From: a virus
Reading direction: 5' to 3' (one strand)
IMG/VR virus record: IMGVR_UViG_3300048914_000065
Length of the DNA: 45,081 nt
The notes beneath the pieces were generated by a model. The model saw nothing but the letters and a program-made list of their open reading frames with translations, searched no databases and was not told the DNA's origin. Below are positions 1-45,081 of the stretch, one piece after another; position 1 is the first letter of the stretch, and the number at the start of each line of letters is the position of its first letter. The translations under genes were made by a program, and so were the position numbers.

Positions 1-127
1 GCCAGCAATTTTGAAGGTCGGCATGGTGCACGACGTATACCCGGCAAGAACCTTTTGCCCGTACCGGCGTATAATATGTGTCGCGCGCACGAATGTCTTC
101 AACGTAAACCTCGTCGACATTGCCGTA
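1..127. repeat. Terminal overlap, copy 1. Bases 1-127 are identical to 44955-45081, so the contig is circular or terminally redundant with 44,954 bp of unique sequence.
   Basis: Base-by-base comparison of both window ends. A length of 127 bp also equals a common assembler k-mer, so an assembly overlap is the simplest reading. Confidence 0.95.
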
Positions 128-1321
128 ACCGTCGATACAGCCCAAGCCGTTTTGAATCGTGAAAGTGGTTGCGCTGTTATAGTCGTTTGCGGCCCGGCCC
201 ATTTTATCAATCTCGGTTCGACCGAACATGATAATTTGTGCGTTACCAGCTTGCGTATAATCCGAACCGGCGTAAGTGCCCCACACTGCAACGGGGGCGT
301 ATTGACCCAGGGACAATGCGCCGTCGTAGCGTGCTTTGAAATCCGAGGTAATCAAAGTGACGTAGTCGAGAACGCGAACATAAGTCGGTGTATAACCAAC
401 AGCGGTCGGTGTGCCTGGGTCGCCTTTACCTTTGCCATAAACACCGCCAGTAAACGACGGTCTAACTAACGTGACGTACGTTCGATAACGTTTACGCACG
501 TCGTCACCGCGCACCATGATGTAATCTGACGTGCCGTTGATAAATCGCCCGTCTTCGACGTAAACCGTAATGTTTGCTGAAGTAGGGGTAGTAGGGACCG
601 TGACTTTAATCGCGCAGCCGCCCGGTTCCACCGTCGTCTGGTTCTGGTAATTGCAATCGAACGTCGGCGCCCCTGTAAACTTCAAATCAACACCGTTCGT
701 GCTGACCGTGAACATGCCTGTAAAGCTGGTGTATCCACCAGATACTAAATCGGCACCGGCCTTACGCTGGAAGATCGTACCCATTTCGCAAACGAAAGTT
801 ACAGATCGTGAAATGTTGGCCGAATCAACTACGTACAGGCCGGCCGGAACGTAAACGCGAACACAAGCCGACGCCGCAGCAGCGATAGCCGATGTTTGGT
901 CGGTGCCGTCACCTAATGCACCGAACCATTTAATATTTGGCGTACCTTCGTAGAAGCGTTTCCAACGCTTACCGTTAGAAGCAACGATGATCGTACCGCC
1001 ATTGTCGGCGCTCGTCGTATCAGTATCGTCGCGAATGAAAATGCCGTCGATACCTTGCATGGTCGTAGTGCCGATAACGTCGGCGATCATAACGCGAGAC
1101 AGCGAACCTGTGTACGCACGAAGCGCGGCATAGTCCGCAAAATATTGCGTCATTCCTGCGGCTGCGCTAATTTCTGCGTCTTTACGTTGCATAAACGAGC
1201 GCAGAGTTTCGACCTGCGCACCGCTATCGGTCGTATAAGCTCCGAAGTCATTTACGAAGCTTTTAACCCTAACTTCGTTGTCTTTGAATCGGTTGATTGC
1301 GTCAATTGCTGATAGTGTCAT
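1..1321 (-). CDS. Tailspike/depolymerase with a pectate-lyase-type right-handed beta-helix, 5' part (about aa 1-440). The gene continues across the circular junction to 44113, about 720 aa in total.
   Basis: My own translation from ATG 1321: MTLSAINAINRFKDNEV...NIKWFGALGDGTDQTSAIAAAASACVRVYVPAGLY (Pectate_lyase_3-like GDG motif). It stays open down to base 1 and is in the same phase as track ORF 44113..44985. It is absent from the ORF track because it runs off the window edge. Confidence 0.8.
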   Translation of the reverse strand, partial: MTLSAIDAINRFKDNEVRVKSFVNDFGAYTTDSGAQVETLRSFMQRKDAEISAAAGMTQYFADYAALRAYTGSLSRVMIADVIGTTTMQGIDGIFIRDDTDTTSADNGGTIIVASNGKRWKRFYEGTPNIKWFGALGDGTDQTSAIAAAASACVRVYVPAGLYVVDSANISRSVTFVCEMGTIFQRKAGADLVSGGYTSFTGMFTVSTNGVDLKFTGAPTFDCNYQNQTTVEPGGCAIKVTVPTTPTSANITVYVEDGRFINGTSDYIMVRGDDVRKRYRTYVTLVRPSFTGGVYGKGKGDPGTPTAVGYTPTYVRVLDYVTLITSDFKARYDGALSLGQYAPVAVWGTYAGSDYTQAGNAQIIMFGRTEIDKMGRAANDYNSATTFTIQNGLGCIDGYGNVDEVYVEDIRARDTYYTPVRAKGSCRVYVVHHADLQNCW

Positions 1322-1329
1322 ATAAACCC

Positions 1330-4191
1330 CTAGATTTGAATTCCGTTAACGTCGACTACGCCGTTTATAAAATCGGCGTCATTATCGTAATATCGGTCGT
1401 CGTAGTTAATCGCCTTGATGTTCGAAGTAAAGTTGTCGTTCGGTGTTTTTTCGCTAACGAGGAACGCGTTTTGCCGAGCAGAGTTGTTGCCCACAATAAC
1501 ATAGGTCGCGCGGGCATACAAATCTTCGCCCAGGGCTAGCGCTGCGCGTGGCGGGTTCGCAAGTACGATCTTGTTAGATGCGCTTGCGCTGTTAATCTGG
1601 ATCGATTCGACAGTGCCGTCTACGTGCTGAATAAACACCGTGTACGTGACGCCAGTTTCGAACGTGACATCGTGCGACAATTCAAGCTCAAGGCCGTTTT
1701 GTCCGATAACGTCACCGTCTTGTGTGCTGGGGCGCGTGTTATCGGCGACTAGGATTCGATCTTGCGGAATAATCAAATCGGCTTCTTGTGTCGCTTCGAA
1801 TTCGACAACTTGGTTAGAGTAGCGAATCTTGTTCCAATCGCGCCACGCGTGAAACCAAGCCTGTAGCCTATTTCGGATTCCGACGCTTTCTATCTTCTTC
1901 GGATTTACAGCGCTTCGATCTTCAGGCAAATAGAGCGTTACAAGTGCGTCGTCTTCAGGGTCGACGTATTGAAATTCAACGCCGTCGTTGTCGTTATTAT
2001 TGCCGAAGTTAATTGTTCGCGTTTCACTACCGGGTAGCTTGTTCCTATGGTTGAATAGTAAGACGCTATCTTGTGTAGCCTTTTCGAATGCCAGCTTTAT
2101 GACATTGCCGCGACGATACGCTTGACAGAAAACAGCGTCGGCTATTGAGATTGCCATTTCTTCGAAGGACACGTTAGTGTTGTCAAACGTGTGGTTAAAC
2201 TTGCTTGCTATGGAAGTTCCGAAATATGATTCAACGGCGGCGATGGATTCGTAGAAGTTAGTTATGTCGATTTCGTCAACGCTACGATTACCAATATACG
2301 GGTCAAGGCAAACAGCCCGCAGAATGTCAGCAGCGTTACTTGTGGGCATAACTGCAAACGAGCCATCTTCCTGTCTAGATTCGATTTTTCGACTAGCCAA
2401 TACGTTAAGCTTGCGTTCTTTCAGTGTCAAAGCACCGCTTGTTACGAACGTCACACTTTGGATTGTCGTAACGTTTCCGAAATGGGTTTGATCTACGTCA
2501 GAAACTGCGTATAGGTCACGCCATTTGACCTCGTCGACAACCGAACCTTTGAATGACAAATCTGATGCCGTTACGCGTCGTGCCCGTACGCTGTATCGGC
2601 CCGCCAATGCGGTTACAACTTTTACACTAATTGCACGCGTCGTACGATAGATTGCGGAACCTTGCACAACGGCTTGCCACGATTCGACTGAACCTCGTGA
2701 CGAACCGTCGGCGTTGATCGGGGTCGCTTCAAGTTCTAGTGTTACATCGAATTGTTGTTGATTTTGCCCATCGTCCTTGTAAAGACCGTTCAACGCTACG
2801 AAGTTCGCATAAATCTTTTGGCGATTCAAACCGTCAATTATAAAAGGTCCGACCCATTTATCGCCGCTAGTCGTTACGGTCGGACTCATGTACGACGATG
2901 CGGTTAAACCTGTCCAGCTAGAACTCACACTGGCCGGGTCAGACAGATGAATCGTCGAATCGTCTAGTGAAACGATAAGATACGATCCGTTAAAATCATA
3001 GGTAGGTGTACCTGTCGAAATTTTTAGACTTGCGGTCGCTTGCAATTCTCCGTCGGCGAGCGCCCAATCAGAATTTATATTAGACGGGTCGATTAGAGTG
3101 ATTCGATGCAAGTACAAACTGCCTAACATTTCTGTTTCGACGGAGTCGATTTTATAAGTACCGGAAAGGCTATACGCCTGATACGAGCTAAAATTGAATT
3201 CGTCGTACACAAAAAACTTAGCATACACGATTGTAATTTCGGCACCGGCCACATAATTCGAATCGATTGCACTCACGGCGAATTCGAAATATCCGTCAGA
3301 ATAGGCGGTTATTTCTTGTGTTTGCGTAACGTACGATGAATACAACGACGCATTCTGAACGTGCAGCAGGTCGCCCGATGAAAACTTGTCACCGAATTTT
3401 AACCCCGAATCAGGTTTAATTTCGATGACGTTAGGTGCGACGAATCTTATGTTATTGTCACCTACGACACTTTGCCCGTTAGGCGAGCGCAGGACTTGAC
3501 CGTTTACGGAGTTTGAGCGCTTAACGTTTAGTACGGGTTCACTTATGTCAGAACCGATCCGCAATTGTGGCGAATCGCCGGAATTAGGCGAAGTATTAGG
3601 TCCGTAAACTTCTACCGACGCGCCGTCGATGTCGGCGATCAATGTCGTGTCGTCGCGCACGTCAGACACTTCGTATAATCCTCGGCCGACGCACATATAC
3701 GCGTATTCAACTTCGATATGGTTGATAAACAGGCTGTAAGGTACGGCCAGTAAATCAGGCGTTGAACGAACTGTTCCGTAAATGTCTGGAATGCGCGCTA
3801 AGGGTCGAGGTTTGTTGGTGCGTTCAGCCAGATCGTTATTAGGGCTTTGCTCTTGTGTGTTTCGAAGTGCCGTATTCGGAATCTTCGCTTTAAGCACAAC
3901 TGCTACAACGACCACTGCGACGATAAGCGCTACAACGTACCAGATTGCAGAGACGTAACCGGGATAGACTACAACATAGAATGGCCCATCGAGTTCATTT
4001 AAACGAGCAATTCCAGCATCGTCGCGAGGCGTTACGTCGGTTGATTCTGAAACGTTGCCGTTGTAGATGCGCGCCGTATCGGGCCACACGTCAAATTGGC
4101 TTTGCAAAAATTCGCATACATTCGCGGTTTCATGCGTAGTCCAACTTTGGGGCTCGAATGCGTTTTTTGCTAATACGATAGTTTTCAGCAT
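1330..4191 (-). CDS. Central tail fibre / host-specificity protein (lambda gpJ-like) fused to an N-terminal gpI-like module and a hydrophobic segment.
   Basis: 953 aa, and the last large gene in a TMP-M-L-K-(I)-J order. Residues 1-75 form a small module ending FYVVVYPG, followed by AIWYVVALIVAVVVVAVVL and then RPLARIPDIYGTVR, which resembles the start of J-type tip proteins. Confidence 0.7.
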   Translation of the reverse strand: MLKTIVLAKNAFEPQSWTTHETANVCEFLQSQFDVWPDTARIYNGNVSESTDVTPRDDAGIARLNELDGPFYVVVYPGYVSAIWYVVALIVAVVVVAVVLKAKIPNTALRNTQEQSPNNDLAERTNKPRPLARIPDIYGTVRSTPDLLAVPYSLFINHIEVEYAYMCVGRGLYEVSDVRDDTTLIADIDGASVEVYGPNTSPNSGDSPQLRIGSDISEPVLNVKRSNSVNGQVLRSPNGQSVVGDNNIRFVAPNVIEIKPDSGLKFGDKFSSGDLLHVQNASLYSSYVTQTQEITAYSDGYFEFAVSAIDSNYVAGAEITIVYAKFFVYDEFNFSSYQAYSLSGTYKIDSVETEMLGSLYLHRITLIDPSNINSDWALADGELQATASLKISTGTPTYDFNGSYLIVSLDDSTIHLSDPASVSSSWTGLTASSYMSPTVTTSGDKWVGPFIIDGLNRQKIYANFVALNGLYKDDGQNQQQFDVTLELEATPINADGSSRGSVESWQAVVQGSAIYRTTRAISVKVVTALAGRYSVRARRVTASDLSFKGSVVDEVKWRDLYAVSDVDQTHFGNVTTIQSVTFVTSGALTLKERKLNVLASRKIESRQEDGSFAVMPTSNAADILRAVCLDPYIGNRSVDEIDITNFYESIAAVESYFGTSIASKFNHTFDNTNVSFEEMAISIADAVFCQAYRRGNVIKLAFEKATQDSVLLFNHRNKLPGSETRTINFGNNNDNDGVEFQYVDPEDDALVTLYLPEDRSAVNPKKIESVGIRNRLQAWFHAWRDWNKIRYSNQVVEFEATQEADLIIPQDRILVADNTRPSTQDGDVIGQNGLELELSHDVTFETGVTYTVFIQHVDGTVESIQINSASASNKIVLANPPRAALALGEDLYARATYVIVGNNSARQNAFLVSEKTPNDNFTSNIKAINYDDRYYDNDADFINGVVDVNGIQI

Positions 4192-4607
4192 GAATAAAAC
4201 CTTAATGTTTTGAAACCTCGCGATGCTAGTTCGATTGGCATAAATTCGACGCCCCGCTCAGTGATGTGCAAGACTCGGCCGCGAACGTACATGCCCACAT
4301 GTGGCGATTCCTTGGGCGCCTGCATGAGCACTAGGCAGGGGTCTTGCGGCTTCGCCAAACGTAAGAACGCTTGCGTGTTATGTTTGCGTACTCGTTTCGT
4401 CGGCAGATACCAAAGGCCGTTCAACCGTTCTGTTATGTCAATTCCCGTTAGGTCTAGCCAAGCGTCACGAACAAGATGCAGACAATTATAACTTGCGAGG
4501 TTGAAAGTTCGATCTAAATATTTGTCTACACTGAACGACTTGTTAGACAAAGCCCCGAAGCATGGGGAAGCGTTCAAAGTCATAAATTTCACCAGTTCTG
4601 TTGACAT
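4185..4607 (-). CDS. Tail tip assembly protein with NlpC/P60-type peptidase fold (lambda gpK position).
   Basis: 140 aa with a Cys in SYNCLHLVRDAW and His residues in PHVGMYV and VLHITE. It lies between the L-like and J-like genes. The start is uncertain because the ORF overlaps the upstream gene by 65 nt. Confidence 0.65.
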   Translation of the reverse strand: MSTELVKFMTLNASPCFGALSNKSFSVDKYLDRTFNLASYNCLHLVRDAWLDLTGIDITERLNGLWYLPTKRVRKHNTQAFLRLAKPQDPCLVLMQAPKESPHVGMYVRGRVLHITERGVEFMPIELASRGFKTLRFYSC

Positions 4608-5043
4608 TTAACGATGGCGCCTTCGCTTCGAAACTTGAACCCTCGCGCTTAAACGAAAATGTCGTTACTTGTAATACGATAGGACCATTCAGTACGTTGT
4701 TAAGATCGTCACTTCGGTATTCGCGATACTTAACTACGGGCTTAGTGCTGAAACCGTTAGCTGACGATACGTTATCCAACTCAGTCGGTAGAATTTCGCC
4801 CAAATCGCCTAAGTCGATGCGAATTGATGCGTCTAAGTCGTCGCGCGACCCGCTTGAAGTGATTCTAAGCGGATAGTAATCAAACGTTACCGTTTCTCCA
4901 GTTTCGAGTTTTGCCGTTAAACCGGCCACAGAATTACGAACGACACGATATGTTTTCGTAAAATTTGGATGTGAAATTTCCAGCGTTTCAAGTCTAACGA
5001 CACTGGATTTAGAATTTAGAAAAAATTCACTGTAATTAGACAT
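4543..5043 (-). CDS. Minor tail protein, DUF1833-like (lambda gpL position).
   Basis: 166 aa. The pattern VVRLETLEISHPNF...YREYRSDDL...FERFPMLRG resembles DUF1833 tail proteins, and the gene sits after the TMP and the M-position gene. Confidence 0.6.
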   Translation of the reverse strand: MSNYSEFFLNSKSSVVRLETLEISHPNFTKTYRVVRNSVAGLTAKLETGETVTFDYYPLRITSSGSRDDLDASIRIDLGDLGEILPTELDNVSSANGFSTKPVVKYREYRSDDLNNVLNGPIVLQVTTFSFKREGSSFEAKAPSLNVNRTGEIYDFERFPMLRGFV

Positions 5044-5515
5044 GAGCTAAGAACGAAGGATAATCTTCATTGATCGTTTGTGAAAGCATGTCCGCCGAAT
5101 CTTCGCCGAATTCGTTATACATCGTTACGAAATCTACCGCGTTAGGATCGACAGGTAGCGGGCATACTTCAAGTTGCGCGACTACGACGTATGTTAATCC
5201 GCTTTGCGATTGAAGGGAAAAACTTCCAGGCACGAAGTAAGCTTTATGAAGTGTGATGTCGGGTTCATCCAAAATTAGACCAATATTAAACGGCAATGCC
5301 CCACTTTCGGAAACCGCTCGATAAAACGAACGTAGATATTTAAATTTTACGTCGTTGCAATTCCAGGTCACATTGACTGTGGAAGTTGCCCCGATAATGT
5401 CGCGACGACGCCTAGACGCCCCGCCGTCTAGCTTTATACTGACGACTTCGGAGCCGTCAGTTACCGCGTATCCGGCTTGGTCCGGCGGGATTTTAAGTTC
5501 GATTAGGTCGGTCAT
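5036..5515 (-). CDS. Minor tail protein (gpM / distal-tail position).
   Basis: 159 aa, immediately downstream of the tape measure. The call rests on position only. Confidence 0.45.
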   Translation of the reverse strand: MTDLIELKIPPDQAGYAVTDGSEVVSIKLDGGASRRRRDIIGATSTVNVTWNCNDVKFKYLRSFYRAVSESGALPFNIGLILDEPDITLHKAYFVPGSFSLQSQSGLTYVVVAQLEVCPLPVDPNAVDFVTMYNEFGEDSADMLSQTINEDYPSFLAHV

Positions 5516-8500
5516 TTATCGCTTTCGTTGCGTATTCGTGTTACGGCCTAGCGCTTTCGAAGTGCGCGAGTTAGGATTGCTCATATCGGCTGCGATTACG
5601 TTAGGGGCGTGCTGATATACGGCGCTTTTAGCCTCGTCTCTCGCAATGATACGAATTTCACTTTCGCTGATTTGATTAACCTCAAAATCTTTAGACGTTC
5701 CATAGTTTTCGATGTTGACGGAAACTCCACCCGTGTTGCCCACATTAGCCCGGCCCGATGACGGCTTAGCCCCGCGATTCATCGCTTCAAGCATTGGGCG
5801 ATTGCGCGCGGTAGCTTCGGCGTTCACAACGAATTCCTGTCCGTGCACAATGCCCGCGACTTCTTTACGGCCAAAATTGCCTGTGTATCCACCTTCTTCG
5901 AAGCCCGCCATGCCGGCCAGGGCGAACGCCTGAGTTGTTGCGATGGTGCCGGCCACAGCAGCCATAGCCGGCATTGAGTTGGTGCCAAGCGTTGCCAGAG
6001 ACGCCAGCGCGGCCGGCGTCGCCCACATAGCCGACAGGGTCGCCGCTTCCGTAGCACTCGCAGCCGTCGCCGCAGCGGCCAGAGATTGCCCCATGGCGGC
6101 GTTTATCGCGTACTGGATACCCAGCTTCACCAGGGACGAAATAAGGCTTGCGACGGCCGATCTGGCGGCGTTGCCGAGTGCGTCCGTCAGGCTGTCACCG
6201 AACGCAATGGAATGCCCGATTGCGTCGGCGAATCCGTCACCCGTTTGCTTGAAGAAATCACCGAACGAATTTGACAGGCCGGAAATCATCCCGTTGTATC
6301 CGTCAGTGATTCGACCAATCGACGCCAACATACCTTCTTCGAACGACGCCGATTGCATTTGCAATTTCGTGTTCAACGCTTCTTTGCCAATATCGGCCAA
6401 ACCTTGTTTATAGAACTGTTCGTTGATCCAGCCATTTTTTAATGCTTGATTTAGCGCTAATACTTTATTTGTAAGTTCTTCTTGCTTCCCGGCGCTTTGT
6501 TCATACAGTGCGTCCAGTTCTCGCGCAACGTCATTTTTACGCTGATACGCTGCTACCGCTTGTTCTAATGATTGGCGTTCTTCGTTGTTAAGCACAATAC
6601 CTCGCGAACGCAGCGTGTTTTCGACTTGAAGTATTTGCGTTGCAATCGCACGCGCCGAACCTTGCTTGTCAAGAAGCGTCGAATTTTCCCGCATTTCACG
6701 ATTGATTCGGATAAGCGGGGCGATAGCATCGGCGTATGTATCAGTTGCCAAGTTCATTGCTTGCGCGAATTGGTCGGCAGTAATGCGACCTTCGGACAGC
6801 AGCCGCAGCGAAGCTTGTTGCGTTGCGTTGTAATCGCGAAGCGGCCCATTAGCGGTTTCGTACACCCGGTCAATCGCCTCTTGCGCGGCTTTGTTGTCTT
6901 GAATCGTTTGCAGTTTTGAACGCAGTGTTGCGCGTTCATCGTCGGTCAACTTAATACGTTTTTCAGCAAAGCCGATTTCGATTTCATCGAGTTTCTGATT
7001 AACTTCGCGAACGCTTGCAATTTGACCGAACGTGTTAAGTTGCTTATCAAGTTCGGCGTTAGTTTTCTTTAATTCTTTGGCGCGGTCGGTCCCTTCAGGG
7101 GTGTATTTGCGACGAATAGCGGCCTCAATTTTGGATTGGTTCTTAAGTGCGTTAAGTGCGTCTTGATCTTTTGGGTTAGCCTTCAGGGCTTTATCCAGAT
7201 CGGAGCGGAACGCGTTAATTTCGTCTTTTGCCTTGCTTATATTGTCTGTCATTCCGGCCCATTTATTCGCGAGCCGTTCCGACGCATCGGCGCCCTCTTG
7301 TTGAATCGTCGCGTTCTTCGCGGCCAGATCAACAGTTTTAGTCATACCTTCGACAATCTGCTGTTGAGCCACGATCTGTTCGCGTAGGGCGTCAATTGCG
7401 GCTTGCCGTTTAGACAGTTGAGCGTTTGCAGCACGTTCGTTCGCCGAACCCTGCACAGGTTTTAATCCACTGTTTCCCGACGATATTTCGCTACCTATAC
7501 GACCTGTCGGCATCGGTGCGGACTCCAGTACTTTCAGGCTTGCTTGCAGTCGTTTCAGTTTTTCTTCAGGTGTTTCGTCGCGCCCCCATGCTTTCATTTT
7601 CTCCCAAGCTGACGATACGGCGTTGCCGATGCTGCGCCACGCCGATTCAAGATAGCCTAGATTCGCCGGGCCTTTCGTGCCGAGATAGTCGTAAAGACCT
7701 TGCGCAACAGCTTTCAGTGCGCCGGTTTTGTCACCCATGTCTTCAAGTTGCCTAATGTGGGCAAGCTGCGCCGACGATAAAAAGTGTAAGCTGCTATTCA
7801 GCGTTTTCGCGTATTGCGTCGGCCCTGTCGCCATCGTGTCGAACGATTTTACGACATCTTCGGCGCTTTGGCCGGTGTATTCGGCCATCAACAGTGCGGA
7901 CGCCGCTAATTGGCCGATTTGGTCTTTCTGGAATTTACCTGATGCCGCCAATTGCATTACTACTGCCTTTGATGCGCCGATACTTACGTGCGCGGTTTCG
8001 GCCGCAGCTTTGGAAATTTGCTGAAAGCCGGTGTAGGTGATACCGGCATATCCATTGGTAATTTTCAGCGCGTTATTAAATGCCGCCTGTTCTTTCGACG
8101 CGGCGTTAAGTGCAATCGCATAGATGCCCACAGTAGCGGCAATGGCTCCTATGATCGCCCCGGTCGGGCCGATCAGTCGGGCGAACGTCATAATCGTCCC
8201 TTTGATACCGCCAAACGCCTGCGTGACTTGTCCACCCTGTTGCATAAGGATGGTGAACGGCGACATACCCGTCGATAACGACGCCGCCACATCGTTAATC
8301 GTGTATTGGATCGTTAGCATTTGCATGCGGGTTAGGCCGGTTGTTTGGTTCAACTGTTGCATGACCCGATTATGTACTTGCGCCCCTTGGGCTGCGCGCA
8401 CCTGCGACTGTCCGACACGCTGCGTTGCCAATTCGGCGCGAGCCTGGGCCGCTGCTGTTCGTTGCGTTTCGGTTGCCAAACGTTGCTGTTCAGTTGCTAG

Positions 8501-8890
8501 TTGGGCCGCGACGCGTTGCGCTTGGCTTTGCTGGGTTTGCGTGCGAGCCGTAGCAGTTGAAAGCTGTTGTTGCGCAAGCTGGGCTTTTGCTACCGCTTCG
8601 GCCGTGCGTTGAGTTTCGGTGGCAAGTTTTTGCTGTTGGACGGCAAGGCGTGCCGACGCTTCTTGCATGCGCGTTTGTGCAATTTGCGCTCGCGTTGTCG
8701 CGGTCGCGTTTTGCGTCAAGGCCTGATTCAAACGCGATACGGCGCTAACGTCGATTCGCGCTAATTCGTCTTTCAGGCTTTTTACCGCAGCGTACGCCCC
8801 GCGCGATTCCTGCGCAATCATTTTTAGCTTGTTGCTAACTTCGGGGCTGATTTTGTCAGCTATTTCAATATCATATCGTTCTTGTGTCAT
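5516..8890 (-). CDS. Tail tape measure protein.
   Basis: 1124 aa, the longest ORF. It has a Q/A-rich coiled-coil N-terminal third with internal repeats (LATETQRTA twice) and Gly/Ala-rich hydrophobic segments, and it follows the chaperone pair. Confidence 0.9.
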   Translation of the reverse strand: MTQERYDIEIADKISPEVSNKLKMIAQESRGAYAAVKSLKDELARIDVSAVSRLNQALTQNATATTRAQIAQTRMQEASARLAVQQQKLATETQRTAEAVAKAQLAQQQLSTATARTQTQQSQAQRVAAQLATEQQRLATETQRTAAAQARAELATQRVGQSQVRAAQGAQVHNRVMQQLNQTTGLTRMQMLTIQYTINDVAASLSTGMSPFTILMQQGGQVTQAFGGIKGTIMTFARLIGPTGAIIGAIAATVGIYAIALNAASKEQAAFNNALKITNGYAGITYTGFQQISKAAAETAHVSIGASKAVVMQLAASGKFQKDQIGQLAASALLMAEYTGQSAEDVVKSFDTMATGPTQYAKTLNSSLHFLSSAQLAHIRQLEDMGDKTGALKAVAQGLYDYLGTKGPANLGYLESAWRSIGNAVSSAWEKMKAWGRDETPEEKLKRLQASLKVLESAPMPTGRIGSEISSGNSGLKPVQGSANERAANAQLSKRQAAIDALREQIVAQQQIVEGMTKTVDLAAKNATIQQEGADASERLANKWAGMTDNISKAKDEINAFRSDLDKALKANPKDQDALNALKNQSKIEAAIRRKYTPEGTDRAKELKKTNAELDKQLNTFGQIASVREVNQKLDEIEIGFAEKRIKLTDDERATLRSKLQTIQDNKAAQEAIDRVYETANGPLRDYNATQQASLRLLSEGRITADQFAQAMNLATDTYADAIAPLIRINREMRENSTLLDKQGSARAIATQILQVENTLRSRGIVLNNEERQSLEQAVAAYQRKNDVARELDALYEQSAGKQEELTNKVLALNQALKNGWINEQFYKQGLADIGKEALNTKLQMQSASFEEGMLASIGRITDGYNGMISGLSNSFGDFFKQTGDGFADAIGHSIAFGDSLTDALGNAARSAVASLISSLVKLGIQYAINAAMGQSLAAAATAASATEAATLSAMWATPAALASLATLGTNSMPAMAAVAGTIATTQAFALAGMAGFEEGGYTGNFGRKEVAGIVHGQEFVVNAEATARNRPMLEAMNRGAKPSSGRANVGNTGGVSVNIENYGTSKDFEVNQISESEIRIIARDEAKSAVYQHAPNVIAADMSNPNSRTSKALGRNTNTQRKR

Positions 8891-8891
8891 T

Positions 8892-9320
8892 TCAACCCCT
8901 GTTTAGCAATGTCTTACGCCGCGCCCTTAAAATCGCAGCTTCGATGAATCCGGCCGGCGCTTGTCGCGACGAACCCTGATTCAATTCGATGATGTAAGCG
9001 GCAAGGTTACTGATAAAAATTGACTGGCCGGGCTTTTTGGCTGCCAGATTCCGTTTCGCAGCGGCAATTGTAGCATTCCGCGAATAAACATAGGTGGAGC
9101 CCATAGTACCCGGCATCCAGGGCGGGATGTCTGTCGCAACGGGTGTGCCTAAAGCAACTTGCCAGTTCGACAGGGCTTCAGACGTGTCGACCGGCGTATC
9201 GTTCGCCAGTTCTATTACAATTTGCTGGGCAAAAGAAACGGCGCGTTGGCTGTTAGCTTTCGCTAATTCCTTTTCGCGCCGTTCTATATCTTTCGCCAAA
9301 TCTAATAGGCTTTTACCCAT
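8892..9320 (-). CDS. Hypothetical virion protein with weak HK97 gp10-like resemblance.
   Basis: 142 aa. The segment SNLAAYIIELNQGSSRQAPAGFIE recalls the gp10-family Y..E.G....P.F motif. Its placement between the chaperones and the TMP is unusual. Confidence 0.3.
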   Translation of the reverse strand: MGKSLLDLAKDIERREKELAKANSQRAVSFAQQIVIELANDTPVDTSEALSNWQVALGTPVATDIPPWMPGTMGSTYVYSRNATIAAAKRNLAAKKPGQSIFISNLAAYIIELNQGSSRQAPAGFIEAAILRARRKTLLNRG

Positions 9321-9634
9321 TATTTTTGACCCTTGTTTTTCGCTGCAATTTTCTTTAAATGTTCATTATCCATTCGACGAATTATGTAAATTAAATCGTC
9401 TTTTTGCTCGTCGTCTAAATCACATTCTTTTGCGTACTCTACGATGCAGCTTCGCGGGATTGGGGTCGGCGCTAGTGCATGCGTTCGTTCTGCGTCAAGA
9501 TCGAAAAACGCGTCTAAGTAAAACTGCAACCCGGTTTGAAGCGTCGGAGCATTCGCAATGCGGTCGGGCAATGGTTCACGCGCTCGCATCGCTTGCCGTG
9601 CGATGTTCTGTTCTATCGGCCCCATTTCGAGCAT
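9320..9634 (-). CDS. Tail assembly chaperone, T-like portion, probably expressed as a -1 frameshift extension of 9652..10098.
   Basis: The ORF lies in the -1 frame relative to the upstream chaperone. That frame is open from about 9682, so it overlaps the last codons of the G-like gene. Confidence 0.55.
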   Translation of the reverse strand: MLEMGPIEQNIARQAMRAREPLPDRIANAPTLQTGLQFYLDAFFDLDAERTHALAPTPIPRSCIVEYAKECDLDDEQKDDLIYIIRRMDNEHLKKIAAKNKGQK

Positions 9635-9651
9635 ATAAAACAGAACTTCGA

Positions 9652-10098
9652 TTAGTTTTTTGCTTCGATCTCCAGGGCTTCGTCACGAAACAGCGCGACG
9701 CGACGCGAATCCGCAACGAGGTCGTCATACAGTTCCGGCAAGCGCACGAACAGCTTTTCAGCGTTTTCTTTGCTGAAAGGTGCCAGTGTTGCGGCGTCAG
9801 AAACTTCGCCGGTAATGTCCGACAGCGGGACATTTTCCCATCCGTTCAGACAACCGCCGATAAACGCTTGCATGTAGATTTGATCGGCGACGGATGGCGA
9901 CAGGGTTTCCAGTTCGATTGCACGACGATGCGGTTTGGACAGATTGTCCAGCAATGTCGAATAGCGCCTGTTAGCCTTGCCGGATCGCGATAGGTTGAAA
10001 GCGATTTCGCCTTTATTGGTTTCATTTACGCCTTTGACGACGCGCACGCCTTTGGTTTCTTTTTCGACGTTGGTTTTGTACGATGCGGAAAGTGACAT
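9652..10098 (-). CDS. Tail assembly chaperone, G-like.
   Basis: 148 aa, between the major tail gene and the TMP. It ends ...EALEIEAKN with a slippery heptamer directly before the stop codon. Confidence 0.6.
   Translation of the reverse strand: MSLSASYKTNVEKETKGVRVVKGVNETNKGEIAFNLSRSGKANRRYSTLLDNLSKPHRRAIELETLSPSVADQIYMQAFIGGCLNGWENVPLSDITGEVSDAATLAPFSKENAEKLFVRLPELYDDLVADSRRVALFRDEALEIEAKN
9655..9661 (-). other. Candidate -1 programmed ribosomal frameshift site, A_AAA_AAC.
   Basis: The minus strand reads gcA AAA AAC taa. This is an X_XXY_YYZ heptamer at the last two sense codons of the G-like ORF, and the -1 frame continues as KLIEVLFYMLEMG... Confidence 0.55.
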
Positions 10099-10123
10099 TT
10101 CAATATCCTAGTTATGGTTGAAT

Positions 10124-10143
10124 GGGCCGGGGTTAGCCGGCCC
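10124..10143 (-). terminator. GC stem-loop just downstream of the major tail gene, with no U-tract (attenuator or RNA-stability element).
   Basis: gggccgg-ggttag-ccggccc: 7-bp perfect stem, 6-nt loop. Confidence 0.3.
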
Positions 10144-10152
10144 GGTGCTACA

Positions 10153-11694
10153 TTACGACGGCATGCCCACAGTGGGTAGGTACGGGAAGTGCGAAAGGGC
10201 CAGCGTGAAACCGTATTTATTTGCCGATGCGGCGCTGTCGACCGGGATCATGATCGCGTTGTCTTTTTCGACGCTGACTCGTCCGCCCGCGAGCGTGATA
10301 AGCGGCATGTCGACGACGAACCCGGCGTTCAGTTGCGACGCAATCAGGTTGAAAGACACGTCGGCATTGTTGCGCACGGCTTGAACCGCTGCGATAGTTT
10401 GGAAGTACGGCGAAAGACTTCCGCTAACTTCGAAGTCAGCGGCCGAAGTGTCGAAACCGCCGAGAACGCCGATAGCCTTATTGGCTTTCACGCCGTTGTT
10501 GATGACGATCTTCGCTTCGGTGACGTAACCAAACAGCGGCGACGATTGGCCCAGGATCGCGACGCGTTGTCGGAAGATGTCCGACGACGTGTTGTAAGCT
10601 TCTTCGCCGGGGGCTGAAACTCGCGTGCCGGCTTTTACGCCTTGCGTGCCGGTGCGGGTTTGTTCGTCGAGTGCGACGAACGTCAGATCGACGTTGATTT
10701 TATCGGTTTGCGGAACGTTAATCGTCAGTTCATTCGGAACAGCGCCGACGAGAACTTGCGATTGCGTACCGGAACCGTCATCGCCGAGTTGCCGTTCGAC
10801 TTGATACGAACGACGCTTAATGAGCGAACGAACGTTTTCGTTCTTCAGGAACGTGCCGAAGAAGATACGAATTGTTTTCGTTGCGCCGGTATCCGTGAGC
10901 GGGGCGCCGGTGAATTCTTCCAGCGTGATCGACTTTGCGGCGATTGAGGAAATGCGACCGTAGAACGGCGTACCCGTTGCGAATTTTTCGGCGGCACCGT
11001 CGCCACCGACGAACAGCCATTCGCCCAGGTTAAGACCCAGTGTCGTGAGGTCGGCGGCGGTCACGCCCAGTGTCGCGACGGTTCCGTTTACGGTCAACGT
11101 TGCGTCGCCCGCTGCGAATTGCCAGCCGACCGCGTGAAGCTTTGCGGCAACGGGCGGGGAAGCTTCGACGGTTAGACCGCCAACAGTTACGCTACCGGCC
11201 GCGCTTGCCGTGACCAGTTTCAGGCCGTTGTTGCCCGAGTTGGTGAACCCGCTTGCCAAGATCAGATGGTTCGCCAGGAACGAGCCCAAGCCCGACGCGG
11301 CGTTGTATTTGGTTGCGTCGGCGCTGGTGATCGTGACGCCAACCGCGCCGGTAATCGGGGCGGTCGTCGGTTTCTGGCGTGCGTCGGCGAAGAAGAAGCC
11401 TTGCAGCAGCCGGGTAAGGTTCGATTGCGTCAAGTCTTGATTCAACCCGCCCGATGCGTCCAGATCGGTCGTCGAACCTTTCCGGCGCTGGCGGTCGCCG
11501 CTAATCGGCGCGCGTGCGATGGTTGTAATGTTCGAACCGTAGTCGCTGTAGGAGTTCGGCTCCAGGTCGTACCATACGGCCTGGGTTTCGTCGCTAACGC
11601 CGTTCGTAACTACGCCCGGCAGAACTTTAAGCGATGATTCTTCAGCATACGCAGCCGAAGTGATGTTACTGTCAATCTTATTCGGAGTCGTCAT
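10153..11694 (-). CDS. Major tail (tube) protein, large form.
   Basis: 513 aa, between a terminator-like protein and the chaperones. It is visibly GC-rich like the capsid gene and is followed by a stem-loop. Confidence 0.55.
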   Translation of the reverse strand: MTTPNKIDSNITSAAYAEESSLKVLPGVVTNGVSDETQAVWYDLEPNSYSDYGSNITTIARAPISGDRQRRKGSTTDLDASGGLNQDLTQSNLTRLLQGFFFADARQKPTTAPITGAVGVTITSADATKYNAASGLGSFLANHLILASGFTNSGNNGLKLVTASAAGSVTVGGLTVEASPPVAAKLHAVGWQFAAGDATLTVNGTVATLGVTAADLTTLGLNLGEWLFVGGDGAAEKFATGTPFYGRISSIAAKSITLEEFTGAPLTDTGATKTIRIFFGTFLKNENVRSLIKRRSYQVERQLGDDGSGTQSQVLVGAVPNELTINVPQTDKINVDLTFVALDEQTRTGTQGVKAGTRVSAPGEEAYNTSSDIFRQRVAILGQSSPLFGYVTEAKIVINNGVKANKAIGVLGGFDTSAADFEVSGSLSPYFQTIAAVQAVRNNADVSFNLIASQLNAGFVVDMPLITLAGGRVSVEKDNAIMIPVDSAASANKYGFTLALSHFPYLPTVGMPS

Positions 11695-11705
11695 ATGTGC
11701 CCCTT

Positions 11706-12161
11706 TTACCCTAATTCGTCGTATTCAAATTCGGCCACGACGTTAAACCGTATTGCGCTGTTTTCGGGCGGCAATTCCTGTACGCGGGCGTTACGGAACG
11801 TAACTTTACCCGAAGAAAGACGTTTACGGAAAGCATTTTTAAACAGGGTCGCTAAATCACCGCCCTTTTCGTTCGCCGTAACGTCGTATTGTGGGCAAAA
11901 TAGCTGAACGTAAACCAAACCTGTTACCGTAAACAGCCGCAAGTTATCTTCGCCAACGTTGCCGCTTAATGCTTTCTGATGTTCGTCGGCAGTGACCGTG
12001 GATGCGCGGCCCCAATAAATAGACGAATCCGGCGTATTAGTTTCAACGCCGGGCCATACCATGTTGAAGTTATTGGCCGAAATAATCGTAGCGGCGTCGG
12101 ATAAGACCGAACGAATTCGCCCGAATATTTCATCGATTGCGGCTTTACGTGTTGTGCTCAT
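11706..12161 (-). CDS. Tail terminator / tail completion protein (gpU-like).
   Basis: 151 aa, directly upstream of the major tail gene. The pattern MVWPGVE...IYWGRAS...GLVYVQLFCP...FNVVAEFEYD fits tail-completion families. Confidence 0.45.
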   Translation of the reverse strand: MSTTRKAAIDEIFGRIRSVLSDAATIISANNFNMVWPGVETNTPDSSIYWGRASTVTADEHQKALSGNVGEDNLRLFTVTGLVYVQLFCPQYDVTANEKGGDLATLFKNAFRKRLSSGKVTFRNARVQELPPENSAIRFNVVAEFEYDELG

Positions 12162-12517
12162 AGTGTGAAATCGACGTAATACATAATGGTTTGACCGTTA
12201 GGCGATAACGGCCGAATCTTCGAAACATTGAGCGTTTTATTGCCACGAACGACGAAATCTTTTAACGACGGTTCGAAGTCTACAGCGTGCATGATGCAGT
12301 TTTTCATAACCGTTGTTTGAACTTCACCGCTTTTGTCGTAGCTTGTAACCTCGTCGGTAAACAAGATCGAAACGTCGGATTCTGTAACGGCAACGCCGGT
12401 CGGACGCCAGGGCGTCGTGCTGTCTTCGGCCGCACCTACCGACCGCCATACGACGGATTCACCGGCTGCTTCAATATCGGCTTTTGCCGATGCTATTTCC
12501 TTGTCGTAAATGCCCAC
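12158..12517 (-). CDS. Neck / head-tail joining protein (hypothetical).
   Basis: Track ORF 12158..12577 overlaps the upstream gene. GTG 12517 sits 2 nt after the upstream TAA and gives 119 aa. Function is inferred from position only. Confidence 0.35.
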   Translation of the reverse strand: MGIYDKEIASAKADIEAAGESVVWRSVGAAEDSTTPWRPTGVAVTESDVSILFTDEVTSYDKSGEVQTTVMKNCIMHAVDFEPSLKDFVVRGNKTLNVSKIRPLSPNGQTIMYYVDFTL

Positions 12518-12518
12518 A

Positions 12519-13010
12519 TTACACCCGCACGGTGGATAAGGCCCAGCCACCGCCGCTTGTCTTGAACAGTGGTTCAAGCAACGAATCGACAGCCGGGATA
12601 GAAGGGCCGTACGACGGTTCGAAATATTCGGTTTCCATCGGGCCGACCTTTTTACGTTTGATTCGGTCGCTTACAGCGTGCAAATCGACGCCCGACGCGA
12701 GTTCAATGACCAGCCTGCATTGCGCGTCTTTAAGTAATTTCGGAATTGCGGTCGCGTCGATTGGGAATCCGTCGATATAAACGTCTTCGCGAGGGAACTG
12801 CAACGATTGCGCAATCGATACTTTCGATCCTTGGTAGTTGCTTCGTTTCGACTCCAAATAATCGGTTGCGCTTACGATCAGAAATTCGATTTCAGGGTCG
12901 GTGTTATCGAATGTGATTCCGCGCGCACTGGCAAATGCGCGCACGTCACTCGTCGTCACATACGAATTTGCATCTTCGATGATTGATCCGTCTTCGATAA
13001 TGATTGTCAT
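12519..13010 (-). CDS. Head-tail adaptor (gp6-like connector).
   Basis: 163 aa. The N-terminus EDANSYVTTSDVRAFASARGI...LIVSATDYLES matches the usual adaptor pattern. Confidence 0.55.
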   Translation of the reverse strand: MTIIIEDGSIIEDANSYVTTSDVRAFASARGITFDNTDPEIEFLIVSATDYLESKRSNYQGSKVSIAQSLQFPREDVYIDGFPIDATAIPKLLKDAQCRLVIELASGVDLHAVSDRIKRKKVGPMETEYFEPSYGPSIPAVDSLLEPLFKTSGGGWALSTVRV

Positions 13011-13053
13011 ACTCTGCCTTTTAAAGCTTGAATTCTAACAGGAAATACGGAAC

Positions 13054-13734
13054 TTATCGAATCGTAGTCGCTTTAATGACGCGCGGGCTTTTACGAATTA
13101 TTCGAGGGAACGTAGCTTTTAGCGTTAATCGCAATCCTGAAGCAACGTATTGATACGCCGAAGCCGTGGACGTTCCGTATGAATGACCGGCACTTGAACG
13201 AATCATTTGCGTAATCGCGATTGAATATACACCGTTAACCGAAATGCCTAAACCTGTCGCAATTCTGATTCCGCACCCGGTCAAACTAGCTACGCCACTT
13301 GCCATGCCAACTGTGCTACGAATAGCGCGACCAATACCCAGCATAGTCGAAGCACCAAAAGCTGAGCCCTGCGCGCTTTTATAATTTCCGCTTGACGTAC
13401 CGTAAACGTCAGACGAAGCGTACGTATTTGCAATGCTGACGGCAATTCGTCCGCCAACTGCATTTGCCGCACTTGCACCGTAATCAACAGCCGTCGCAAC
13501 AGCGATTCGTCGCCCTAAACCTGTCGATATTGAGTTTGCCGAAGCTACACCGATTGTAAGCGCGATGCGTTGCCCAATTAAGGCGGACGATGCAGCTGAC
13601 GTAACAACTCCGACAGCTTTAGCGATACAGCGCCCGACGCCAATTGCAATCGAAGAACCGTTGATTACACCAACTGTCGAACCAACGTCAAATGCCCCGC
13701 TATCAAATGCCCCGCTATCAAATGCGCTTGCCAT
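13054..13734 (-). CDS. Repeat-rich protein: an (AFDSG)x3 N-terminus followed by about seven 19-20 aa G-x-G-R-x-I-A repeats.
   Basis: 226 aa. The 15-bp unit atcaaatgccccgct occurs twice in tandem at 13685-13714, followed by a degenerate third copy atcaaatgcgcttgc at 13715-13729. Periodic IGVGRCIA / LIGQRIAL / GLGRRIAV / VGGRIAV / GIGRAIR / GCGIRIA motifs follow. Confidence 0.4.
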   Translation of the reverse strand: MASAFDSGAFDSGAFDVGSTVGVINGSSIAIGVGRCIAKAVGVVTSAASSALIGQRIALTIGVASANSISTGLGRRIAVATAVDYGASAANAVGGRIAVSIANTYASSDVYGTSSGNYKSAQGSAFGASTMLGIGRAIRSTVGMASGVASLTGCGIRIATGLGISVNGVYSIAITQMIRSSAGHSYGTSTASAYQYVASGLRLTLKATFPRIIRKSPRVIKATTIR

Positions 13735-14108
13735 TAGAGAGTGACCGCCAATTCAAACACAGCTTGACGGCTATCGTCGTCGATTCGTAACGATGCGCAT
13801 AACGACAGAATTAGCGGATCGTCAGACACGAAAACTGGTGCGCGTTGCCATCCCATGCGCACAAGAATATCAGGGGAAGCGTTGGCCGCAGCGTCGACCG
13901 TTTCAAGCATTCCGTTTCGGTCGAGCGCTTGAATAAGTTGCCACGATGTGACGTAAATGCTAGGGTGGGCCGGGCCGTCATCCACGATCTGCGGGCCGTT
14001 TCCCTGCGCGAGCCATGCGGCGTACGCCTCGTATTCGGGGGTGCTGTCGTCGAGAGGGATTACCGTATCCCCAAGTTTCAGGACGCCGGCACTTGTCAAC
14101 GTGTACAT
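13734..14108 (-). CDS. Hypothetical protein in the head-module accessory block.
   Basis: 124-aa ORF, tightly packed with its neighbours (ATGA-type overlap at 13734). Confidence 0.4.
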   Translation of the reverse strand: MYTLTSAGVLKLGDTVIPLDDSTPEYEAYAAWLAQGNGPQIVDDGPAHPSIYVTSWQLIQALDRNGMLETVDAAANASPDILVRMGWQRAPVFVSDDPLILSLCASLRIDDDSRQAVFELAVTL

Positions 14109-14110
14109 GA

Positions 14111-15049
14111 TCAGGAATCCGTTTCGATATATAGCGACATAATGTCGATGGTGATTACCTGGGCACTTGCGCCAGCTACGACGTTATATTGTGGATGCAT
14201 CAGCGTGTTCGAGGCCGGGATGTCGGACGTGAACGTACCTGATGCGAAATCACCGGTGTTCACCCGCGTAACAGCCCACTTGACGGTTGTTGAATTTGGC
14301 GGAACGTACATCACAAGTTCGTACACGTCGACGCTTTGCGTCGTGCATGGGAAGTTCGCGCCCAGGTCAGTTTTCGTGGCCGTCCCAGTACCGTCGTTGC
14401 TGAAGATTGACCAGTTCGTATCCCCGCCGTCATAGCCGATACCGATGATGTTTACCGCCGATGATGGATTGATTGCCCCCAACGCGCCGGTTCCCGCCAC
14501 CATGCCGACAAATGCGCGACCGTCAGTGATTGCGGCGGAATTTGCGATACCGAAGCGGCTGATGTAATGAAATCCGCCCATACCGGCTGACGCGCCAAAG
14601 AAAAACTGCGCGCTGCTCGGTTTTACGGTGTAGCTCGAATTTGAACTAGCACCGGTCGAAAAGCTTACGCGCCGTATGCTTTGAAAAAGATTCGTGGTTG
14701 AGACGTTCTTTGAATTGCCGGTTTGCGCTGGCGGTAGCATTCCAACTGCGGTCAGAGTCGTGCCGTTACCGCTCGGGATCCAGTATGCAGATCTACCTCG
14801 CCCGATATGCGGTTGAAGCGCGGCGACGAGACCATCGCTGCCGATCACGGCGGGCAAGGCTCGACCGGCGAGACTACGTGCGAACAGCCCAAGCTTGCCG
14901 GAAGCGGGCGACGACGGAACGTCGGTGCGGGTCGCCATCGTCACGCCATCGGAATCAATGACGTGATCGGCGTTCCAGTCATCGCCGCCGACTTTACTTG
15001 AGTCGGACGACGCGCCCGCCGCCGATGTTTTAGCATGCTTGAGGGTCAC
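14111..15049 (-). CDS. Fibre-like protein.
   Basis: 312 aa with an N-terminal KVGGDDWNADH motif of the kind seen at fibre N-termini, and a Ser/Gly/Thr/Asn-rich beta-type remainder. Confidence 0.4.
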   Translation of the reverse strand: MTLKHAKTSAAGASSDSSKVGGDDWNADHVIDSDGVTMATRTDVPSSPASGKLGLFARSLAGRALPAVIGSDGLVAALQPHIGRGRSAYWIPSGNGTTLTAVGMLPPAQTGNSKNVSTTNLFQSIRRVSFSTGASSNSSYTVKPSSAQFFFGASAGMGGFHYISRFGIANSAAITDGRAFVGMVAGTGALGAINPSSAVNIIGIGYDGGDTNWSIFSNDGTGTATKTDLGANFPCTTQSVDVYELVMYVPPNSTTVKWAVTRVNTGDFASGTFTSDIPASNTLMHPQYNVVAGASAQVITIDIMSLYIETDS

Positions 15050-15052
15050 GGT

Positions 15053-15493
15053 TTAGTCTTCCGTCACGGTGGATTCTTTAGCAATACGCGGGATGGTGCC
15101 CACAGTCATGGCGATGTTCGGCGTGATGGCGCCGGAATACAGGCGCTTGCCCGCACCGCTCGCGGCCGTGCCGATGGCCCAATGCGTGATATCCGAACCC
15201 GGTGATGCCGTACACGCGGGGAAGTCTTGATCTGCGACCGGGCTTACGCTGTTACCCGTTACGGTGAAACCACCCGTCGTACGTGCGACAGCTTTTCGCG
15301 CATAGCCGGTGTACGCCGTTTCGTTTGTGGTTTGGTCGCCGGTTTCGCCGGGGTCGCCGACATGCAACGACAGATACAAACTACCCGCCGCTGCGCTCGG
15401 TTGCAATCCGCTTGCGTCGCCAATACCGGCGATTGCGGTATTGTTGAACACGAGTTTCATCCAATCGTTTTCGAAAGTGTCAGATTTGCTCAT
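15053..15493 (-). CDS. Hypothetical structural protein.
   Basis: 146 aa. The pattern ENDWMKLVFNNTA...LYLSLHVGDPGETGDQTTNE..YTGYARK recurs in phage structural modules. Confidence 0.4.
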   Translation of the reverse strand: MSKSDTFENDWMKLVFNNTAIAGIGDASGLQPSAAAGSLYLSLHVGDPGETGDQTTNETAYTGYARKAVARTTGGFTVTGNSVSPVADQDFPACTASPGSDITHWAIGTAASGAGKRLYSGAITPNIAMTVGTIPRIAKESTVTED

Positions 15494-15505
15494 TTTCGAC
15501 CCCGA

Positions 15506-15892
15506 TTAGGTGTTAGCGGTCCAGCCCGCGGCGGCAGGTTGCGGCGCCGGGGCGGATTTGGCTTTGCCGGTCGGTTGAGCGGCCGGGGCGTCAACGACGG
15601 TTTCGCGGGCTTGCGCTGCGGCTTGTGCGTTCTGGCGAGCCTTCGACAGCCGTTCTGAGTTTGCGTCCATATACGCTTCGATAGCCTTGCTGGCTTCAGG
15701 GTACGCTTCGGCGTACCTGGCCGGCACCACACCTGCGACACCGTCACATTCTTCCAGCGCGCCGGCATGGTCGCCGAATTCGGCGTTGCGGAACCTGACG
15801 TTGGGGCCGAACTGCATTGCTTCGGCCTGTTCTTCTTCGGTAGGGACGGCAGTTGCGATAAAAAACAGAATTACGGGAAACTTTTTGAGCAT
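15506..15892 (-). CDS. Hypothetical protein with an N-terminal hydrophobic signal/anchor-like segment and an Ala/Pro/Gln-rich tail.
   Basis: 128 aa, beginning MLKKFPVILFFIATAVPTEEE. A GAGG Shine-Dalgarno sits 4 nt before ATG 15892. Confidence 0.4.
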   Translation of the reverse strand: MLKKFPVILFFIATAVPTEEEQAEAMQFGPNVRFRNAEFGDHAGALEECDGVAGVVPARYAEAYPEASKAIEAYMDANSERLSKARQNAQAAAQARETVVDAPAAQPTGKAKSAPAPQPAAAGWTANT

Positions 15893-15922
15893 GATTACCT
15901 CAGAATATAATGGTCGATACGA

Positions 15923-15946
15923 ATACGGGGCCGTTAAGCCCCGTAT
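15923..15946 (-). terminator. Stem-loop downstream of the major capsid gene (partial terminator or stabiliser, weak U-tract).
   Basis: atacggggc-cgttaa-gccccgtat: 9-bp perfect stem. Confidence 0.35.
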
Positions 15947-15968
15947 GTTAGATCGCTACTGCGGCTGA

Positions 15969-16934
15969 TTAGTTGGATTTCAGCAGAACGCCGGCAAGGT
16001 CTTTGTTGTCGGTTACGATCTTGTCCCAGTTCGTAGCCGTCGCCAGTGCCGCGTCATTCGGCGACTTGCCGCCGTTCGTCTTGTCCCACGTGAAGCCCTT
16101 GATGCCGAGTTGGTACGACCATTCAGCCTGGAACGTGCGCTTGATATTCTCGTCGCCGTTCGTCGTTTGGATGTTGTCGGTATAGTCGTTGTTCTGATGA
16201 ACTTCCAGACCGCCCGGCGCGAGACCCAGCGTGTAATACACGTTCGGCGTGCCGGCCACGACGAGACCCGGCGCATCGGTCACGACGAACAGCCGGCCGA
16301 ACGGGTCGGATACGACGTTGATGGTGCCGTATTTGAACAGGTTCGCGGCGTTGGCGATGGCGGCGCCGTAGAAGTCGGCCATACCCTTCGAATGCATGAC
16401 CCATACGGCGATGTCGCCGGAACGGTCGCCGAACTTGAACGCCGTGTTGTTCAGGGCGGTCGCGTTGACGGTTTTCACCGTGTCGGCTGTTGCGTCGTAG
16501 ATGATGGCCGATTGGCCGGAAAGTGCGACGCGACCGGCCGTCAGTGCCGTGTTGAGCATGTCGGCCATGGTATCGATGGCCAGTTGTTGACCCATTGCGG
16601 CGGCTGCGACTTCGGGATTCATTTGAATCCATTTGAACTGGCCGGGGTCGAGTTCGACAGGCGGCGTGCCGGCTGCAACCTTCACCATCGCATCGGAGAT
16701 ATGCGCCAGCTTTTTAGACGATACGGCGCCCGAGCCATATGCGTTACGACGGCGAACCAGACCGCTGATTTTTTGGAAGAACGCGACTTCGTTAAAGTCG
16801 CCTTGATGGGCTGCGGATTGCAGGACGATTGCGCCGTTCGATGCTGCGTTGAACAGATCGATTTGTTGACGCAGCACTTCGGTAGAAGTGCTGTACAGTT
16901 GTTCGGAAAATACTGCAAGATCGGAAAGTGCCAC
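15969..16934 (-). CDS. Major capsid protein.
   Basis: 321 aa, directly after the scaffold gene. It is among the most GC-rich genes (60-68% in lines read by eye) and is followed by a stem-loop. Confidence 0.8.
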   Translation of the reverse strand: MALSDLAVFSEQLYSTSTEVLRQQIDLFNAASNGAIVLQSAAHQGDFNEVAFFQKISGLVRRRNAYGSGAVSSKKLAHISDAMVKVAAGTPPVELDPGQFKWIQMNPEVAAAAMGQQLAIDTMADMLNTALTAGRVALSGQSAIIYDATADTVKTVNATALNNTAFKFGDRSGDIAVWVMHSKGMADFYGAAIANAANLFKYGTINVVSDPFGRLFVVTDAPGLVVAGTPNVYYTLGLAPGGLEVHQNNDYTDNIQTTNGDENIKRTFQAEWSYQLGIKGFTWDKTNGGKSPNDAALATATNWDKIVTDNKDLAGVLLKSN

Positions 16935-16948
16935 GATGAACCCCTTTA

Positions 16949-17656
16949 TTAAGCGTTAGCCGATTCACGTTGCGTTTTCATGTATTCCGCCAGTTGGGGC
17001 GGCGACATTTTCGCAAGGTTTGTCTGCTGATTGTTTTGGTTTTGCGCGTTGGGATTCCCGTTGCTAGCAAAGTTCGGTTTGCCGGCATTGCCGCCCGAAG
17101 CTTTACTACCGATAATGATACTAGAAAAATCCTTGTTGGCAACAAATTCTTGCTTCAAATCATCCAGACTCGCCGCCGAAACTTTGCCGGCACCGTCGAG
17201 AATGCGCAACGTCGGTGCGTCGCCTTCCAGATCGGCCGACAGCCGGGCGCGAATATGCGGCAACAGCAGTTTCGGTGACGTGCTGATTTCGGACGCGATA
17301 CGCATTGCTTCGCCGTTAATCATGGTTTCGCGAACGTGCGTTTCCAGCTTCGCGACACGAGCCTGATATTGCGCTTCGGTTTCGCCGTGTTTCTTCTTCC
17401 AGCTTTCCTCCAGCGTTTTAATGTCCTTGTGACGGTCGCCTGCCGACGCCGCCAGTTCGTCACGTTCGGTCTTGATCGTGGTATTTTCGCTGGTCAGGTC
17501 GTCGACTTGCTTTTTCAGGCGGGCGTTTGCGCGCTCCAGTTCGCCGGCATCATCCGTGTCGAGGAAATACGCGCCGTCTTTTTCTTTGTATTCAGCTTTC
17601 AGTGCGTCGTTAAGCGCGTCGAACGCCGCCTTATCAATCTTTCGTTTCAGTGCCAT
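16949..17656 (-). CDS. Scaffolding protein.
   Basis: 235 aa, charged coiled-coil sequence (KKQVDDLTSENTTIKTERDEL...), located between the MuF-like and capsid genes. Confidence 0.65.
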   Translation of the reverse strand: MALKRKIDKAAFDALNDALKAEYKEKDGAYFLDTDDAGELERANARLKKQVDDLTSENTTIKTERDELAASAGDRHKDIKTLEESWKKKHGETEAQYQARVAKLETHVRETMINGEAMRIASEISTSPKLLLPHIRARLSADLEGDAPTLRILDGAGKVSAASLDDLKQEFVANKDFSSIIIGSKASGGNAGKPNFASNGNPNAQNQNNQQTNLAKMSPPQLAEYMKTQRESANA

Positions 17657-17692
17657 TTTCGGGATTCCCTTTTAATTTAAGTTAAGCATTGC

Positions 17693-18796
17693 TTAACGTT
17701 TCAACATAAGATTCAGTTTGTTTGCGAATTGTTCGACAGACAAAGGCTTATCACTTTCGAACTTCGGCATATCGCTTGCCTTTAAATCGCCGCTGCGCAA
17801 GGTGTCGGCTTTTCCAGCGCCAAGTATATCATTCTGAACGGCAATCGGTTGATTTTTAGCAAAATCATAAAACGATTTCGGCGGGTCGCTGGGGTCGTCA
17901 TCGACAGGAACCGTTTTGCTACGACACCGAATGTGGGCAGGCGGTAGCGGGCCTTCGCCGTAACGATATTTTTTGCCATCGCGACTACGGCAAATATCGG
18001 TTGTGTTTCGATCCAATACCGAGACCCATTGATATCTTTCGTAATATTGCGATGCAATCCCGGCTTGAACCGTGCTGGAAACGTGTTGTAAAACCGTGTC
18101 AAGTACGGCACCCGCTTGACCAAAGACGCGGTTTAATTGCCCGTCGCGCCGATTCGCTTCGGTTGAACCTTGTATTTCGGCTAAGACTTCTTTCACGGTT
18201 GATTTGTTGGCGTATCCTTTTGTTACGATGTTTTCGATTGACTTGGACGCCGACGCCACGAAGCCTTGCAGAAACGGCATTACGTTCAGACCGTTAGCGG
18301 GGATCGGTGCGCCAACAATTGATGCCCACATGCGGGCCGCTCCGTCCTTCCCAGGCTTCAGGGCGGCAAGACCCAACAGGCCGGCACTGAGCGCCAAACG
18401 CCCGGCTATATGGTCGGCATGGGCTTCGTCGTTGACCGGCGCGGGCGGTTCGTCGGCTGAGGCGTCGGCTTCAAGCGCCAGGGTTGCGAAAATCGATTTC
18501 GATACCTTTCGGTCGGCTTGCATGAACGCTTTAAGTTGCTCGACGATTTCGACAAGGTACGCGCTATAAACGCGGTTCTGCGTTGCTCGCACTTCACGAA
18601 GGAATAGCATTAATTGGGCCTTAGTCATTTGATCGAACGTATCGAATTTCATATCCACGAACAGATATTTCAATTCTTTGTTCAGTTCGATTAAGACTTT
18701 ATTAAAGGCGTTCAACTGGAACGCCTTTACGCCTTCAAGGTAAATTTGATGCCGTGTTAGAACATCAAGCAAACGTTGTTGGCTGCGCGGCATCAT
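17693..18796 (-). CDS. Head morphogenesis protein (SPP1 gp7 / Mu F-like).
   Basis: 367 aa with the signature WVSVLDRNTTDICRSRDGKKY...PLPPAHIRCRS. It follows the portal gene. Confidence 0.8.
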   Translation of the reverse strand: MMPRSQQRLLDVLTRHQIYLEGVKAFQLNAFNKVLIELNKELKYLFVDMKFDTFDQMTKAQLMLFLREVRATQNRVYSAYLVEIVEQLKAFMQADRKVSKSIFATLALEADASADEPPAPVNDEAHADHIAGRLALSAGLLGLAALKPGKDGAARMWASIVGAPIPANGLNVMPFLQGFVASASKSIENIVTKGYANKSTVKEVLAEIQGSTEANRRDGQLNRVFGQAGAVLDTVLQHVSSTVQAGIASQYYERYQWVSVLDRNTTDICRSRDGKKYRYGEGPLPPAHIRCRSKTVPVDDDPSDPPKSFYDFAKNQPIAVQNDILGAGKADTLRSGDLKASDMPKFESDKPLSVEQFANKLNLMLKR

Positions 18797-20268
18797 TGAC
18801 CCCCGGCGCCAGCATTAGAAGCCGGGTCGGCCGCGCTTGTCGCCGCGATACGATCCGCTTCAAGGTTAATCGCGGCTTGCTGTTCTTCTTCGATAGCTGC
18901 CTTTGCCACGTTATCGTCAAGAGTTGCAACGCCGGCTTTACGTAGTTGCGAACGCATTTCTTCGAACGTAATAGCGCCGCCTTGCCATTCTTTGATGAGT
19001 TGTGAGCGTTCGTCGGGCTTCATGCGTGCGATGTCGAAATCGGTGTTAAGTTCGCACTTGATTCCCGTCGGGCTAATACCTTCGAACAGGGCGCACCATT
19101 CAAGCGCCCATTTGTACGCGGCTGCAACGTTCTTTGCAACCGACGACAGAATGGACGTTTGCGCCATGTTGTCTTGACTTGCCTCCGTTGCGGTACGCTG
19201 GACGCTTTGTTCTTCGACGACTTTTGCGCCGAGTGCGACCATTAGTTTTTCTTTGTGTTGCATCGCTTCGAACGCCGTTGTATTCGGCTGAACTTGAAGC
19301 AATCCGGCCGAAGCGTTGACCGGCAACGGAATCCCGCCGCGCGAGCCCATCGCCAATTTGCCTTTGAGTACGTCCTTTACCCATTCTTGGGTAAGACCCG
19401 CCGCCCATACGGTAGGCTGTCCGACGATAAAGCAAAGTTCTTCATAGTCAGCGCTATTACGAAAGTGCGCGACGTTAACCGACGCTAACGCGCCCATTAC
19501 AGGCGTTTGCGGGTCAAAATCGTTTTTACCTGCGTCGATAAATCGGAATGGAATTTCGCCGAACGTGTTACCGCTTGCATCAGTTGGCGTGTACGCTTCT
19601 TTAACGGTGTACGTTGCCCCGCCGTCTTTGCGCCAGATTTGAACCGTATAAACACCGTCGACAATACGCAGTTCGCGGTATTGGTCTTCGAACCGTTTTT
19701 CGAAACCGTCGTCGTAATACTTGTGTTTCTCGCGTAGAACGACCAATGACGCTATGATCTTTGCGCCAACGCTAATTATGTCCCAATTGATAATATCAAG
19801 CGGGCCGTACGTTTTAAGCGTGGCTCGGTATTTTCCCGAATCTTTGTCTTTGCGACTGATGCCACCGTGCGGGGCTGCTGGATAATCGACCAATAGGCCG
19901 CTACGATTGAATGCCAGAACTTGCCCGCAGCTTTCTTTCTGCGATTGGGTCATGGTCATACCTGAACCGTCGGCATCATTTACGATGATTTGCAATGCGG
20001 CCGGAACTTCTACGACCGGATCACGCGCGAAGATTTGACCGACAAAACCGGCGTGCGTTTGCTGGGTCGCTCCGTAAAATACGGCACGTTCGCGATAAGC
20101 CTTGTATCGTGCGACGTTTTCTTTACTTGCATCATCGGGGTTAGGCATGGGTAGGTATTTAACTCCCGCCTTTTTAATCGCTTCTTCGCCCGCTAGCGCG
20201 TCGATAATCTTTTGATATAACGGTTTAAGGTCGGCGACTTCTTTTCGTACGTATGCTACGTTAGGCAT
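18793..20268 (-). CDS. Portal protein.
   Basis: Lies between the TerL and MuF-like genes. ATG 20268 is preceded by an AAGGGG Shine-Dalgarno, whereas the track start 20358 is an upstream alternative start inside terL. The product is 491 aa and DUF4055-like in pattern. Confidence 0.8.
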   Translation of the reverse strand: MPNVAYVRKEVADLKPLYQKIIDALAGEEAIKKAGVKYLPMPNPDDASKENVARYKAYRERAVFYGATQQTHAGFVGQIFARDPVVEVPAALQIIVNDADGSGMTMTQSQKESCGQVLAFNRSGLLVDYPAAPHGGISRKDKDSGKYRATLKTYGPLDIINWDIISVGAKIIASLVVLREKHKYYDDGFEKRFEDQYRELRIVDGVYTVQIWRKDGGATYTVKEAYTPTDASGNTFGEIPFRFIDAGKNDFDPQTPVMGALASVNVAHFRNSADYEELCFIVGQPTVWAAGLTQEWVKDVLKGKLAMGSRGGIPLPVNASAGLLQVQPNTTAFEAMQHKEKLMVALGAKVVEEQSVQRTATEASQDNMAQTSILSSVAKNVAAAYKWALEWCALFEGISPTGIKCELNTDFDIARMKPDERSQLIKEWQGGAITFEEMRSQLRKAGVATLDDNVAKAAIEEEQQAAINLEADRIAATSAADPASNAGAGGQ

Positions 20269-20281
20269 ATTGGCCCCTTTA

Positions 20282-21871
20282 TTATGTTGCGAAACTAATT
20301 TCAAGCGATGTTGCAATATGATTGTTACCGGCCAATACGCGATACTTGACCATATCAAACGCGTGCGTTTCCGCGCTGTCGTCTACTTCGTCCGGCTTAT
20401 CTTCGTCGCGCGGCAAGTTCGGGATAATGGCAATTGAAGCCCGGCAATTATCCATGAAATACAGGCCGGGCAGTTCGCCCCGGCAAGAATTTTGTAAGCG
20501 GTCGCGCATAAGTTGTAAACCTATGGCGTTCGACCCAGGGGCTTTGTTTGATTTCGTCCAGCGTATGCCGCGATCCGCCATCATCTTTTCAATCGTATCT
20601 ACGGATACGTCGTTGACGTTCGATATTTGGTTGTCGGCGGGGCCGGGCAACGGTTGCTTTTGAATCCATCCGTTCGCCATCATAACGATTTCGCGGTCTT
20701 TTATGCCGTCGGCGATATCGCGGGCCGACATTTTCAAACCTACGTTAGTTCCAATTTCTTTTGTGCCGTACCATTCGGCCAATTGCACAAGCGTTCCAGG
20801 CGGCGGGCAAAATGCGTCACCGTTCTGTAATGTCGCTTCTTCGCCGTTCGCTTCCGCCCACCATCCGACGCTAAATGGATGCGTAGACCCCCAATCAAAC
20901 GAACGATCAAGACGCCAGGAATACGGCACGTAGAAGCGCGGCTTTACGTGGATATGCTTATGCCAAACATCATCGAACGCCCCGCCTGTCACCACGTCCC
21001 AATCGCCGTACAGCCATGCTCGCTTAAGGTTCGGGTCGTCGATACTTTCAAGTTCGGCGACATATTCGGGCGAAAGGTAAATATTTTCACGGTACGAACC
21101 GAAGATCGCAACTTGCGTCTTAATTACGATTTCTTCTTGTTGCGTGCGCGGGTTGAATACCGGGATTTCTTTCTTTACGACTACGCCGCTAGACGCCGGA
21201 TCAATGAAGCGACGTTTCACCCAATTGTGACCGGGGCCATTCGGGTTAGTCGTGCTGAATACTTCAAGCGGAATTTCCGGCAACGGCTTTCCGTCGTGCG
21301 TCAAGTAGGCGCCAGTTTTAGGATTCTTCGGGGTGTGCTTTTCGGGTACGAACGAAGAACGATTCGTCGACATCATTTTATCGTAGAGATACGATGTTGC
21401 CTGTTTCGTTAATTCGTTCCATCCGATGAACGGGTATTCGTGGCCGTGAAATTGGTCGTAATCACCTGGGCGTTTCGCATGCCTAAACAGCAGTTCTTCG
21501 CCGGTCGGCCAAACCCATTTGTATTCACTAGCGCTGCTAAGAAACTTCGCTCCGTCGTTGAACTTCGAAAAGAAACGCTTTGACTGTGCGACCAAATCGC
21601 CCAGGTTCTTAAATTCTTTGTCTAGGATAATGCCGCGCCAGTACGCACCGTACCCGATGCCCACATTGCGGCGGAATCGCATAAGCTGGGTGATAGTTTT
21701 ACCGGGGCCGCGTGCGCCGTGATACAGCGTATGCGAACAGCGCGTGTCCAACGCCAATTCTTGCGAACTGCCGGGGATAGGCTCCCAAACGGTATTAACT
21801 TCGACACTAAGTTTTTTCTTAGACTGTAGAAGTTCGTCACGCGTTTTAATGTGCGACGGGTTTAGCTGCAT
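20282..21871 (-). CDS. terL: Terminase large subunit.
   Basis: 529 aa with a Walker A-like YHGARGPGKT and a C-terminal nuclease-type region. It lies upstream of the portal gene. Confidence 0.9.
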   Translation of the reverse strand: MQLNPSHIKTRDELLQSKKKLSVEVNTVWEPIPGSSQELALDTRCSHTLYHGARGPGKTITQLMRFRRNVGIGYGAYWRGIILDKEFKNLGDLVAQSKRFFSKFNDGAKFLSSASEYKWVWPTGEELLFRHAKRPGDYDQFHGHEYPFIGWNELTKQATSYLYDKMMSTNRSSFVPEKHTPKNPKTGAYLTHDGKPLPEIPLEVFSTTNPNGPGHNWVKRRFIDPASSGVVVKKEIPVFNPRTQQEEIVIKTQVAIFGSYRENIYLSPEYVAELESIDDPNLKRAWLYGDWDVVTGGAFDDVWHKHIHVKPRFYVPYSWRLDRSFDWGSTHPFSVGWWAEANGEEATLQNGDAFCPPPGTLVQLAEWYGTKEIGTNVGLKMSARDIADGIKDREIVMMANGWIQKQPLPGPADNQISNVNDVSVDTIEKMMADRGIRWTKSNKAPGSNAIGLQLMRDRLQNSCRGELPGLYFMDNCRASIAIIPNLPRDEDKPDEVDDSAETHAFDMVKYRVLAGNNHIATSLEISFAT

Positions 21872-22337
21872 TTTCGATCAACACTTCTTGTTGGCGGCGC
21901 AGCTTTTCGGCCCATTGCTCATTGGTGCCATGATCGCGGACGATCATAACGTTGTTTGCCTGAATGTTCGTAGTTCCTTCGCCGGCCGCGTCTTTTGGCT
22001 TTTCGATAAAGCCGCGCAACGATGAATAGAACTTCAACATTTCTAAGCGGTCTTTATCTTCCATTGGGCGTTCAGCCGTAGCCAAATCCCAAACCTTGCG
22101 GGCGACTTCGGCTTTCGATGGCAAGCCGAACATTTCACCGTCATCGTCAAGAATGCGTTGTTTCTCGGCGCATACTAACGGATCGTTGATCCAGTGCGAT
22201 GCAACGTACAGTGCGCGGCCCGTATCGGTGCCGAAGACTTCTAGCCCGGCTTTGAATGGATCGTTAGGAAACCGCAGCATTGCGGCGGCGAACTTTAATT
22301 TAAGTTCGTCTTCGTTTTGAATGATTAGTTCTGACAT
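21846..22337 (-). CDS. Putative terminase small subunit.
   Basis: 163 aa, immediately upstream of and overlapping terL. The call rests on position and size only. Confidence 0.45.
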   Translation of the reverse strand: MSELIIQNEDELKLKFAAAMLRFPNDPFKAGLEVFGTDTGRALYVASHWINDPLVCAEKQRILDDDGEMFGLPSKAEVARKVWDLATAERPMEDKDRLEMLKFYSSLRGFIEKPKDAAGEGTTNIQANNVMIVRDHGTNEQWAEKLRRQQEVLIENAAKPVAH

Positions 22338-22346
22338 AAAAGAAAA

Positions 22347-22385
22347 CCGCGCTGTACGTTGAAATTAATCAACAGTATAGCGCGG
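22347..22385 (-). other. Long imperfect hairpin followed on the minus strand by TTTTCTTTT, directly upstream of the terS ATG.
   Basis: ccgcgct...agcgcgg outer stem with an inner gttga/tcaac pairing. It lies in the only gap between the spanin and terS genes. Confidence 0.4.
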
Positions 22386-22413
22386 CTTCGTTCCCCGAGG
22401 CAAATTGTTACGG

Positions 22414-22704
22414 TCACAATCGGGGCTTTTCTTTCGGCCTGTCGGCGGTCGTTTGTTCCTTCAGCAATGATGCCGGTTGCGCCGGGGCTGCACAAACCGT
22501 CATATAGGTTTCATTGTGGGCAAGGATTTGACGCGCCGTTTCGTCGGTCAGTACGTCCGATTTGCTAATGAAAATTGGTGCCGCCCATTTGCAACCCGTA
22601 TCAATTACAACAGGCGTTGGCGGCGGTTTAATCTCGCGACCATCGATCGCGCAAGCGGTCAGCAGCAGAACCGACAGGCATACGGATAACATCAGATTGT
22701 ACAT
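22414..22704 (-). CDS. o-spanin (outer-membrane lipoprotein, Rz1-like).
   Basis: 96 aa with lipobox LLLTAC and a Pro-rich mature N-terminus. It overlaps the end of the i-spanin gene by 77 nt. Confidence 0.75.
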   Translation of the reverse strand: MYNLMLSVCLSVLLLTACAIDGREIKPPPTPVVIDTGCKWAAPIFISKSDVLTDETARQILAHNETYMTVCAAPAQPASLLKEQTTADRPKEKPRL

Positions 22705-22897
22705 TCGATTTGCTTTCGATTACTGCGGTTTCGTGTTCGGCTTCGGCAATGACGCGGGTGTTTTCCACGGCCTGGGCCTGGGTTTGTTTCGTTTGCGCGA
22801 CGACTTCGGCGTTAGTGTTTGCATCCTTTCGACCCTTGAAATATACAGCAATTACACCAACGATTGCAAGCAATATGCCCACAAGTGACCCGCTCAT
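22628..22897 (-). CDS. i-spanin (Rz-like).
   Basis: 89 aa with an N-terminal TMD (LVGILLAIVGVIAVYF) and a charged helical periplasmic part. It follows the endolysin gene. Confidence 0.7.
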   Translation of the reverse strand: MSGSLVGILLAIVGVIAVYFKGRKDANTNAEVVAQTKQTQAQAVENTRVIAEAEHETAVIESKSNVQSDVIRMPVGSAADRLRDRWSRD

Positions 22898-23391
22898 GAT
22901 ATGAATCCCCCATTCCTACGGTAATACAAAACCAAAACTTCAAGGCTGTTTTCGTGCTGGCCGTAACCCGCGCCGTGTAACGAAGCCCAAATGCTATTGC
23001 ATTTTTCGACAGCTACGTCAAAACGACCGGCTTTGATATCGTCCAGTGCTTTGCGTTCTTTGATCTGCTGCACGGCGATAATGTCTTGTGATTCGGGGCT
23101 GAAATCCGGCAACTTCAACTGTTCTTTGTATGCGTCGTAATAACGGCCAAGCAACTGATAACGCCCCGCCGCCGTTGAGTAGTTGTGGATTTTTTCAATC
23201 CAGACCTTGACTTTTGGATGCGATGCGTAAGTGGGGAACAACGTCGGCTGATTCGCAGTACTGCCGACAATAACGTTGTACCCGTCGTCGCTTTTGCGCA
23301 GTAATGCCGGGCCGATTTCCGATAGCGCGATCATATCCAAAAACGCGGCAACGTTTTGACCGCCGATGCGGTTCGGGTCAATCCTTGGCAT
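22894..23391 (-). CDS. Endolysin, lambda R-like lytic transglycosylase.
   Basis: 165 aa. FLDMIALSEIG, GYNVIVGS, STAAGRYQLL, DFSPESQD and CNSIWASLHGAGYGQHE align closely with lambda R as I recall it. Confidence 0.9.
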   Translation of the reverse strand: MPRIDPNRIGGQNVAAFLDMIALSEIGPALLRKSDDGYNVIVGSTANQPTLFPTYASHPKVKVWIEKIHNYSTAAGRYQLLGRYYDAYKEQLKLPDFSPESQDIIAVQQIKERKALDDIKAGRFDVAVEKCNSIWASLHGAGYGQHENSLEVLVLYYRRNGGFIS

Positions 23392-23605
23392 TTTCTTCTT
23401 TTCCGCCCTGTTTCAACAGGCGTACGATTACGCCTAGAACAAGCATTGCGATGCTAATTTTGTTCAGCAGATCGGGCGGGATTGCCGCTTTCAGTTCGGC
23501 GGGCGCTTCCAAATATGCCGTAAGAACCACGGCACCCCATGCCATGATATGCATGCTGAACCATTTGTAAGCCTTGCGCCAGTCTTCGACAAGTTGAATT
23601 TTCAT
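23378..23605 (-). CDS. Holin candidate (two TMDs).
   Basis: 75 aa with two hydrophobic helices (IMAWGAVVLTAYL, ISIAMLVLGVIVRLL) and a charged C-terminus. It lies upstream of the endolysin gene. Confidence 0.6.
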   Translation of the reverse strand: MKIQLVEDWRKAYKWFSMHIMAWGAVVLTAYLEAPAELKAAIPPDLLNKISIAMLVLGVIVRLLKQGGKEENAKD

Positions 23606-23973
23606 TTCACCCCCGATTGCGGTTGATAGCGGGCAGATTCACCCTGTTTGATGACGTATTCAACAAGTGACAGTCGCGTTTCGCGGGCTTGCCCTTGCGC
23701 TTTGATTTCGTTAATTGAGTTAAGCAGCCAGCCGATTGCGCCGACGGATATGACGGCGCCGGCCCCGATAACTTTCCAGATATGCGCGTGAATCGCCACA
23801 GTTTGCGACAACCCGTTTACTTTTGCGTCTTGATCGTCAATACGTTGCGACATACGATCATTGAGCGTGTCGATTGAATCTTGCATACGTTTAAATTGCC
23901 GCGACATTTCGTCGAATTTTTCGACTAGCACGGCAACTTGTATCGGGTTGATTTGTTGTTCTGCGGTTGACAC
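23602..23973 (-). CDS. Membrane protein, first gene of the late block (possible holin partner or lysis regulator).
   Basis: 123 aa with a GTG start, a coiled-coil N-terminus and a single TMD (VIGAGAVISVGAIGWLL). Confidence 0.35.
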   Translation of the reverse strand: MSTAEQQINPIQVAVLVEKFDEMSRQFKRMQDSIDTLNDRMSQRIDDQDAKVNGLSQTVAIHAHIWKVIGAGAVISVGAIGWLLNSINEIKAQGQARETRLSLVEYVIKQGESARYQPQSGVK

Positions 23974-24025
23974 GTTTTGCGCTTGGGAAATGTTCAGAAT
24001 TAGCGCATGTTAACTTGATCTGAGG

Positions 24026-24056
24026 CAAAAGAAAAGCCCCGCAGAGGGGCGGGGCT
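24026..24056 (-). terminator. Rho-independent terminator of the 267-aa gene.
   Basis: The minus strand reads agccccgc-ccctct-gcggggct followed by TTTTCTTTT. A second GC hairpin (cggccc/gggccg, 24092-24108) lies just upstream. Confidence 0.75.
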
Positions 24057-24122
24057 GGTTTGGCATGGGAAGGTATCGCGGGGGCTACAATCGGCCCGCT
24101 TGGGGCCGATCCTGGGCCGGGC

Positions 24123-24926
24123 TTAGGCAGTGCGCCACACGCGCGCACCCTTGCCGCGACCTTGGGCCGTTTCGTCGACCGGGCGCACCATGAAAACGCG
24201 GGTGTTCTGCATCTTCGGCACGGTCGCGGTTTCCACTTGGCCGGTCTTGATGTACGAGCCGTCTTCGCCCTTGACGCGCTTGCCGCCTTCGTCGGTCTTG
24301 TAGACGTGACGGGTGACGGTTTCGGTTTCGCCCGGCACTTCGACGGCGTAACGTGCGGTCGCGCTGGAAACGGTCGAAGCCAGGGATTTCGCCGGGTTCG
24401 GGTTGTCGTCGGTCGCCGGGACGAAGAACGATTGACCCGGTTGCAGCGCGTCGAACGGGTATTTCTCGCCACCGACGCGGCGTTTCGAACCAGACGGCGG
24501 CGGGATATCGTTGTCGATTGCGAACGACGATGCGGTGACGGCCAGGGTTGCGGCGGACATGGTTGCGACGTTTTGGTTCATGTTGCTGTTTCCTTCGGTT
24601 TCGGATTGGTTGTTGATAACGACGGCGCCGGAATTGGCGGCATCGTTTGCGGCATCGGCTTCGCTGTTTTCGTCTTTCGGCAGTGCCGCGACGTACGCCA
24701 CGCCGTCGGCAGTGGCTCGCGTTGCGACTTCGCCGGCATCATTCTTCAGTGCGTTGTTTACCTCGATCAGACCGGAAACGAGCATCGCCGCATTGTCTTC
24801 GCCTTTGGTGTAGATGAAACTATTAGCGTTGGTTGCGGTGACGATCCGGTTCAGCAGATCGACATTAAAGGCCGGTTTAACTGCGGAAGCGGTCTTGTCC
24901 GATGCGCGGCGTTTTGCGGTTGCCAT
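24123..24926 (-). CDS. Hypothetical protein, probably abundant, transcribed as its own unit.
   Basis: 267 aa. It has its own promoter, a GGAG Shine-Dalgarno and a terminator, and is 63-70% GC in lines read by eye. The protein has an N-terminal globular part, an acidic/Asn-rich linker and a C-terminal part with YPFDALQPGQSFFV. Confidence 0.6.
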   Translation of the reverse strand: MATAKRRASDKTASAVKPAFNVDLLNRIVTATNANSFIYTKGEDNAAMLVSGLIEVNNALKNDAGEVATRATADGVAYVAALPKDENSEADAANDAANSGAVVINNQSETEGNSNMNQNVATMSAATLAVTASSFAIDNDIPPPSGSKRRVGGEKYPFDALQPGQSFFVPATDDNPNPAKSLASTVSSATARYAVEVPGETETVTRHVYKTDEGGKRVKGEDGSYIKTGQVETATVPKMQNTRVFMVRPVDETAQGRGKGARVWRTA

Positions 24927-24983
24927 GTTCGTTACTCCAATCAGGTTTAGGTTTGAACTACGTTTGTTTGCTGCGATGTGTGA

Positions 24984-25012
24984 ATCTTAAGGCGTCTTAA
25001 AATGTTCGTCAA
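24984..25012 (-). promoter_or_regulatory. Sigma70-type promoter, TTGACG-N17-TAAGAT.
   Basis: -35 at 25012..25007 and -10 at 24989..24984 on the minus strand, with a 17-nt spacer. It lies about 60 nt upstream of ATG 24926. Confidence 0.6.
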
Positions 25013-25026
25013 CAACTTTCGCAAAA

Positions 25027-25179
25027 TTATTTCGTGAAGTAGCCGACAACAAACGACACGGCGACGACAAGCGCGACCGTTTTAACAAAACGGCGAGTCA
25101 TGCGCGCTTGATACGCCTGTTCCGACTCGCCTTCATACGGGCCAAAGTTCCAATACCAATTCAATAGTTTGTCAAGCAT
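25027..25179 (-). CDS. Small membrane protein (50 aa), not in the ORF track.
   Basis: My translation: MLDKLLNWYWNFGPYEGESEQAYQARMTRRFVKTVALVVAVSFVVGYFTK. AGGA sits just before the ATG, and the ORF fills an otherwise empty gap. Confidence 0.35.
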   Translation of the reverse strand: MLDKLLNWYWNFGPYEGESEQAYQARMTRRFVKTVALVVAVSFVVGYFTK

Positions 25180-25222
25180 GATCCTAACTCTCTATGGATG
25201 CCCACATGCTAGCGGGCCATGG

Positions 25223-25609
25223 TTACAGGGCTTCAACGTACCGAATGGCGGTCGCGGTCGGAACTTCGCCAGTGCCGCCGCATAGGTCGCAAGGTTTGCC
25301 GTCGAGTACACAGCGACCATTACACGACGGGCAGTGAACGTAACCCGAATGCGTACCGCCTTCGCCGAAGTATCCAGGCAATACAAGATTGGGATTGCCG
25401 CCCGCTGCGATGTACCCGCGAATGTACTGCGCGATTTCTAGTACGCCCATTTCGCCGCCGCAGTTCATACATACGGCCTTTGCGCCGAACATGATTGCAA
25501 ACGCTTCGGGGTCGTAACGATGCAGCGTGCAGCCGTCCAGTTTGATGCGATTGATCTTCGCACGCTTGAACAGATTACGCTGAATGTTTGGCATGTCGAC
25601 TTGACTCAT
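25223..25609 (-). CDS. Cys-rich protein with DnaJ-type CxxCxGxG-like zinc-finger repeats.
   Basis: 128 aa containing CMNCGGEM, CPSCNGRC and CDLCGGTG. Confidence 0.5.
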   Translation of the reverse strand: MSQVDMPNIQRNLFKRAKINRIKLDGCTLHRYDPEAFAIMFGAKAVCMNCGGEMGVLEIAQYIRGYIAAGGNPNLVLPGYFGEGGTHSGYVHCPSCNGRCVLDGKPCDLCGGTGEVPTATAIRYVEAL

Positions 25610-26013
25610 TTCGGGCTCTTATGAAGTTGGTTTAATACGAACAGGAACGGGTCGTTAGGGTTCTTGCCTTTTTCTTTTGCACGGCGTCTTGCCCGTTCAA
25701 GGTTCAATGCGGGGCGATGCTTCAAATAATACCTGCTGTGCAGTTCTTTAGATTCGAACGGCCCAGGTTTCCCCGCGTCTTCGCCTGGGCCATACGTCCA
25801 TACGGCCATCCAATACGCCCGTTTAAAACCTGGGCGCTCGTTGCGAACATAGCTGTGTATGTGGGCAAGCCCGGCCTTTCTAAGACGCCGCATAGTATGA
25901 CGCACGGCATTTTCATTACAGCCCATCTTATCGGCCAGCACGTAAATATCGGACGGCCCCAGCAACTTTAGCAGTGCCAGGGCCATGTCTTTAAGTTCGT
26001 TTCGTTTTGTCAT
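25606..26013 (-). CDS. Winged-helix DNA-binding protein.
   Basis: 135 aa. The segment IYVLADKMGCNENAVRHTMRRLRKAGLAHI is a wHTH-like pattern, and the C-terminus is basic. Confidence 0.5.
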   Translation of the reverse strand: MTKRNELKDMALALLKLLGPSDIYVLADKMGCNENAVRHTMRRLRKAGLAHIHSYVRNERPGFKRAYWMAVWTYGPGEDAGKPGPFESKELHSRYYLKHRPALNLERARRRAKEKGKNPNDPFLFVLNQLHKSPK

Positions 26014-26264
26014 TTCGCGTGTTTGTCGATATACGCTTGAATGGCGTTTTCGATTTCTTGGGCTTCGCCGCTTTCTTCCAGGTCGGCATAGAACCAGTAT
26101 CCGAACGCTTCGCCGCTACTGCGGTTGATTGCGTCCCAATCTTCGAAGGTTGTACGCACGCCGGGCCCGTCAGTTTCGTCCGGTTCAAAGACGGTGAAGC
26201 GAATAGTTACGTCCAAGCCATGAACGGTCATCGGAAAAGAACCGTCGTATCGAGTCAAGACCAT
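26010..26264 (-). CDS. Hypothetical acidic protein.
   Basis: ATG 26264 (MVLTRYDG...) has an AGGGG Shine-Dalgarno and avoids overlap. The track start 26381 would overlap the upstream gene by 59 nt. Confidence 0.4.
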   Translation of the reverse strand: MVLTRYDGSFPMTVHGLDVTIRFTVFEPDETDGPGVRTTFEDWDAINRSSGEAFGYWFYADLEESGEAQEIENAIQAYIDKHAK

Positions 26265-26322
26265 TTCAGAACCCCTGATAGTTGTTTGATGGCTCGATAA
26301 TACGACGGTTCTTTGATCTACG

Positions 26323-26802
26323 TCAAGCCTTTTTGTGCTTTTCAATAAATTTCCTAGCTTCGTCCCATGCTTGCCCGTCATCGTTCTTCATTACGTCTTC
26401 CAACCGTGCGATTGCTGTTTGCAAAGGATCACCGCAAATATCATTAAGCATATCGCGCAACGCCCATACGGCCGGTTTGTCGAACGTTACGACCGTGGCT
26501 CTATTACGCGCGTTAAGGCCGTACGGCATTTCTTCAGTCCAAAACGTTAGCCAGTCGCCACCCTTTTGCGCCTGGGCCTTGAATTCCATTCGCCCCTTAA
26601 CATCCAACTTCCAGCTAATTTTATGGCCGTCGTCGACTACGTTAAGTTCAATTACATTAGGGCTTTCTACGCGGATTACACTTTGAGCCATGTTATTCTC
26701 CAATAATTTACGAATGATGAACGTTATTTCGCTAGGGCTGATAAGTTCGGATACGGCCAGCCCCAGGACGAACAGTAACACTAAATCAAGGTACTTTTTC
26801 AT
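26323..26802 (-). CDS. Hypothetical protein, possibly with an N-terminal signal/anchor.
   Basis: 159 aa from ATG 26802 (MKKYLDLVLLFVLGLAVS). An internal ATG at 26691 has a stronger GGAGAA Shine-Dalgarno, so the true N-terminus is uncertain. Confidence 0.4.
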   Translation of the reverse strand: MKKYLDLVLLFVLGLAVSELISPSEITFIIRKLLENNMAQSVIRVESPNVIELNVVDDGHKISWKLDVKGRMEFKAQAQKGGDWLTFWTEEMPYGLNARNRATVVTFDKPAVWALRDMLNDICGDPLQTAIARLEDVMKNDDGQAWDEARKFIEKHKKA

Positions 26803-26840
26803 TCGCGAAACACTACACCCGGTTAGTTGTTGATGTACGA

Positions 26841-26869
26841 ACTATACTACGAACTGAATTACGATGCAA
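26841..26869 (-). promoter_or_regulatory. Sigma70-type promoter, TTGCAT-N17-TATAGT.
   Basis: -35 at 26869..26864 and -10 at 26846..26841 on the minus strand. It shares TCGTA after the -35 and TCGTAGTAT across the -10 with the promoter at 35235. Confidence 0.55.
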
Positions 26870-26870
26870 G

Positions 26871-27389
26871 CTACGACGACAAATATTTTTGAAGTACGTC
26901 AGCAGCTTCGCGCCATGAATAGCAAACGACCCATCCGAACCCCTGGGCCTTTACGAAATCGCGGAATTCTTCTTGCTTGTCGCTTAAACCGCCCTTGCTA
27001 TCGGCGCGCTTCGGTTTCTCTGCGGGCTTCTTCATTTCGATGTACAGGCCCGGCCATACGCCACGGCGCACCGGCAAGAACGTATCGGCTACGCCCGGTT
27101 TGACGCCTTCGGCTTTCATCATGCCGCCCTGAATGCGTGCGCTTTTGGCCGTGTCACCGCGCGAACCGCCGTTCGGAATAGCATGAAACCATTCAAGTTC
27201 GGGTACAGCCTTGGTGACTCCGTAACGTTCGGCGTTTTCAAAGCTGGCGTATGCCGCCATGTCGTTCGCAGCTTCGAACCCGCGATTCTTCGCCATTGCG
27301 CACCAACAGAACAAAGCGGCTTGGTGCGAATGTTCGTTGCCAGCCTTCGCTAGTTGTTCAGGGTTCATTTTTAGCTTCGAATTTTTCAC
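26871..27389 (-). CDS. VRR-NUC domain nuclease.
   Basis: 172 aa (GTG start; alternative ATG at 27368). The pattern HAIPNGG...GVKPGVADTFLP...LYIEMKKP...LSDKQEEF...GFGWVVCYSWREA fits the VRR-NUC core. Confidence 0.7.
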   Translation of the reverse strand: MKNSKLKMNPEQLAKAGNEHSHQAALFCWCAMAKNRGFEAANDMAAYASFENAERYGVTKAVPELEWFHAIPNGGSRGDTAKSARIQGGMMKAEGVKPGVADTFLPVRRGVWPGLYIEMKKPAEKPKRADSKGGLSDKQEEFRDFVKAQGFGWVVCYSWREAADVLQKYLSS

Positions 27390-27669
27390 ATTTTGTATTG
27401 TTAAAAGGAAAGCTCTTTAGGTTAGATACACCACTACGTACATCGCATTCGCGTTCATACCAAAATACATGCGGCATTTCCCAGCTTTCCTCTTGCCTCA
27501 CGCAACTATAATGCTTGCAGTTGCCGCAACTTTTCACCGGCTGTTCAGTGTTCATTAATTCGACGGCTATAACTTCGTACAGTACGTAGCGTTGATCGCC
27601 GTCAGTGTTCTTTATTATGTCGGCTACAATCTCAGCGGCGTGCTTCAATTGATCTTCTGTGCGTTTCAT
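27358..27669 (-). CDS. Hypothetical Cys-containing protein whose N-terminal 40 aa are paralogous to ORF 28186..28365.
   Basis: 103 aa. MKRTEDQLKHAAEIVADIIKNTDGDQRYVLYEVIAVEL is followed by CGNCKHYSC. Confidence 0.45.
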   Translation of the reverse strand: MKRTEDQLKHAAEIVADIIKNTDGDQRYVLYEVIAVELMNTEQPVKSCGNCKHYSCVRQEESWEMPHVFWYERECDVRSGVSNLKSFPFNNTKCEKFEAKNEP

Positions 27670-27947
27670 ATAACACCCCCATCTGTCTTAAGCTTCTCAC
27701 GCAAGTCTTTTTCCGCAGTGTCGCCGATTGGGAAAAATTCGTTCAACATTTGAACTTGCTTTGTATGAAAGTTCGCAGCGTTATAGTGGTATTCGGCGCT
27801 TCGAACGTTACGTTCGCGCAGCTTCGGTGCACCTTCGCGTGCATACGTATGATATTGCTTTTCGCGCGCACGATGATGCATTACACCTTGCCAATGCCAC
27901 AAACGAAGCTTGCGAAGTCCGTCTAATAACGTCGATGAAATGTTCAT
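27666..27947 (-). CDS. Hypothetical protein.
   Basis: 93-aa ORF with ATGA-type coupling to both neighbours. Confidence 0.4.
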   Translation of the reverse strand: MNISSTLLDGLRKLRLWHWQGVMHHRAREKQYHTYAREGAPKLRERNVRSAEYHYNAANFHTKQVQMLNEFFPIGDTAEKDLREKLKTDGGVI

Positions 27948-28183
27948 AATACGTCCAGGCTAACTACAGGATGTGATACACCGCGAACCCAAAGGCGAAC
28001 GCTCGCACCCTTGTTCAATGCTTCTAATTCGGCAGGCGTCGGTTCCCATGCCGAAACCATGAACGGTCCTTGATCGGTGATTACGTCGCTTATAGGTAAG
28101 CCCGAACACGATTCACCGTCGTCATTCCAATCAGGCGGCGCACCAAGTACGCGCGTCGCCCCTTCGATTCGCTTTACTATCAT
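27944..28183 (-). CDS. Hypothetical protein.
   Basis: 79-aa ORF, tightly packed with its neighbours. Confidence 0.4.
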   Translation of the reverse strand: MIVKRIEGATRVLGAPPDWNDDGESCSGLPISDVITDQGPFMVSAWEPTPAELEALNKGASVRLWVRGVSHPVVSLDVL

Positions 28184-28185
28184 CG

Positions 28186-28365
28186 TTAACCCCTATCATG
28201 TTTTGCGATGGCGTCGAACAGTTTCGCGCTATAGTTCTGACAACGCTGGCTAAGTTTAAGCGCAATCATTTCGTAAAGTTCATGCCGTTGTTCGGCATCG
28301 GTGTTCGTCACAATGTCGGCGACGATGTTTGCAGCGTGCGCCAGTTGATCGGGGTTACGTTTCAT
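28186..28365 (-). CDS. Small protein (59 aa), not in the ORF track, paralogous to the N-terminus of 27358..27669.
   Basis: My translation: MKRNPDQLAHAANIVADIVTNTDAEQRHELYEMIALKLSQRCQNYSAKLFDAIAKHDRG. It fills the gap between 28183 and 28355. Confidence 0.5.
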   Translation of the reverse strand: MKRNPDQLAHAANIVADIVTNTDAEQRHELYEMIALKLSQRCQNYSAKLFDAIAKHDRG

Positions 28366-28621
28366 CTTCGATTCTCCTTATTACCATCTGTTCAAGCTTG
28401 CGTTGACCCAAGCAAAGCAACAAATGTGCGTCGGTACTTGTTCCTTTACCCAGGTGGCAAACGTCAAGTTTGTCGGCATGTGTGACCAACGTTACGGCGG
28501 TCACTACGCCAAAATTGCCGCTTTCGATTTGGTCGGCAATAATCCGTAGCGTCGCCGGTATGTTGCGACTGTTCGAATTATACAGGGTTATTACTTCGGC
28601 TAGTTTCGGTTTGTTGCTCAT
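28355..28621 (-). CDS. Hypothetical protein.
   Basis: 88-aa ORF in the operon-like array. Confidence 0.4.
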   Translation of the reverse strand: MSNKPKLAEVITLYNSNSRNIPATLRIIADQIESGNFGVVTAVTLVTHADKLDVCHLGKGTSTDAHLLLCLGQRKLEQMVIRRIEDET

Positions 28622-29013
28622 TATTCACCCATGCATTCGCCATTGCATTCACGTACACCACAATGCAAGCACGGCGTACGTTTGACCGCATGTGATTCTT
28701 TTGAGCACGGTGCGAATGTTGAGCGCTTGTCAAACGCCACACGCACGCGCGCTAACACGTTGTCTTGCGACAGGTGTTTAATGTCGTAATCGATTGCCAA
28801 GACGTTGCGAGCATGAGCCAGGGCGACGGCGTGTTGCAGATTCGCCAGCAACAAGTTTTGCGCCTGAACAGGCGCGCTCGACGGGTCGCGCAACCTATAA
28901 CCCCGATCAAGGTCAACGCGTGTTGCGGCTTCAAGCGCTCGAATCGCATCGTCACGACGTTCACTCGTGACGATCAATTCCAACAGCGCTGCTTTGATTG
29001 CTGATTCACTCAT
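28621..29013 (-). CDS. Hypothetical protein with a C-terminal Cys cluster.
   Basis: 130 aa, ending CLHCGVRECNGECMGE. Confidence 0.4.
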   Translation of the reverse strand: MSESAIKAALLELIVTSERRDDAIRALEAATRVDLDRGYRLRDPSSAPVQAQNLLLANLQHAVALAHARNVLAIDYDIKHLSQDNVLARVRVAFDKRSTFAPCSKESHAVKRTPCLHCGVRECNGECMGE

Positions 29014-29294
29014 TTCTTCAACCTTTCGATAAGTTCGGTGACGTTTCCATTATACACCTTTTTCACCGAGTTGCTTTTACCGTTACGTATTGAATACTTT
29101 CCGGTAGTCGGCCATACGTCAGCTACGACGTGACCGTTGCTGTTGCACACGCGAAGATGTACGCCGTTATTGTTCGTTGCCCATGCGTACCCAGCCAGGT
29201 GCAAGTCGTATTGCGCTTCGGCAATCTGCATCGTCGGTTCCGGTTTCCATGGCGCATACTTGAACGGCGATTTGAAGTTGAGTTCATCCATCAC
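29010..29294 (-). CDS. Hypothetical protein.
   Basis: 94-aa ORF with an ATGA-type overlap at 29010. Confidence 0.4.
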   Translation of the reverse strand: MMDELNFKSPFKYAPWKPEPTMQIAEAQYDLHLAGYAWATNNNGVHLRVCNSNGHVVADVWPTTGKYSIRNGKSNSVKKVYNGNVTELIERLKK

Positions 29295-29302
29295 TTAGAC
29301 CT

Positions 29303-29656
29303 TTACGATTTAAACCATGTCGTAGGTTGATGCTTCGCCCGAATGTGCATCTTGATCCCGTTTACCCCGCCTACCATTTTGCCGCAATGCGGACACGACA
29401 CTTTGATTTCGGCACCGTAATTCGTATAGCCGGGTCCATACTTAGACCAAGTCGACGCAATAGATTTCGGCGGTCGAAACTGTTCGTAAATCACTATGAA
29501 CGCTTCATAGTCCTTATCAGTGCATTCACGTTCGTACGCGTCACCTCGCGAAAAGCTCATGATCCCTTCGGCCAAATTCAAAGCGTCTAACGCTTTGGCT
29601 AATTGGGCTTTGAGTTCTTCGATTTTCTTATCTTCAGGCGTTTGAAACGTCGTCAT
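29303..29656 (-). CDS. Hypothetical protein with a C-terminal CxxC...HxxxxH zinc-finger-like motif.
   Basis: ATG 29656 (MTTFQTPEDKK) has an AAGGGG Shine-Dalgarno overlapping the upstream stop. The motif is CPHCGKMVGGVNGIKMHIRAKH. Confidence 0.45.
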   Translation of the reverse strand: MTTFQTPEDKKIEELKAQLAKALDALNLAEGIMSFSRGDAYERECTDKDYEAFIVIYEQFRPPKSIASTWSKYGPGYTNYGAEIKVSCPHCGKMVGGVNGIKMHIRAKHQPTTWFKS

Positions 29657-29666
29657 GTCTGACCCC

Positions 29667-29882
29667 TTACAGAAACTTAATTTCATCCGACAGACCCAGC
29701 GCCCGCACCGCAGCCTTACGACGATTCATCGCCGTTACGGACGGCGCGCTGCGCATCCAAATATCGGCGCTGCTCTGCGAATACGCCTTATCAATCGGCA
29801 TAAACACTTTGATACGCGCCGCTTCGATTACTTCATTCTTATTGAGTTCGACCGTCACCGAACCGATTTGCACTTTGATCAT
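29667..29882 (-). CDS. Hypothetical protein.
   Basis: 71-aa ORF. Confidence 0.4.
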   Translation of the reverse strand: MIKVQIGSVTVELNKNEVIEAARIKVFMPIDKAYSQSSADIWMRSAPSVTAMNRRKAAVRALGLSDEIKFL

Positions 29883-29927
29883 TTGCGACCCCTTTTACGA
29901 TAGTACGCCCGTCGAAGCGGGTGTGAG

Positions 29928-30332
29928 TTAGTGTTTAGAAACTTGATTATAAATCTGCGCGACTGCTTCATTGTAATCAATACCTCTAGGTTCGTGTAGC
30001 TCGGCTATCGATTCGCGAATGTAATCACAGTACACTTCGTTGTCTGCGTTTCGTTCCAAGCAACGATTCAAACGTGCGCGTTCTTCGATTAGAAATTCTT
30101 CGGCTAATTTTACAGCGTATGCCTCATCTTCACGCAAACCTGTGAACTGATTTGCCGGCAATACGAGCACACGAAAGTTAGCGCCTAACGATTCGCCTAA
30201 CATTTCGCCGGTTTCAGAGTCGCGAAGGGTTGCACGTTTCTTGCCCCACGACTCAACAACCATGTCGCGAAAAGTAAACGTACCCTTGTTGTCCCAATTC
30301 GCAAATTTTACGACTAAGTCGCCCTTTTTCAT
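29928..30332 (-). CDS. Hypothetical protein.
   Basis: 134-aa ORF, the first gene downstream of the promoter at 30384-30412. Confidence 0.45.
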   Translation of the reverse strand: MKKGDLVVKFANWDNKGTFTFRDMVVESWGKKRATLRDSETGEMLGESLGANFRVLVLPANQFTGLREDEAYAVKLAEEFLIEERARLNRCLERNADNEVYCDYIRESIAELHEPRGIDYNEAVAQIYNQVSKH

Positions 30333-30383
30333 GATTCCACCCTTTCATCGTTCACTTCGCCAAATGCGCCGTTCATGTGTTGA

Positions 30384-30412
30384 ATCATATACGACGCAAA
30401 CTACGATGTCAA
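30384..30412 (-). promoter_or_regulatory. Sigma70-type promoter, TTGACA-N17-TATGAT.
   Basis: -35 at 30412..30407 and -10 at 30389..30384 on the minus strand. It lies in the 88-bp gap upstream of ATG 30332 and has TCGTAG directly after the -35. Confidence 0.6.
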
Positions 30413-30420
30413 GTACGAAG

Positions 30421-30639
30421 TTAAAAACGATGCGAACACGAACGACACTGATATTCGTGCGACTTCGGTTCTTCGATAGCTAGGCTGTGGCACTTCGGGC
30501 ATTCGAAGTCGGCCTTTAGCAACGCTACGAACCTGCGAAGGCATGCCCACATGGTTCGCGCCAGCCAGGGCACGACTGTCAGCAAACCTAGCGCGTACAT
30601 CACGGTCAGCAGCCCGAACAAAAGAAGGTTCGTATTCAT
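30421..30639 (-). CDS. Small membrane-anchored zinc-ribbon protein.
   Basis: 72 aa with an N-terminal TMD (LLLFGLLTVMYALGLLTVV) and then CPKC...CRSC. It is ATGA-coupled to the upstream gene. Confidence 0.5.
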   Translation of the reverse strand: MNTNLLLFGLLTVMYALGLLTVVPWLARTMWACLRRFVALLKADFECPKCHSLAIEEPKSHEYQCRSCSHRF

Positions 30640-30950
30640 GCCGCATCTTTCAACATAACCGTCGGAAGTTCGAACGTATCCAGGGCGACGCGTTCACCGA
30701 ACCACACGTTAAGCACAAGGCCGACCATCGGCCCCGCCTGGGCGTCGACGGCGCGCGGCCGGTCAATGATCTTCACCACGGCTCGATAGCAGCAGCGCGC
30801 GGCGCCCCAACCCGTCTCACGCAGGTGCAAGATATCGCCAACTTCGTAACGTTCGCTTGCCGGTCGCAACATCGCTACGTAGTCACATTCGTCGTAATTT
30901 ACGATTGCTTCATACAACTGTTTGTTTACGTCAATTTGATGTGTTTTCAA
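30636..30950 (-). CDS. DUF3850 / ASCH-like (PUA-fold) protein.
   Basis: 104 aa with an apparent TTG start. MKTHQIDVNKQLYEAI...YEVGDILHLRE resembles the DUF3850 N-terminus. Confidence 0.5.
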   Translation of the reverse strand: MKTHQIDVNKQLYEAIVNYDECDYVAMLRPASERYEVGDILHLRETGWGAARCCYRAVVKIIDRPRAVDAQAGPMVGLVLNVWFGERVALDTFELPTVMLKDAA

Positions 30951-30975
30951 TTGTTATAGTCCCTAGTTTAGTATG

Positions 30976-31233
30976 TTACACAGCTTGCAGCTTTGCGGCG
31001 ATGTATTCGACAGTTTCCATAACATCGATTGCCCAAAACTTGTTAGACGCGTGATCGTCAAGCCATATAGTGGAACGCAAGCCTCGTCGGTTCGGCTCCT
31101 TTTCTTCGACGTATGAAATTCGTTCAGAATTTACGATCATCTTTTCAACCTGTATTTCAGGGTCGTCTTCATCAGAACCCCAGCTTACGCACAAGAACAT
31201 TGTAAGACCCCATATTTCGTTAAGCATGCCCAC
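30976..31233 (-). CDS. Hypothetical acidic protein.
   Basis: 85 aa from GTG 31233, or 83 aa from ATG 31227. Confidence 0.4.
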   Translation of the reverse strand: MGMLNEIWGLTMFLCVSWGSDEDDPEIQVEKMIVNSERISYVEEKEPNRRGLRSTIWLDDHASNKFWAIDVMETVEYIAAKLQAV

Positions 31234-31275
31234 ATTACGCCGTGTTCGATGATGCTTCAGGCCCGGCGACAGCCT

Positions 31276-31492
31276 GTTATATAGTCGTTAGATAAAAGTT
31301 AGATGTCTAAGTCATTGATTTTATTAGTGTTATATATGTTATATAAGTTATATAGTATTACTGTAATTGGTATTATATTGGTCTGTATTTATAGGTTCTC
31401 TTTTTCCCTTTTTCTTATATAACCATATAACACATATAACACGTTTAAAATCAATGACTTAGCCGTATAACACCCATATAACGCTATATAAC
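31276..31492. repeat. AT-rich dyad of iterons: candidate replication origin or protein-binding array.
   Basis: GTTATATA occurs at 31276, 31329, 31338 and 31347. The complement, TATAAC, occurs at 31418, 31426, 31435, 31466, 31477 and 31487. A perfect 17-bp inverted repeat (ctaagtcattgatttta 31307-31323 / taaaatcaatgacttag 31446-31462) flanks an AT-rich core. Confidence 0.6.
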
Positions 31493-31522
31493 ACGACGGC
31501 CCAGGTTAGGACCATCGTACTG

Positions 31523-33892
31523 TCATTCGAATCCAAACGATTCAACCTGTGCAATGCCGTAGCATACGCCGTTGAATTCGTACTTCTTCATAACATCGGA
31601 CGGTAGCAGTTGCACAATGTCACCTTGAGCCTTCAAAGTTTCCAACGCGCGCTTGATCGCATTTGTCGAACCGATCCTATCATTGCGGAAAGCAGCGAAG
31701 CTTGACAGAACTTGCACGATGTAACGATGCGGGATAACGCGGTCAGCGTGCATGCGCTTGTTTATCTTGTACTTTTCGATACTGGCGAAGTCTTTAAGCA
31801 CGTAGTTACGAAACGCCTTGATGACTTCGTCGGCCTGTTTCGTTTCCGCCGTTTCTACACCGATGTCGCCACGTTCGAAGCGTTTAAGCAAGTTGCGAAC
31901 ATCAGCAACAATTAAGTTCGTAGCCCATGTCGCAACATCGGCCGAAATAACTGGATCGTACGGGTTGACGCCGACCGCGATCAACGCCGCCAGTTTCAAT
32001 GCCTTAATGTGGGCACGGTTCCAAAGCTGGACGACAACCTCTTGCGTATCGTTGTTTCGCATTTGGTCGTCGCAATGCAAGTTGAATTCTTTGAACATCG
32101 CATCGGCTTCTTCGCTGTAGCGTACGCCGACGGTTTTGTTTGCGTTGTTCAACATTGCAGCGTGCGCGCATAGCGTCGCCATTTTATGAACCAGTTCGTC
32201 GGACGGTTTGACGCGCGTATGATGTTCGTTTAGTTCGGGGCGTTTGCCATAGTATTCAATGATGGTAAAGCGCGGCAACAAACCTTCTGCAATCATGCTT
32301 TCGTCCAACGCTTCGTAGAACTTTTCGGGCGTCGATTCGCCGAGCATTGTAAAGGCCGGGGCTAACACGGCTTCGGTGTTCTTTTCGCGGTCGCTGTAGA
32401 TGCTTGGGCGCAATACGTTACCTTCGCCCGATTTGTTGTACAAGTCGAGCAACATACGACGAAGCCCCAACATATGTGGCGGTGCATTCCAAGCTGACAA
32501 CTGTTTAAGATACAAGCCGAATTCGCCCATTAGCGAAACGAACGATTTCGATTGCTTGCCCATGTACTTTGTAAGCGCTTGGGGCGATGCGATTTCAGCC
32601 GGGCCGATGAAATCTACGGCGGCGGGAACAGTGCGCGTTACGGCACCGATCAACTTGTCTATACCTTTTGCAATCGCTTCCTTGCCGGTGCCAGTGCGGG
32701 CCAGCAGCAGCACGTATTGATTGACGCCGGTTCCTGACACGTTGTACGCGCGTCCACATACGCCCGCCATCAGGCCGATAGCACCAGCAAGGGCGATTTC
32801 GGGCACAGGTCGCGGTGCGGCTTCATAGATGAACCGGGCGATTTCGCCGATTAGCCCAGGCGGAACACTATATATAGGGTTCGACGGCTGCGGGTCGATA
32901 ACTTGGGGCGTGGCGTCGGGCAAGACCATCGCAACGGGCGTGTCATACGCGGTCGCTTCGATGTCGGGCACGCCGTAAATTTGCTGCGCTTGTTGGGCTT
33001 CTTGCATACGTGCGCGTTCGATAGCTTCTTCGACTTGAATTCGCAAATGATCGATGTCGACGGGCGGTAACAGCCTATCGAACGATTTGTTTATCATGTA
33101 ATCGATGTACGGCGTACCGCGAATCGTCGTTTGTTTGTCGCGGGCGCCTAACGGCGAAGCCTTGAAAATGCGGCTGATTTGTTCGCGGCTTTGCGTGTAG
33201 AAAGCGACAACGTTGATAAACGCTAAGTCGGCTTCGGATTGCGACGGGTAATGTTGATGCCATTGCCCGGCTAACAGGGCTTGAAATTTCGAACCATTCG
33301 CCGCATTGCAAGCCCGTTGCAGAATCGCTTGGTCTTCTTCGGTTTGCGGTGCGTTGCCGGTGTACATGATCGTTTCGGCGCGCTTGCCGATTTGATCCCA
33401 AAGCACGTTAAGCAGTTCGTGATATTCGACAATCGGTGACGCCCTGAATACATTACCCGTCATCGTCATAAAACGCGCCGACGAATACACTTCAACGAAA
33501 CTACGTTTACGACCCGACGGAATCGAACCCTTGACGATGATATGTAAGCCCTTTTCGCTTGGGCTTCGTTCTGCGTAGCTTACGAAGTTGTCGAAGATTT
33601 TTTGTTGCTTCGATACTGCGTCGGCGTCGCCGTGTGCGTCGTCCAAGTCGATAAAGCCGAACGGGTCATTGTTCGTCAGCACGAAGCCGATGCCTGCGAA
33701 CCATCCCGACGCCGCAGCATCGATGGCTTGTTCGAATGAACCCCATGTTGAAGGATCGGAAACGCTCGCGTGTCTACCCGTATGCGGGCCATACGGGACT
33801 TTCTTCGGTTTGTCTTTACCCGGTTCTTCTTCGTACCGCCATACGACCCATTGCGCGTATTGGCGCATTTCGAACGGTATGTTTTCGTACAC
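31523..33892 (-). CDS. Bifunctional primase-polymerase (prim-pol) fused to a P-loop helicase-like domain.
   Basis: 789 aa. The N-terminus reads QWVVWRYE...KKVPY...GIGFVL...FGFIDLDD...SPSEKGLHIIV, and there is a central Walker A, LLLARTGTGKEA. Confidence 0.8.
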   Translation of the reverse strand: MYENIPFEMRQYAQWVVWRYEEEPGKDKPKKVPYGPHTGRHASVSDPSTWGSFEQAIDAAASGWFAGIGFVLTNNDPFGFIDLDDAHGDADAVSKQQKIFDNFVSYAERSPSEKGLHIIVKGSIPSGRKRSFVEVYSSARFMTMTGNVFRASPIVEYHELLNVLWDQIGKRAETIMYTGNAPQTEEDQAILQRACNAANGSKFQALLAGQWHQHYPSQSEADLAFINVVAFYTQSREQISRIFKASPLGARDKQTTIRGTPYIDYMINKSFDRLLPPVDIDHLRIQVEEAIERARMQEAQQAQQIYGVPDIEATAYDTPVAMVLPDATPQVIDPQPSNPIYSVPPGLIGEIARFIYEAAPRPVPEIALAGAIGLMAGVCGRAYNVSGTGVNQYVLLLARTGTGKEAIAKGIDKLIGAVTRTVPAAVDFIGPAEIASPQALTKYMGKQSKSFVSLMGEFGLYLKQLSAWNAPPHMLGLRRMLLDLYNKSGEGNVLRPSIYSDREKNTEAVLAPAFTMLGESTPEKFYEALDESMIAEGLLPRFTIIEYYGKRPELNEHHTRVKPSDELVHKMATLCAHAAMLNNANKTVGVRYSEEADAMFKEFNLHCDDQMRNNDTQEVVVQLWNRAHIKALKLAALIAVGVNPYDPVISADVATWATNLIVADVRNLLKRFERGDIGVETAETKQADEVIKAFRNYVLKDFASIEKYKINKRMHADRVIPHRYIVQVLSSFAAFRNDRIGSTNAIKRALETLKAQGDIVQLLPSDVMKKYEFNGVCYGIAQVESFGFE

Positions 33893-33895
33893 TGT

Positions 33896-34099
33896 TTACG
33901 CCTTCAGCAACGGTTGTTTAGTCAAAAATTCAAATACCGTTTGAACGCGGTTTACGCCTGGGTCGATAATTTTTCCTTGAACAAGCATCTTCAACCAACC
34001 TTCGGGAATTTCAGTTGCTTTTGCAATGTCTTTCAGTTGAAGCGATGCCGGGCGGTTCTTCAAAAGTTCGATGGTTCTATCGCGTAATTTTGTTGTCAT
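33896..34099 (-). CDS. Small HTH DNA-binding protein (Cro/XRE-like), first gene of the leftward block.
   Basis: 67 aa containing LQLKDIAKATEIPEGWLKMLVQG. It faces the divergent control region. Confidence 0.55.
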   Translation of the reverse strand: MTTKLRDRTIELLKNRPASLQLKDIAKATEIPEGWLKMLVQGKIIDPGVNRVQTVFEFLTKQPLLKA

Positions 34100-34138
34100 A
34101 ATATAAATTTATTGCGTTGAGTCAAGCAAACAGGTTGC

Positions 34139-34219
34139 ATCCTACATCGTTGTTCCGTTTTCCTCAAGAAAATTATTTCACACAAAAGCCTTGCGTTTGG
34201 GCATTTGTTCCGTTACGCT
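34139..34219. promoter_or_regulatory. Divergent control region: weak leftward (TTGAGG-N17-TAGGAT) and rightward (TTGCGT-N17-TACGCT) promoter candidates, each with a TTGTTCCGTT repeat in its spacer.
   Basis: The decamer TTGTTCCGTT occurs at 34150-34159 and 34205-34214, 55 bp apart. The candidate hexamers are at 34162-34167/34139-34144 (minus strand) and 34191-34196/34214-34219 (plus strand). Confidence 0.3.
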
Positions 34220-34277
34220 TCGTTCCTGTCGAGAAACGATCTTGACCACGATTAACTAAACCTGGGATGCCCACACT

Positions 34278-35231
34278 ATGACCGATATGAAAAACCGCCG
34301 TACCGCATGGGAATGCAAGATCGGCAGTATTAACGGCGTGACTGTTCCGCCGTGCGCCGACGCACCGATGCGCGCAGCAGTTCAAGACGCATTCAGAAAC
34401 GTAACCGGCGAAGAAGCGCAAGTAACGTTTAGCGGCTGGGGTGCAGAGTTCACGCCGCAAGAAATCGCCGTAATCAAGAACGACGGCAGTTGGCCCGCTG
34501 AAGTTCCGACTTTCGACTACGTTGCCGAAGCAAACGTAACTGCGTCGCATGAGTGGCACGGCGAAATGGTCAACTTCTTTTTCTTTAAGGCCGTACTTAC
34601 GAACGCCATCGGTGCTTTACAAGTTCTGGACAAGTACAAAAAGACGCTGTTCTACGGTCGTGATACCGGCTTGCCGATGCCGGATCGTGTCGAAAGCATG
34701 GCAAACATGCTCGCAACTTCGACCGAACACCAGATCGTGCATGCAATCATCGGTTCCGCCACCGAAGCCGGCGAAAAACTGGAACAACTCTACGCATGGG
34801 CGACTGGTAAAATCAAACACTTCGATAAGATCAATCTCGTCGAAGAAACCGGCGATGGTCAATGGTACGACGCATTGCTGGCCGACGCACTCGGCGTAAC
34901 GTTCGACGAAATCCAGCGTATCAACATCGCGAAGTTGCGCGCACGTTACAAAGACAAGTTCGATGCGTTCGACGCGAACAACCGTGAACTGGAGTTCGAA
35001 CGCGGAGTACTGGAAGTCGGCGCCGGTCTTACGTCGATCGCACATGACCAAGCCGCAGCCGCCGTTACCGGCTTGCCCGGCCTGTTCGATCCGCTGCCCG
35101 GCACGATGATGTTCGGCGAGCGCAAAGCCCATGCCGCAACGGTCGCTGCCGGCGTCGAAGCTTTCCGCAAGGAATGTCAACCTGCCGAGCACGTATGGCC
35201 GGGCGCATCGCTTCAATCTAACGAAAAATAA
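34278..35231 (+). CDS. MazG-like nucleoside triphosphate pyrophosphohydrolase domain protein with additional N- and C-terminal regions.
   Basis: 317 aa. Residues around 110-235 read KKTLFYGRD...HAIIGSATEAGEKLEQL...LVEETGDGQWYDALLADALGV..EIQRINIAKLRARYKDKF, the EExGE/D metal-binding pattern of all-alpha NTP-PPases. Confidence 0.6.
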   Translation: MTDMKNRRTAWECKIGSINGVTVPPCADAPMRAAVQDAFRNVTGEEAQVTFSGWGAEFTPQEIAVIKNDGSWPAEVPTFDYVAEANVTASHEWHGEMVNFFFFKAVLTNAIGALQVLDKYKKTLFYGRDTGLPMPDRVESMANMLATSTEHQIVHAIIGSATEAGEKLEQLYAWATGKIKHFDKINLVEETGDGQWYDALLADALGVTFDEIQRINIAKLRARYKDKFDAFDANNRELEFERGVLEVGAGLTSIAHDQAAAAVTGLPGLFDPLPGTMMFGERKAHAATVAAGVEAFRKECQPAEHVWPGASLQSNEK

Positions 35232-35234
35232 TAG

Positions 35235-35286
35235 TTGCATCGTAGCGTTCGACGTAGTATTATTTGAACCATCGTAGAACGCTACG
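35235..35286 (+). promoter_or_regulatory. Sigma70-type promoter TTGCAT-N17-TATTAT, bracketed by a 10-bp perfect inverted repeat.
   Basis: -35 at 35235-35240 and -10 at 35258-35263. The inverted repeat is cgtagcgttc (35241-35250) / gaacgctacg (35277-35286). An AAAGGGG Shine-Dalgarno and ATG 35319 follow. Confidence 0.6.
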
Positions 35287-35318
35287 AAACAACCAACAAC
35301 TTTGAAAGGGGTTTCATT

Positions 35319-35822
35319 ATGGAAAATCTGTCAGTCAATGCAGGCTGGACCGGCGCACCGAAAAAAGCAATGACCGTCGAAGAACGCGACGCGCTGTTGA
35401 ACAAATGGCTTGCCGCGCAACAAGCCTTGGTGAAGGCGAAAGACGAAGAAGCGAAGTTGCGCGCCCAGGTCGTTAGCGACATTATCCAGGCCAAGCCGGG
35501 CGAAAAAGGTACGCGTAACTACGAACTGAACGCCGGGTACAAGCTGAAAGCCGTCTTGAAGCTGAATTACAAGCTGAACAACGACGAAGTAGATAACACG
35601 CTTGACCGTATCGAACGCATCGGCGAAGAAGGCAAGTTCATTGCCGAACGACTGGTAAAGTTCAAGCCCGAACTGTCGGTTACGGAGTACAACACGATTT
35701 CGGAACGCGCCGCCAACGGCGACAGCACGGCGAAGAAGATCATTGCCGAGCTGAACAAGATTCTTACCATTTCCGACGCTACGCCGTCGCTTGAATTGGT
35801 CGAACCGAAAGCCAAGAAGTAA
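35319..35822 (+). CDS. Coiled-coil protein, possibly Sipho_Gp157-like.
   Basis: 167 aa, immediately upstream of the AAA_24-type ATPase as in Sfi21-type replication modules. The similarity judgement rests on position and composition only. Confidence 0.3.
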   Translation: MENLSVNAGWTGAPKKAMTVEERDALLNKWLAAQQALVKAKDEEAKLRAQVVSDIIQAKPGEKGTRNYELNAGYKLKAVLKLNYKLNNDEVDNTLDRIERIGEEGKFIAERLVKFKPELSVTEYNTISERAANGDSTAKKIIAELNKILTISDATPSLELVEPKAKK

Positions 35823-35864
35823 TAGCCCACATTACGCCAGGTTCGCGCCGGGCCATTCCTAAAC

Positions 35865-36545
35865 ATGAACGTAACTAAAGAACTGAAACCGGCGTCATCG
35901 TTCGCGCAGCAATTCGGCGTCAAAGCCTTGCTGTTCGGCGGGCCGGGTATGGGTAAAACTCCGTTGCTGAACACGGCCCCGCGCCCGGTTCTGTTGGCGG
36001 TCGAACCCGGCTTGCTGTCGATGCGGGGTTCGAATATCCCGACGTTCGAAGCGTTCAACAACTACGCACGAATCGAAGGCTTCTTCGAATGGCTGTTCAA
36101 CAGCGCCGAAGCAAAGCAATTCGATACCGTCGGCGTTGACAGTATTTCGCAAATCGCGGAAATTGTCTTGGCCGAACGGCTGGCGAAGAACAAAGACCCG
36201 CGCAAGGCGTACGGCGAAATGTCGCAAAAGTTGATGGAATACGCAAACGGCCTGTACTTCATGCAAAACAAGCATGCGTATTTGATCGCAAAGCAAACCA
36301 GTGCCGACGAAAACGGCGCGATTCGCAAGAAACCGTATTTCCCAGGTCAAGACCTGAACGTAAAAATTCCGCACCTATACGACGAAATCTTGCATTTGGG
36401 TAAAGCGATGATCCCAAGCGTCGGCGAACAAATCGCTATTCGAACAAAAGAAACGTTCGAAATCATGGCCCGCGACCGTTCCGGCAAGTGCGCCGAACTG
36501 GAACCGCCGAACTTGGGCCAACTGTTCCAAAAGATCATGCAGTAA
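35865..36545 (+). CDS. RecA-fold ATPase (AAA_24 / Sak4-like single-strand annealing or recombination protein).
   Basis: 226 aa with Walker A LLFGGPGMGKTP and a Walker B-like VGVDSIS. It is followed by the DUF669-type SSB. Confidence 0.65.
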   Translation: MNVTKELKPASSFAQQFGVKALLFGGPGMGKTPLLNTAPRPVLLAVEPGLLSMRGSNIPTFEAFNNYARIEGFFEWLFNSAEAKQFDTVGVDSISQIAEIVLAERLAKNKDPRKAYGEMSQKLMEYANGLYFMQNKHAYLIAKQTSADENGAIRKKPYFPGQDLNVKIPHLYDEILHLGKAMIPSVGEQIAIRTKETFEIMARDRSGKCAELEPPNLGQLFQKIMQ

Positions 36546-36601
36546 TCGGCGAAACGATACCGCCATTTAAAGTTATCGTAACCTGATAGAGAAAGCATCA
36601 A

Positions 36602-37345
36602 ATGCCAGCACTTCAACAACCGTTCAACTCCTCGCAGTTCGACCCCGCGACCGGCTTTTCGCAACTGCCCGTCGGCGAACATCCCGTTATTATCGTCGCT
36701 TCATCCATCGACGGCAACAAGAACCAGACCGGCGGATATGTCAAACTGAGCGTCAAAGCCATTGACGGCCCGGCAAACGGCCTGTCGATGGATTGGCGTT
36801 TGAATTTGTACAACGCATCGCAGAAAGCCGCTGAAATCGCGCATCGTCAACTGTCGGCGATTTGCCATGCTGTTGGTGTTCCGGCGTTCCAGCAAACTGA
36901 AGAACTGCACGGCAAACCGTTCGTCGTCATCGTCCAGCCGCAAAAGGAAGATGACAAGTACAACGAAATTTCCGGCTGCAAGTATATCGACGGTTCGCAG
37001 ATCAAGCCGGGGCAATACGGCGTCGCGGGCGGCGGTCAAGCCCAGGGCCAGCAGGGCGGCAACTGGGGCGGTCAACCGCAAGGCCAACAGCAACCGCAAG
37101 CCCAGCAGCCGCAAGGTGCATGGGGCGGTGCGCAGGCCCAGGGCCAGCCACAACAGCCGCCCCAGCAACAACCGCAGCAGCCCGCCCAAGGTCAACCGGC
37201 TTGGGGTGGCTCGCCCCAGGGTCAACAGCAGCCGCAGCAGCAAACGGGCGGTCAAGCCTGGGGCGGCGCACCCGCAGCCAACAACGGCGCCGGCCAGTGG
37301 CAACAGGGTCAACAGCAGCCCGGCAACAAACCGGCCTGGGGCTAA
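36602..37345 (+). CDS. ssDNA-binding protein (DUF669-type) with a roughly 110-aa Gln/Gly/Pro-rich tail carrying five WG(G) repeats.
   Basis: 247 aa. It has a globular N-terminal region of about 135 aa, followed by GGGQAQGQQGGNWGGQPQGQQQPQ...AWGGA...AWGGS...AWGGA...KPAWG. The gene is GC-rich. Confidence 0.6.
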   Translation: MPALQQPFNSSQFDPATGFSQLPVGEHPVIIVASSIDGNKNQTGGYVKLSVKAIDGPANGLSMDWRLNLYNASQKAAEIAHRQLSAICHAVGVPAFQQTEELHGKPFVVIVQPQKEDDKYNEISGCKYIDGSQIKPGQYGVAGGGQAQGQQGGNWGGQPQGQQQPQAQQPQGAWGGAQAQGQPQQPPQQQPQQPAQGQPAWGGSPQGQQQPQQQTGGQAWGGAPAANNGAGQWQQGQQQPGNKPAWG

Positions 37346-37370
37346 TTCTTCGTCGTAGTTATCGGCAATT

Positions 37371-37396
37371 AAATAGCGGGCTTCGGCCCGCTATTT
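37371..37396 (+). terminator. Rho-independent terminator or attenuator after the SSB gene.
   Basis: aaatagcgggc-ttcg-gcccgctattt, followed by tt. Confidence 0.7.
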
Positions 37397-37413
37397 TTAA
37401 GAACAAGTAAAAT

Positions 37414-37929
37414 ATGCTTCGCAATCCAAAACGAATTAGTAGCTTACTGCCGAACCCTTCGAACTGCGATAACTGCGGTTCAATGAACATTCGTTACACG
37501 ACCAACGACGTAATTTACGGTCGCATATTTGGCGAGTGGCCCCAATGCTGGTTTTGCGATGATTGCCGGGCGTCGGTCGGTTGTCACCCCCAAACTACGC
37601 ACCCGCTTGGGCGAATGGCCGACCGAGCAACAAAGAAGCTTCGTAACGATGCGCACAAAGTTTTTGACGTGCTTTGGTCGTCTGGTCTTATGACACGCGA
37701 CCGTGCTTACGTTTGGCTTGCCAATGAACTTAACATAGAAGCAGAACAAGCCCATATCGCATTACTTAACAAGGAACAGTTAAAACAGGTAATCGAGGCA
37801 AGCAAAGTATTCTTTGACGAACGCCAAAACATCATCGACCGTCGGAAAGCAAAACGTAATGAAAAACACCGAAACGAAAACAACCGAGAACGCCAACGAA
37901 TCGCCCTGCGAAAGCGCACCGGAAAGTAA
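37414..37929 (+). CDS. Zinc-finger protein, DUF3268-like.
   Basis: 171 aa. The pattern CDNCGS...WFCDDCRASVGCHP..THPLG...LRNDAHKVFDVLW...RDRAYVWLA is followed by a basic tail. Confidence 0.5.
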   Translation: MLRNPKRISSLLPNPSNCDNCGSMNIRYTTNDVIYGRIFGEWPQCWFCDDCRASVGCHPQTTHPLGRMADRATKKLRNDAHKVFDVLWSSGLMTRDRAYVWLANELNIEAEQAHIALLNKEQLKQVIEASKVFFDERQNIIDRRKAKRNEKHRNENNRERQRIALRKRTGK

Positions 37930-38857
37930 AGGCGTTCCGCCTGTAGACCTATCGGCCCCAGGCGTTAAAAAGGCCGTCGCCCAACGTATCAAAGCCGACA
38001 TCGATAAGTATTGCGAAGTGACGTACGACGACGGGCACCGTACGCATTTGGGTGCGTCGAAGATTGGCGAAGAATGCGCCCGCGCGCTTTGGTACGGATT
38101 TCGATGGGTAAGCGCCGAAAAATTCAATGGTCGTATGCAACGCCTGTTTCAACGCGGACACCGTGAAGAACCTTACGTGTTCGAACACTTGCGCGGCGCC
38201 GGATTCCAAATCTTCGAATTCGACGAATCGTTGCCGCTGAAAGACGGAAAGCCGCAGCAATACCGATTCAGTGCTGCATGTGGGCATTTCGGCGGTTCAC
38301 TCGACGCGGTTTGCAAGCTGCCTGCGCATTACAATATTGCCGAACCAATGCTCATTAGCATCAAAACAAAAGCCACCGGAACAGGGTTTAATGAACTGTC
38401 AAGTGACGGTGTAAAGGTTGTAGCGCCTGTGCACTACGCCCAAGAATGCACTTACGGCCGCGCGTTCGGTTTGAAATACGCATTGTATGTGTATAGGAAT
38501 AAGAACGACGACGACCAACATATAGAAGTTGTCGAACTGGATCATAAACACGCCGAACAGCTGGAAATGAAAGCCGAACGTATCATTTTCAGCCGCGAAG
38601 CGCCGCCGCGTATTTCCGAAAACCCGGCGTTTAAAACTTGCAAGTTCTGTTGGTTCGGCAATGAAAAAACCGGCATTTGTTTTAAAAAGCCTGGGCATAC
38701 GCCAATCGACCGAAACTGCCGTAGTTGCAAAAATGCTGTTCCAGGCGAAAACAAAACTTGGAATTGCGATATTCATAGCCGAACTAACGGCCCGTTGCCG
38801 CCCAAAGGATTAGAAAATATCGCTGCGCAGTGTGCTGATTACGATCCCATCGTATGA
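37814..38857 (+). CDS. PD-(D/E)XK nuclease, Cas4/RecB-like, with a candidate Fe-S Cys cluster.
   Basis: 347 aa. It carries LGASKIGEECARALWYGFRW near the N-terminus and CKFCWF...GIC near the C-terminus. The start is uncertain: the ORF overlaps the upstream gene by 116 nt, and ATG 37858 is an alternative. Confidence 0.55.
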   Translation: MTNAKTSSTVGKQNVMKNTETKTTENANESPCESAPESKGVPPVDLSAPGVKKAVAQRIKADIDKYCEVTYDDGHRTHLGASKIGEECARALWYGFRWVSAEKFNGRMQRLFQRGHREEPYVFEHLRGAGFQIFEFDESLPLKDGKPQQYRFSAACGHFGGSLDAVCKLPAHYNIAEPMLISIKTKATGTGFNELSSDGVKVVAPVHYAQECTYGRAFGLKYALYVYRNKNDDDQHIEVVELDHKHAEQLEMKAERIIFSREAPPRISENPAFKTCKFCWFGNEKTGICFKKPGHTPIDRNCRSCKNAVPGENKTWNCDIHSRTNGPLPPKGLENIAAQCADYDPIV

Positions 38858-40569
38858 AACTTCGGTATTATCAAGAGGGGGCGATACAAAGCGTGTTCGA
38901 TTACCATTACGAACACGGCGTAGAAGCCGGTAACACGATTGTCGCTATGCCCACAGGTACGGGCAAGTCGCCGACAATCGGCGGGCTGTTGATCCGGCTG
39001 TATAAAGAATGGCCGTCGTTGCGCGTGTTGAACTTGACGCACGTAAAAGAGTTGATCGCGCAGAACGTCGAAAAGCTGCAAATGATGTGGCCGACGGCCC
39101 CAGTTGGTATCTATTCGGCGGGCCTGGGTCAACGCGACACAATGTTGCCGATTCTATTCGGCGGCGTGGCAAGTATCGTAAAAAGCGAAGCTATTCTGTC
39201 GCAACATTGGGACATAGGAATTATTGACGAATGCCATCTGTTAAGCCCTGAAGAAGATTCAATGTATCAAGTAATTGTTGCGGCCGTCATGGCACGCAAC
39301 CCGCGCTTTAAGCTTATCGGCTTTACCGCAACGCCGTATCGACTGAAACAAGGATTGATTACCGACGGCGGTATTTTCAGCGATATTTGTTGCGACCTCA
39401 CCGGCGTTGATGCGTTCAATCGATTCATCAACGAAGCGTATTTGTCGCCGTTGATCGCTAAGAAAACCGATGTTCAAATCGAAGCGTCGGAATTAAAAAT
39501 TGTCGGCGGCGAGTATGCAGCAAAGCCGCTTGAAGCTGAAATCGACAGAATCATGGTTCCGGGGTTACGCGAAGTATGCGACCTGGGCCAGAACCGTCAT
39601 AAATGGTTGATCTTTACGGCCGGCGTTGCAACTGCTGAACGCTGCGCCGAAATCTTGAATAGCTGGGGCGTTAGCGCGATGGCTGTTCACTCCAAGCTGA
39701 AGGGCTCCGAAAACGATAAGCGAATTGCCGCGCATAAGGCCGGGCAGTTTCGCGCGCTTATCAACGTCGGCAAACTGACAACCGGATACGACGACCCAGG
39801 AATAGACCTGATCGCAGTATTTCGCAAGACGACTTCGCCGGGCCTTTGGGTTCAAATTCTAGGACGTGGAACGCGACCGCTGTATATGCCTGGGTTTGAT
39901 CTTGAAACCGTCGAAGGCCGATTCGAAGCCATGTACGCAGGGCCGAAGCAAAACACATTGGTTCTTGACTTCGCAGCGAACACCGAAGAATTAGGCCCGA
40001 TCAACGACGTTCGCATACCGCGCAAGAAGGGCAAAGAAACCGGCGATGCACCTGTACGCATTTGCACGAAAGAAGCCCTTAAAGTAAATGCGACGCGCGA
40101 AAAATGGGAAATGGAAGATGGATGCGGCGCGTACAATCATGCAAGTGTTCGTAGTTGCTGCAATTGCGGGCGCGAATTTCTGTTTCAAACGCACATTCTA
40201 GCAAGCGCGACCGATGCGGAACTGATCAAAGGTAACGAAGCTGTCGTAGAATACTTCAACGTTGACCGAGTGTTTTATAGCTCGCATGAAACTTCTAAGG
40301 GCCGAAGCCTTAAAGTAACGTACGCGTGCGGTATGCGTAGTTTCCGCGAATACGTAAGCATCGAATACACCGACCCGTCGGCACACTTCGCACGCAAACG
40401 CGGTCGCGACTGGTTCCGCCAACGATTCATTAGCGACGGCGAAGATGTGACGCCACCCGAAACCGTAGACGAAGCATTGCAGTACGTAAGCCGACTCAAA
40501 GAACCGAAACGCTTACGCGTTCGTACCGATCAACAATACCCTGAAATATTAGGCCATGAGTTCTTCTAA
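38854..40569 (+). CDS. Superfamily-2 DEAD/DEAH-box DNA helicase with a C-terminal zinc-ribbon region.
   Basis: 571 aa with Walker A AMPTGTGKS, IIDECH, GFTATP, helicase-C TTGYDDPGIDL...ILGRGTR, and CGAYNHASVRSCCNCG. Confidence 0.85.
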   Translation: MKLRYYQEGAIQSVFDYHYEHGVEAGNTIVAMPTGTGKSPTIGGLLIRLYKEWPSLRVLNLTHVKELIAQNVEKLQMMWPTAPVGIYSAGLGQRDTMLPILFGGVASIVKSEAILSQHWDIGIIDECHLLSPEEDSMYQVIVAAVMARNPRFKLIGFTATPYRLKQGLITDGGIFSDICCDLTGVDAFNRFINEAYLSPLIAKKTDVQIEASELKIVGGEYAAKPLEAEIDRIMVPGLREVCDLGQNRHKWLIFTAGVATAERCAEILNSWGVSAMAVHSKLKGSENDKRIAAHKAGQFRALINVGKLTTGYDDPGIDLIAVFRKTTSPGLWVQILGRGTRPLYMPGFDLETVEGRFEAMYAGPKQNTLVLDFAANTEELGPINDVRIPRKKGKETGDAPVRICTKEALKVNATREKWEMEDGCGAYNHASVRSCCNCGREFLFQTHILASATDAELIKGNEAVVEYFNVDRVFYSSHETSKGRSLKVTYACGMRSFREYVSIEYTDPSAHFARKRGRDWFRQRFISDGEDVTPPETVDEALQYVSRLKEPKRLRVRTDQQYPEILGHEFF

Positions 40570-40792
40570 AGACGACAAATTAGACCGTTATAGACCATTA
40601 GCGGCGTTCGCAATCCTTCGTAGCATTAAAACCGTCGATCCTAACGAACTTGTGAAGTCTTGCATTTCTTGCGACTTTTTCGTAGAATCAAAGGAAGCTT
40701 GCAAAAAATCCGAAATGCAACGACCGCCCGCCCGCGTAATCGCATTCGGCTGCAAAGCGTATGAATGCATTGACGATGACATACCATTCTAG
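40556..40792 (+). CDS. Small Cys-containing protein ending in the bacterial SSB C-terminal tip, DDDIPF.
   Basis: 78 aa. Cys pattern: CISC...C...CKAYEC. The last six codons, gac gat gac ata cca ttc (40772-40789), give DDDIPF followed by a stop. Confidence 0.6.
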   Translation: MSSSKDDKLDRYRPLAAFAILRSIKTVDPNELVKSCISCDFFVESKEACKKSEMQRPPARVIAFGCKAYECIDDDIPF

Positions 40793-40800
40793 GGCGAAAC

Positions 40801-41808
40801 ATGGCAAATAATAGTAAACGTGCGCGTCGTAAAACTGACGAACAATCAAACCTTGTCGCCGCCCTAAAGTTCGTCGCAGCGGCCCAGGGAGACAGCAAAG
40901 CTGAAACCCAGCATACACACGTAATGCTTTCGAAGCAATGGGCGACGGCAACGAACCCGATTTTCGCAATGGGGCATCGTATCGCCGACGACATTGACGC
41001 GTGCCCACATACGGTCCGACTCATTGACGCGCTGTCGAAGTGCGGCCAAACGCTATCGATTACGACCCTTGATAGCGGTAAGCTTTCTATCAAATCCGAC
41101 AAGTTCCGCGCGCTGGTTCCTTGCGTCCCTGGGGCGCTTATGCCGCCCGCCCTGCCCGATACCCCTTGCGCTACCCTGAACGACGCGCTGCGGGCCGGAT
41201 TCGCGGCCGTGGCCGACGTTGCCGGGCCTGTCCAGGGTCGGGAATGGGCAAACGCGGTCTTGCTGCAAGCCGGGTCGGTCATTGCGTGCGATGGAATTTG
41301 CGCCGTTGAATACTGGCACGGCATCGACTTGCCGCCCGGCCTTATCGTACCGAAAGCCGCAGTTGCCGCGATTCTGAAAACCGGCAAGCCGCTTGCGCAC
41401 TTCGGATTTTCCCAAAATACCGCAACGTTCTATTTCGACGACGAATCATGGTTGAAAACTCAACTGTTGACCGTCGAATATCCTAACGTAGGTCGAATTC
41501 TTAACGTAAGTTCGAACCCTTGGCCGTTGCCGCCTGGGTTCTTCGACGCGCTAAAGTCGGTCGCATCGTTTAGCGAAACCGGACAGGTATTCTTTAATCA
41601 AAACGTATTAGCGTCGCACCCTAACGGCGAAGAAGGCGCAATGTACGAAATCGAAGGCATACCGCCGAATAAAGCGTACAATAGCAAATACCTGTTGGCG
41701 TTCGAAGGCTTGGCCGACAGATTCGATTTCAACCCGCACGACCCCATAGGCAATTGCGTTTTCTTCGGAGATAATTTGCGCGGCGTTATTGCAGCAATCA
41801 GGCGTTAA
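40801..41808 (+). CDS. DnaN-like beta sliding clamp.
   Basis: 335 aa. By eye it aligns along its whole length with E. coli DnaN: KLSIKSDKFRALVPCVP (cf. RSGRSRFSLSTLP), IACDGICAV (cf. VATDGHRLAV), LIVPKAAV (cf. VIVPRKGV), TVEYPNVGRIL (cf. GRFPDYRRVLP), AYNSKYLL (cf. GFNVSYVL). Confidence 0.65.
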   Translation: MANNSKRARRKTDEQSNLVAALKFVAAAQGDSKAETQHTHVMLSKQWATATNPIFAMGHRIADDIDACPHTVRLIDALSKCGQTLSITTLDSGKLSIKSDKFRALVPCVPGALMPPALPDTPCATLNDALRAGFAAVADVAGPVQGREWANAVLLQAGSVIACDGICAVEYWHGIDLPPGLIVPKAAVAAILKTGKPLAHFGFSQNTATFYFDDESWLKTQLLTVEYPNVGRILNVSSNPWPLPPGFFDALKSVASFSETGQVFFNQNVLASHPNGEEGAMYEIEGIPPNKAYNSKYLLAFEGLADRFDFNPHDPIGNCVFFGDNLRGVIAAIRR

Positions 41809-41809
41809 G

Positions 41810-41995
41810 ATGAGCAAGCAAAGCAACGCGGCGGCGCAACTGTTCGCACTAATCGACGAACTTAGAACGACCGCCGAAGCTTCCCAGGAAATGAACCGCG
41901 TTTACCGCGATTACATACGGTCGCAAGCCTTTCGTATCGAAGCATTAGAAAAAGAGTTGGAACAACTGCGCGGGACTAAACCGAATGTTCTTTGA
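41810..41995 (+). CDS. Small coiled-coil protein.
   Basis: 61 aa from ATG 41810, one nt after the clamp gene stop. The track start 41789 lies inside the clamp gene. Confidence 0.4.
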   Translation: MSKQSNAAAQLFALIDELRTTAEASQEMNRVYRDYIRSQAFRIEALEKELEQLRGTKPNVL

Positions 41996-44081
41996 AGACG
42001 AAGACACAATAGTTTATGAAGAAGGCGAAGAAGGCCCAGCCCTTCGGGAAAAGCCGAAGCGTAAACTAATCGCGGCGCTTGAACGAGTTTTGCGCCCGTT
42101 ACACTTCTTTACCGACGCCGAACTAATGACGGCGGCGCACCGCGAAACGTTAGTGCTCGATACCGAGTGTTACCCTAACTTTTGGCTTTGTTCGTTTAAG
42201 TCAATCGAAAGCGGGCGCGCGGTATCGGTCGAACTGTCGGCGGATTGCGACTTAGACAGGCCGAAACTTGAATGGATTCTTTGGCATTTCCGAACGGTCG
42301 GATTCAACAGCCGTCGTTATGACTTGCTAATGATTTCGCTTGCGTTGAAGGGTTTGCCCGCCTGGGAACTGCATCAAGTTTCAACGGCAATCGTCAAAGG
42401 TACGGAACGGCTATCTGACATTTACGACAGGTACAACATCGCTACGCCGCCGTTTAATCATATCGACGTTTTCGACGTAGCACCGTTGCCCGACATTTCG
42501 TTGAAAACGTATTCAGGTCGCCTGCACGCAAAGCGCATGCAAGACTTGCCGTACGATCCGACGGAGCCTCTAACGCGCGAGCAGGCGCACCACACGCGAT
42601 ATTACTGCTTCAACGACATCGATAACACCGGGTTGATATTCAACAGTCTATCAAAACAACTTGAACTGCGCGAAGCCCTTGGCCGTGAATACGACCAAGA
42701 CTTACGAAGCAAGTCGGATGCTCAGATCGCCGAAGCCGTGTTCGGTGCGGAAATCGCTAAGATCACCGGGCGCTATCCAAAGAAGCCGAAGATTGAACCG
42801 GGCACGACGTTTCGCTACAAGATGCCGTCATATATCAGGTTCCAAACGCCAATCTTACAAGCGTTGGCCGATGCAATCGCGCAACAGGATTTCGAAATAG
42901 ACAAAGCAGGGTATCTGTTGATGCCGCCGACGGTCGGCCCGTTCGTCGTAATTGGCAAAGGAAACAAGCCAATCAAAGGCCCAGGTAAGGGCAATATCAA
43001 GTTGAACCTTTGGGGCAAGCCGTACAGTGTGGGCATGGGCGGGTTGCATTCGAACGAATCGTCTATTGCCCACATTAGCGACGCCGACACGCTGGTTATT
43101 GACGATGACGTGGAATCATATTACCCGCGCATCATCTTGAATCAACGATTGTTTCCGCCGCACTTGACCGATGCATTCTTGACGGTTTATGAAACATTCG
43201 TTAGCCGTCGTATCGCGGGTAAGAAATCCGGCGATAAAGTCGTAGCCGATTCGCTAAAGATCGTTATTAACGGATCGTTCGGCAAGTTAGGTTCGAAGTA
43301 TTCAATTTTGTATTCGCCCGACTTGCTATTGCAAGTTACGCTAACCGGGCAACTCTCATTGTTAATGCTTATTGAAATGATGGAAACCGCAGGGATTCCA
43401 GTTATTTCGGCGAATACTGACGGCGTTGTTAAGAAATGCCCTAAACATCTTTACGCCGTGCACGAAGCAATTCTGCGCGAATGGGAACGAATTACCGACT
43501 TCAAGACAGAACAAACGCAGTATAGGGCCGTGTATAGTCGTGACGTTAACAATTACATCGCGATTAAAAAGAACTTCGATAAAGATCGTAAGGTATGGCT
43601 TGATGAATTCCCGGTCGGGACCAAACTAGATAAAATGACGAAGGGTAAAGGGGCGTTCGGCAATCCATGGCTCGGCGGCGATTCTGTCGAGATTATGAAG
43701 AAGAACCCCGAATTTACGATTTGCGTTGAAGCTGTAACGCGGTTTTTAAACGATCGCACGCCAATCGAAACGACGATTCGGGAATGCCGCGATATCACGA
43801 AATTCGTTGCAGTTCGCAACGTAAAGGGCGGGGCGGAAAAGAATGATGTTTACTTGGGCAAGGTCGTACGATGGTATTACGCTGAAGGTGAGAAAACACC
43901 AATCTTATCGGTGCTGTATGAAAGTACGGTCCCGAAATCGACAGGCGGAAAGCCTTTAATGGATTTGCCGGATGAATTTCCAGCCGATGTAGACTACGAA
44001 CGATATATCGAAGAAGCTAGCGAAATGTTATTCGATATCGGTTACGCGATTCGACCAAATACGCAAATCAAGTTCTTCTAA
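41985..44081 (+). CDS. DNA polymerase, family-B-like, with an N-terminal 3'-5' exonuclease domain.
   Basis: 698 aa. Exonuclease motifs: VLDTEC (ExoI), GFNSRRYDLLM (ExoII), YYCFNDID (ExoIII). Polymerase motifs: DDDVESYYPRII (DxxSxYP type), KIVINGSFGKLG (KxxxNSxYG type), SANTDGV (DTD position). The C-terminus is QIKFF. Confidence 0.8.
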   Translation: MFFEDEDTIVYEEGEEGPALREKPKRKLIAALERVLRPLHFFTDAELMTAAHRETLVLDTECYPNFWLCSFKSIESGRAVSVELSADCDLDRPKLEWILWHFRTVGFNSRRYDLLMISLALKGLPAWELHQVSTAIVKGTERLSDIYDRYNIATPPFNHIDVFDVAPLPDISLKTYSGRLHAKRMQDLPYDPTEPLTREQAHHTRYYCFNDIDNTGLIFNSLSKQLELREALGREYDQDLRSKSDAQIAEAVFGAEIAKITGRYPKKPKIEPGTTFRYKMPSYIRFQTPILQALADAIAQQDFEIDKAGYLLMPPTVGPFVVIGKGNKPIKGPGKGNIKLNLWGKPYSVGMGGLHSNESSIAHISDADTLVIDDDVESYYPRIILNQRLFPPHLTDAFLTVYETFVSRRIAGKKSGDKVVADSLKIVINGSFGKLGSKYSILYSPDLLLQVTLTGQLSLLMLIEMMETAGIPVISANTDGVVKKCPKHLYAVHEAILREWERITDFKTEQTQYRAVYSRDVNNYIAIKKNFDKDRKVWLDEFPVGTKLDKMTKGKGAFGNPWLGGDSVEIMKKNPEFTICVEAVTRFLNDRTPIETTIRECRDITKFVAVRNVKGGAEKNDVYLGKVVRWYYAEGEKTPILSVLYESTVPKSTGGKPLMDLPDEFPADVDYERYIEEASEMLFDIGYAIRPNTQIKFF

Positions 44082-44083
44082 AT

Positions 44084-44109
44084 AAAATGCCCGGCGAACC
44101 GGGCATTTT
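44084..44109. terminator. Bidirectional rho-independent terminator between the convergent polymerase and tailspike genes.
   Basis: aaaatgcccgg-cgaa-ccgggcatttt: 11-bp perfect stem with A/T runs on both sides. Confidence 0.85.
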
Positions 44110-44112
44110 TAA

Positions 44113-45081
44113 TTACGCTGCAAGGTTAGACATTGCTTTGAAAGTTCCAGGCGAACCCGAAGTTGTGCATTTCCACCCAGGCGTGCCGCCCGCCGTCGGT
44201 GCATTATTCCACACTGTATCACCGGCGTTCCACGTACCCGCCGTTGTTGTCGAGAATGTTCCCCAAACGCTGCGCGGGTTCCAACTGTTATGCTCCTCTC
44301 GCTGTATTACACCGCTCACATTGAACAGCGGTGTCGTAACACCGACGTTAGCGATGTTGGAAAGCAGTACAACGTAACCGCCCGCATTATAGAAACCACG
44401 GCTAAGGCCGCTAACGTTTGAAACGGCGACGTTCTGAACGTGCACATTAGCAACGGTGGAGAAATTAACAAAGCCGTAATCTACGCAAGTATCGATCTTT
44501 CCTGCACGGATCGTAATGCTCGTCATTCCGGTGTTTATGTCAATCGCCTGCGCACCACAGTTTCGAATATCGAATTCTTCAAGAACAAACTGTCCGGTGC
44601 CATAAACGCGAACGGCGTTGCCTGTACTGTTGTTTGCTACGAATTCACTGATAAATGCTCGATCAACTGTATCGACAACGACACCATTCGACGGCGATCC
44701 GATTACGGTTAGCCCGCGAACCGTAATTTTCGCCGCATTTTTAAACATAGCGTTTCCGCTATTAACTAACGCTTCGGGGTTCGTTTGAGTCCCGAAGCAA
44801 TAAGCGCTATCAATGTCAACGCTGTAAAGTTGATCGTTTGACGCAGTGCCGACGAAGTACAATTGCGGCATGGTGCCGTCACGGCAAGTTACCTTCCCGA
44901 CGTGTACGACAGTTTGGCATGGGCCTGTACTGGACGGCGACACTTCTAAGCCACGCCAGCAATTTTGAAGGTCGGCATGGTGCACGACGTATACCCGGCA
45001 AGAACCTTTTGCCCGTACCGGCGTATAATATGTGTCGCGCGCACGAATGTCTTCAACGTAAACCTCGTCGACATTGCCGTA
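44113..45081 (-). CDS. Tailspike/depolymerase, 3' part (C-terminal about 280 aa unique). Bases 44955-45081 duplicate 1-127.
   Basis: Same phase as the minus-strand ORF starting at 1321. It shows beta-helix style repeats (VTVIGSPSNGVVVD, NAVRVYGTG, AQAIDINTG) and a C-terminal GDTVWNNAPTAGGTPGWKCTTSGSPGTFK. Confidence 0.8.
   Translation of the reverse strand, partial: YGNVDEVYVEDIRARDTYYTPVRAKGSCRVYVVHHADLQNCWRGLEVSPSSTGPCQTVVHVGKVTCRDGTMPQLYFVGTASNDQLYSVDIDSAYCFGTQTNPEALVNSGNAMFKNAAKITVRGLTVIGSPSNGVVVDTVDRAFISEFVANNSTGNAVRVYGTGQFVLEEFDIRNCGAQAIDINTGMTSITIRAGKIDTCVDYGFVNFSTVANVHVQNVAVSNVSGLSRGFYNAGGYVVLLSNIANVGVTTPLFNVSGVIQREEHNSWNPRSVWGTFSTTTAGTWNAGDTVWNNAPTAGGTPGWKCTTSGSPGTFKAMSNLAA
44955..45081. 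repeat. Terminal overlap, copy 2 (identical to 1-127).
   Basis: Base-by-base comparison. Confidence 0.95.

Follow-up and report, generated by a model that had tools for sequence, protein, structure and literature searches.

A single asymmetric octamer recurs throughout the viral genome analysed here, a stretch of 45,081 nucleotides referred to below as the window, in 26 exact copies, 17 of which read 5′-TGCCCACA-3′ on the plus strand and nine on the minus strand, the opposite-strand reading of the word being TGTGGGCA. The array is polar and evenly spaced along each strand, which goes beyond what a preliminary description of the same DNA had noted, and its sites are under purifying selection, with turnover. 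In the explanation that we favour, and to which we give an even chance, the AEP primase-polymerase/helicase encoded by the phage (31523–33892, minus strand) recognizes the octamer in its template and initiates there; we infer both the reader and its priming role from sequence. No description of such an octamer array was found in the searchable literature.

The over-representation is real and stronger than previously stated, with about one copy expected against the 26 observed: dinucleotide shuffles gave a mean of 1.04 copies (maximum 4), and Markov models of order 0–4 predict 0.7–1.5. Codon-order shuffles gave 3.9 copies and synonymous-codon shuffles within genes 6.0 (maximum 12), a figure that includes four unshuffled copies outside gene calls, which were held fixed, and that stays below the 15 copies named earlier as the mark of refutation. 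The octamer ranks first by frequency among all 8-mers of the window, at a density of approximately 1 per 1.7 kb, and has to be regarded as a rigid 8-mer because each of its 24 one-mismatch variants occurs only 0–4 times. The hexamer GCCCAC is found 31 times, five of these outside the octamer (6021, 13965, 14274, 20856 and 35825); the preliminary description had recognized these five exceptions, two of them at slightly wrong positions (14271 and 20868 for 14274 and 20856). All 25 octamer coordinates that it gave are right, as is its range of gaps between copies, 39 bp to 4.7 kb, and a single copy, at 2341–2348 on the minus strand, had been overlooked.

The copies are dispersed along the window with no cluster. 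The one at 1488–1495 (+) lies in the gene at 1330–4191 (minus strand) in the phase T-GTG-GGC-A, its minus strand reading 5′-TGTGGGCA-3′, and the overlooked copy presents 5′-TGTGGGCA-3′ on the plus strand. Further along, 4292–4299 (+) falls inside an ORF at 4185–4607 (minus strand), 5737–5744 (+) and 7756–7763 (−) fall in the tape-measure gene, the latter forming a close opposite-strand pair with 8125–8132 (+), and 10164–10171 (+) falls in the tail tube gene. Exact matches are also found at 11890–11897 (−), 12511–12518 (+), 15097–15104 (+), 17932–17939 (−), 22515–22522 (−), 22876–22883 (+), 25860–25867 (−) and 30544–30551 (+). The homologous position of 18323–18330 (+) is also occupied in RcSpartan, AB_SZL7 and Paracoccus R3, and that of 21658–21665 (+), in the large terminase gene, in Eidolon and R3. 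Two copies are intergenic, as had been reported: 25199–25206 (+) and 34268–34275 (+), the second of which sits 2 nt before an ATG at 34278 in a divergent control region. Directly 3′ of the primase-polymerase gene, 31227–31234 (+) marks the start of the ORF at 30976–31233 (minus strand), and 32008–32015 (−) lies within the primase-polymerase gene. The copies at 38279–38286 (−, Cas4-exonuclease gene), 38948–38955 (+, SF2 helicase gene) and 41002–41009 (+, sliding-clamp gene) are all intact in the relative L115, the last having its homologous position occupied in four distant relatives as well. The DNA polymerase gene holds an inverted pair, 43028–43035 (−) and 43067–43074 (+), which is separated by a 31-bp spacer and forms the only gap below 360 bp in the window.

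Inside gene calls, 15 of 22 copies share the phase T-GTG-GGC-A or T-GCC-CAC-A, rising to 16–17 if those at 4292 (ORF 4185–4607) and 31227 (ORF start) are included, and the codon-phase preference claimed earlier thus holds. The proposal of a DNA-level constraint, met across unrelated genes in the cheapest reading phase, is likewise supported by the phase counts, the shuffles and the comparison with L115. The sites resist substitution in close relatives and turn over in distant ones.

Octamers on the same strand are evenly spaced in the window, at intervals of approximately 2.6 or 5.1 kb depending on the strand (coefficients of variation 0.21 and 0.46, p<0.001), and the strands alternate along the genome. 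Even per-strand spacing is significant in 10 of 12 genomes, with coefficients of about 0.2–0.5 and intervals of about 1.7–5 kb (1.7–3.4 kb on the majority strand), and across 95 IMG/VR loci the same-strand coefficient is 0.49 versus 0.84 at random. Close same-strand copies are nearly absent (4% under 700 bp; 3.3% vs 22.9%), and opposite-strand close pairs favour one polarity, with a median gap of 767 bp vs 1200 bp (p=0.0009). Each strand taken by itself is more regular than the pooled sites, which points to strand-specific reading. The copies are distributed 215:127 between the strands (approximately 1.7-fold), in the identical direction in 12 of 12 genomes, and in the clade of the window this bias tracks the absolute strand, not the direction of transcription.

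The enrichment sought among related phages was found, the identical octamer being enriched 10–40-fold in the 95 IMG/VR loci and in cultured phages that infect seven bacterial genera, Pseudomonas, Xanthomonas, Stenotrophomonas, Sphingomonas, Rhodobacter, Paracoccus and Acinetobacter; overall, the octamer-enriched phages cover at least eight host genera of Gamma- and Alphaproteobacteria and a GC range of 35–58%. The word TGTGGGCA is that of the window and seven cultured relatives, and sister words are carried, among relatives at greater distance, by the Queuovirinae GottfriedDienst, NP1 and 9g (TGTGGTTA/TGTGGTCA), BcepGomr (TGTGGCTA/TGTGGTCA) and S144 (TTGTGGGT), and also by Me-ZS1 (TGTGGACA), the core 5′-TGTGG-3′ being invariant across all variants. 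The carriers, which include Septimatrevirus, Titanvirus, Lokivirus, Queuovirinae and Loughboroughvirus, with hosts among Pseudomonas, Stenotrophomonas, Acinetobacter, E. coli and Salmonella, are all of lytic type, with their own polymerase and no annotated integrase. The E. coli phages of the group hold 30–40 copies of their own variant; in a 50-kb sample of E. coli K-12, these words occur 0–2 times and true Chi 14 times. Since the range of hosts and GC contents is broad and the K-12 sample is nearly empty, the word goes with the replication module of the phages and not with their hosts, and the motif family is indeed common to phages with non-homologous structural modules that share this replication module.

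In the window, the module contains the 789-aa primase-polymerase, which has an AEP domain and, by Pfam, an NrS-1-type helix-bundle domain (HBD) and a DUF3987 P-loop domain; its PHROG match is DNA primase, and residues 9–272 match the NrS-1 N300 structures 6a9w, 6k9a and 7rr3 (E~3e-31). The plus strand encodes a DUF7173 protein (35319–35822), for which an AF2 model (pLDDT 87) found no fold match and the sequence no match in the PDB, a Sak4-like AAA_24 recombinase (35865–36545) and a DUF669 SSB (36602–37345), both by orthologue annotation, a Cas4-domain exonuclease (37814–38857) whose gene overlaps that of an SF2 helicase (38854–40569), and, by PHROG, a sliding clamp (40801–41808) and a DNA polymerase (41985–44081). 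A primase of this family is detected by HMM in 13 of 13 genomes with a dispersed array, including S144, where it is mis-annotated. It has to be noted that the match between array and gene is equally perfect for DUF7173, Sak4, the DUF669 SSB, the Cas4 exonuclease and the SF2 helicase and that the primase is never separated from the remaining module among carriers, which counts against singling it out; in crude trees, the variable dinucleotide of the word does not track the primase better than other genes. The polymerase type varies among carriers, and BcepGomr keeps the motif core despite a different helicase domain type (AAA_25).

A related primase is not sufficient for an array, since PSA, A2, NrS-1 and BcepB1A have related primases and no dispersed array, the AEP-HBD domains of these four being nearer to those of the window than are those of the carriers S144 and BcepGomr; BcepB1A has its own polymerase and no annotated integrase. 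The Moraxella prophage Mcat27 has genes for a weakly DUF7173-like protein, Sak4, SSB, Cas4 exonuclease and SF2 helicase in the same order, and it shows no primase and no enriched octamer, which speaks for the primase as the reader in a comparison confounded by its temperate lifestyle and absent polymerase. In temperate NrS-1, the over-represented word AAGTGTAAC occurs 11 times at 17063–17369, directly 3′ of the primase gene, and the sole TTTGGTTA of this phage falls inside that cluster; in Listeria phage PSA, GGTGGATAG occurs five times at 34482–34706, again directly 3′ of the primase gene. The annotated origin iterons of phage A2 contain no GTG, which counts against a primase as the reader.

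The NrS-1 primase-polymerase is reported to recognize 5′-GTGG/GTGA-3′ and the 8-mer 5′-TTTGGTTA-3′ via its N-terminal domain and to start at the first base 5′ of the recognition site, and pRN1 ORF904 recognizes 5′-GTG-3′ via its HBD (PMC8718748). The octamer family contains the GTG/GTGG word recognized by these characterized members of the primase family, and TTTGGTTA is one base apart from the Seuratvirus word TGTGGTTA. In the model proposed here, replication would expose single-stranded template, on which the helix-bundle domain would bind 5′-T-GTGG-GCA-3′, enabling the AEP domain to start a primer opposite the invariant T directly 5′ of GTGG and to extend it away from the site. Because chance alone would place an 8-nt site on a given strand only about once in 65 kb, selection is proposed to write sites into the genome, at Okazaki-fragment-like intervals corresponding to the approximately 2.6 and 5.1 kb of the window, in the cheapest codon phase and with a tendency to avoid same-strand proximity. 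About twice as many sites would lie on the strand that serves more often as template for lagging-strand synthesis. Temperate relatives would cluster similar GTG-containing words by the primase gene because their primase would be used only at the origin. We know of no precedent for an 8-nt primase specificity dispersed genome-wide. A further and more tentative suggestion, which we regard as possible but doubtful, is that the octamer serves as a lineage “self” barcode that steers the replication and recombination machinery of the phage to phage DNA only; the fixed core TGTGG would then be combined with a lineage-specific tail of 2–3 nt (GCA, TTA, TCA, CTA and others), the programmed even positions would make every Okazaki fragment or repair event start at a hard-wired site, and lineages with different tails would be replicatively incompatible.

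Among the explanations that do not invoke the primase, the chief rival, a Chi-like self mark read by a phage-encoded nuclease-helicase, is rather unlikely in our estimate. Here, the Cas4-domain exonuclease would be joined with the SF2 helicase, to which it is translationally coupled, in an AddAB/RecBCD-like machine that degrades DNA from its ends until it meets a correctly oriented octamer and then loads the Sak4 recombinase, so that phage DNA, rich in octamers, would escape degradation and be recombined and octamer-poor DNA of hosts or competitors destroyed. Like Chi, the word is rigid, asymmetric and far commoner than expected, the two genes are overlapping and adjacent in every carrier, polar even spacing on both strands would suit the protection of a genome with ends anywhere, the polarized close opposite-strand pairs could act as two-way barriers, and BcepB1A, with primase and polymerase and without this module, has no array. 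However, Mcat27 carries the module and no array, we know of no case in which a Cas4-type exonuclease of a phage or a helicase of this family recognizes a sequence, and domain searches of the two proteins reveal no inactive helicase-like scanning domain; moreover, the match of the core to the experimentally defined word of the homologous primase family would be a coincidence, and the scarcity of close same-strand copies is not predicted, as extra Chi sites should be harmless. We consider it unlikely, too, that the octamers serve, as double-stranded DNA, to bind or load a different replication protein of the phage, either DUF7173 or the small protein encoded directly upstream of the primase; the array would then provide many directional loading sites for helicase or replisome (multiple origins) or organize the replicating genome. 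DUF7173 is present in all 13 carriers, absent from PSA, A2, NrS-1 and BcepB1A and annotated as “putative DNA binding protein” in 9g and GottfriedDienst, the small ORF is always found upstream of the primase gene and is annotated as HTH in several relatives, and the close opposite-strand pairs resemble bidirectional start units. Yet the confident DUF7173 model matches no known DNA-binding fold, the DUF7173 of NP1 is as near to the TGTGGGCA clade as that of R3 although the NP1 word is TGTGGTCA, a weakly similar gene is present in array-free Mcat27, the small ORF of the window has no Pfam match, and the strand-specific reading to which the per-strand regularity points is not what such an array would suggest.

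Phage-written nick or base-modification sites, i.e. localized single-strand interruptions of the T5/tf type or DpdA-type 7-deazaguanine, are very improbable: although the word is short, exact, asymmetric and present on both strands and Queuovirinae members carry DpdA/Que genes, the window and the Septimatrevirus-like clade have none, no nickase or methyltransferase appears among the scanned window proteins, which include part of the small ORFs, the array follows the replication module instead of modification genes, and such targets have no reason for over-representation, even spacing or mutual avoidance. A host-derived word (host Chi, DNA uptake sequence or KOPS-like) or a mere consequence of base composition or codon choice is effectively refuted by the host range, which spans two proteobacterial classes, by the K-12 sample and by the shuffles (approximately 6 vs 26 copies), even though its density, its two orientations and its frame preference resemble uptake sequences and its length and rigidity resemble Chi. 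Of the roles listed in the preliminary description, host Chi, uptake or skewed words are thus not supported, and a distributed array for a DNA-binding protein comes closest to the findings insofar as the protein is that of the phage.

If the primase reading is true, every Okazaki fragment starts at hard-wired, evenly spaced 8-nt sites in a phage group that is large and of therapeutic relevance, and template choice by primase-polymerases, the setting of fragment length and self-restricted viral priming become testable; the barcode reading, if true, would provide the first example of lagging-strand initiation programmed by sequence across a genome or, alternatively, of a Chi system encoded by a virus. 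For assays, PaMx42 on PAO1 and Bas21, a BASEL phage, on E. coli K-12 are tractable systems. Irrespective of its mechanism, the array provides a host-independent signature for classifying metagenomic contigs. It also limits synonymous recoding and phage engineering, offers a strong example of selection on DNA words within coding sequence and draws attention to two partners that merit study, DUF7173 and the Cas4-exonuclease/SF2-helicase pair.

Among known systems, the sites of AEP primase-polymerases are approached in that the window encodes a clear NrS-1 N300 homologue and the octamer family keeps GTGG after T, with a reading that would be strand-specific; the published sites are effectively 3–4 nt or a single origin 8-mer, whereas here eight fixed positions are maintained by selection at regular genome-wide spacing on both strands. 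The primase-helicases of T7 (gp4, 5′-GTC-3′) and T4 (gp61, 5′-GTT/GCT-3′) start Okazaki fragments only at such defined lagging-strand template words, initiating opposite a template T with 3′ “cryptic” bases, and their fragment sizes of 1–6 kb resemble the octamer spacing, but their words, tri- or pentanucleotides, are frequent by chance alone and show neither visible enrichment nor regular spacing, and the enzymes belong to an unrelated family (TOPRIM/DnaG type). Chi (5′-GCTGGTGG-3′ for E. coli RecBCD, with AddAB counterparts in Firmicutes) is an over-represented, exact and asymmetric 8-mer of orientation-dependent meaning in tolerated coding frames; the octamer shares this form, shows an orientation bias of approximately 1.7:1 and would likewise be read by orientation; Chi, however, is host-specific and read by a host enzyme, whereas the octamer is specific to a phage lineage and independent of the host, and to our knowledge no description of Chi mentions even spacing or strand alternation. 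The Neisseria DUS and Pasteurellaceae USS, at about 1 per 1–2 kb in both orientations and with a frame preference, are a property of naturally competent host lineages and their genomes, whereas the hosts of octamer phages are diverse and the K-12 sample is without the word. Origin iterons, as in A2, NrS-1, PSA and P4, whose ori/crr iterons lie alongside the primase/initiator gene, are short exact words tied to a primase-helicase, and the NrS-1 and PSA clusters contain GTG(G/T); such clustering is seen only in these two temperate phages and at the annotated A2 origin, not in the window, and iterons are confined to one or two loci, each spanning a few hundred bp, whereas the octamer is dispersed genome-wide.

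An exact search of the window recovers 26 copies of the octamer, 17 of them reading TGCCCACA on the + strand and nine on the − strand. All 25 coordinates given in the preliminary description are correct, and its total was short by a single overlooked site at 2341 (−). The octamer tops the 8-mer frequency ranking of the window, and its excess stands above the Markov and codon-preserving nulls alike: 0.7-1.5 copies are expected under Markov models of orders 0-4, 1.04 (maximum 4) after dinucleotide shuffling, 3.9 after codon-order shuffling and 6.0 (maximum 12) after synonymous-codon shuffling within genes, the last figure including four non-coding copies that were left unshuffled. All of these lie far below 26, which rules out an artefact of composition or codon usage. 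None of the 24 one-mismatch variants occurs more than four times (range 0-4), which leaves all eight positions fixed, with a weak flank bias towards A on the preceding side and T on the following side; five GCCCAC hexamers, at 6021, 13965, 14274, 20856 and 35825, are not part of an octamer. The common codon phase reported previously is borne out, with T/GTG/GGC/A or T/GCC/CAC/A found in 15 of the 22 copies within gene calls. With the 26 octamers masked, partial words are scarce in the window (GTGGG 11 vs 52 expected, TGTGG 30 vs 57), which may reflect selection against near-cognate sites; such depletion is a trait of the TGTGGGCA clade and is also found in Eidolon, R3 and S144, but since it is modest and absent in the Queuovirinae, it is kept out of the main argument.

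The window is a siphophage genome of ~45 kb. A − strand block at 1.3-34.1 kb carries the structural and early genes (tape measure, tube, Gp13-like capsid, portal and large terminase) and includes the 789-aa primase-polymerase/helicase (31523-33892), and a + strand block at 34.3-44.1 kb forms the replication/recombination module, with genes for a MazG-like protein, DUF7173, a Sak4-like AAA_24 protein, a DUF669 SSB, DUF3268, a Cas4-domain exonuclease, an SF2 helicase, a clamp and a DNA polymerase. The same gene order is found in Xanthomonas phage Pfeifenkraut, Pseudomonas phage PaMx42 (Septimatrevirus), Stenotrophomonas phage Bhz58 and Sphingomonas phage Eidolon. Tail-fibre-like genes lie at both ends, one at 1330-4191 (−; 953 aa, no Pfam match) and one at 44113-44985 (−; a weak, sub-threshold beta-helix match), which suggests a complete genome that is circularly permuted or was opened arbitrarily. 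A DUF7173 protein identical to that of the window is on record for a 45,166-bp JGI contig.

The octamer is enriched well beyond the window. Against an expectation of 0.2-1.1 copies per genome, seven cultured phages carry it 18 (Pfeifenkraut), 15 (PaMx42), 14 (Bhz58), 24 (Eidolon), 16 (Rhodobacter phage RcSpartan), 26 (Paracoccus phage R3) and 24 times (Acinetobacter phage AB_SZL7). Among 95 IMG/VR loci retrieved by terminase or primase similarity (43-70% amino-acid identity, GC 35-58%, 1.45 Mb), 573 copies were counted, i.e. 0.40/kb vs ~0.02-0.03/kb expected from per-locus values. Equally rigid sister words are found in more distant phages with the same replication module: TGTGGTTA x40 in the E. 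coli phage GottfriedDienst, TGTGGTCA x34 with TGTGGTTA x9 in Pseudomonas phage NP1, TGTGGTCA x30 with TGTGGTTA x17 in 9g, TGTGGCTA x13 with TGTGGTCA x14 in BcepGomr, TTGTGGGT x31 in the Salmonella myophage S144 and, more weakly, TGTGGACA/TGTGGAC in the Microcystis phage Me-ZS1. The octamer and its sister words share the core 5'-TGTGG-3' and form a family T-GTGG-NNN. This family is kept in S144, GottfriedDienst and NP1 despite unrelated structural and packaging genes and a varying polymerase type, so that the array tracks the primase plus the recombination module. In 50 kb of E. coli K-12 the words TGTGGTTA, TGTGGTCA and TGTGGGCA occur two, one and zero times, while true Chi occurs 14 times; together with the spread over many hosts, this control excludes three host-side readings: Chi, an uptake sequence and a word of host composition. 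The earlier observation is thus confirmed and extended and its host-signal reading is rejected, the word belonging to the phage lineage, whereas the suggestion that the array serves a phage protein gains support in sharper form.

Along the window the strand order is -+--+--+--+--+--+--+-+--+-, a near-perfect alternation whose 19 runs are the maximum possible (p=0.004). 5'-TGTGGGCA-3' recurs every ~5.1 kb on the + strand (CV 0.21, p<0.001) and every ~2.6 kb on the − strand (CV 0.46, p<0.001). Even same-strand spacing reaches significance in 10 of the 12 genomes, where regularity per strand exceeds that of the pooled sites, and it is also seen in the IMG/VR loci (CV 0.49 vs 0.84 at random), in which gaps under a quarter of the mean spacing make up 3.3% vs 22.9% at random. 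Same-strand copies rarely lie close together, with just 4% of their gaps below 700 bp, and opposite-strand neighbours favour one polarity, with a median gap of 767 bp vs 1200 bp for the other (p=0.0009). The closest pair in the genome, an inverted one with a 31-bp spacer within the DNA polymerase gene (43028-43074), is an extreme example of the favoured polarity, and both of its copies are intact in the relative L115. In every one of the 12 genomes most copies present TGTGG on the structural block's sense strand (215:127 overall), and in the window's clade the favoured absolute strand does not change in the replication block, although that block is transcribed in the opposite direction, which suggests a replication-type rather than a transcriptional asymmetry.

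In L115 (~80% nucleotide identity) none of the five window sites that could be aligned is altered, where 21% intact would be expected and the flanks are 81% identical, and 13 of 14 sites are kept between PaMx42 and Bhz58, a sign of selection on the sites. At ~50% protein identity, a homologous position is shared by just 0-4 of 9-13 mappable sites; taken together, number, polarity and spacing are conserved while individual positions change. This turnover also contradicts a conserved protein motif, which is ruled out by the unrelated nature of the proteins containing the copies and by the 2-4 copies that are non-coding. Non-coding copies also occupy tight gene junctions, as in the window at 34268-34277, where the octamer lies between ribosome-binding site and start codon as TGCCCACActATG, and in gene 54 of Burkholderia phage KL1, where it is placed likewise as GGGGAtgcccacattATG (PMC3483164).

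As to the protein that might read these sites, residues 9-272 of the window's primase match the solved N300 primase domain of NrS-1 (E~3e-31), and the NrS-1 helix-bundle domain is recognized by Pfam; relatives of the primase were found with an alignment query, a single-protein query having returned none. The NrS-1 primase recognizes 5'-GTGG/GTGA-3' and the 8-mer 5'-TTTGGTTA-3', with the base immediately 5' of the recognition site as its starting point, and the helix-bundle domain of pRN1 ORF904 recognizes 5'-GTG-3' (PMC8718748). The NrS-1 8-mer is one base apart from the Seuratvirus word. The NrS-1 genome is enriched in AAGTGTAAC (x11, both orientations), all of it lying at 17063-17369, immediately past the 3' end of the primase gene; its sole TTTGGTTA lies across two adjacent AAGTGTAAC repeats, and the cluster looks like the phage origin. 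At the same position relative to the primase, Listeria phage PSA carries GGTGGATAG x5 (34482-34706); five AACTATCCACC repeats (5'-GGTGGATAGTT-3' on the other strand) follow the gene immediately there and make up an iteron cluster that is origin-like and has GTGG as its core. All 13 carriers of the dispersed array encode the primase, including BcepGomr, with another helicase-domain type, and S144, in which the homologue (39138-41675, HMM E 5e-30) is annotated only as a misc_feature with a match to an NTP reductase small subunit; S144 also encodes a DUF7173 protein (36145-36573, Pfam 8e-42).

From the N300 homology, the shared GTGG words, the NrS-1 and PSA clusters and the presence of the primase in every carrier, we infer that the AEP/helix-bundle domain would read the octamer on a single-stranded template. 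The best mechanism is priming, with the octamers as predicted primase initiation sites, a proposition we hold to be evenly balanced. Temperate members would need the word only at an origin, while in phages with their own polymerase and clamp all priming would rely on it, and the word would accordingly be carried everywhere at fragment-scale spacing.

It has to be noted that DUF7173, Sak4, the DUF669 SSB, the Cas4 exonuclease and the SF2 helicase co-occur with the array as perfectly as the primase does. Moreover, BcepB1A, whose primase is divergent and whose polymerase is homologous, lacks both module and array, which argues that the primase alone is insufficient; the AEP domains of the carriers S144 and BcepGomr are more divergent than those of the non-carriers PSA, A2 and NrS-1; and neighbour-joining trees and per-domain identities for primase, exonuclease and helicase tied the variable dinucleotide to no one gene. 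Because of these findings, two other readings are possible. In one, the octamer would act like Chi on the exonuclease and helicase, whose genes overlap; the Moraxella prophage Mcat27, however, has the module in the same order and neither primase nor array, which argues against the module alone, a comparison confounded by the prophage's temperate lifestyle and lack of a polymerase. In the other, the copies would form a loading array for DUF7173, which lies next to Sak4 and is conserved in every array phage, or for a small ORF upstream of the primase. The AF2 model of DUF7173 (35319-35822), which is confident (pLDDT 87), shows a long helix at the N terminus, a small sheet and a bundle of helices; neither its sequence nor, by Foldseek, its model matched any PDB entry, and it was dropped as a recognizable DNA-binding protein. 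Further candidates for separating the genes fell away: PH669 is the scaffold of a Queuovirinae phage and carries its replication module, so that it is of no use here, the apparent word CACGGGCGG of BcepB1A stems from tandemly repeated coding sequence in gp58, and Vibrio phage VA-RY-3 has the whole module in divergent form and only weak AGCGGA enrichment.

Words of other kinds were met in related phages. VA-RY-3 carries AGCGGA (84 vs 30 expected) and AAGCGGAA (29 vs 3.4) in excess on the two strands alike, at mildly regular intervals; the word is similar to AddAB-type Chi (AGCGG / GAAGCGG), and its enrichment may stem from a Glu-Ala-Glu coding bias. The top over-represented word of Me-ZS1 is another repeat of ~13 nt around CTGTTCATAACTC (TGTTCATAA x11), probably regulatory and not of the octamer family. 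Two IMG/VR relatives have a second enriched word alongside the octamer and unrelated to it, ACTCGACA x9 in L001 and ACTCCTAT/TACTCCTA x5 in L004, which may be promoter-like or other lineage signals. Some 5-mers are nearly absent from Eidolon (CGATC 1 vs 130 expected, CGAGC 1 vs 127), PaMx42 (CGAGC and CGCTC 1-2 vs 145), RcSpartan (GTGGT 0 vs 50, CGCTC 0 vs 128) and AB_SZL7 (ACCGG 0 vs 70), which looks like restriction-site avoidance; no 5-mer of the window is so extremely depleted.

A full-text literature search returned no description of the octamer array, the octamer being printed only incidentally, in a table of ribosome-binding sites, in the KL1 genome paper (PMC3483164). The array is a strong and general phenomenon, undescribed in the searchable literature, and model phages would allow it to be tested by standard assays. 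While primase recognition words, Chi and iterons belong to known kinds of element, no description was found of an exact 8-mer dispersed over the genome, alternating between the strands at even spacing, and conserved in kind across a broad group of phages regardless of host.

Follow-up and report, generated by a model that had tools for sequence, protein, structure and literature searches.

Comparison of homologous sequences points quite strongly to the hexapeptide DDDIPF, encoded in the 45,081-nucleotide stretch of viral DNA that was analyzed as a whole (here called the window), being a portable docking peptide that resembles the C terminus of bacterial SSB and is placed on varying fork proteins (an SF2 helicase, a Cys4 mini-protein, or a sliding clamp), and not the missing end of an SSB. 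Such a roaming tip appears not to have been described previously; the DUF669 SSB family and the clamp family are themselves already known. Bases 34278 to 44081 of the window are the replication/recombination module of a siphophage of roughly 45 kb, whose kin are Septimatrevirus, Lokivirus, and Titanvirus. The genes of this module all lie on one strand, and neighbors overlap or are no more than ~70 nt apart, which suggests a putative operon. The features discussed are as follows.

31523..33892, minus strand: AEP primase-polymerase fused to a DUF3987 helicase-like domain, 789 aa (PHROG 3022, 4.5e-253; Pfam NrS1-1_pol-like_HBD and DUF3987)
35865..36545, plus strand: Sak4-like AAA_24 ATPase, 226 aa, immediately 5' of the SSB gene (Pfam AAA_24, 1.4e-16; PHROG 124, Sak4-like, 4e-43)
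36602..37345, plus strand: DUF669-type SSB, 247 aa, its DUF669 core N-terminal and followed by a tail rich in Q/G/P/A (Pfam DUF669, 1.7e-11; PHROG 6015, "single strand DNA binding protein," 1.2e-60)
36992..37342, plus strand: SSB tail, disordered-linker-like (composition, W-G repeats)
38854..40569, plus strand: SF2 helicase, 571 aa, ResIII/DEAD and Helicase_C (Pfam; PHROG 16)
40556..40792, plus strand: Cys4 mini-protein, 78 aa, with C-terminal DDDIPF (PHROG 23504)
40772..40789, plus strand: codons of the terminal DDDIPF, the same hexapeptide as in E. coli SSB-Ct (PMC5872125)
40801..41808, plus strand: beta-type sliding clamp, 335 aa, three predicted domains, no C-terminal tip (PHROG 947, AF2, Foldseek, profile match)
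41789..41995, plus strand: small ORF in the clamp-polymerase interval, 61 to 68 aa, lineage-specific (ORF call)
41985..44081, plus strand: family-B DNA polymerase with a 3'-5' exonuclease domain, 698 aa (PHROG 1252, motifs, PDB matches)
44064..44078, plus strand: QIKFF codons, putative clamp-binding motif (tail conservation in homologs)

The AEP/DUF3987 fusion protein is likely the replicative primase-helicase. The small ORF between clamp and polymerase had no homologs across the 84 related loci of our comparison set and no PHROG matches.

The Cys4 mini-protein ends in CIDDDIPF. Its cysteines follow the pattern CxxC-x9-C-x16-C, and C36, C39, C49, and C66 are invariant across the family together with P77 and F78. 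The terminal PF is present in 113 of 117 homologs and in 133 of 136 further representatives, so that the ending is not due to chance, and positions -4 and -5 of the tip are acidic across the family, as in the DDDIPF of E. coli SSB-Ct. Every one of 1641 representative homologs is small and standalone. Only 9 to 11 residues separate the last Cys from the tip in the small proteins, and the tip may therefore be less free there than on a true SSB tail. The mini-protein gene shares its first 14 nt with the end of the helicase gene, including the helicase stop codon, so that translation of the two is probably coupled and the mini-protein probably acts together with the helicase.

In the window the tip carrier is the Cys4 mini-protein. 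Among the 84 related loci, a [D/E]-[I/V]-P-F tip is found at the C terminus of the clamp in 36, on a small Cys4 protein in 24, and at the C terminus of the SF2 helicase in 6. The small tip gene lies directly 3' of the helicase gene in all 24 of its loci (within 20 nt in 18), and its distance to the clamp gene ranges from -28 to 7527 nt. Helicase homologs ending in DDDIPF, DEDIPF, or DYVPF are those of loci L035, L052, L054, L059, L061, and L079 and of PaMx25 and KS_A8; the E. coli Seuratvirus helicase ends in DYVPF. As for the clamp, 42 of 120 homologs end in [I/V]PF, mostly as EDDIPF or DDDIPF, on a linker of 20 to 45 aa, and 37 of these 42 tips read [E/D/S/N]DDIPF or DDEIPF; NFPPF, YTPF, or VPPF ends occur in nine clamp homologs. 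That 42 of 120 clamps have a C-terminal tip of their own supports a functional link between tip and clamp, as judged from these sequences. No tip was found within the compared stretch of six loci in which the module is complete from SSB to polymerase (L014, L019, L025, L029, L042, and L067); their clamps are acidic and ring-type, which argues that clamp use does not require the tip. The clamp of Rhodobacter phage RcTitan ends in DDEIPF and the SSB of R. sphaeroides in LDDEIPF; beyond the RcTitan clade, covariation between host and tip is inconsistent, and alpha-proteobacterial phage tips include LGDIPF (Rhizobium N17) and EDKIPF (Sphingomonas Kharn).

Residues ~131 to 247 of the SSB consist of Q, G, P, and A to 87%, with no D or E, and contain six (A/N/Q)-W-G(G) repeats (W at aa 155, 174, 201, 220, 233, and 246), the last of which belongs to the C-terminal ...GNKPAWG. 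Among 46 related DUF669 SSBs, 41 have a W in the final 8 residues (PPWGQR type), and the tail thus has a distinct conserved terminal motif, P-x-W-G-(Q-R). None of the 46 bears an IPF tip, and a single one, that of L057, has an xPF-like ending (...SRDAPF); no clamp is present in the L057 locus as compared. The original prediction had described a DUF669-type SSB with a long Gln/Gly/Pro-rich tail and a nonacidic end, which Pfam, PHROG, and composition all bear out, and a separate 78-aa protein supplying the DDDIPF tip, which likewise holds. Its further reading as a "split SSB" is not supported. In the literal form of that reading, the 78-aa protein would bind the DUF669 SSB and give it an acidic tip in trans, so that SSB-coated ssDNA would display DDDIPF. 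The C-terminal tails of DUF669 proteins are usually acidic (PMC4889955; see also PMC5928155) and that of the window is not, and the L057 ending indicates that the tag can sit on an SSB. However, in 24/24 loci the tip gene neighbors the helicase gene, here it is 3.2 kb away from the SSB gene, relatives without the small protein have the tip fused to clamp or helicase, it is SSB-borne in only 1/46, and the SSB already has a conserved terminal motif of its own. We regard this arrangement as very unlikely.

The clamp matches PHROG 947 ("DNA polymerase processivity factor," 2.3e-59) and, by profile, H. pylori DnaN (1.5e-5). Its AF2 model (pLDDT 90.6) aligns over the full length with the E. coli beta clamp in Foldseek (TM 0.80, E 6e-20), with sequence identity of only ~15%. 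In hhalign, the family motif VATNGxVL falls on E. coli VATDGHRL (170-177) and P-x-x-x-R-I-L falls on P242..R246-V247, which we take to be peptide-pocket residues. The core pI is 5.6 (family median, 5.7) and lies between 5 and 6 in every group. By this model, the clamp is of the three-domain beta type with ring-type electrostatics. An acidic core is the rule for ring-type clamps, for which the host loader is the alternative if none is encoded (Kazlauskas and Venclovas 2011, PMC3201878). When 57 candidate ORFs, among them all those of at least 250 aa, were scanned against PHROG and/or Pfam, no AAA+ clamp-loader family was found; a putative terminase large subunit (20282-21871), scanned with Pfam only, had no Pfam match. 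A loader was also undetected in the compared parts of the related loci. RNase H and ligase are absent from the phage as well and are encoded in some relatives.

These findings bear on a loader-free clamp, one that would load itself on ends or nicks, or act as an open or monomeric DNA-binding factor aided by a basic N-terminal tail; the tip would then recruit host RNase HI, PriA, or exonucleases or, as a decoy, titrate the partners of host SSB. The clamp does have a basic N-terminal extension (SKRARRK, conserved as [KR]xRAR[RK]) that is missing in E. coli beta, the same clamp type occurs in relatives without a detectable tip, and the host RNase H and ligase could be recruited by a phage that has neither. 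A core pI of 5 to 6 in every group is nevertheless the signature of a ring that depends on a loader, not of a basic UL42-type factor (PMC3201878), and a decoy role fails to explain why the tag is fused to clamp and helicase. This makes a loader-free clamp quite improbable in our view.

The polymerase (PHROG 1252, "DNA polymerase," 4e-198) has invariant exonuclease motifs Exo I (D59, E61), Exo II (N108, D113), and Exo III (Y207, D211) and invariant motifs A (D373..SxYP), B (K425..NGSFGK), and C (NTD479G). Its PDB matches fall on the palm of Pol II and of Pol alpha, Pol II being the closest palm sequence match. It ends in ...NTQIKFF. Of 79 unique homologs, 43 share the terminal F, preceded by F/L at -2 in 39 cases, by L/I at -3/-4, and by Q/A at -5; the tail past the last helix has a constant length of 8 to 14 aa and a consensus, [Q/T]-x-[L/I]-x-[F/L]-F, that is like a beta-clamp-binding motif. 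About 12 more of the 79 have a near-terminal or extended variant, and the remainder are without the tail. Given the conservation of this tail and its likeness to QLxLF, the clamp-binding motif of bacteria, the polymerase probably binds the phage clamp through its extreme C-terminal QIKFF. Our results show that the phage encodes its own family-B polymerase and beta-type three-domain clamp and no recognizable loader; the full-length DnaN-like clamp, the PolB-like polymerase with a clamp-motif-like QIKFF end, and the lack of a visible clamp-loader gene had all been noted in the original prediction.

We read the module as a PolB-clamp replicase combined with a portable SSB-Ct-like docking peptide on helicase or clamp components, and we suggest, tentatively, that the host loader is recruited through that peptide. 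In this scheme, the tip would attract the host clamp loader to the fork or clamp of the phage; once there, the loader would put the phage clamp on DNA, and the clamp would hold the phage polymerase. The weakest step is the reader of the tip, which may be one of the host proteins that ordinarily recognize the SSB C terminus. Both chi and DnaG bind SSB-Ct (PMC3632105, PMC6783573), and the best single candidate is the clamp-loader subunit chi; it is the most economical target because an acidic ring-type clamp depends on a loader, and of the replicase components needed this one alone is undetected in the genome and in the compared parts of related loci. The match between the RcTitan clamp tip and the R. 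sphaeroides SSB end speaks for a link to host SSB-Ct. Against this scheme, the ~15% identity to E. coli beta makes it uncertain whether a host loader could open the phage clamp; the six tip-less loci, the inconsistent host-tip covariation elsewhere, the short distance between last Cys and tip in the small proteins, and the helicase-tip relatives that keep a clamp but no polymerase tail weigh on the same side. Strong competitors of chi as reader are the phage PolB and the Sak4-like ATPase.

PolB might read the tip in the manner of T7, whose gp4 helicase and gp2.5 SSB bind gp5 polymerase through acidic, Phe-ended C-terminal tails. A basic patch on PolB would receive the tail of helicase, adaptor, or clamp, and this contact would keep the polymerase at the fork; QIKFF-clamp contact would be a second tether, and no host loader would be needed. 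All three tip carriers are plausible polymerase tethers (the helicase case would parallel the gp4 tail and the SSB case that of gp2.5), and polymerases bind the clamp face that bears the clamp C terminus. Relatives with a helicase tip retain the clamp and have no polymerase tail, and tip-less relatives keep that tail, as would fit two alternative tethers; small-protein tips, moreover, do not follow host SSB sequences. An internal phage contact, however, gives no evident reason for the exact bacterial I-P-F with an invariant Pro (37/42 clamp tips), and T7 tails are DGDF/DTDF. We consider this reader unlikely.

The Sak4-like ATPase might read the tip instead if a Sak4-docking tail had moved from the SSB to helicase or clamp, coupling annealing or recombination-dependent replication to them. 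The only experimental precedent for a tail in a DUF669 module is that of phage HK620, whose DUF669 SSB ends in NDYPPF; these last six residues are needed both for stimulation and for Sak4 to bind ssDNA coated with the SSB (PMC5928155). The nine clamp ends NFPPF, YTPF, and VPPF come near to NDYPPF, and the nonacidic SSB tail of the window would agree with such a move. A Sak4-like gene adjoins the SSB gene in the window and in most loci covering that part (43 loci, phmmer), and L035 and L052, whose tip is on the helicase, have divergent copies. Against this, tip-less relatives equally have Sak4-like genes, so that co-occurrence does not discriminate, it is not obvious why an annealase should be brought to a sliding clamp, and the P-x-W-G end of the SSB could itself serve as a Sak4 handle. 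This reader, too, seems improbable to us.

The reading that we prefer, a docking peptide that roams among fork proteins and would engage a reader of the host SSB tail, can be compared with several known systems. In E. coli, the DDDIPF of SSB-Ct is read by clamp-loader chi and about 17 other partners. The phage mini-protein has the identical hexapeptide at its extreme C terminus, with Pro and Phe invariant and acidic residues before them, but not on an OB-fold SSB; it is found on a Cys4 protein in the window and on the clamp or SF2 helicase in relatives. As in T7, acidic tails that end in an aromatic residue are present on several fork proteins, including the helicase, as an interchangeable docking element; T7, however, uses thioredoxin and no clamp, whereas the motif described here has the bacterial I-P-F form and is found on a sliding clamp as well. 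E. coli Pol II, likewise of family B, is said to have been found by Dalrymple et al. in 2001 to bind the beta clamp via a C-terminal QLGLF. The last five residues of the phage polymerase fit Q-[L/I]-x-[L/F]-F in the same way, whereas its putative clamp partner is phage-encoded and ~15% identical to host beta. T4 has a two-domain trimeric clamp, gp45, and its own gp44/62 loader; our phage shares with it a phage-encoded clamp and a family-B polymerase with a (here putative) C-terminal clamp-binding tail and differs in having a three-domain beta-type clamp and no loader. HK620 is similar in that a Sak4-like ATPase gene lies beside the DUF669 SSB gene; its SSB bears the xPF tag, whereas in the window the long Q/G/P tail of the SSB ends in PAWG and the tag is on another protein. 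Finally, the clamp belongs to the same family as the PolIII-beta homologs of Pseudomonas phage 73 and Burkholderia phage BcepGomr (Kazlauskas and Venclovas 2011, PMC3201878), with 41 to 59% identity to the aligned relatives and up to 93% to the closest database match, and lies beside the same PolB. That study reports homology only, with no mention of an IPF tip, a small tip protein, or the polymerase tail; the phage 73 clamp does carry a C-terminal IPF tip.

The 45,081-bp window appears to be a complete siphophage genome. Its minus strand carries structural, lysis, and small early genes at ~1.3-33.9 kb, including genes for tail, tape measure, capsid, portal-like, endolysin, and spanin proteins. 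A plus-strand module of tightly packed genes occupies 34278-44081.

Genes of the plus-strand module, in order, and the divergent primase gene
Plus strand, module gene 1: MazG-like protein
Plus strand, module gene 2: DUF7173
Plus strand, module gene 3: Sak4-like AAA_24 ATPase
36602-37345, plus strand, module gene 4: DUF669 SSB
Plus strand, module gene 5: DUF3268 zinc-finger protein
Plus strand, module gene 6: Cas4-type exonuclease
Plus strand, module gene 7: SF2 helicase
40556-40792, plus strand, module gene 8: 78-aa protein
Plus strand, module gene 9: clamp, 335 aa
41789-41995, plus strand, module gene 10: 61-68-aa orphan ORF
Plus strand, module gene 11: family B polymerase, 698 aa
31523-33892, divergent from the module: AEP primase fused to a DUF3987 helicase-like domain

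When 50,697 phage records were searched with the region by megablast, there was just one match, of 45 bp, and no close DNA relative among GenBank phages; the comparison was therefore done at the protein level. The window polymerase shares 46-51% identity with its counterparts in RcTitan (Rhodobacter), Halfdan (E. coli), phage 73 (Pseudomonas), and many other homologs, and gene order is conserved between the window and these relatives. Our comparative set consisted of 80 IMG/VR loci harboring a polymerase homolog (±10 kb) and four GenBank phages, in which ORFs were called and onto which the window proteins were mapped. A promoter and terminator scan of the module was uninformative, with counts below shuffle expectation.

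Some features of the genome were noted in passing. The orphan ORF at 41789-41995 (probable ATG at 41810) overlaps both the clamp and polymerase genes; none of the 84 related loci contains a homolog of it, PHROGs gave no match, and by eye its product looks coiled-coil-like. The sequence GTTATATR occurs 10 times in the window against 2.0 copies expected by chance, and nine of the 10 lie within 31276-31492, a 217-bp AT-rich intergenic stretch directly downstream of the primase-helicase gene. These nine copies (four on the plus and five on the minus strand) form two arrays facing each other, and the stretch holds a 59-nt imperfect inverted repeat (31286-31344 and 31425-31483); it is a candidate for a replication origin or for an array of regulator-binding sites. 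A 172-aa protein (26871-27389, minus strand) gave weak matches to VRR-NUC (Pfam, 0.0015) and Holliday junction resolvase (PHROG 5702, 3.2e-8) profiles and is likely a resolvase for recombination-dependent replication.

The original prediction held that a separate 78-aa protein ends in DDDIPF, and the ORF at 40556-40792 confirms this. The ending has the SSB-Ct pattern, acidic residues and then [I/L]-P-F at the extreme C-terminus, and is identical to the E. coli SSB-Ct hexapeptide (PMC5872125). Its carrier is a Cys4 protein and not an OB-fold SSB on a long disordered linker, and the window tip is thus an SSB-Ct-like peptide outside any SSB. Across the related loci, the distribution of acidic-[I/V]-P-F endings indicates that the tip is mobile among carrier proteins. 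It stands on a C-terminal extension of the clamp (20-45 residues) in 36 loci, such as those of phage 73 (...NYEDDIPF) and RcTitan (...DPDDEIPF), on the small Cys-rich protein in 24 loci, including the window, Halfdan (...DFDIPF), and Pavpe01, and at the extended C-terminus of the SF2 helicase in six. The helicase also bears the tip in PaMx25, a Pseudomonas phage (...DLDDDIPF), and in KS_A8, a Seuratvirus of E. coli (...DPDYVPF). In a wider sample of 120 clamp homologs, 42 end in [I/V]PF, mostly as EDDIPF or DDDIPF, and nine more in NFPPF, YTPF, or VPPF. Median length is 380 aa for the clamps that bear the tip and 337 aa for the others.

Several farther relatives of the module (L035 12871-14945, L052 6243-8088, L092 1-974, and L087 7364-8026, each an individual related locus) encode an RNase H-like protein, most of them also encode an ATP-dependent DNA ligase, and some (L035, L052, and KS_A8) have a helicase-borne tip. 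Some are members of the Queuovirinae or Kleczkowskavirus and carry an insertion of 7-deazaguanine genes that separates the helicase gene from the clamp gene. The window harbors none of these RNase H-like, ligase, or 7-deazaguanine genes.

The 78-aa protein belongs to a large family. A word-indexed search with this protein alone retrieved five homologs, and a profile of locus-derived homologs was needed to go further. The profile search retrieved 117 homologs, 113 of which end in PF, with acidic residues at -4/-5; among further representatives 133 of 136 end in xPF, again with acidic residues at -4/-5. An exhaustive HMM search matched 1641 representative clusters (901 at E<=1e-10), and the best 150 of the 1641 are small standalone proteins matched to or near their C-terminus, with the exception of one spurious repeat protein. 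In the alignment the CxxC-x9-C-x16-C pattern is invariant and the segment RPPARVIAxGC is conserved, and the tip lies 9-11 residues past the last Cys. The AlphaFold2 model (pLDDT 76, with 85-92 in the Cys core) describes a mini-domain of moderate confidence; a fold search with it found no match in the PDB (best E 8.5), and the Pfam CxxCxxCC metal-chelating family gave weak matches in 13 of 92 members.

In all 24 loci with this protein, its gene directly follows the helicase gene, overlapping it or lying within 20 nt in 18, and in the window its ATG is inside the last helicase codons (14-nt overlap). The clamp gene can be as far as 7.5 kb away. As the position after the helicase is constant and the clamp is sometimes distant, the putative adaptor is linked to the helicase rather than to the SSB. 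The 14-nt overlap prompted us to consider a frameshift fusion of the helicase and tip ORFs; no signal for one was found, and the standalone start is conserved in the 24 loci. In Rhizobium phage RHph_X3_2 (L087 3416-3685), the post-helicase protein contains ...EDQGQLPF followed by nine further residues (FENSTVPMR), a tip that may have been internalized or be decaying.

The linkage to the helicase bears on the proposal that the 78-aa protein is the detached half of a split SSB. Residues 17-130 of the SSB match Pfam DUF669 (PF05037; E 1.7e-11). As originally described, the protein has a Q/G/P-rich tail (36992-37342, ~115 aa), which is 87% Q/G/P/A, contains no D or E, and ends in KPAWG. This charge-free stretch holds six (A/N/Q)-W-G(G) repeats at intervals of 13-27 aa, and related DUF669 SSBs have three to six internal W-G repeats. 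Trp is found within the last eight residues in 41 of 46 distinct related SSBs (PPWGQR, PAWGQPR; PAWG in the window), which makes the P-x-W-G end a second, non-acidic C-terminal motif. None of the 46 carries an IPF tip, and only the L057 protein has an xPF-like end (RDAPF). With its own conserved ending, the SSB is not a truncated partner awaiting a tip, and the split-SSB idea does not stand. In L057 (13603-14172), a related locus without a clamp gene in the stretch examined, the DUF669 SSB ends in ...PWAAGKAGKGSRDAPF (...SRDAPF), after the usual PW motif. The earlier sense that something was missing was fair, since DUF669 SSBs elsewhere are usually acidic-tailed (PMC4889955); that of phage HK620 ends in NDYPPF (PMC5928155).

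The HK620 system provides one candidate for what reads the tip. Among readers of a DUF669-module tail, only the Sak4 ATPase has been demonstrated by experiment (PMC5928155), and by analogy the Sak4-like ATPase of the module could bind the tip, which would be consistent with the NFPPF variants of the clamp. We consider this reading unlikely. The presence or absence of the Sak4-like gene was rejected as a discriminator: in the loci inspected for this part of the module, the gene is present with or without a tip.

The full-length DnaN-like clamp of the original prediction was upheld at the level of structure. The AlphaFold2 model of the 335-aa protein, built from a 66-sequence alignment, has a pLDDT of 90.6, and Foldseek aligned it over its full length (360-366 columns; TM 0.75-0.81; E ~1e-19) with beta clamps of E. 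coli, P. aeruginosa, Rickettsia, Helicobacter, and others. The model therefore identifies the protein as a beta-type clamp with three tandem clamp-fold domains in one chain. Sequence similarity is remote: no Pfam family was matched at E<=0.01, a single-sequence PDB search returned nothing meaningful, and the sole sequence-level link to DnaN is a match of the family profile to H. pylori DnaN (1.5e-5). The clamp is a remote DnaN homolog and not a canonical member of Pfam DNA_pol3_beta. Alignment by hhalign, at low probability and against a single-sequence template, places the family segment VATNGxVL on residues 170-177 of E. coli beta and P228..R232-I233 on P242..R246-V247; E. coli residues 170-177 and 242-247 contribute to the hydrophobic peptide-binding pocket between domains 2 and 3. 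All clamps of the family carry a conserved basic N-terminal extension, [KR]xRAR[RK] (SKRARRK in the window, aa 5-11, 40813-40833), which precedes domain 1 and is absent from E. coli beta. A role in DNA binding, or in pairing with acidic tails, is conceivable. The homologs of phage 73 and BcepGomr had already been catalogued as PolIII-beta homologs by Kazlauskas and Venclovas (PMC3201878).

The 698-aa polymerase contains all exonuclease and polymerase motifs, invariant in a five-phage alignment: Exo I (D59/E61), Exo II (N108/D113), Exo III (Y207/D211), motif A (D373..S378-x-Y380-P381), motif B (K425..N429-G-S-F-G-K434), and motif C (N477-T-D479-G). Its palm region matches Pol alpha (profile, to 4e-7) and Pol II, and no Pfam family, DNA_pol_B included, was matched at E<=0.01. 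The protein is a family B DNA polymerase of a divergent phage clade (PHROG 1252). The predicted QIKFF ending proved to be part of a conserved tail. A terminal Phe is present in 43 of 79 distinct homologs, 8-14 residues beyond the last conserved helix, and these 43 have F/L at -2 (in 39), L/I at -3/-4, and Q/A at -5 (QLQFF, QLSFF, QIKFF, QITFF, ASLFF, and NLKLF, for example). In ~12 further polymerases the motif lies one to three residues before the end or is followed by an acidic extension, as in Halfdan (PDLF-EDLEGSGEGW). The bacterial clamp-binding consensus is QL[S/D]LF, a motif that also forms the C-terminal end of E. coli Pol II. The tail fits this consensus, with the window QIKFF matching Q-[L/I]-x-[L/F]-F, and is a putative clamp-binding motif. 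It is common, not universal, since it is absent from the polymerases of relatives with a helicase-borne tip and of small-protein loci in which the clamp is far from the helicase.

This distribution raises the possibility that the phage polymerase itself reads the tip. In phage T7, acidic Phe-terminated tails of the helicase and SSB hold the polymerase. A similar role of PolB would account for all of the tip carriers and for the way in which tip position and polymerase tail partly complement each other; like the Sak4 reading, we consider it unlikely.

The remaining element of the original prediction, the lack of a clamp loader gene, was borne out in scans of 57 candidate ORFs against PHROGs and/or Pfam, which gave no match to loader profiles (AAA+ gamma/delta, gp44/62, or RFC). 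These scans took in every ORF of at least 250 aa, among which the putative terminase (20282-21871) had no Pfam match, and the only NTPases found were the Sak4-like AAA_24 protein, the SF2 helicase, and the primase-DUF3987 protein. Viral clamp homologs that are independent of a loader have a raised pI, whereas ring-type clamps are acidic (PMC3201878). The window clamp core has a pI of 5.6 (family median, 5.7), and group medians are 5.1-5.9 regardless of tip status, which favors a ring that must be opened and lends indirect support to a closed, loader-dependent head-to-tail homodimer. With medians so alike, pI was rejected as a means of separating tip-bearing from tip-less phages.

Taken together, the clamp-polymerase part of the proposed replisome and the missing loader are retained from the original model, and the split SSB is not. 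The chi step of the host-loader model is plausible but tentative. Siphophages would present the C-terminal peptide of the host SSB on one of three carriers, namely the clamp, the helicase, or a Cys4 protein dedicated to an adaptor role; the chi-SSB-Ct contact would be hijacked as a handle for loader recruitment, and the host clamp loader would load the phage beta-type clamp. Several points are in line with this. The motif is that of the bacterial SSB-Ct, with Pro and Phe invariant, and the clamp- and helicase-borne tips are near-exact DDDIPF or EDDIPF; chi reads the SSB-Ct, and the loader is the component that is missing; and loader recruitment would be a sensible function of the tag whether a clamp, a helicase, or an SSB bears it. 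In the RcTitan clade the phage tip (DDEIPF) equals the end of the Rhodobacter SSB (LDDEIPF), but such host-tip covariation fails in Rhizobium phage N17 (LGDIPF), Sphingomonas phage Kharn (EDKIPF), and E. coli phage KS_A8 (DYVPF). With one clade supportive and three other phages not, covariation was set aside as a discriminator and is not strong evidence. A strict link between tip and loading is weakened because six relatives in which the SSB-to-polymerase module is covered in full (L014, L019, L025, L029, L042, and L067) show no tip in the stretch examined, and because all clamps of the family carry the basic N-terminal extension. Host readers of SSB-Ct include chi, PriA, RecQ, and ExoI. We rank them, above all chi of the clamp loader, first among the candidates, as a tentative possibility; other host partners or a decoy role would account for what the three named readers leave. 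The broader proposal, that a widespread siphophage group (Septimatrevirus, Lokivirus, Titanvirus, Queuovirinae, and many uncultured relatives) have their clamp loaded by the host via a displayed SSB-Ct acting as a mobile short linear motif, shifted by phages from one replisome protein to another, is doubtful.

Earlier work had described the homology of the clamp (2011) and DUF669 as an SSB (2016, 2018), and had raised host-loader use in general terms. Our literature search covered phage clamps with SSB-type tails, host-loader use, and Septimatrevirus replication. It returned nothing on the SSB-Ct-type tip of these phage clamps and helicases, on the Cys4 tip-protein family (PHROG 23504, function unknown) and its helicase linkage, or on the P-x-W-G SSB ending and the conserved clamp-binding-like polymerase tail. 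How phage beta-type clamps work without a loader of their own has been a question since the 2011 catalogue, whose authors considered the host-loader option not explorable computationally (PMC3201878). It is now testable, with a concrete, mutable handle in the SSB-Ct-type peptide, which about 40% of clamp homologs carry and which sits elsewhere on the helicase or on a mini-protein family of ~1600 clusters, and with the polymerase tail as a second handle. Tractable systems for approaching the loader question include the Seuratvirus group and two phages of E. coli K-12, Halfdan and Shy.

Whichever partner reads the tip, PHROG 23504 gains a functional hypothesis, and this SSB should no longer be annotated as "missing its tip". 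The norm in the DUF669 family is an acidic C-tail (PMC4889955, PMC5928155), whereas the tail of the window SSB has no D or E. The kinds of mechanism involved, SSB-Ct-mediated recruitment and tail-mediated replisome coupling, are already known. If the tip reads out to chi, this would be a new mode of host-replisome hijacking, and we would know of no earlier natural case of an SSB-Ct working outside an SSB. If it reads out to the phage polymerase or the Sak4-like ATPase, T7-style tail coupling would extend to a clamp-using replisome.

Follow-up and report, generated by a model that had tools for sequence, protein, structure and literature searches.

Analysis of a 45,081-nt stretch of viral DNA (IMG/VR record IMGVR_UViG_3300048914_000065, here called the window) together with related phage loci revealed that the C-terminal tip of bacterial SSB (SSB-Ct) is interchangeable among three carriers within one phage module: a 78-aa mini-protein, the C-terminus of a RadD-like helicase and the C-terminus of a sliding clamp. 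We propose, with a probability of about one half, that the mini-protein is an adaptor that equips the helicase and the replisome with a detachable docking tail of the SSB type and recruits host proteins bearing SSB-tip pockets.

The mini-protein gene (40556-40792, plus strand) has an ATG start and a TAG stop, and its product matches the profile phrog_23504 (E 1.7e-9, residues 33-78 against profile positions 32-73 of 73). The protein terminates in ...KAYECIDDDIPF directly before the TAG, and its translation thus ends CIDDDIPF. An earlier sequence-only reading had noted this SSB-type ending, and it stands: the tip D73-D-D-I-P-F78 (40772-40789, plus strand) is followed immediately by the stop codon and is conserved in the phrog_23504 family. 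The same six residues close E. coli SSB (MDFDDDIPF), in both proteins at the extreme C-terminus and after an acidic run. The rest of the protein differs from SSB. Whereas bacterial SSB is an OB-fold ssDNA-binding protein with a long disordered linker, the mini-protein is a four-cysteine knob with a tether of ~12 residues in the window (the proposed knob-to-tip spacing is about 10 residues).

The cysteine-containing portion forms the core of the protein. The pattern C36-x2-C39...C49...C66-x4-C71 is present, as had been read from the sequence, but C71 is not an invariant position; across 124 sequences the invariant residues are C36, C39, C49, P57, P58, C66 and P77. The four-cysteine core (40661-40753, plus strand) includes R56-P-P-A-R-V-I-A-F-G-C66, the RPPARVIAFGC motif that characterises the family, and since its four cysteines are invariant in the family the knob is probably zinc-binding. 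An AF2 model (pLDDT 83 overall, 88-94 in the four-cysteine core) predicted a helix at the N-terminus, a β-hairpin and a further helix, the latter two short. The mini-protein had no match in Pfam at E <= 1 or in NCBIfam, a sequence-profile search of the PDB found no relative, and Foldseek comparison of the model with the PDB gave no matches, known zinc ribbons included, while a fold search of BFVD returned only uncharacterised phage proteins. The earlier view that this is not an OB-fold SSB is therefore upheld by its length of 78 aa, the Pfam search, the model and the PDB sequence and fold searches.

The mini-protein belongs to a large, uncharacterised family that is already catalogued and for which we found no published description. 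Searches yielded 238 representatives at 50% identity (phmmer) and at least 795 clusters (profile search). The supposition that no tip-only family had been described thus agrees with the literature searched, in which we found neither a tip-only protein nor a phage SSB-Ct mimic, but does not hold for the catalogues, since the family is listed as phrog_23504, function unknown. The sequence-only reading had counted homologues without an acidic-aromatic tip as evidence against itself; instead, 251 of 256 collected members keep a tail of the form [ILVPT]-P-[FY], with IPF in 212 of these. Within the first set, 149 members have a PF or PY ending; all 149 of these have Pro at position −2, 147 have Phe at −1 and 144 have Ile, Val or Leu at −3, and positions −4 and −5 are mostly Asp or Glu. 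This profile matches what SSB-Ct pockets read out, namely P at −2, F at −1, an aliphatic residue at −3 and acidic residues at −4 and −5. In members with a long linker the resemblance to SSB extends to the upstream DF and to a Pro-rich linker, with tails of ...GFDDMDDDIPF or ...SGFDDFDDDIPF, the full E. coli-type MDFDDDIPF. The tails of some members are weakly acidic (Rosemountvirus FDYKVPF, VpKK5 WQIDIPF). Taken together, the mini-protein gene is real and conserved, and its tip is strongly selected and much too frequent to be a chance match.

The hosts recorded for isolates that carry the family all belong to the Proteobacteria, with the exception of one record labelled as a Listeria phage. 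In a scan of a bacterial genome collection the family was found once, on a 1.5-kb metagenome-bin contig, and on the strength of this single, short match it appears to be neither prophage-borne nor cellular. The window phage itself has no close isolate relative, since megablast for a near-identical phage returned a match of only 45 nt.

The gene immediately upstream of the mini-protein gene encodes a 571-aa SF2 helicase (38854-40569, plus strand) that resembles E. coli RadD (YejH), as judged by phmmer and by Foldseek on the model of a homologue. The helicase matched PDB entries for RadD (6JDE, 7R7J) by phmmer at E 1.7e-40, and the model of the homologue matched RadD by Foldseek at E 1e-36 compared to 1e-15 for the next best structure. 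The NCBIfam RadD model scored the helicase at 215 bits, which is under the 720-bit equivalog cut-off and covers residues 1-341 only. The start of the mini-protein gene and the stop of the helicase gene overlap by 14 nt (40556-40569, plus strand), and overlaps of −1 to −38 nt were found at most of 88 related loci, suggesting translational coupling of the two genes; no promoter-like or terminator-like site was found between them. Synteny was examined in seven isolate phages, taken first, and 80 IMG/VR contigs. Of the 83 loci that have upstream DNA, about 80 place the helicase gene directly 5′ of the mini-protein gene, and the two genes usually overlap. Adjacency of the clamp gene to the mini-protein gene was not conserved among related loci, so that although the mini-protein gene does lie between the helicase and clamp genes in the window, as first described, its conserved partner is the helicase gene and not the clamp gene.

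In related loci, knobs that lack the tip are still retained after the helicase gene, and the role of the knob would therefore be linked to the helicase and independent of the tip. Gene order together with fusion and fission patterns points to contact between knob and helicase. An apparent fusion to the helicase in Xanthomonas phage Suba was rejected, the match being a separate unannotated ORF that overlaps the helicase stop. Phage T4 has a similar arrangement, in which the gene of a small protein, UvsW.1, lies directly 3′ of the gene of the SF2 recombination helicase UvsW. We know of no SSB-like tip on UvsW.1, and the Foldseek search of the PDB gave no structural match for the mini-protein.

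The key finding concerns the distribution of the tip among carriers. Across 96 related loci, an SSB-like C-terminal motif was found 76 times on the mini-protein, 11 times on the clamp C-terminus and eight times on the helicase C-terminus, and outside these three carriers only three times among the 13,969 six-frame ORFs of the same loci. Carrier combinations were tallied over 73 complete modules. The majority (56) had the tip on the mini-protein only, seven combined a tip-less mini-protein with a clamp tip, five had tips on mini-protein and helicase and three on mini-protein and clamp; the remaining two lacked the mini-protein and carried the tip on the clamp (PaMx42) or on the helicase (BUCT548). 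The survey of related phages that the sequence-only reading had called for thus found a tip on at least one carrier in 73 of 73 complete modules, none being without any tip, and wherever the mini-protein was absent or tip-less the tip was borne by the helicase or the clamp. When loci were grouped into 35 helicase clusters, four of four mini-protein-deficient states were compensated in this way (p about 0.002, hand calculation).

Tails on the enzymes follow the same consensus. The 11 clamps with a tip end in ...DD[IV]PF, and when the 120 homologues nearest to the BUCT548 helicase were compared, 105 had an xPF ending, in most cases DDDIPF. The E. coli phage SeppeHuegi, in which the mini-protein is absent, has a helicase tail of ...DDPDYVPF, and one clade pairs mini-proteins ending in PPF with DDDIPF on the helicase. 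These results indicate that the tip is interchangeable among the three carriers. Separately, the modules of Gram-positive phages whose polymerase is related are of different make-up; Enterococcus phage phiSHEF4 encodes a 236-aa ORF ending in DDLPF that is possibly an SSB.

The SSB of the module does not carry the tip. The window encodes a DUF669-type phage SSB (36602-37345, plus strand; PF05037 E 1.7e-11; phrog_6015) with a Gln/Gly/Pro-rich tail that contains repeated (G/A)WG and ends in KPAWG (37328-37342), lacking an acidic tip. In 65 of 66 co-occurring SSBs, a non-acidic P-x-W-[GA] lies within 1-7 residues of the end, whereas DUF669 SSBs elsewhere have been described with acidic tails (PMC4889955). 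The P-x-W-G/A tail is itself unexplained and suggests a parallel, phage-specific docking code. Binding of this Trp tail by the cysteine knob is disfavoured because SeppeHuegi and BUCT548, which lack the mini-protein, keep the P-x-W tail. The SSB of Enc34 was dropped as a comparison, as it belongs to DUF2815 and not DUF669.

The module also encodes a β-type sliding clamp or clamp-like processivity factor (40801-41808, plus strand; phrog_947 E 2.3e-59), for which a clamp profile matched the 'Beta sliding clamp' entry 8DT6 of the PDB (E 1.5e-4), and a family-B-like DNA polymerase (41985-44081, plus strand; phrog_1252 E 4e-198) that matches E. coli Pol II weakly. The polymerase ends in QIKFF (44064-44078), a β-clamp-binding-type motif, and Q-x-x-[LF]-F ends recur in relatives. 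A PHROGs scan of window proteins, covering the replication module and the larger ORFs of the structural region, detected no clamp loader.

We propose that the mini-protein acts as a small adaptor in which the four-cysteine knob, by anchoring on the RadD-like helicase encoded upstream, would present a C-terminal imitation of the bacterial SSB tip, an acidic-Ile-Pro-Phe peptide. The tip would supply the replication and recombination module with the docking peptide that is missing from its own DUF669 SSB, and would dock in SSB-tip pockets elsewhere, most plausibly in those of host SSB-interacting proteins. Of the two roles first suggested for the protein, that of adaptor has gained from the presence of the tip on helicases and clamps of relatives and from its absence on the phage SSB, and the partners are put forward here as candidates. 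It is background knowledge that the χ subunit of the host clamp loader binds the SSB tip. Because the phage has a β-type clamp and a clamp-binding polymerase and no loader among the proteins scanned, χ is the prime candidate receptor, a choice that draws on gene content and on this general knowledge.

A more specific version of the adaptor reading, which we hold only tentatively, is that the two jobs of SSB have been split in this group of lytic phages, such that the Trp-tailed DUF669 SSB coats ssDNA and a movable copy of the host tip, borne by a zinc-binding mini-protein, the RadD-like helicase or the β-clamp, hijacks the host SSB-interactome and captures the clamp loader via χ, allowing the phage clamp to be loaded although the phage supplies no loader. 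Were this so, the mini-protein would be the first tip-only adaptor to be described, and the tipped clamps and helicases the first of their kind to bear SSB-Ct. Such a division would set the module apart from phage systems in which a comparable peptide is part of the SSB. Tails of the T7 gp2.5 type are short, acidic, F-terminated C-terminal peptides that bind polymerase and helicase and so organise the replisome of the phage (as cited in PMC5686142). They are part of the phage SSB and have diverged from the host motif, unlike the mini-protein tip, which equals the host consensus and lies outside the SSB.

Alternatively, the receptor could be a phage protein. E. coli RadD is a proven binder of SSB-Ct, which enters a pocket where R21, R49 and R145 are joined by hydrophobic residues, and which stimulates the ATPase (PMC10238739); a purely phage-internal circuit is therefore possible, in which the tip docks in the RadD-type pocket of the phage helicase and stimulates or regulates its ATPase with no involvement of a host protein. 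E. coli RadD receives the tip from SSB, whereas the phage helicase, a RadD homologue to which the tip is not available from the phage SSB, would receive it from the apparently co-translated mini-protein or from its own C-terminus. Comparison of 82 phage helicases with RadD showed a partly conserved pocket: the hydrophobic positions are maintained and 71 of the 82 have Lys or Arg in the place of R145, but R21 and R49 are not conserved. In addition, the pocket residues were unchanged in those lineages of the 82 in which the mini-protein had lost its tip, and knobs without a tip persist beside the helicase. The last 16 residues of a natural helicase with its own tip were modelled by AF2 at pLDDT 47-49, and the tip is thus without confident docking in cis, although this is weak evidence. 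The presence of tips on clamps and on long flexible linkers also looks more like recruitment of a third party. On balance, we regard docking within the phage helicase as possible but rather improbable.

Another candidate receptor for F-terminated tails is the Sak4-like annealase of the module (35865-36545, plus strand; phrog_124 E 4e-43), which the tip could recruit to DNA structures bound by helicase or clamp, serving as a handle for a recombination mediator. Phage HK620 offers the precedent, having a like module of Sak4 and DUF669 SSB in which the SSB tail NDYPPF is a protein-recruitment handle required for Sak4 loading and recombineering (PMC5928155). The clade that combines PPF mini-proteins with DDDIPF helicases likewise hints at two receptors. 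The HK620 tail is on the SSB, whereas in the group of the window phage the SSB has a P-x-W-[GA] end and other proteins bear the F-terminated tail, and the tip is much closer to the host consensus DDDIPF than to NDYPPF. Moreover, Sak4 was undetected (E <= 1e-5) in several tip-carrying loci such as L014, L031, L039 and L043, where upstream DNA reaches the SSB gene or farther. Recruitment of Sak4 is accordingly unlikely.

The second role first suggested, that of a decoy, would have the free mini-protein titrate repair and restart proteins off host SSB and so stop host DNA metabolism or defence. A near-perfect copy of the host SSB-Ct on a small soluble protein would suit this purpose, and the occurrence of the family on only one metagenome-bin contig in the bacterial collection fits a weapon of lytic phages. 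An enzyme-borne tail would not be expected to stand in for a titrating decoy, however, and in many relatives the tip is covalently attached to the helicase or clamp in place of the mini-protein; translational coupling to the helicase suggests stoichiometric rather than bulk expression, and the invariant cysteine core argues for specific anchoring. We therefore consider a decoy very improbable.

The acidic tails of T7 gp2.5 and E. coli SSB compete with ssDNA for the binding groove, and the F-terminated tail could similarly mimic ssDNA in the groove of the DUF669 SSB, which has no acidic tail of its own, and aid its displacement by the helicase or clamp; this is very unlikely, as the strict conservation of I-P-F-COOH points to an SSB-Ct-type pocket and not to general acidity.

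The tip of SSB is the docking peptide at the centre of bacterial genome maintenance and has hitherto been regarded as belonging to SSB. One widespread phage module bears this peptide, strongly selected, on three non-SSB carriers, and its own SSB is without it. The Halfdan and Rosemountvirus phages and Bas24 SeppeHuegi provide tractable models in E. coli K-12. If the receptor is a host protein, as the adaptor reading holds, the tip would be a compact viral plug-in to the host SSB-interactome and would explain clamp loading in phages that have a β-type clamp and no loader. If the receptor is instead the phage RadD-like helicase, the module would represent a natural case of SSB-Ct activation of RadD in trans, and could clarify the role of RadD. 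Under either receptor, these results give a testable role to at least 795 clusters of hypothetical proteins.

The mini-protein, a 78-aa product with a four-Cys knob and a DDDIPF tip (MSSSKDDKLDRYRPLAAFAILRSIKTVDPNELVKSCISCDFFVESKEACKKSEMQRPPARVIAFGCKAYECIDDDIPF-stop), is encoded on the + strand at 40556..40792; the first 14 nt of the gene, from the ATG on, are shared with the stop-codon end of an upstream 571-aa ORF (38854..40569). Downstream are the genes for the DNA polymerase processivity factor, or clamp (phrog_947; 40801..41808), and the DNA polymerase (phrog_1252; 41985..44081), with a 68-aa ORF between them (41789-41995) that gave only weak family matches. No promoter-like or terminator-like sites were found between the mini-protein, neighbouring helicase, clamp and polymerase genes. 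The window appears to be an entire phage genome (~45 kb), and no isolate relative close to this phage was found. In Kimi, AH03, Halfdan and similar relatives, small ORFs fill the interval between helicase and clamp.

The mini-protein matched phrog_23504, of unknown function in PHROGs (E 1.7e-9), and had no match in Pfam or NCBIfam. Searched exhaustively with phmmer, 1.84 billion cluster representatives yielded 238 relatives; among 5.8 billion sequences, a profile picked out 795 family clusters, none with a Pfam domain or a meaningful name. When the genomes of 185,579 bacterial and archaeal species were scanned, the one match was on a 1.5-kb metagenome-bin contig, so the family seems confined to phages and is apparently not carried by prophages. 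Alignment of 124 members revealed invariant C36, C39, C49, P57, P58, C66 and P77 and at least 90% conservation of F42, E47, R56, A59, I62, A63 and F78, with the consensus SC-x2-C-x2-F-x-E-x2-E-x-C-x5-RPPARVIAFGC-x2-Y-x-D-x-D-x-IPF. An AF2 model built from a 124-member alignment was confident (mean pLDDT 83; ~90 over the Cys core) and comprised an N-terminal helix, a short hairpin and a short helix. Foldseek found no PDB fold match to this model, a profile search of PDB sequences gave no significant match, and the BFVD matches were uncharacterised phage proteins only, one of them from Escherichia phage Halfdan.

The sequence-only reading had recognised the C-terminal tip of bacterial SSB (SSB-Ct) on a protein lacking an OB fold, and homologues, whose lack of the tip would have counted against that reading, bear it out: 251 of the 256 collected family proteins end in [ILVPT]-P-[FY] (212 in IPF, 25 in VPF, 6 in LPF and 4 in PPF), and 225 of the 251 tip-bearing members have at least two acidic residues at -7 to -4. 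After the Cys core, no part of the mini-protein is more constrained than the tip. Its pattern is the one read by SSB-Ct pockets, which recognise the terminal Phe together with its carboxylate and the Asp residues upstream (PMC10238739). Usually 8-13 residues separate the last Cys from the C-terminus; some members have linkers of 32-81 residues and end ...GFDDMDDDIPF, ...TSFDDLDDDIPF or ...SGFDDFDDDIPF, full copies of the E. coli-type MDFDDDIPF of SSB.

Six-frame translation of 96 loci gave 13,969 ORFs with a minimum length of 30 aa, and a scan of all of these for C-terminal [DEN]-x(0-2)-[ILVP]-P-F revealed 98 matches, carried by the mini-protein (76), the clamp (11; e.g. ...SRTGFDNLEDDIPF and ...SKRGFDDMEDDIPF), the RadD-like helicase (8; e.g. 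...TYDDDDIPF) and other proteins (3, one being a divergent mini-protein, Serratia phage Rovert gp30, ending ...WLWEDVPF). Among the 73 loci with complete helicase and clamp, every one carried at least one tip. Only the mini-protein bears the tip in 56; a tip-less mini-protein accompanies a clamp tip in seven (L012, the L064-70 clade and L078); a mini-protein ending PPF accompanies a helicase with DDDIPF (or DDEIPF) in five; and both mini-protein and clamp bear tips in three. The mini-protein is absent from the remaining two, Pseudomonas phage PaMx42, with a clamp tip, and Stenotrophomonas phage BUCT548, with a helicase tip. Two loci with no clamp in range showed the helicase-borne form: L076, where the mini-protein is tip-less and the helicase ends ...EEVDIPF, and E. 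coli phage SeppeHuegi (Bas24), with no mini-protein and a 658-aa helicase whose acidic linker ends DDPDYVPF. This form is common: among the 120 nearest database homologues of the BUCT548 helicase, 105 have a C-terminal xPF, mostly ...DDDIPF after a ~50-residue linker. When helicases were clustered at 60% identity (35 clusters), a missing or tip-less mini-protein was compensated in 4/4 cluster states versus 5/32 otherwise (p ~0.002; hand calculation, C(9,4)/C(36,4)). The central finding is thus that the module as a whole requires the tip and that its carrier is interchangeable.

The mini-protein gene lies directly 3' of an SF2 helicase gene, and overlaps it, in all seven isolate phages first examined (Sphingomonas Kimi, Xanthomonas Suba, where the gene is unannotated in the record, Erwinia AH03, Vibrio VpKK5, Rhizobium RHEph04, Salmonella SE1_KM and Shewanella S0112). 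Over 88 loci the gene order was Sak4, SSB, Cas4-exonuclease, helicase, mini-protein, then clamp and polymerase, with helicase/mini-protein distances mostly of -1 to -38 nt, and this order was kept in ~80 of the 83 loci having upstream DNA. Thus, of the placement between helicase and clamp first read from the window, adjacency to the helicase holds generally; the clamp is often several kb away in the isolates, beyond queuosine-pathway genes. The upstream helicase is RadD-like: that of the window matched E. coli RadD structures at E 1.7e-40, RadD was by far the best PDB match to a homologue's AF2 model (E 1e-36 versus 1e-15 for the runner-up), and the NCBIfam RadD model scored 215 bits, under its 720-bit equivalog cut-off.

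Several further features of these loci were observed. In the window, the Cas4-type exonuclease ORF (37814-38857) overlaps a DUF3268 zinc-finger protein ORF (37414-37929) by more than 100 nt at its listed TTG start; because its PHROG match begins at residue 48, the real start is probably downstream. Two family members flank the helicase in L037 (1188-1553 and 3141-3365), one upstream of 121 aa ending NYDIPF and one downstream, divergent, of 74 aa ending QEVPF. Long-linker members in L053 (9965-10291; 108 aa, FDDFDDDIPF, with an internal ...DAVPF retained at the usual tip position) and L073 (9908-10255; 115 aa, NYDDDIPF) have no RadD-like helicase nearby, so the family is not strictly tied to it. 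Some mini-proteins have an N-terminal fusion to a ~45-aa module, (W/L/F)xHPESxxYF...DG(L)(C/V)xxVT...(H)E (occurrences: proteins P0003, P0012, P0060, P0075, P0145 and P0149; L089 7140-7760; L090 3965-4369; L022 5641-6861), which in L022 lies in the clamp C-terminal extension directly before the tip; within loci it is restricted to tip-carrying proteins, and the window lacks it. P0261, a 976-aa protein homologous to the tip-bearing helicase, contains homing-endonuclease and LAGLIDADG domains (PF05204, PF05203 and PF14528) and looks like a helicase with an inserted intein. The helicases P0284, P0286, P0305 and P0312 end ...EEEYGF or ...GEAYGF in place of DDDIPF, which may be a variant acidic-aromatic tip.

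The phage's own SSB, a DUF669 protein (PF05037; phrog_6015; 36602..37345), lacks the SSB-Ct tip. Its tail (from ~37000) is non-acidic and Gln/Gly/Pro-rich, with five (G/A/Q)W(G/Q) repeats and a KPAWG end at 37328-37342. Among 66 SSBs co-occurring with the mini-protein, all with non-acidic tails, 65 carry P-x-W-[GA] 1-7 residues from the C-terminus (1-6 Trp per tail) and none has an aromatic C-terminal residue. Other DUF669 SSBs have been described with acidic tails (PMC4889955), and that of HK620, unlike this group, ends NDYPPF, a tail needed for Sak4 function (PMC5928155). The P-x-W-[GA] tail looks like a second, phage-specific docking motif. The Cys knob is unlikely to be its receptor, since the Trp tail persists in phages that have no mini-protein. 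Clamps of 450-500 aa in L014, L016, L031 and L043 have long C-terminal extensions ending ...NPGWG, ...NVGWGG or ...SEGWGQADA, resembling the SSB tail, and the Trp motif may therefore also be portable. In the annotated PaMx42 SSB (L092 3640-4383) the tail shifts from Gln/Gly/Trp-rich to Arg/Ala/Ser-rich (...NAARRADSRAAGSSNRRAAHRLAVPHLGAHAKTN), which may reflect a frameshift in the record or genuine divergence.

The clamp is of the beta type (phrog_947; clamp profile versus PDB 8DT6 'Beta sliding clamp', E 1.5e-4). The polymerase C-terminus, QIKFF in the window (44064-44078) and KQQKFF, KQVSFF, KQGGLF, PTLF and similar in relatives, resembles the bacterial beta-clamp-binding motif, fitting such a partner. 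No clamp loader was found among the window proteins scanned against PHROGs, which took in the replication module, the larger ORFs of the structural region and some of the smaller ORFs at 25-31 kb. Chi binding to SSB-Ct is what brings the host clamp loader to SSB-coated DNA; given this route, a phage SSB without the tip would be unable to recruit it.

We propose that the mini-protein would act as a detachable tail of the RadD-like helicase, anchored by its Cys knob, because helicase-linker-tip and helicase plus Cys-knob-tip protein represent fission/fusion forms. Strict coupling of the two genes, retention of tip-less knobs beside the helicase and loss of the knob where the tip is fused to the helicase further support this proposal. 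The tip would bind host SSB-pocket proteins, the receptor we favour, because it stays at the host consensus whether the phage infects alpha-, beta- or gamma-proteobacteria, because clamps and long flexible linkers also carry it, and because the module has an obvious gap: a beta-type clamp and a clamp-binding-type polymerase, with no loader among the scanned window proteins. In the main rival reading, the tip would act instead on the RadD-type pocket of the phage's own helicase. E. coli RadD binds SSB-Ct in a pocket bordered by R21, R49 and R145, and its ATPase is stimulated by the tip (PMC10238739). Across 82 phage helicases, conservation extends to the hydrophobic positions of this pocket; 71 have Lys/Arg at R145, and R21 and R49 are not conserved. 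However, the natural helicase-tip fusion P0257 (AF2 mean pLDDT 89.9) showed no confident cis docking, its last 16 residues having pLDDT 47-49, which weighs weakly against this rival. Two minor possibilities are that the tip recruits Sak4, an analogy drawn from HK620, or acts on the phage SSB itself. The decoy role raised by the sequence-only reading fits poorly with the tips that helicases and clamps bear in relatives.

Full-text literature searches turned up neither a described tip-only protein nor a helicase or clamp with SSB-Ct. The SSB-Ct peptide and its pockets are well known; as far as this literature shows, the carriers, their portability and the tip-less SSB are new. In Escherichia phage Halfdan (Lokivirus, host MG1655), the mini-protein AXC34307.1 ends ...NGCAQHDFDIPF and the SSB ends QPAWGQPR. 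Tractable E. coli models exist in Halfdan, Bas24 SeppeHuegi and Rosemountvirus phages such as CF2, JEP7 and swi3.
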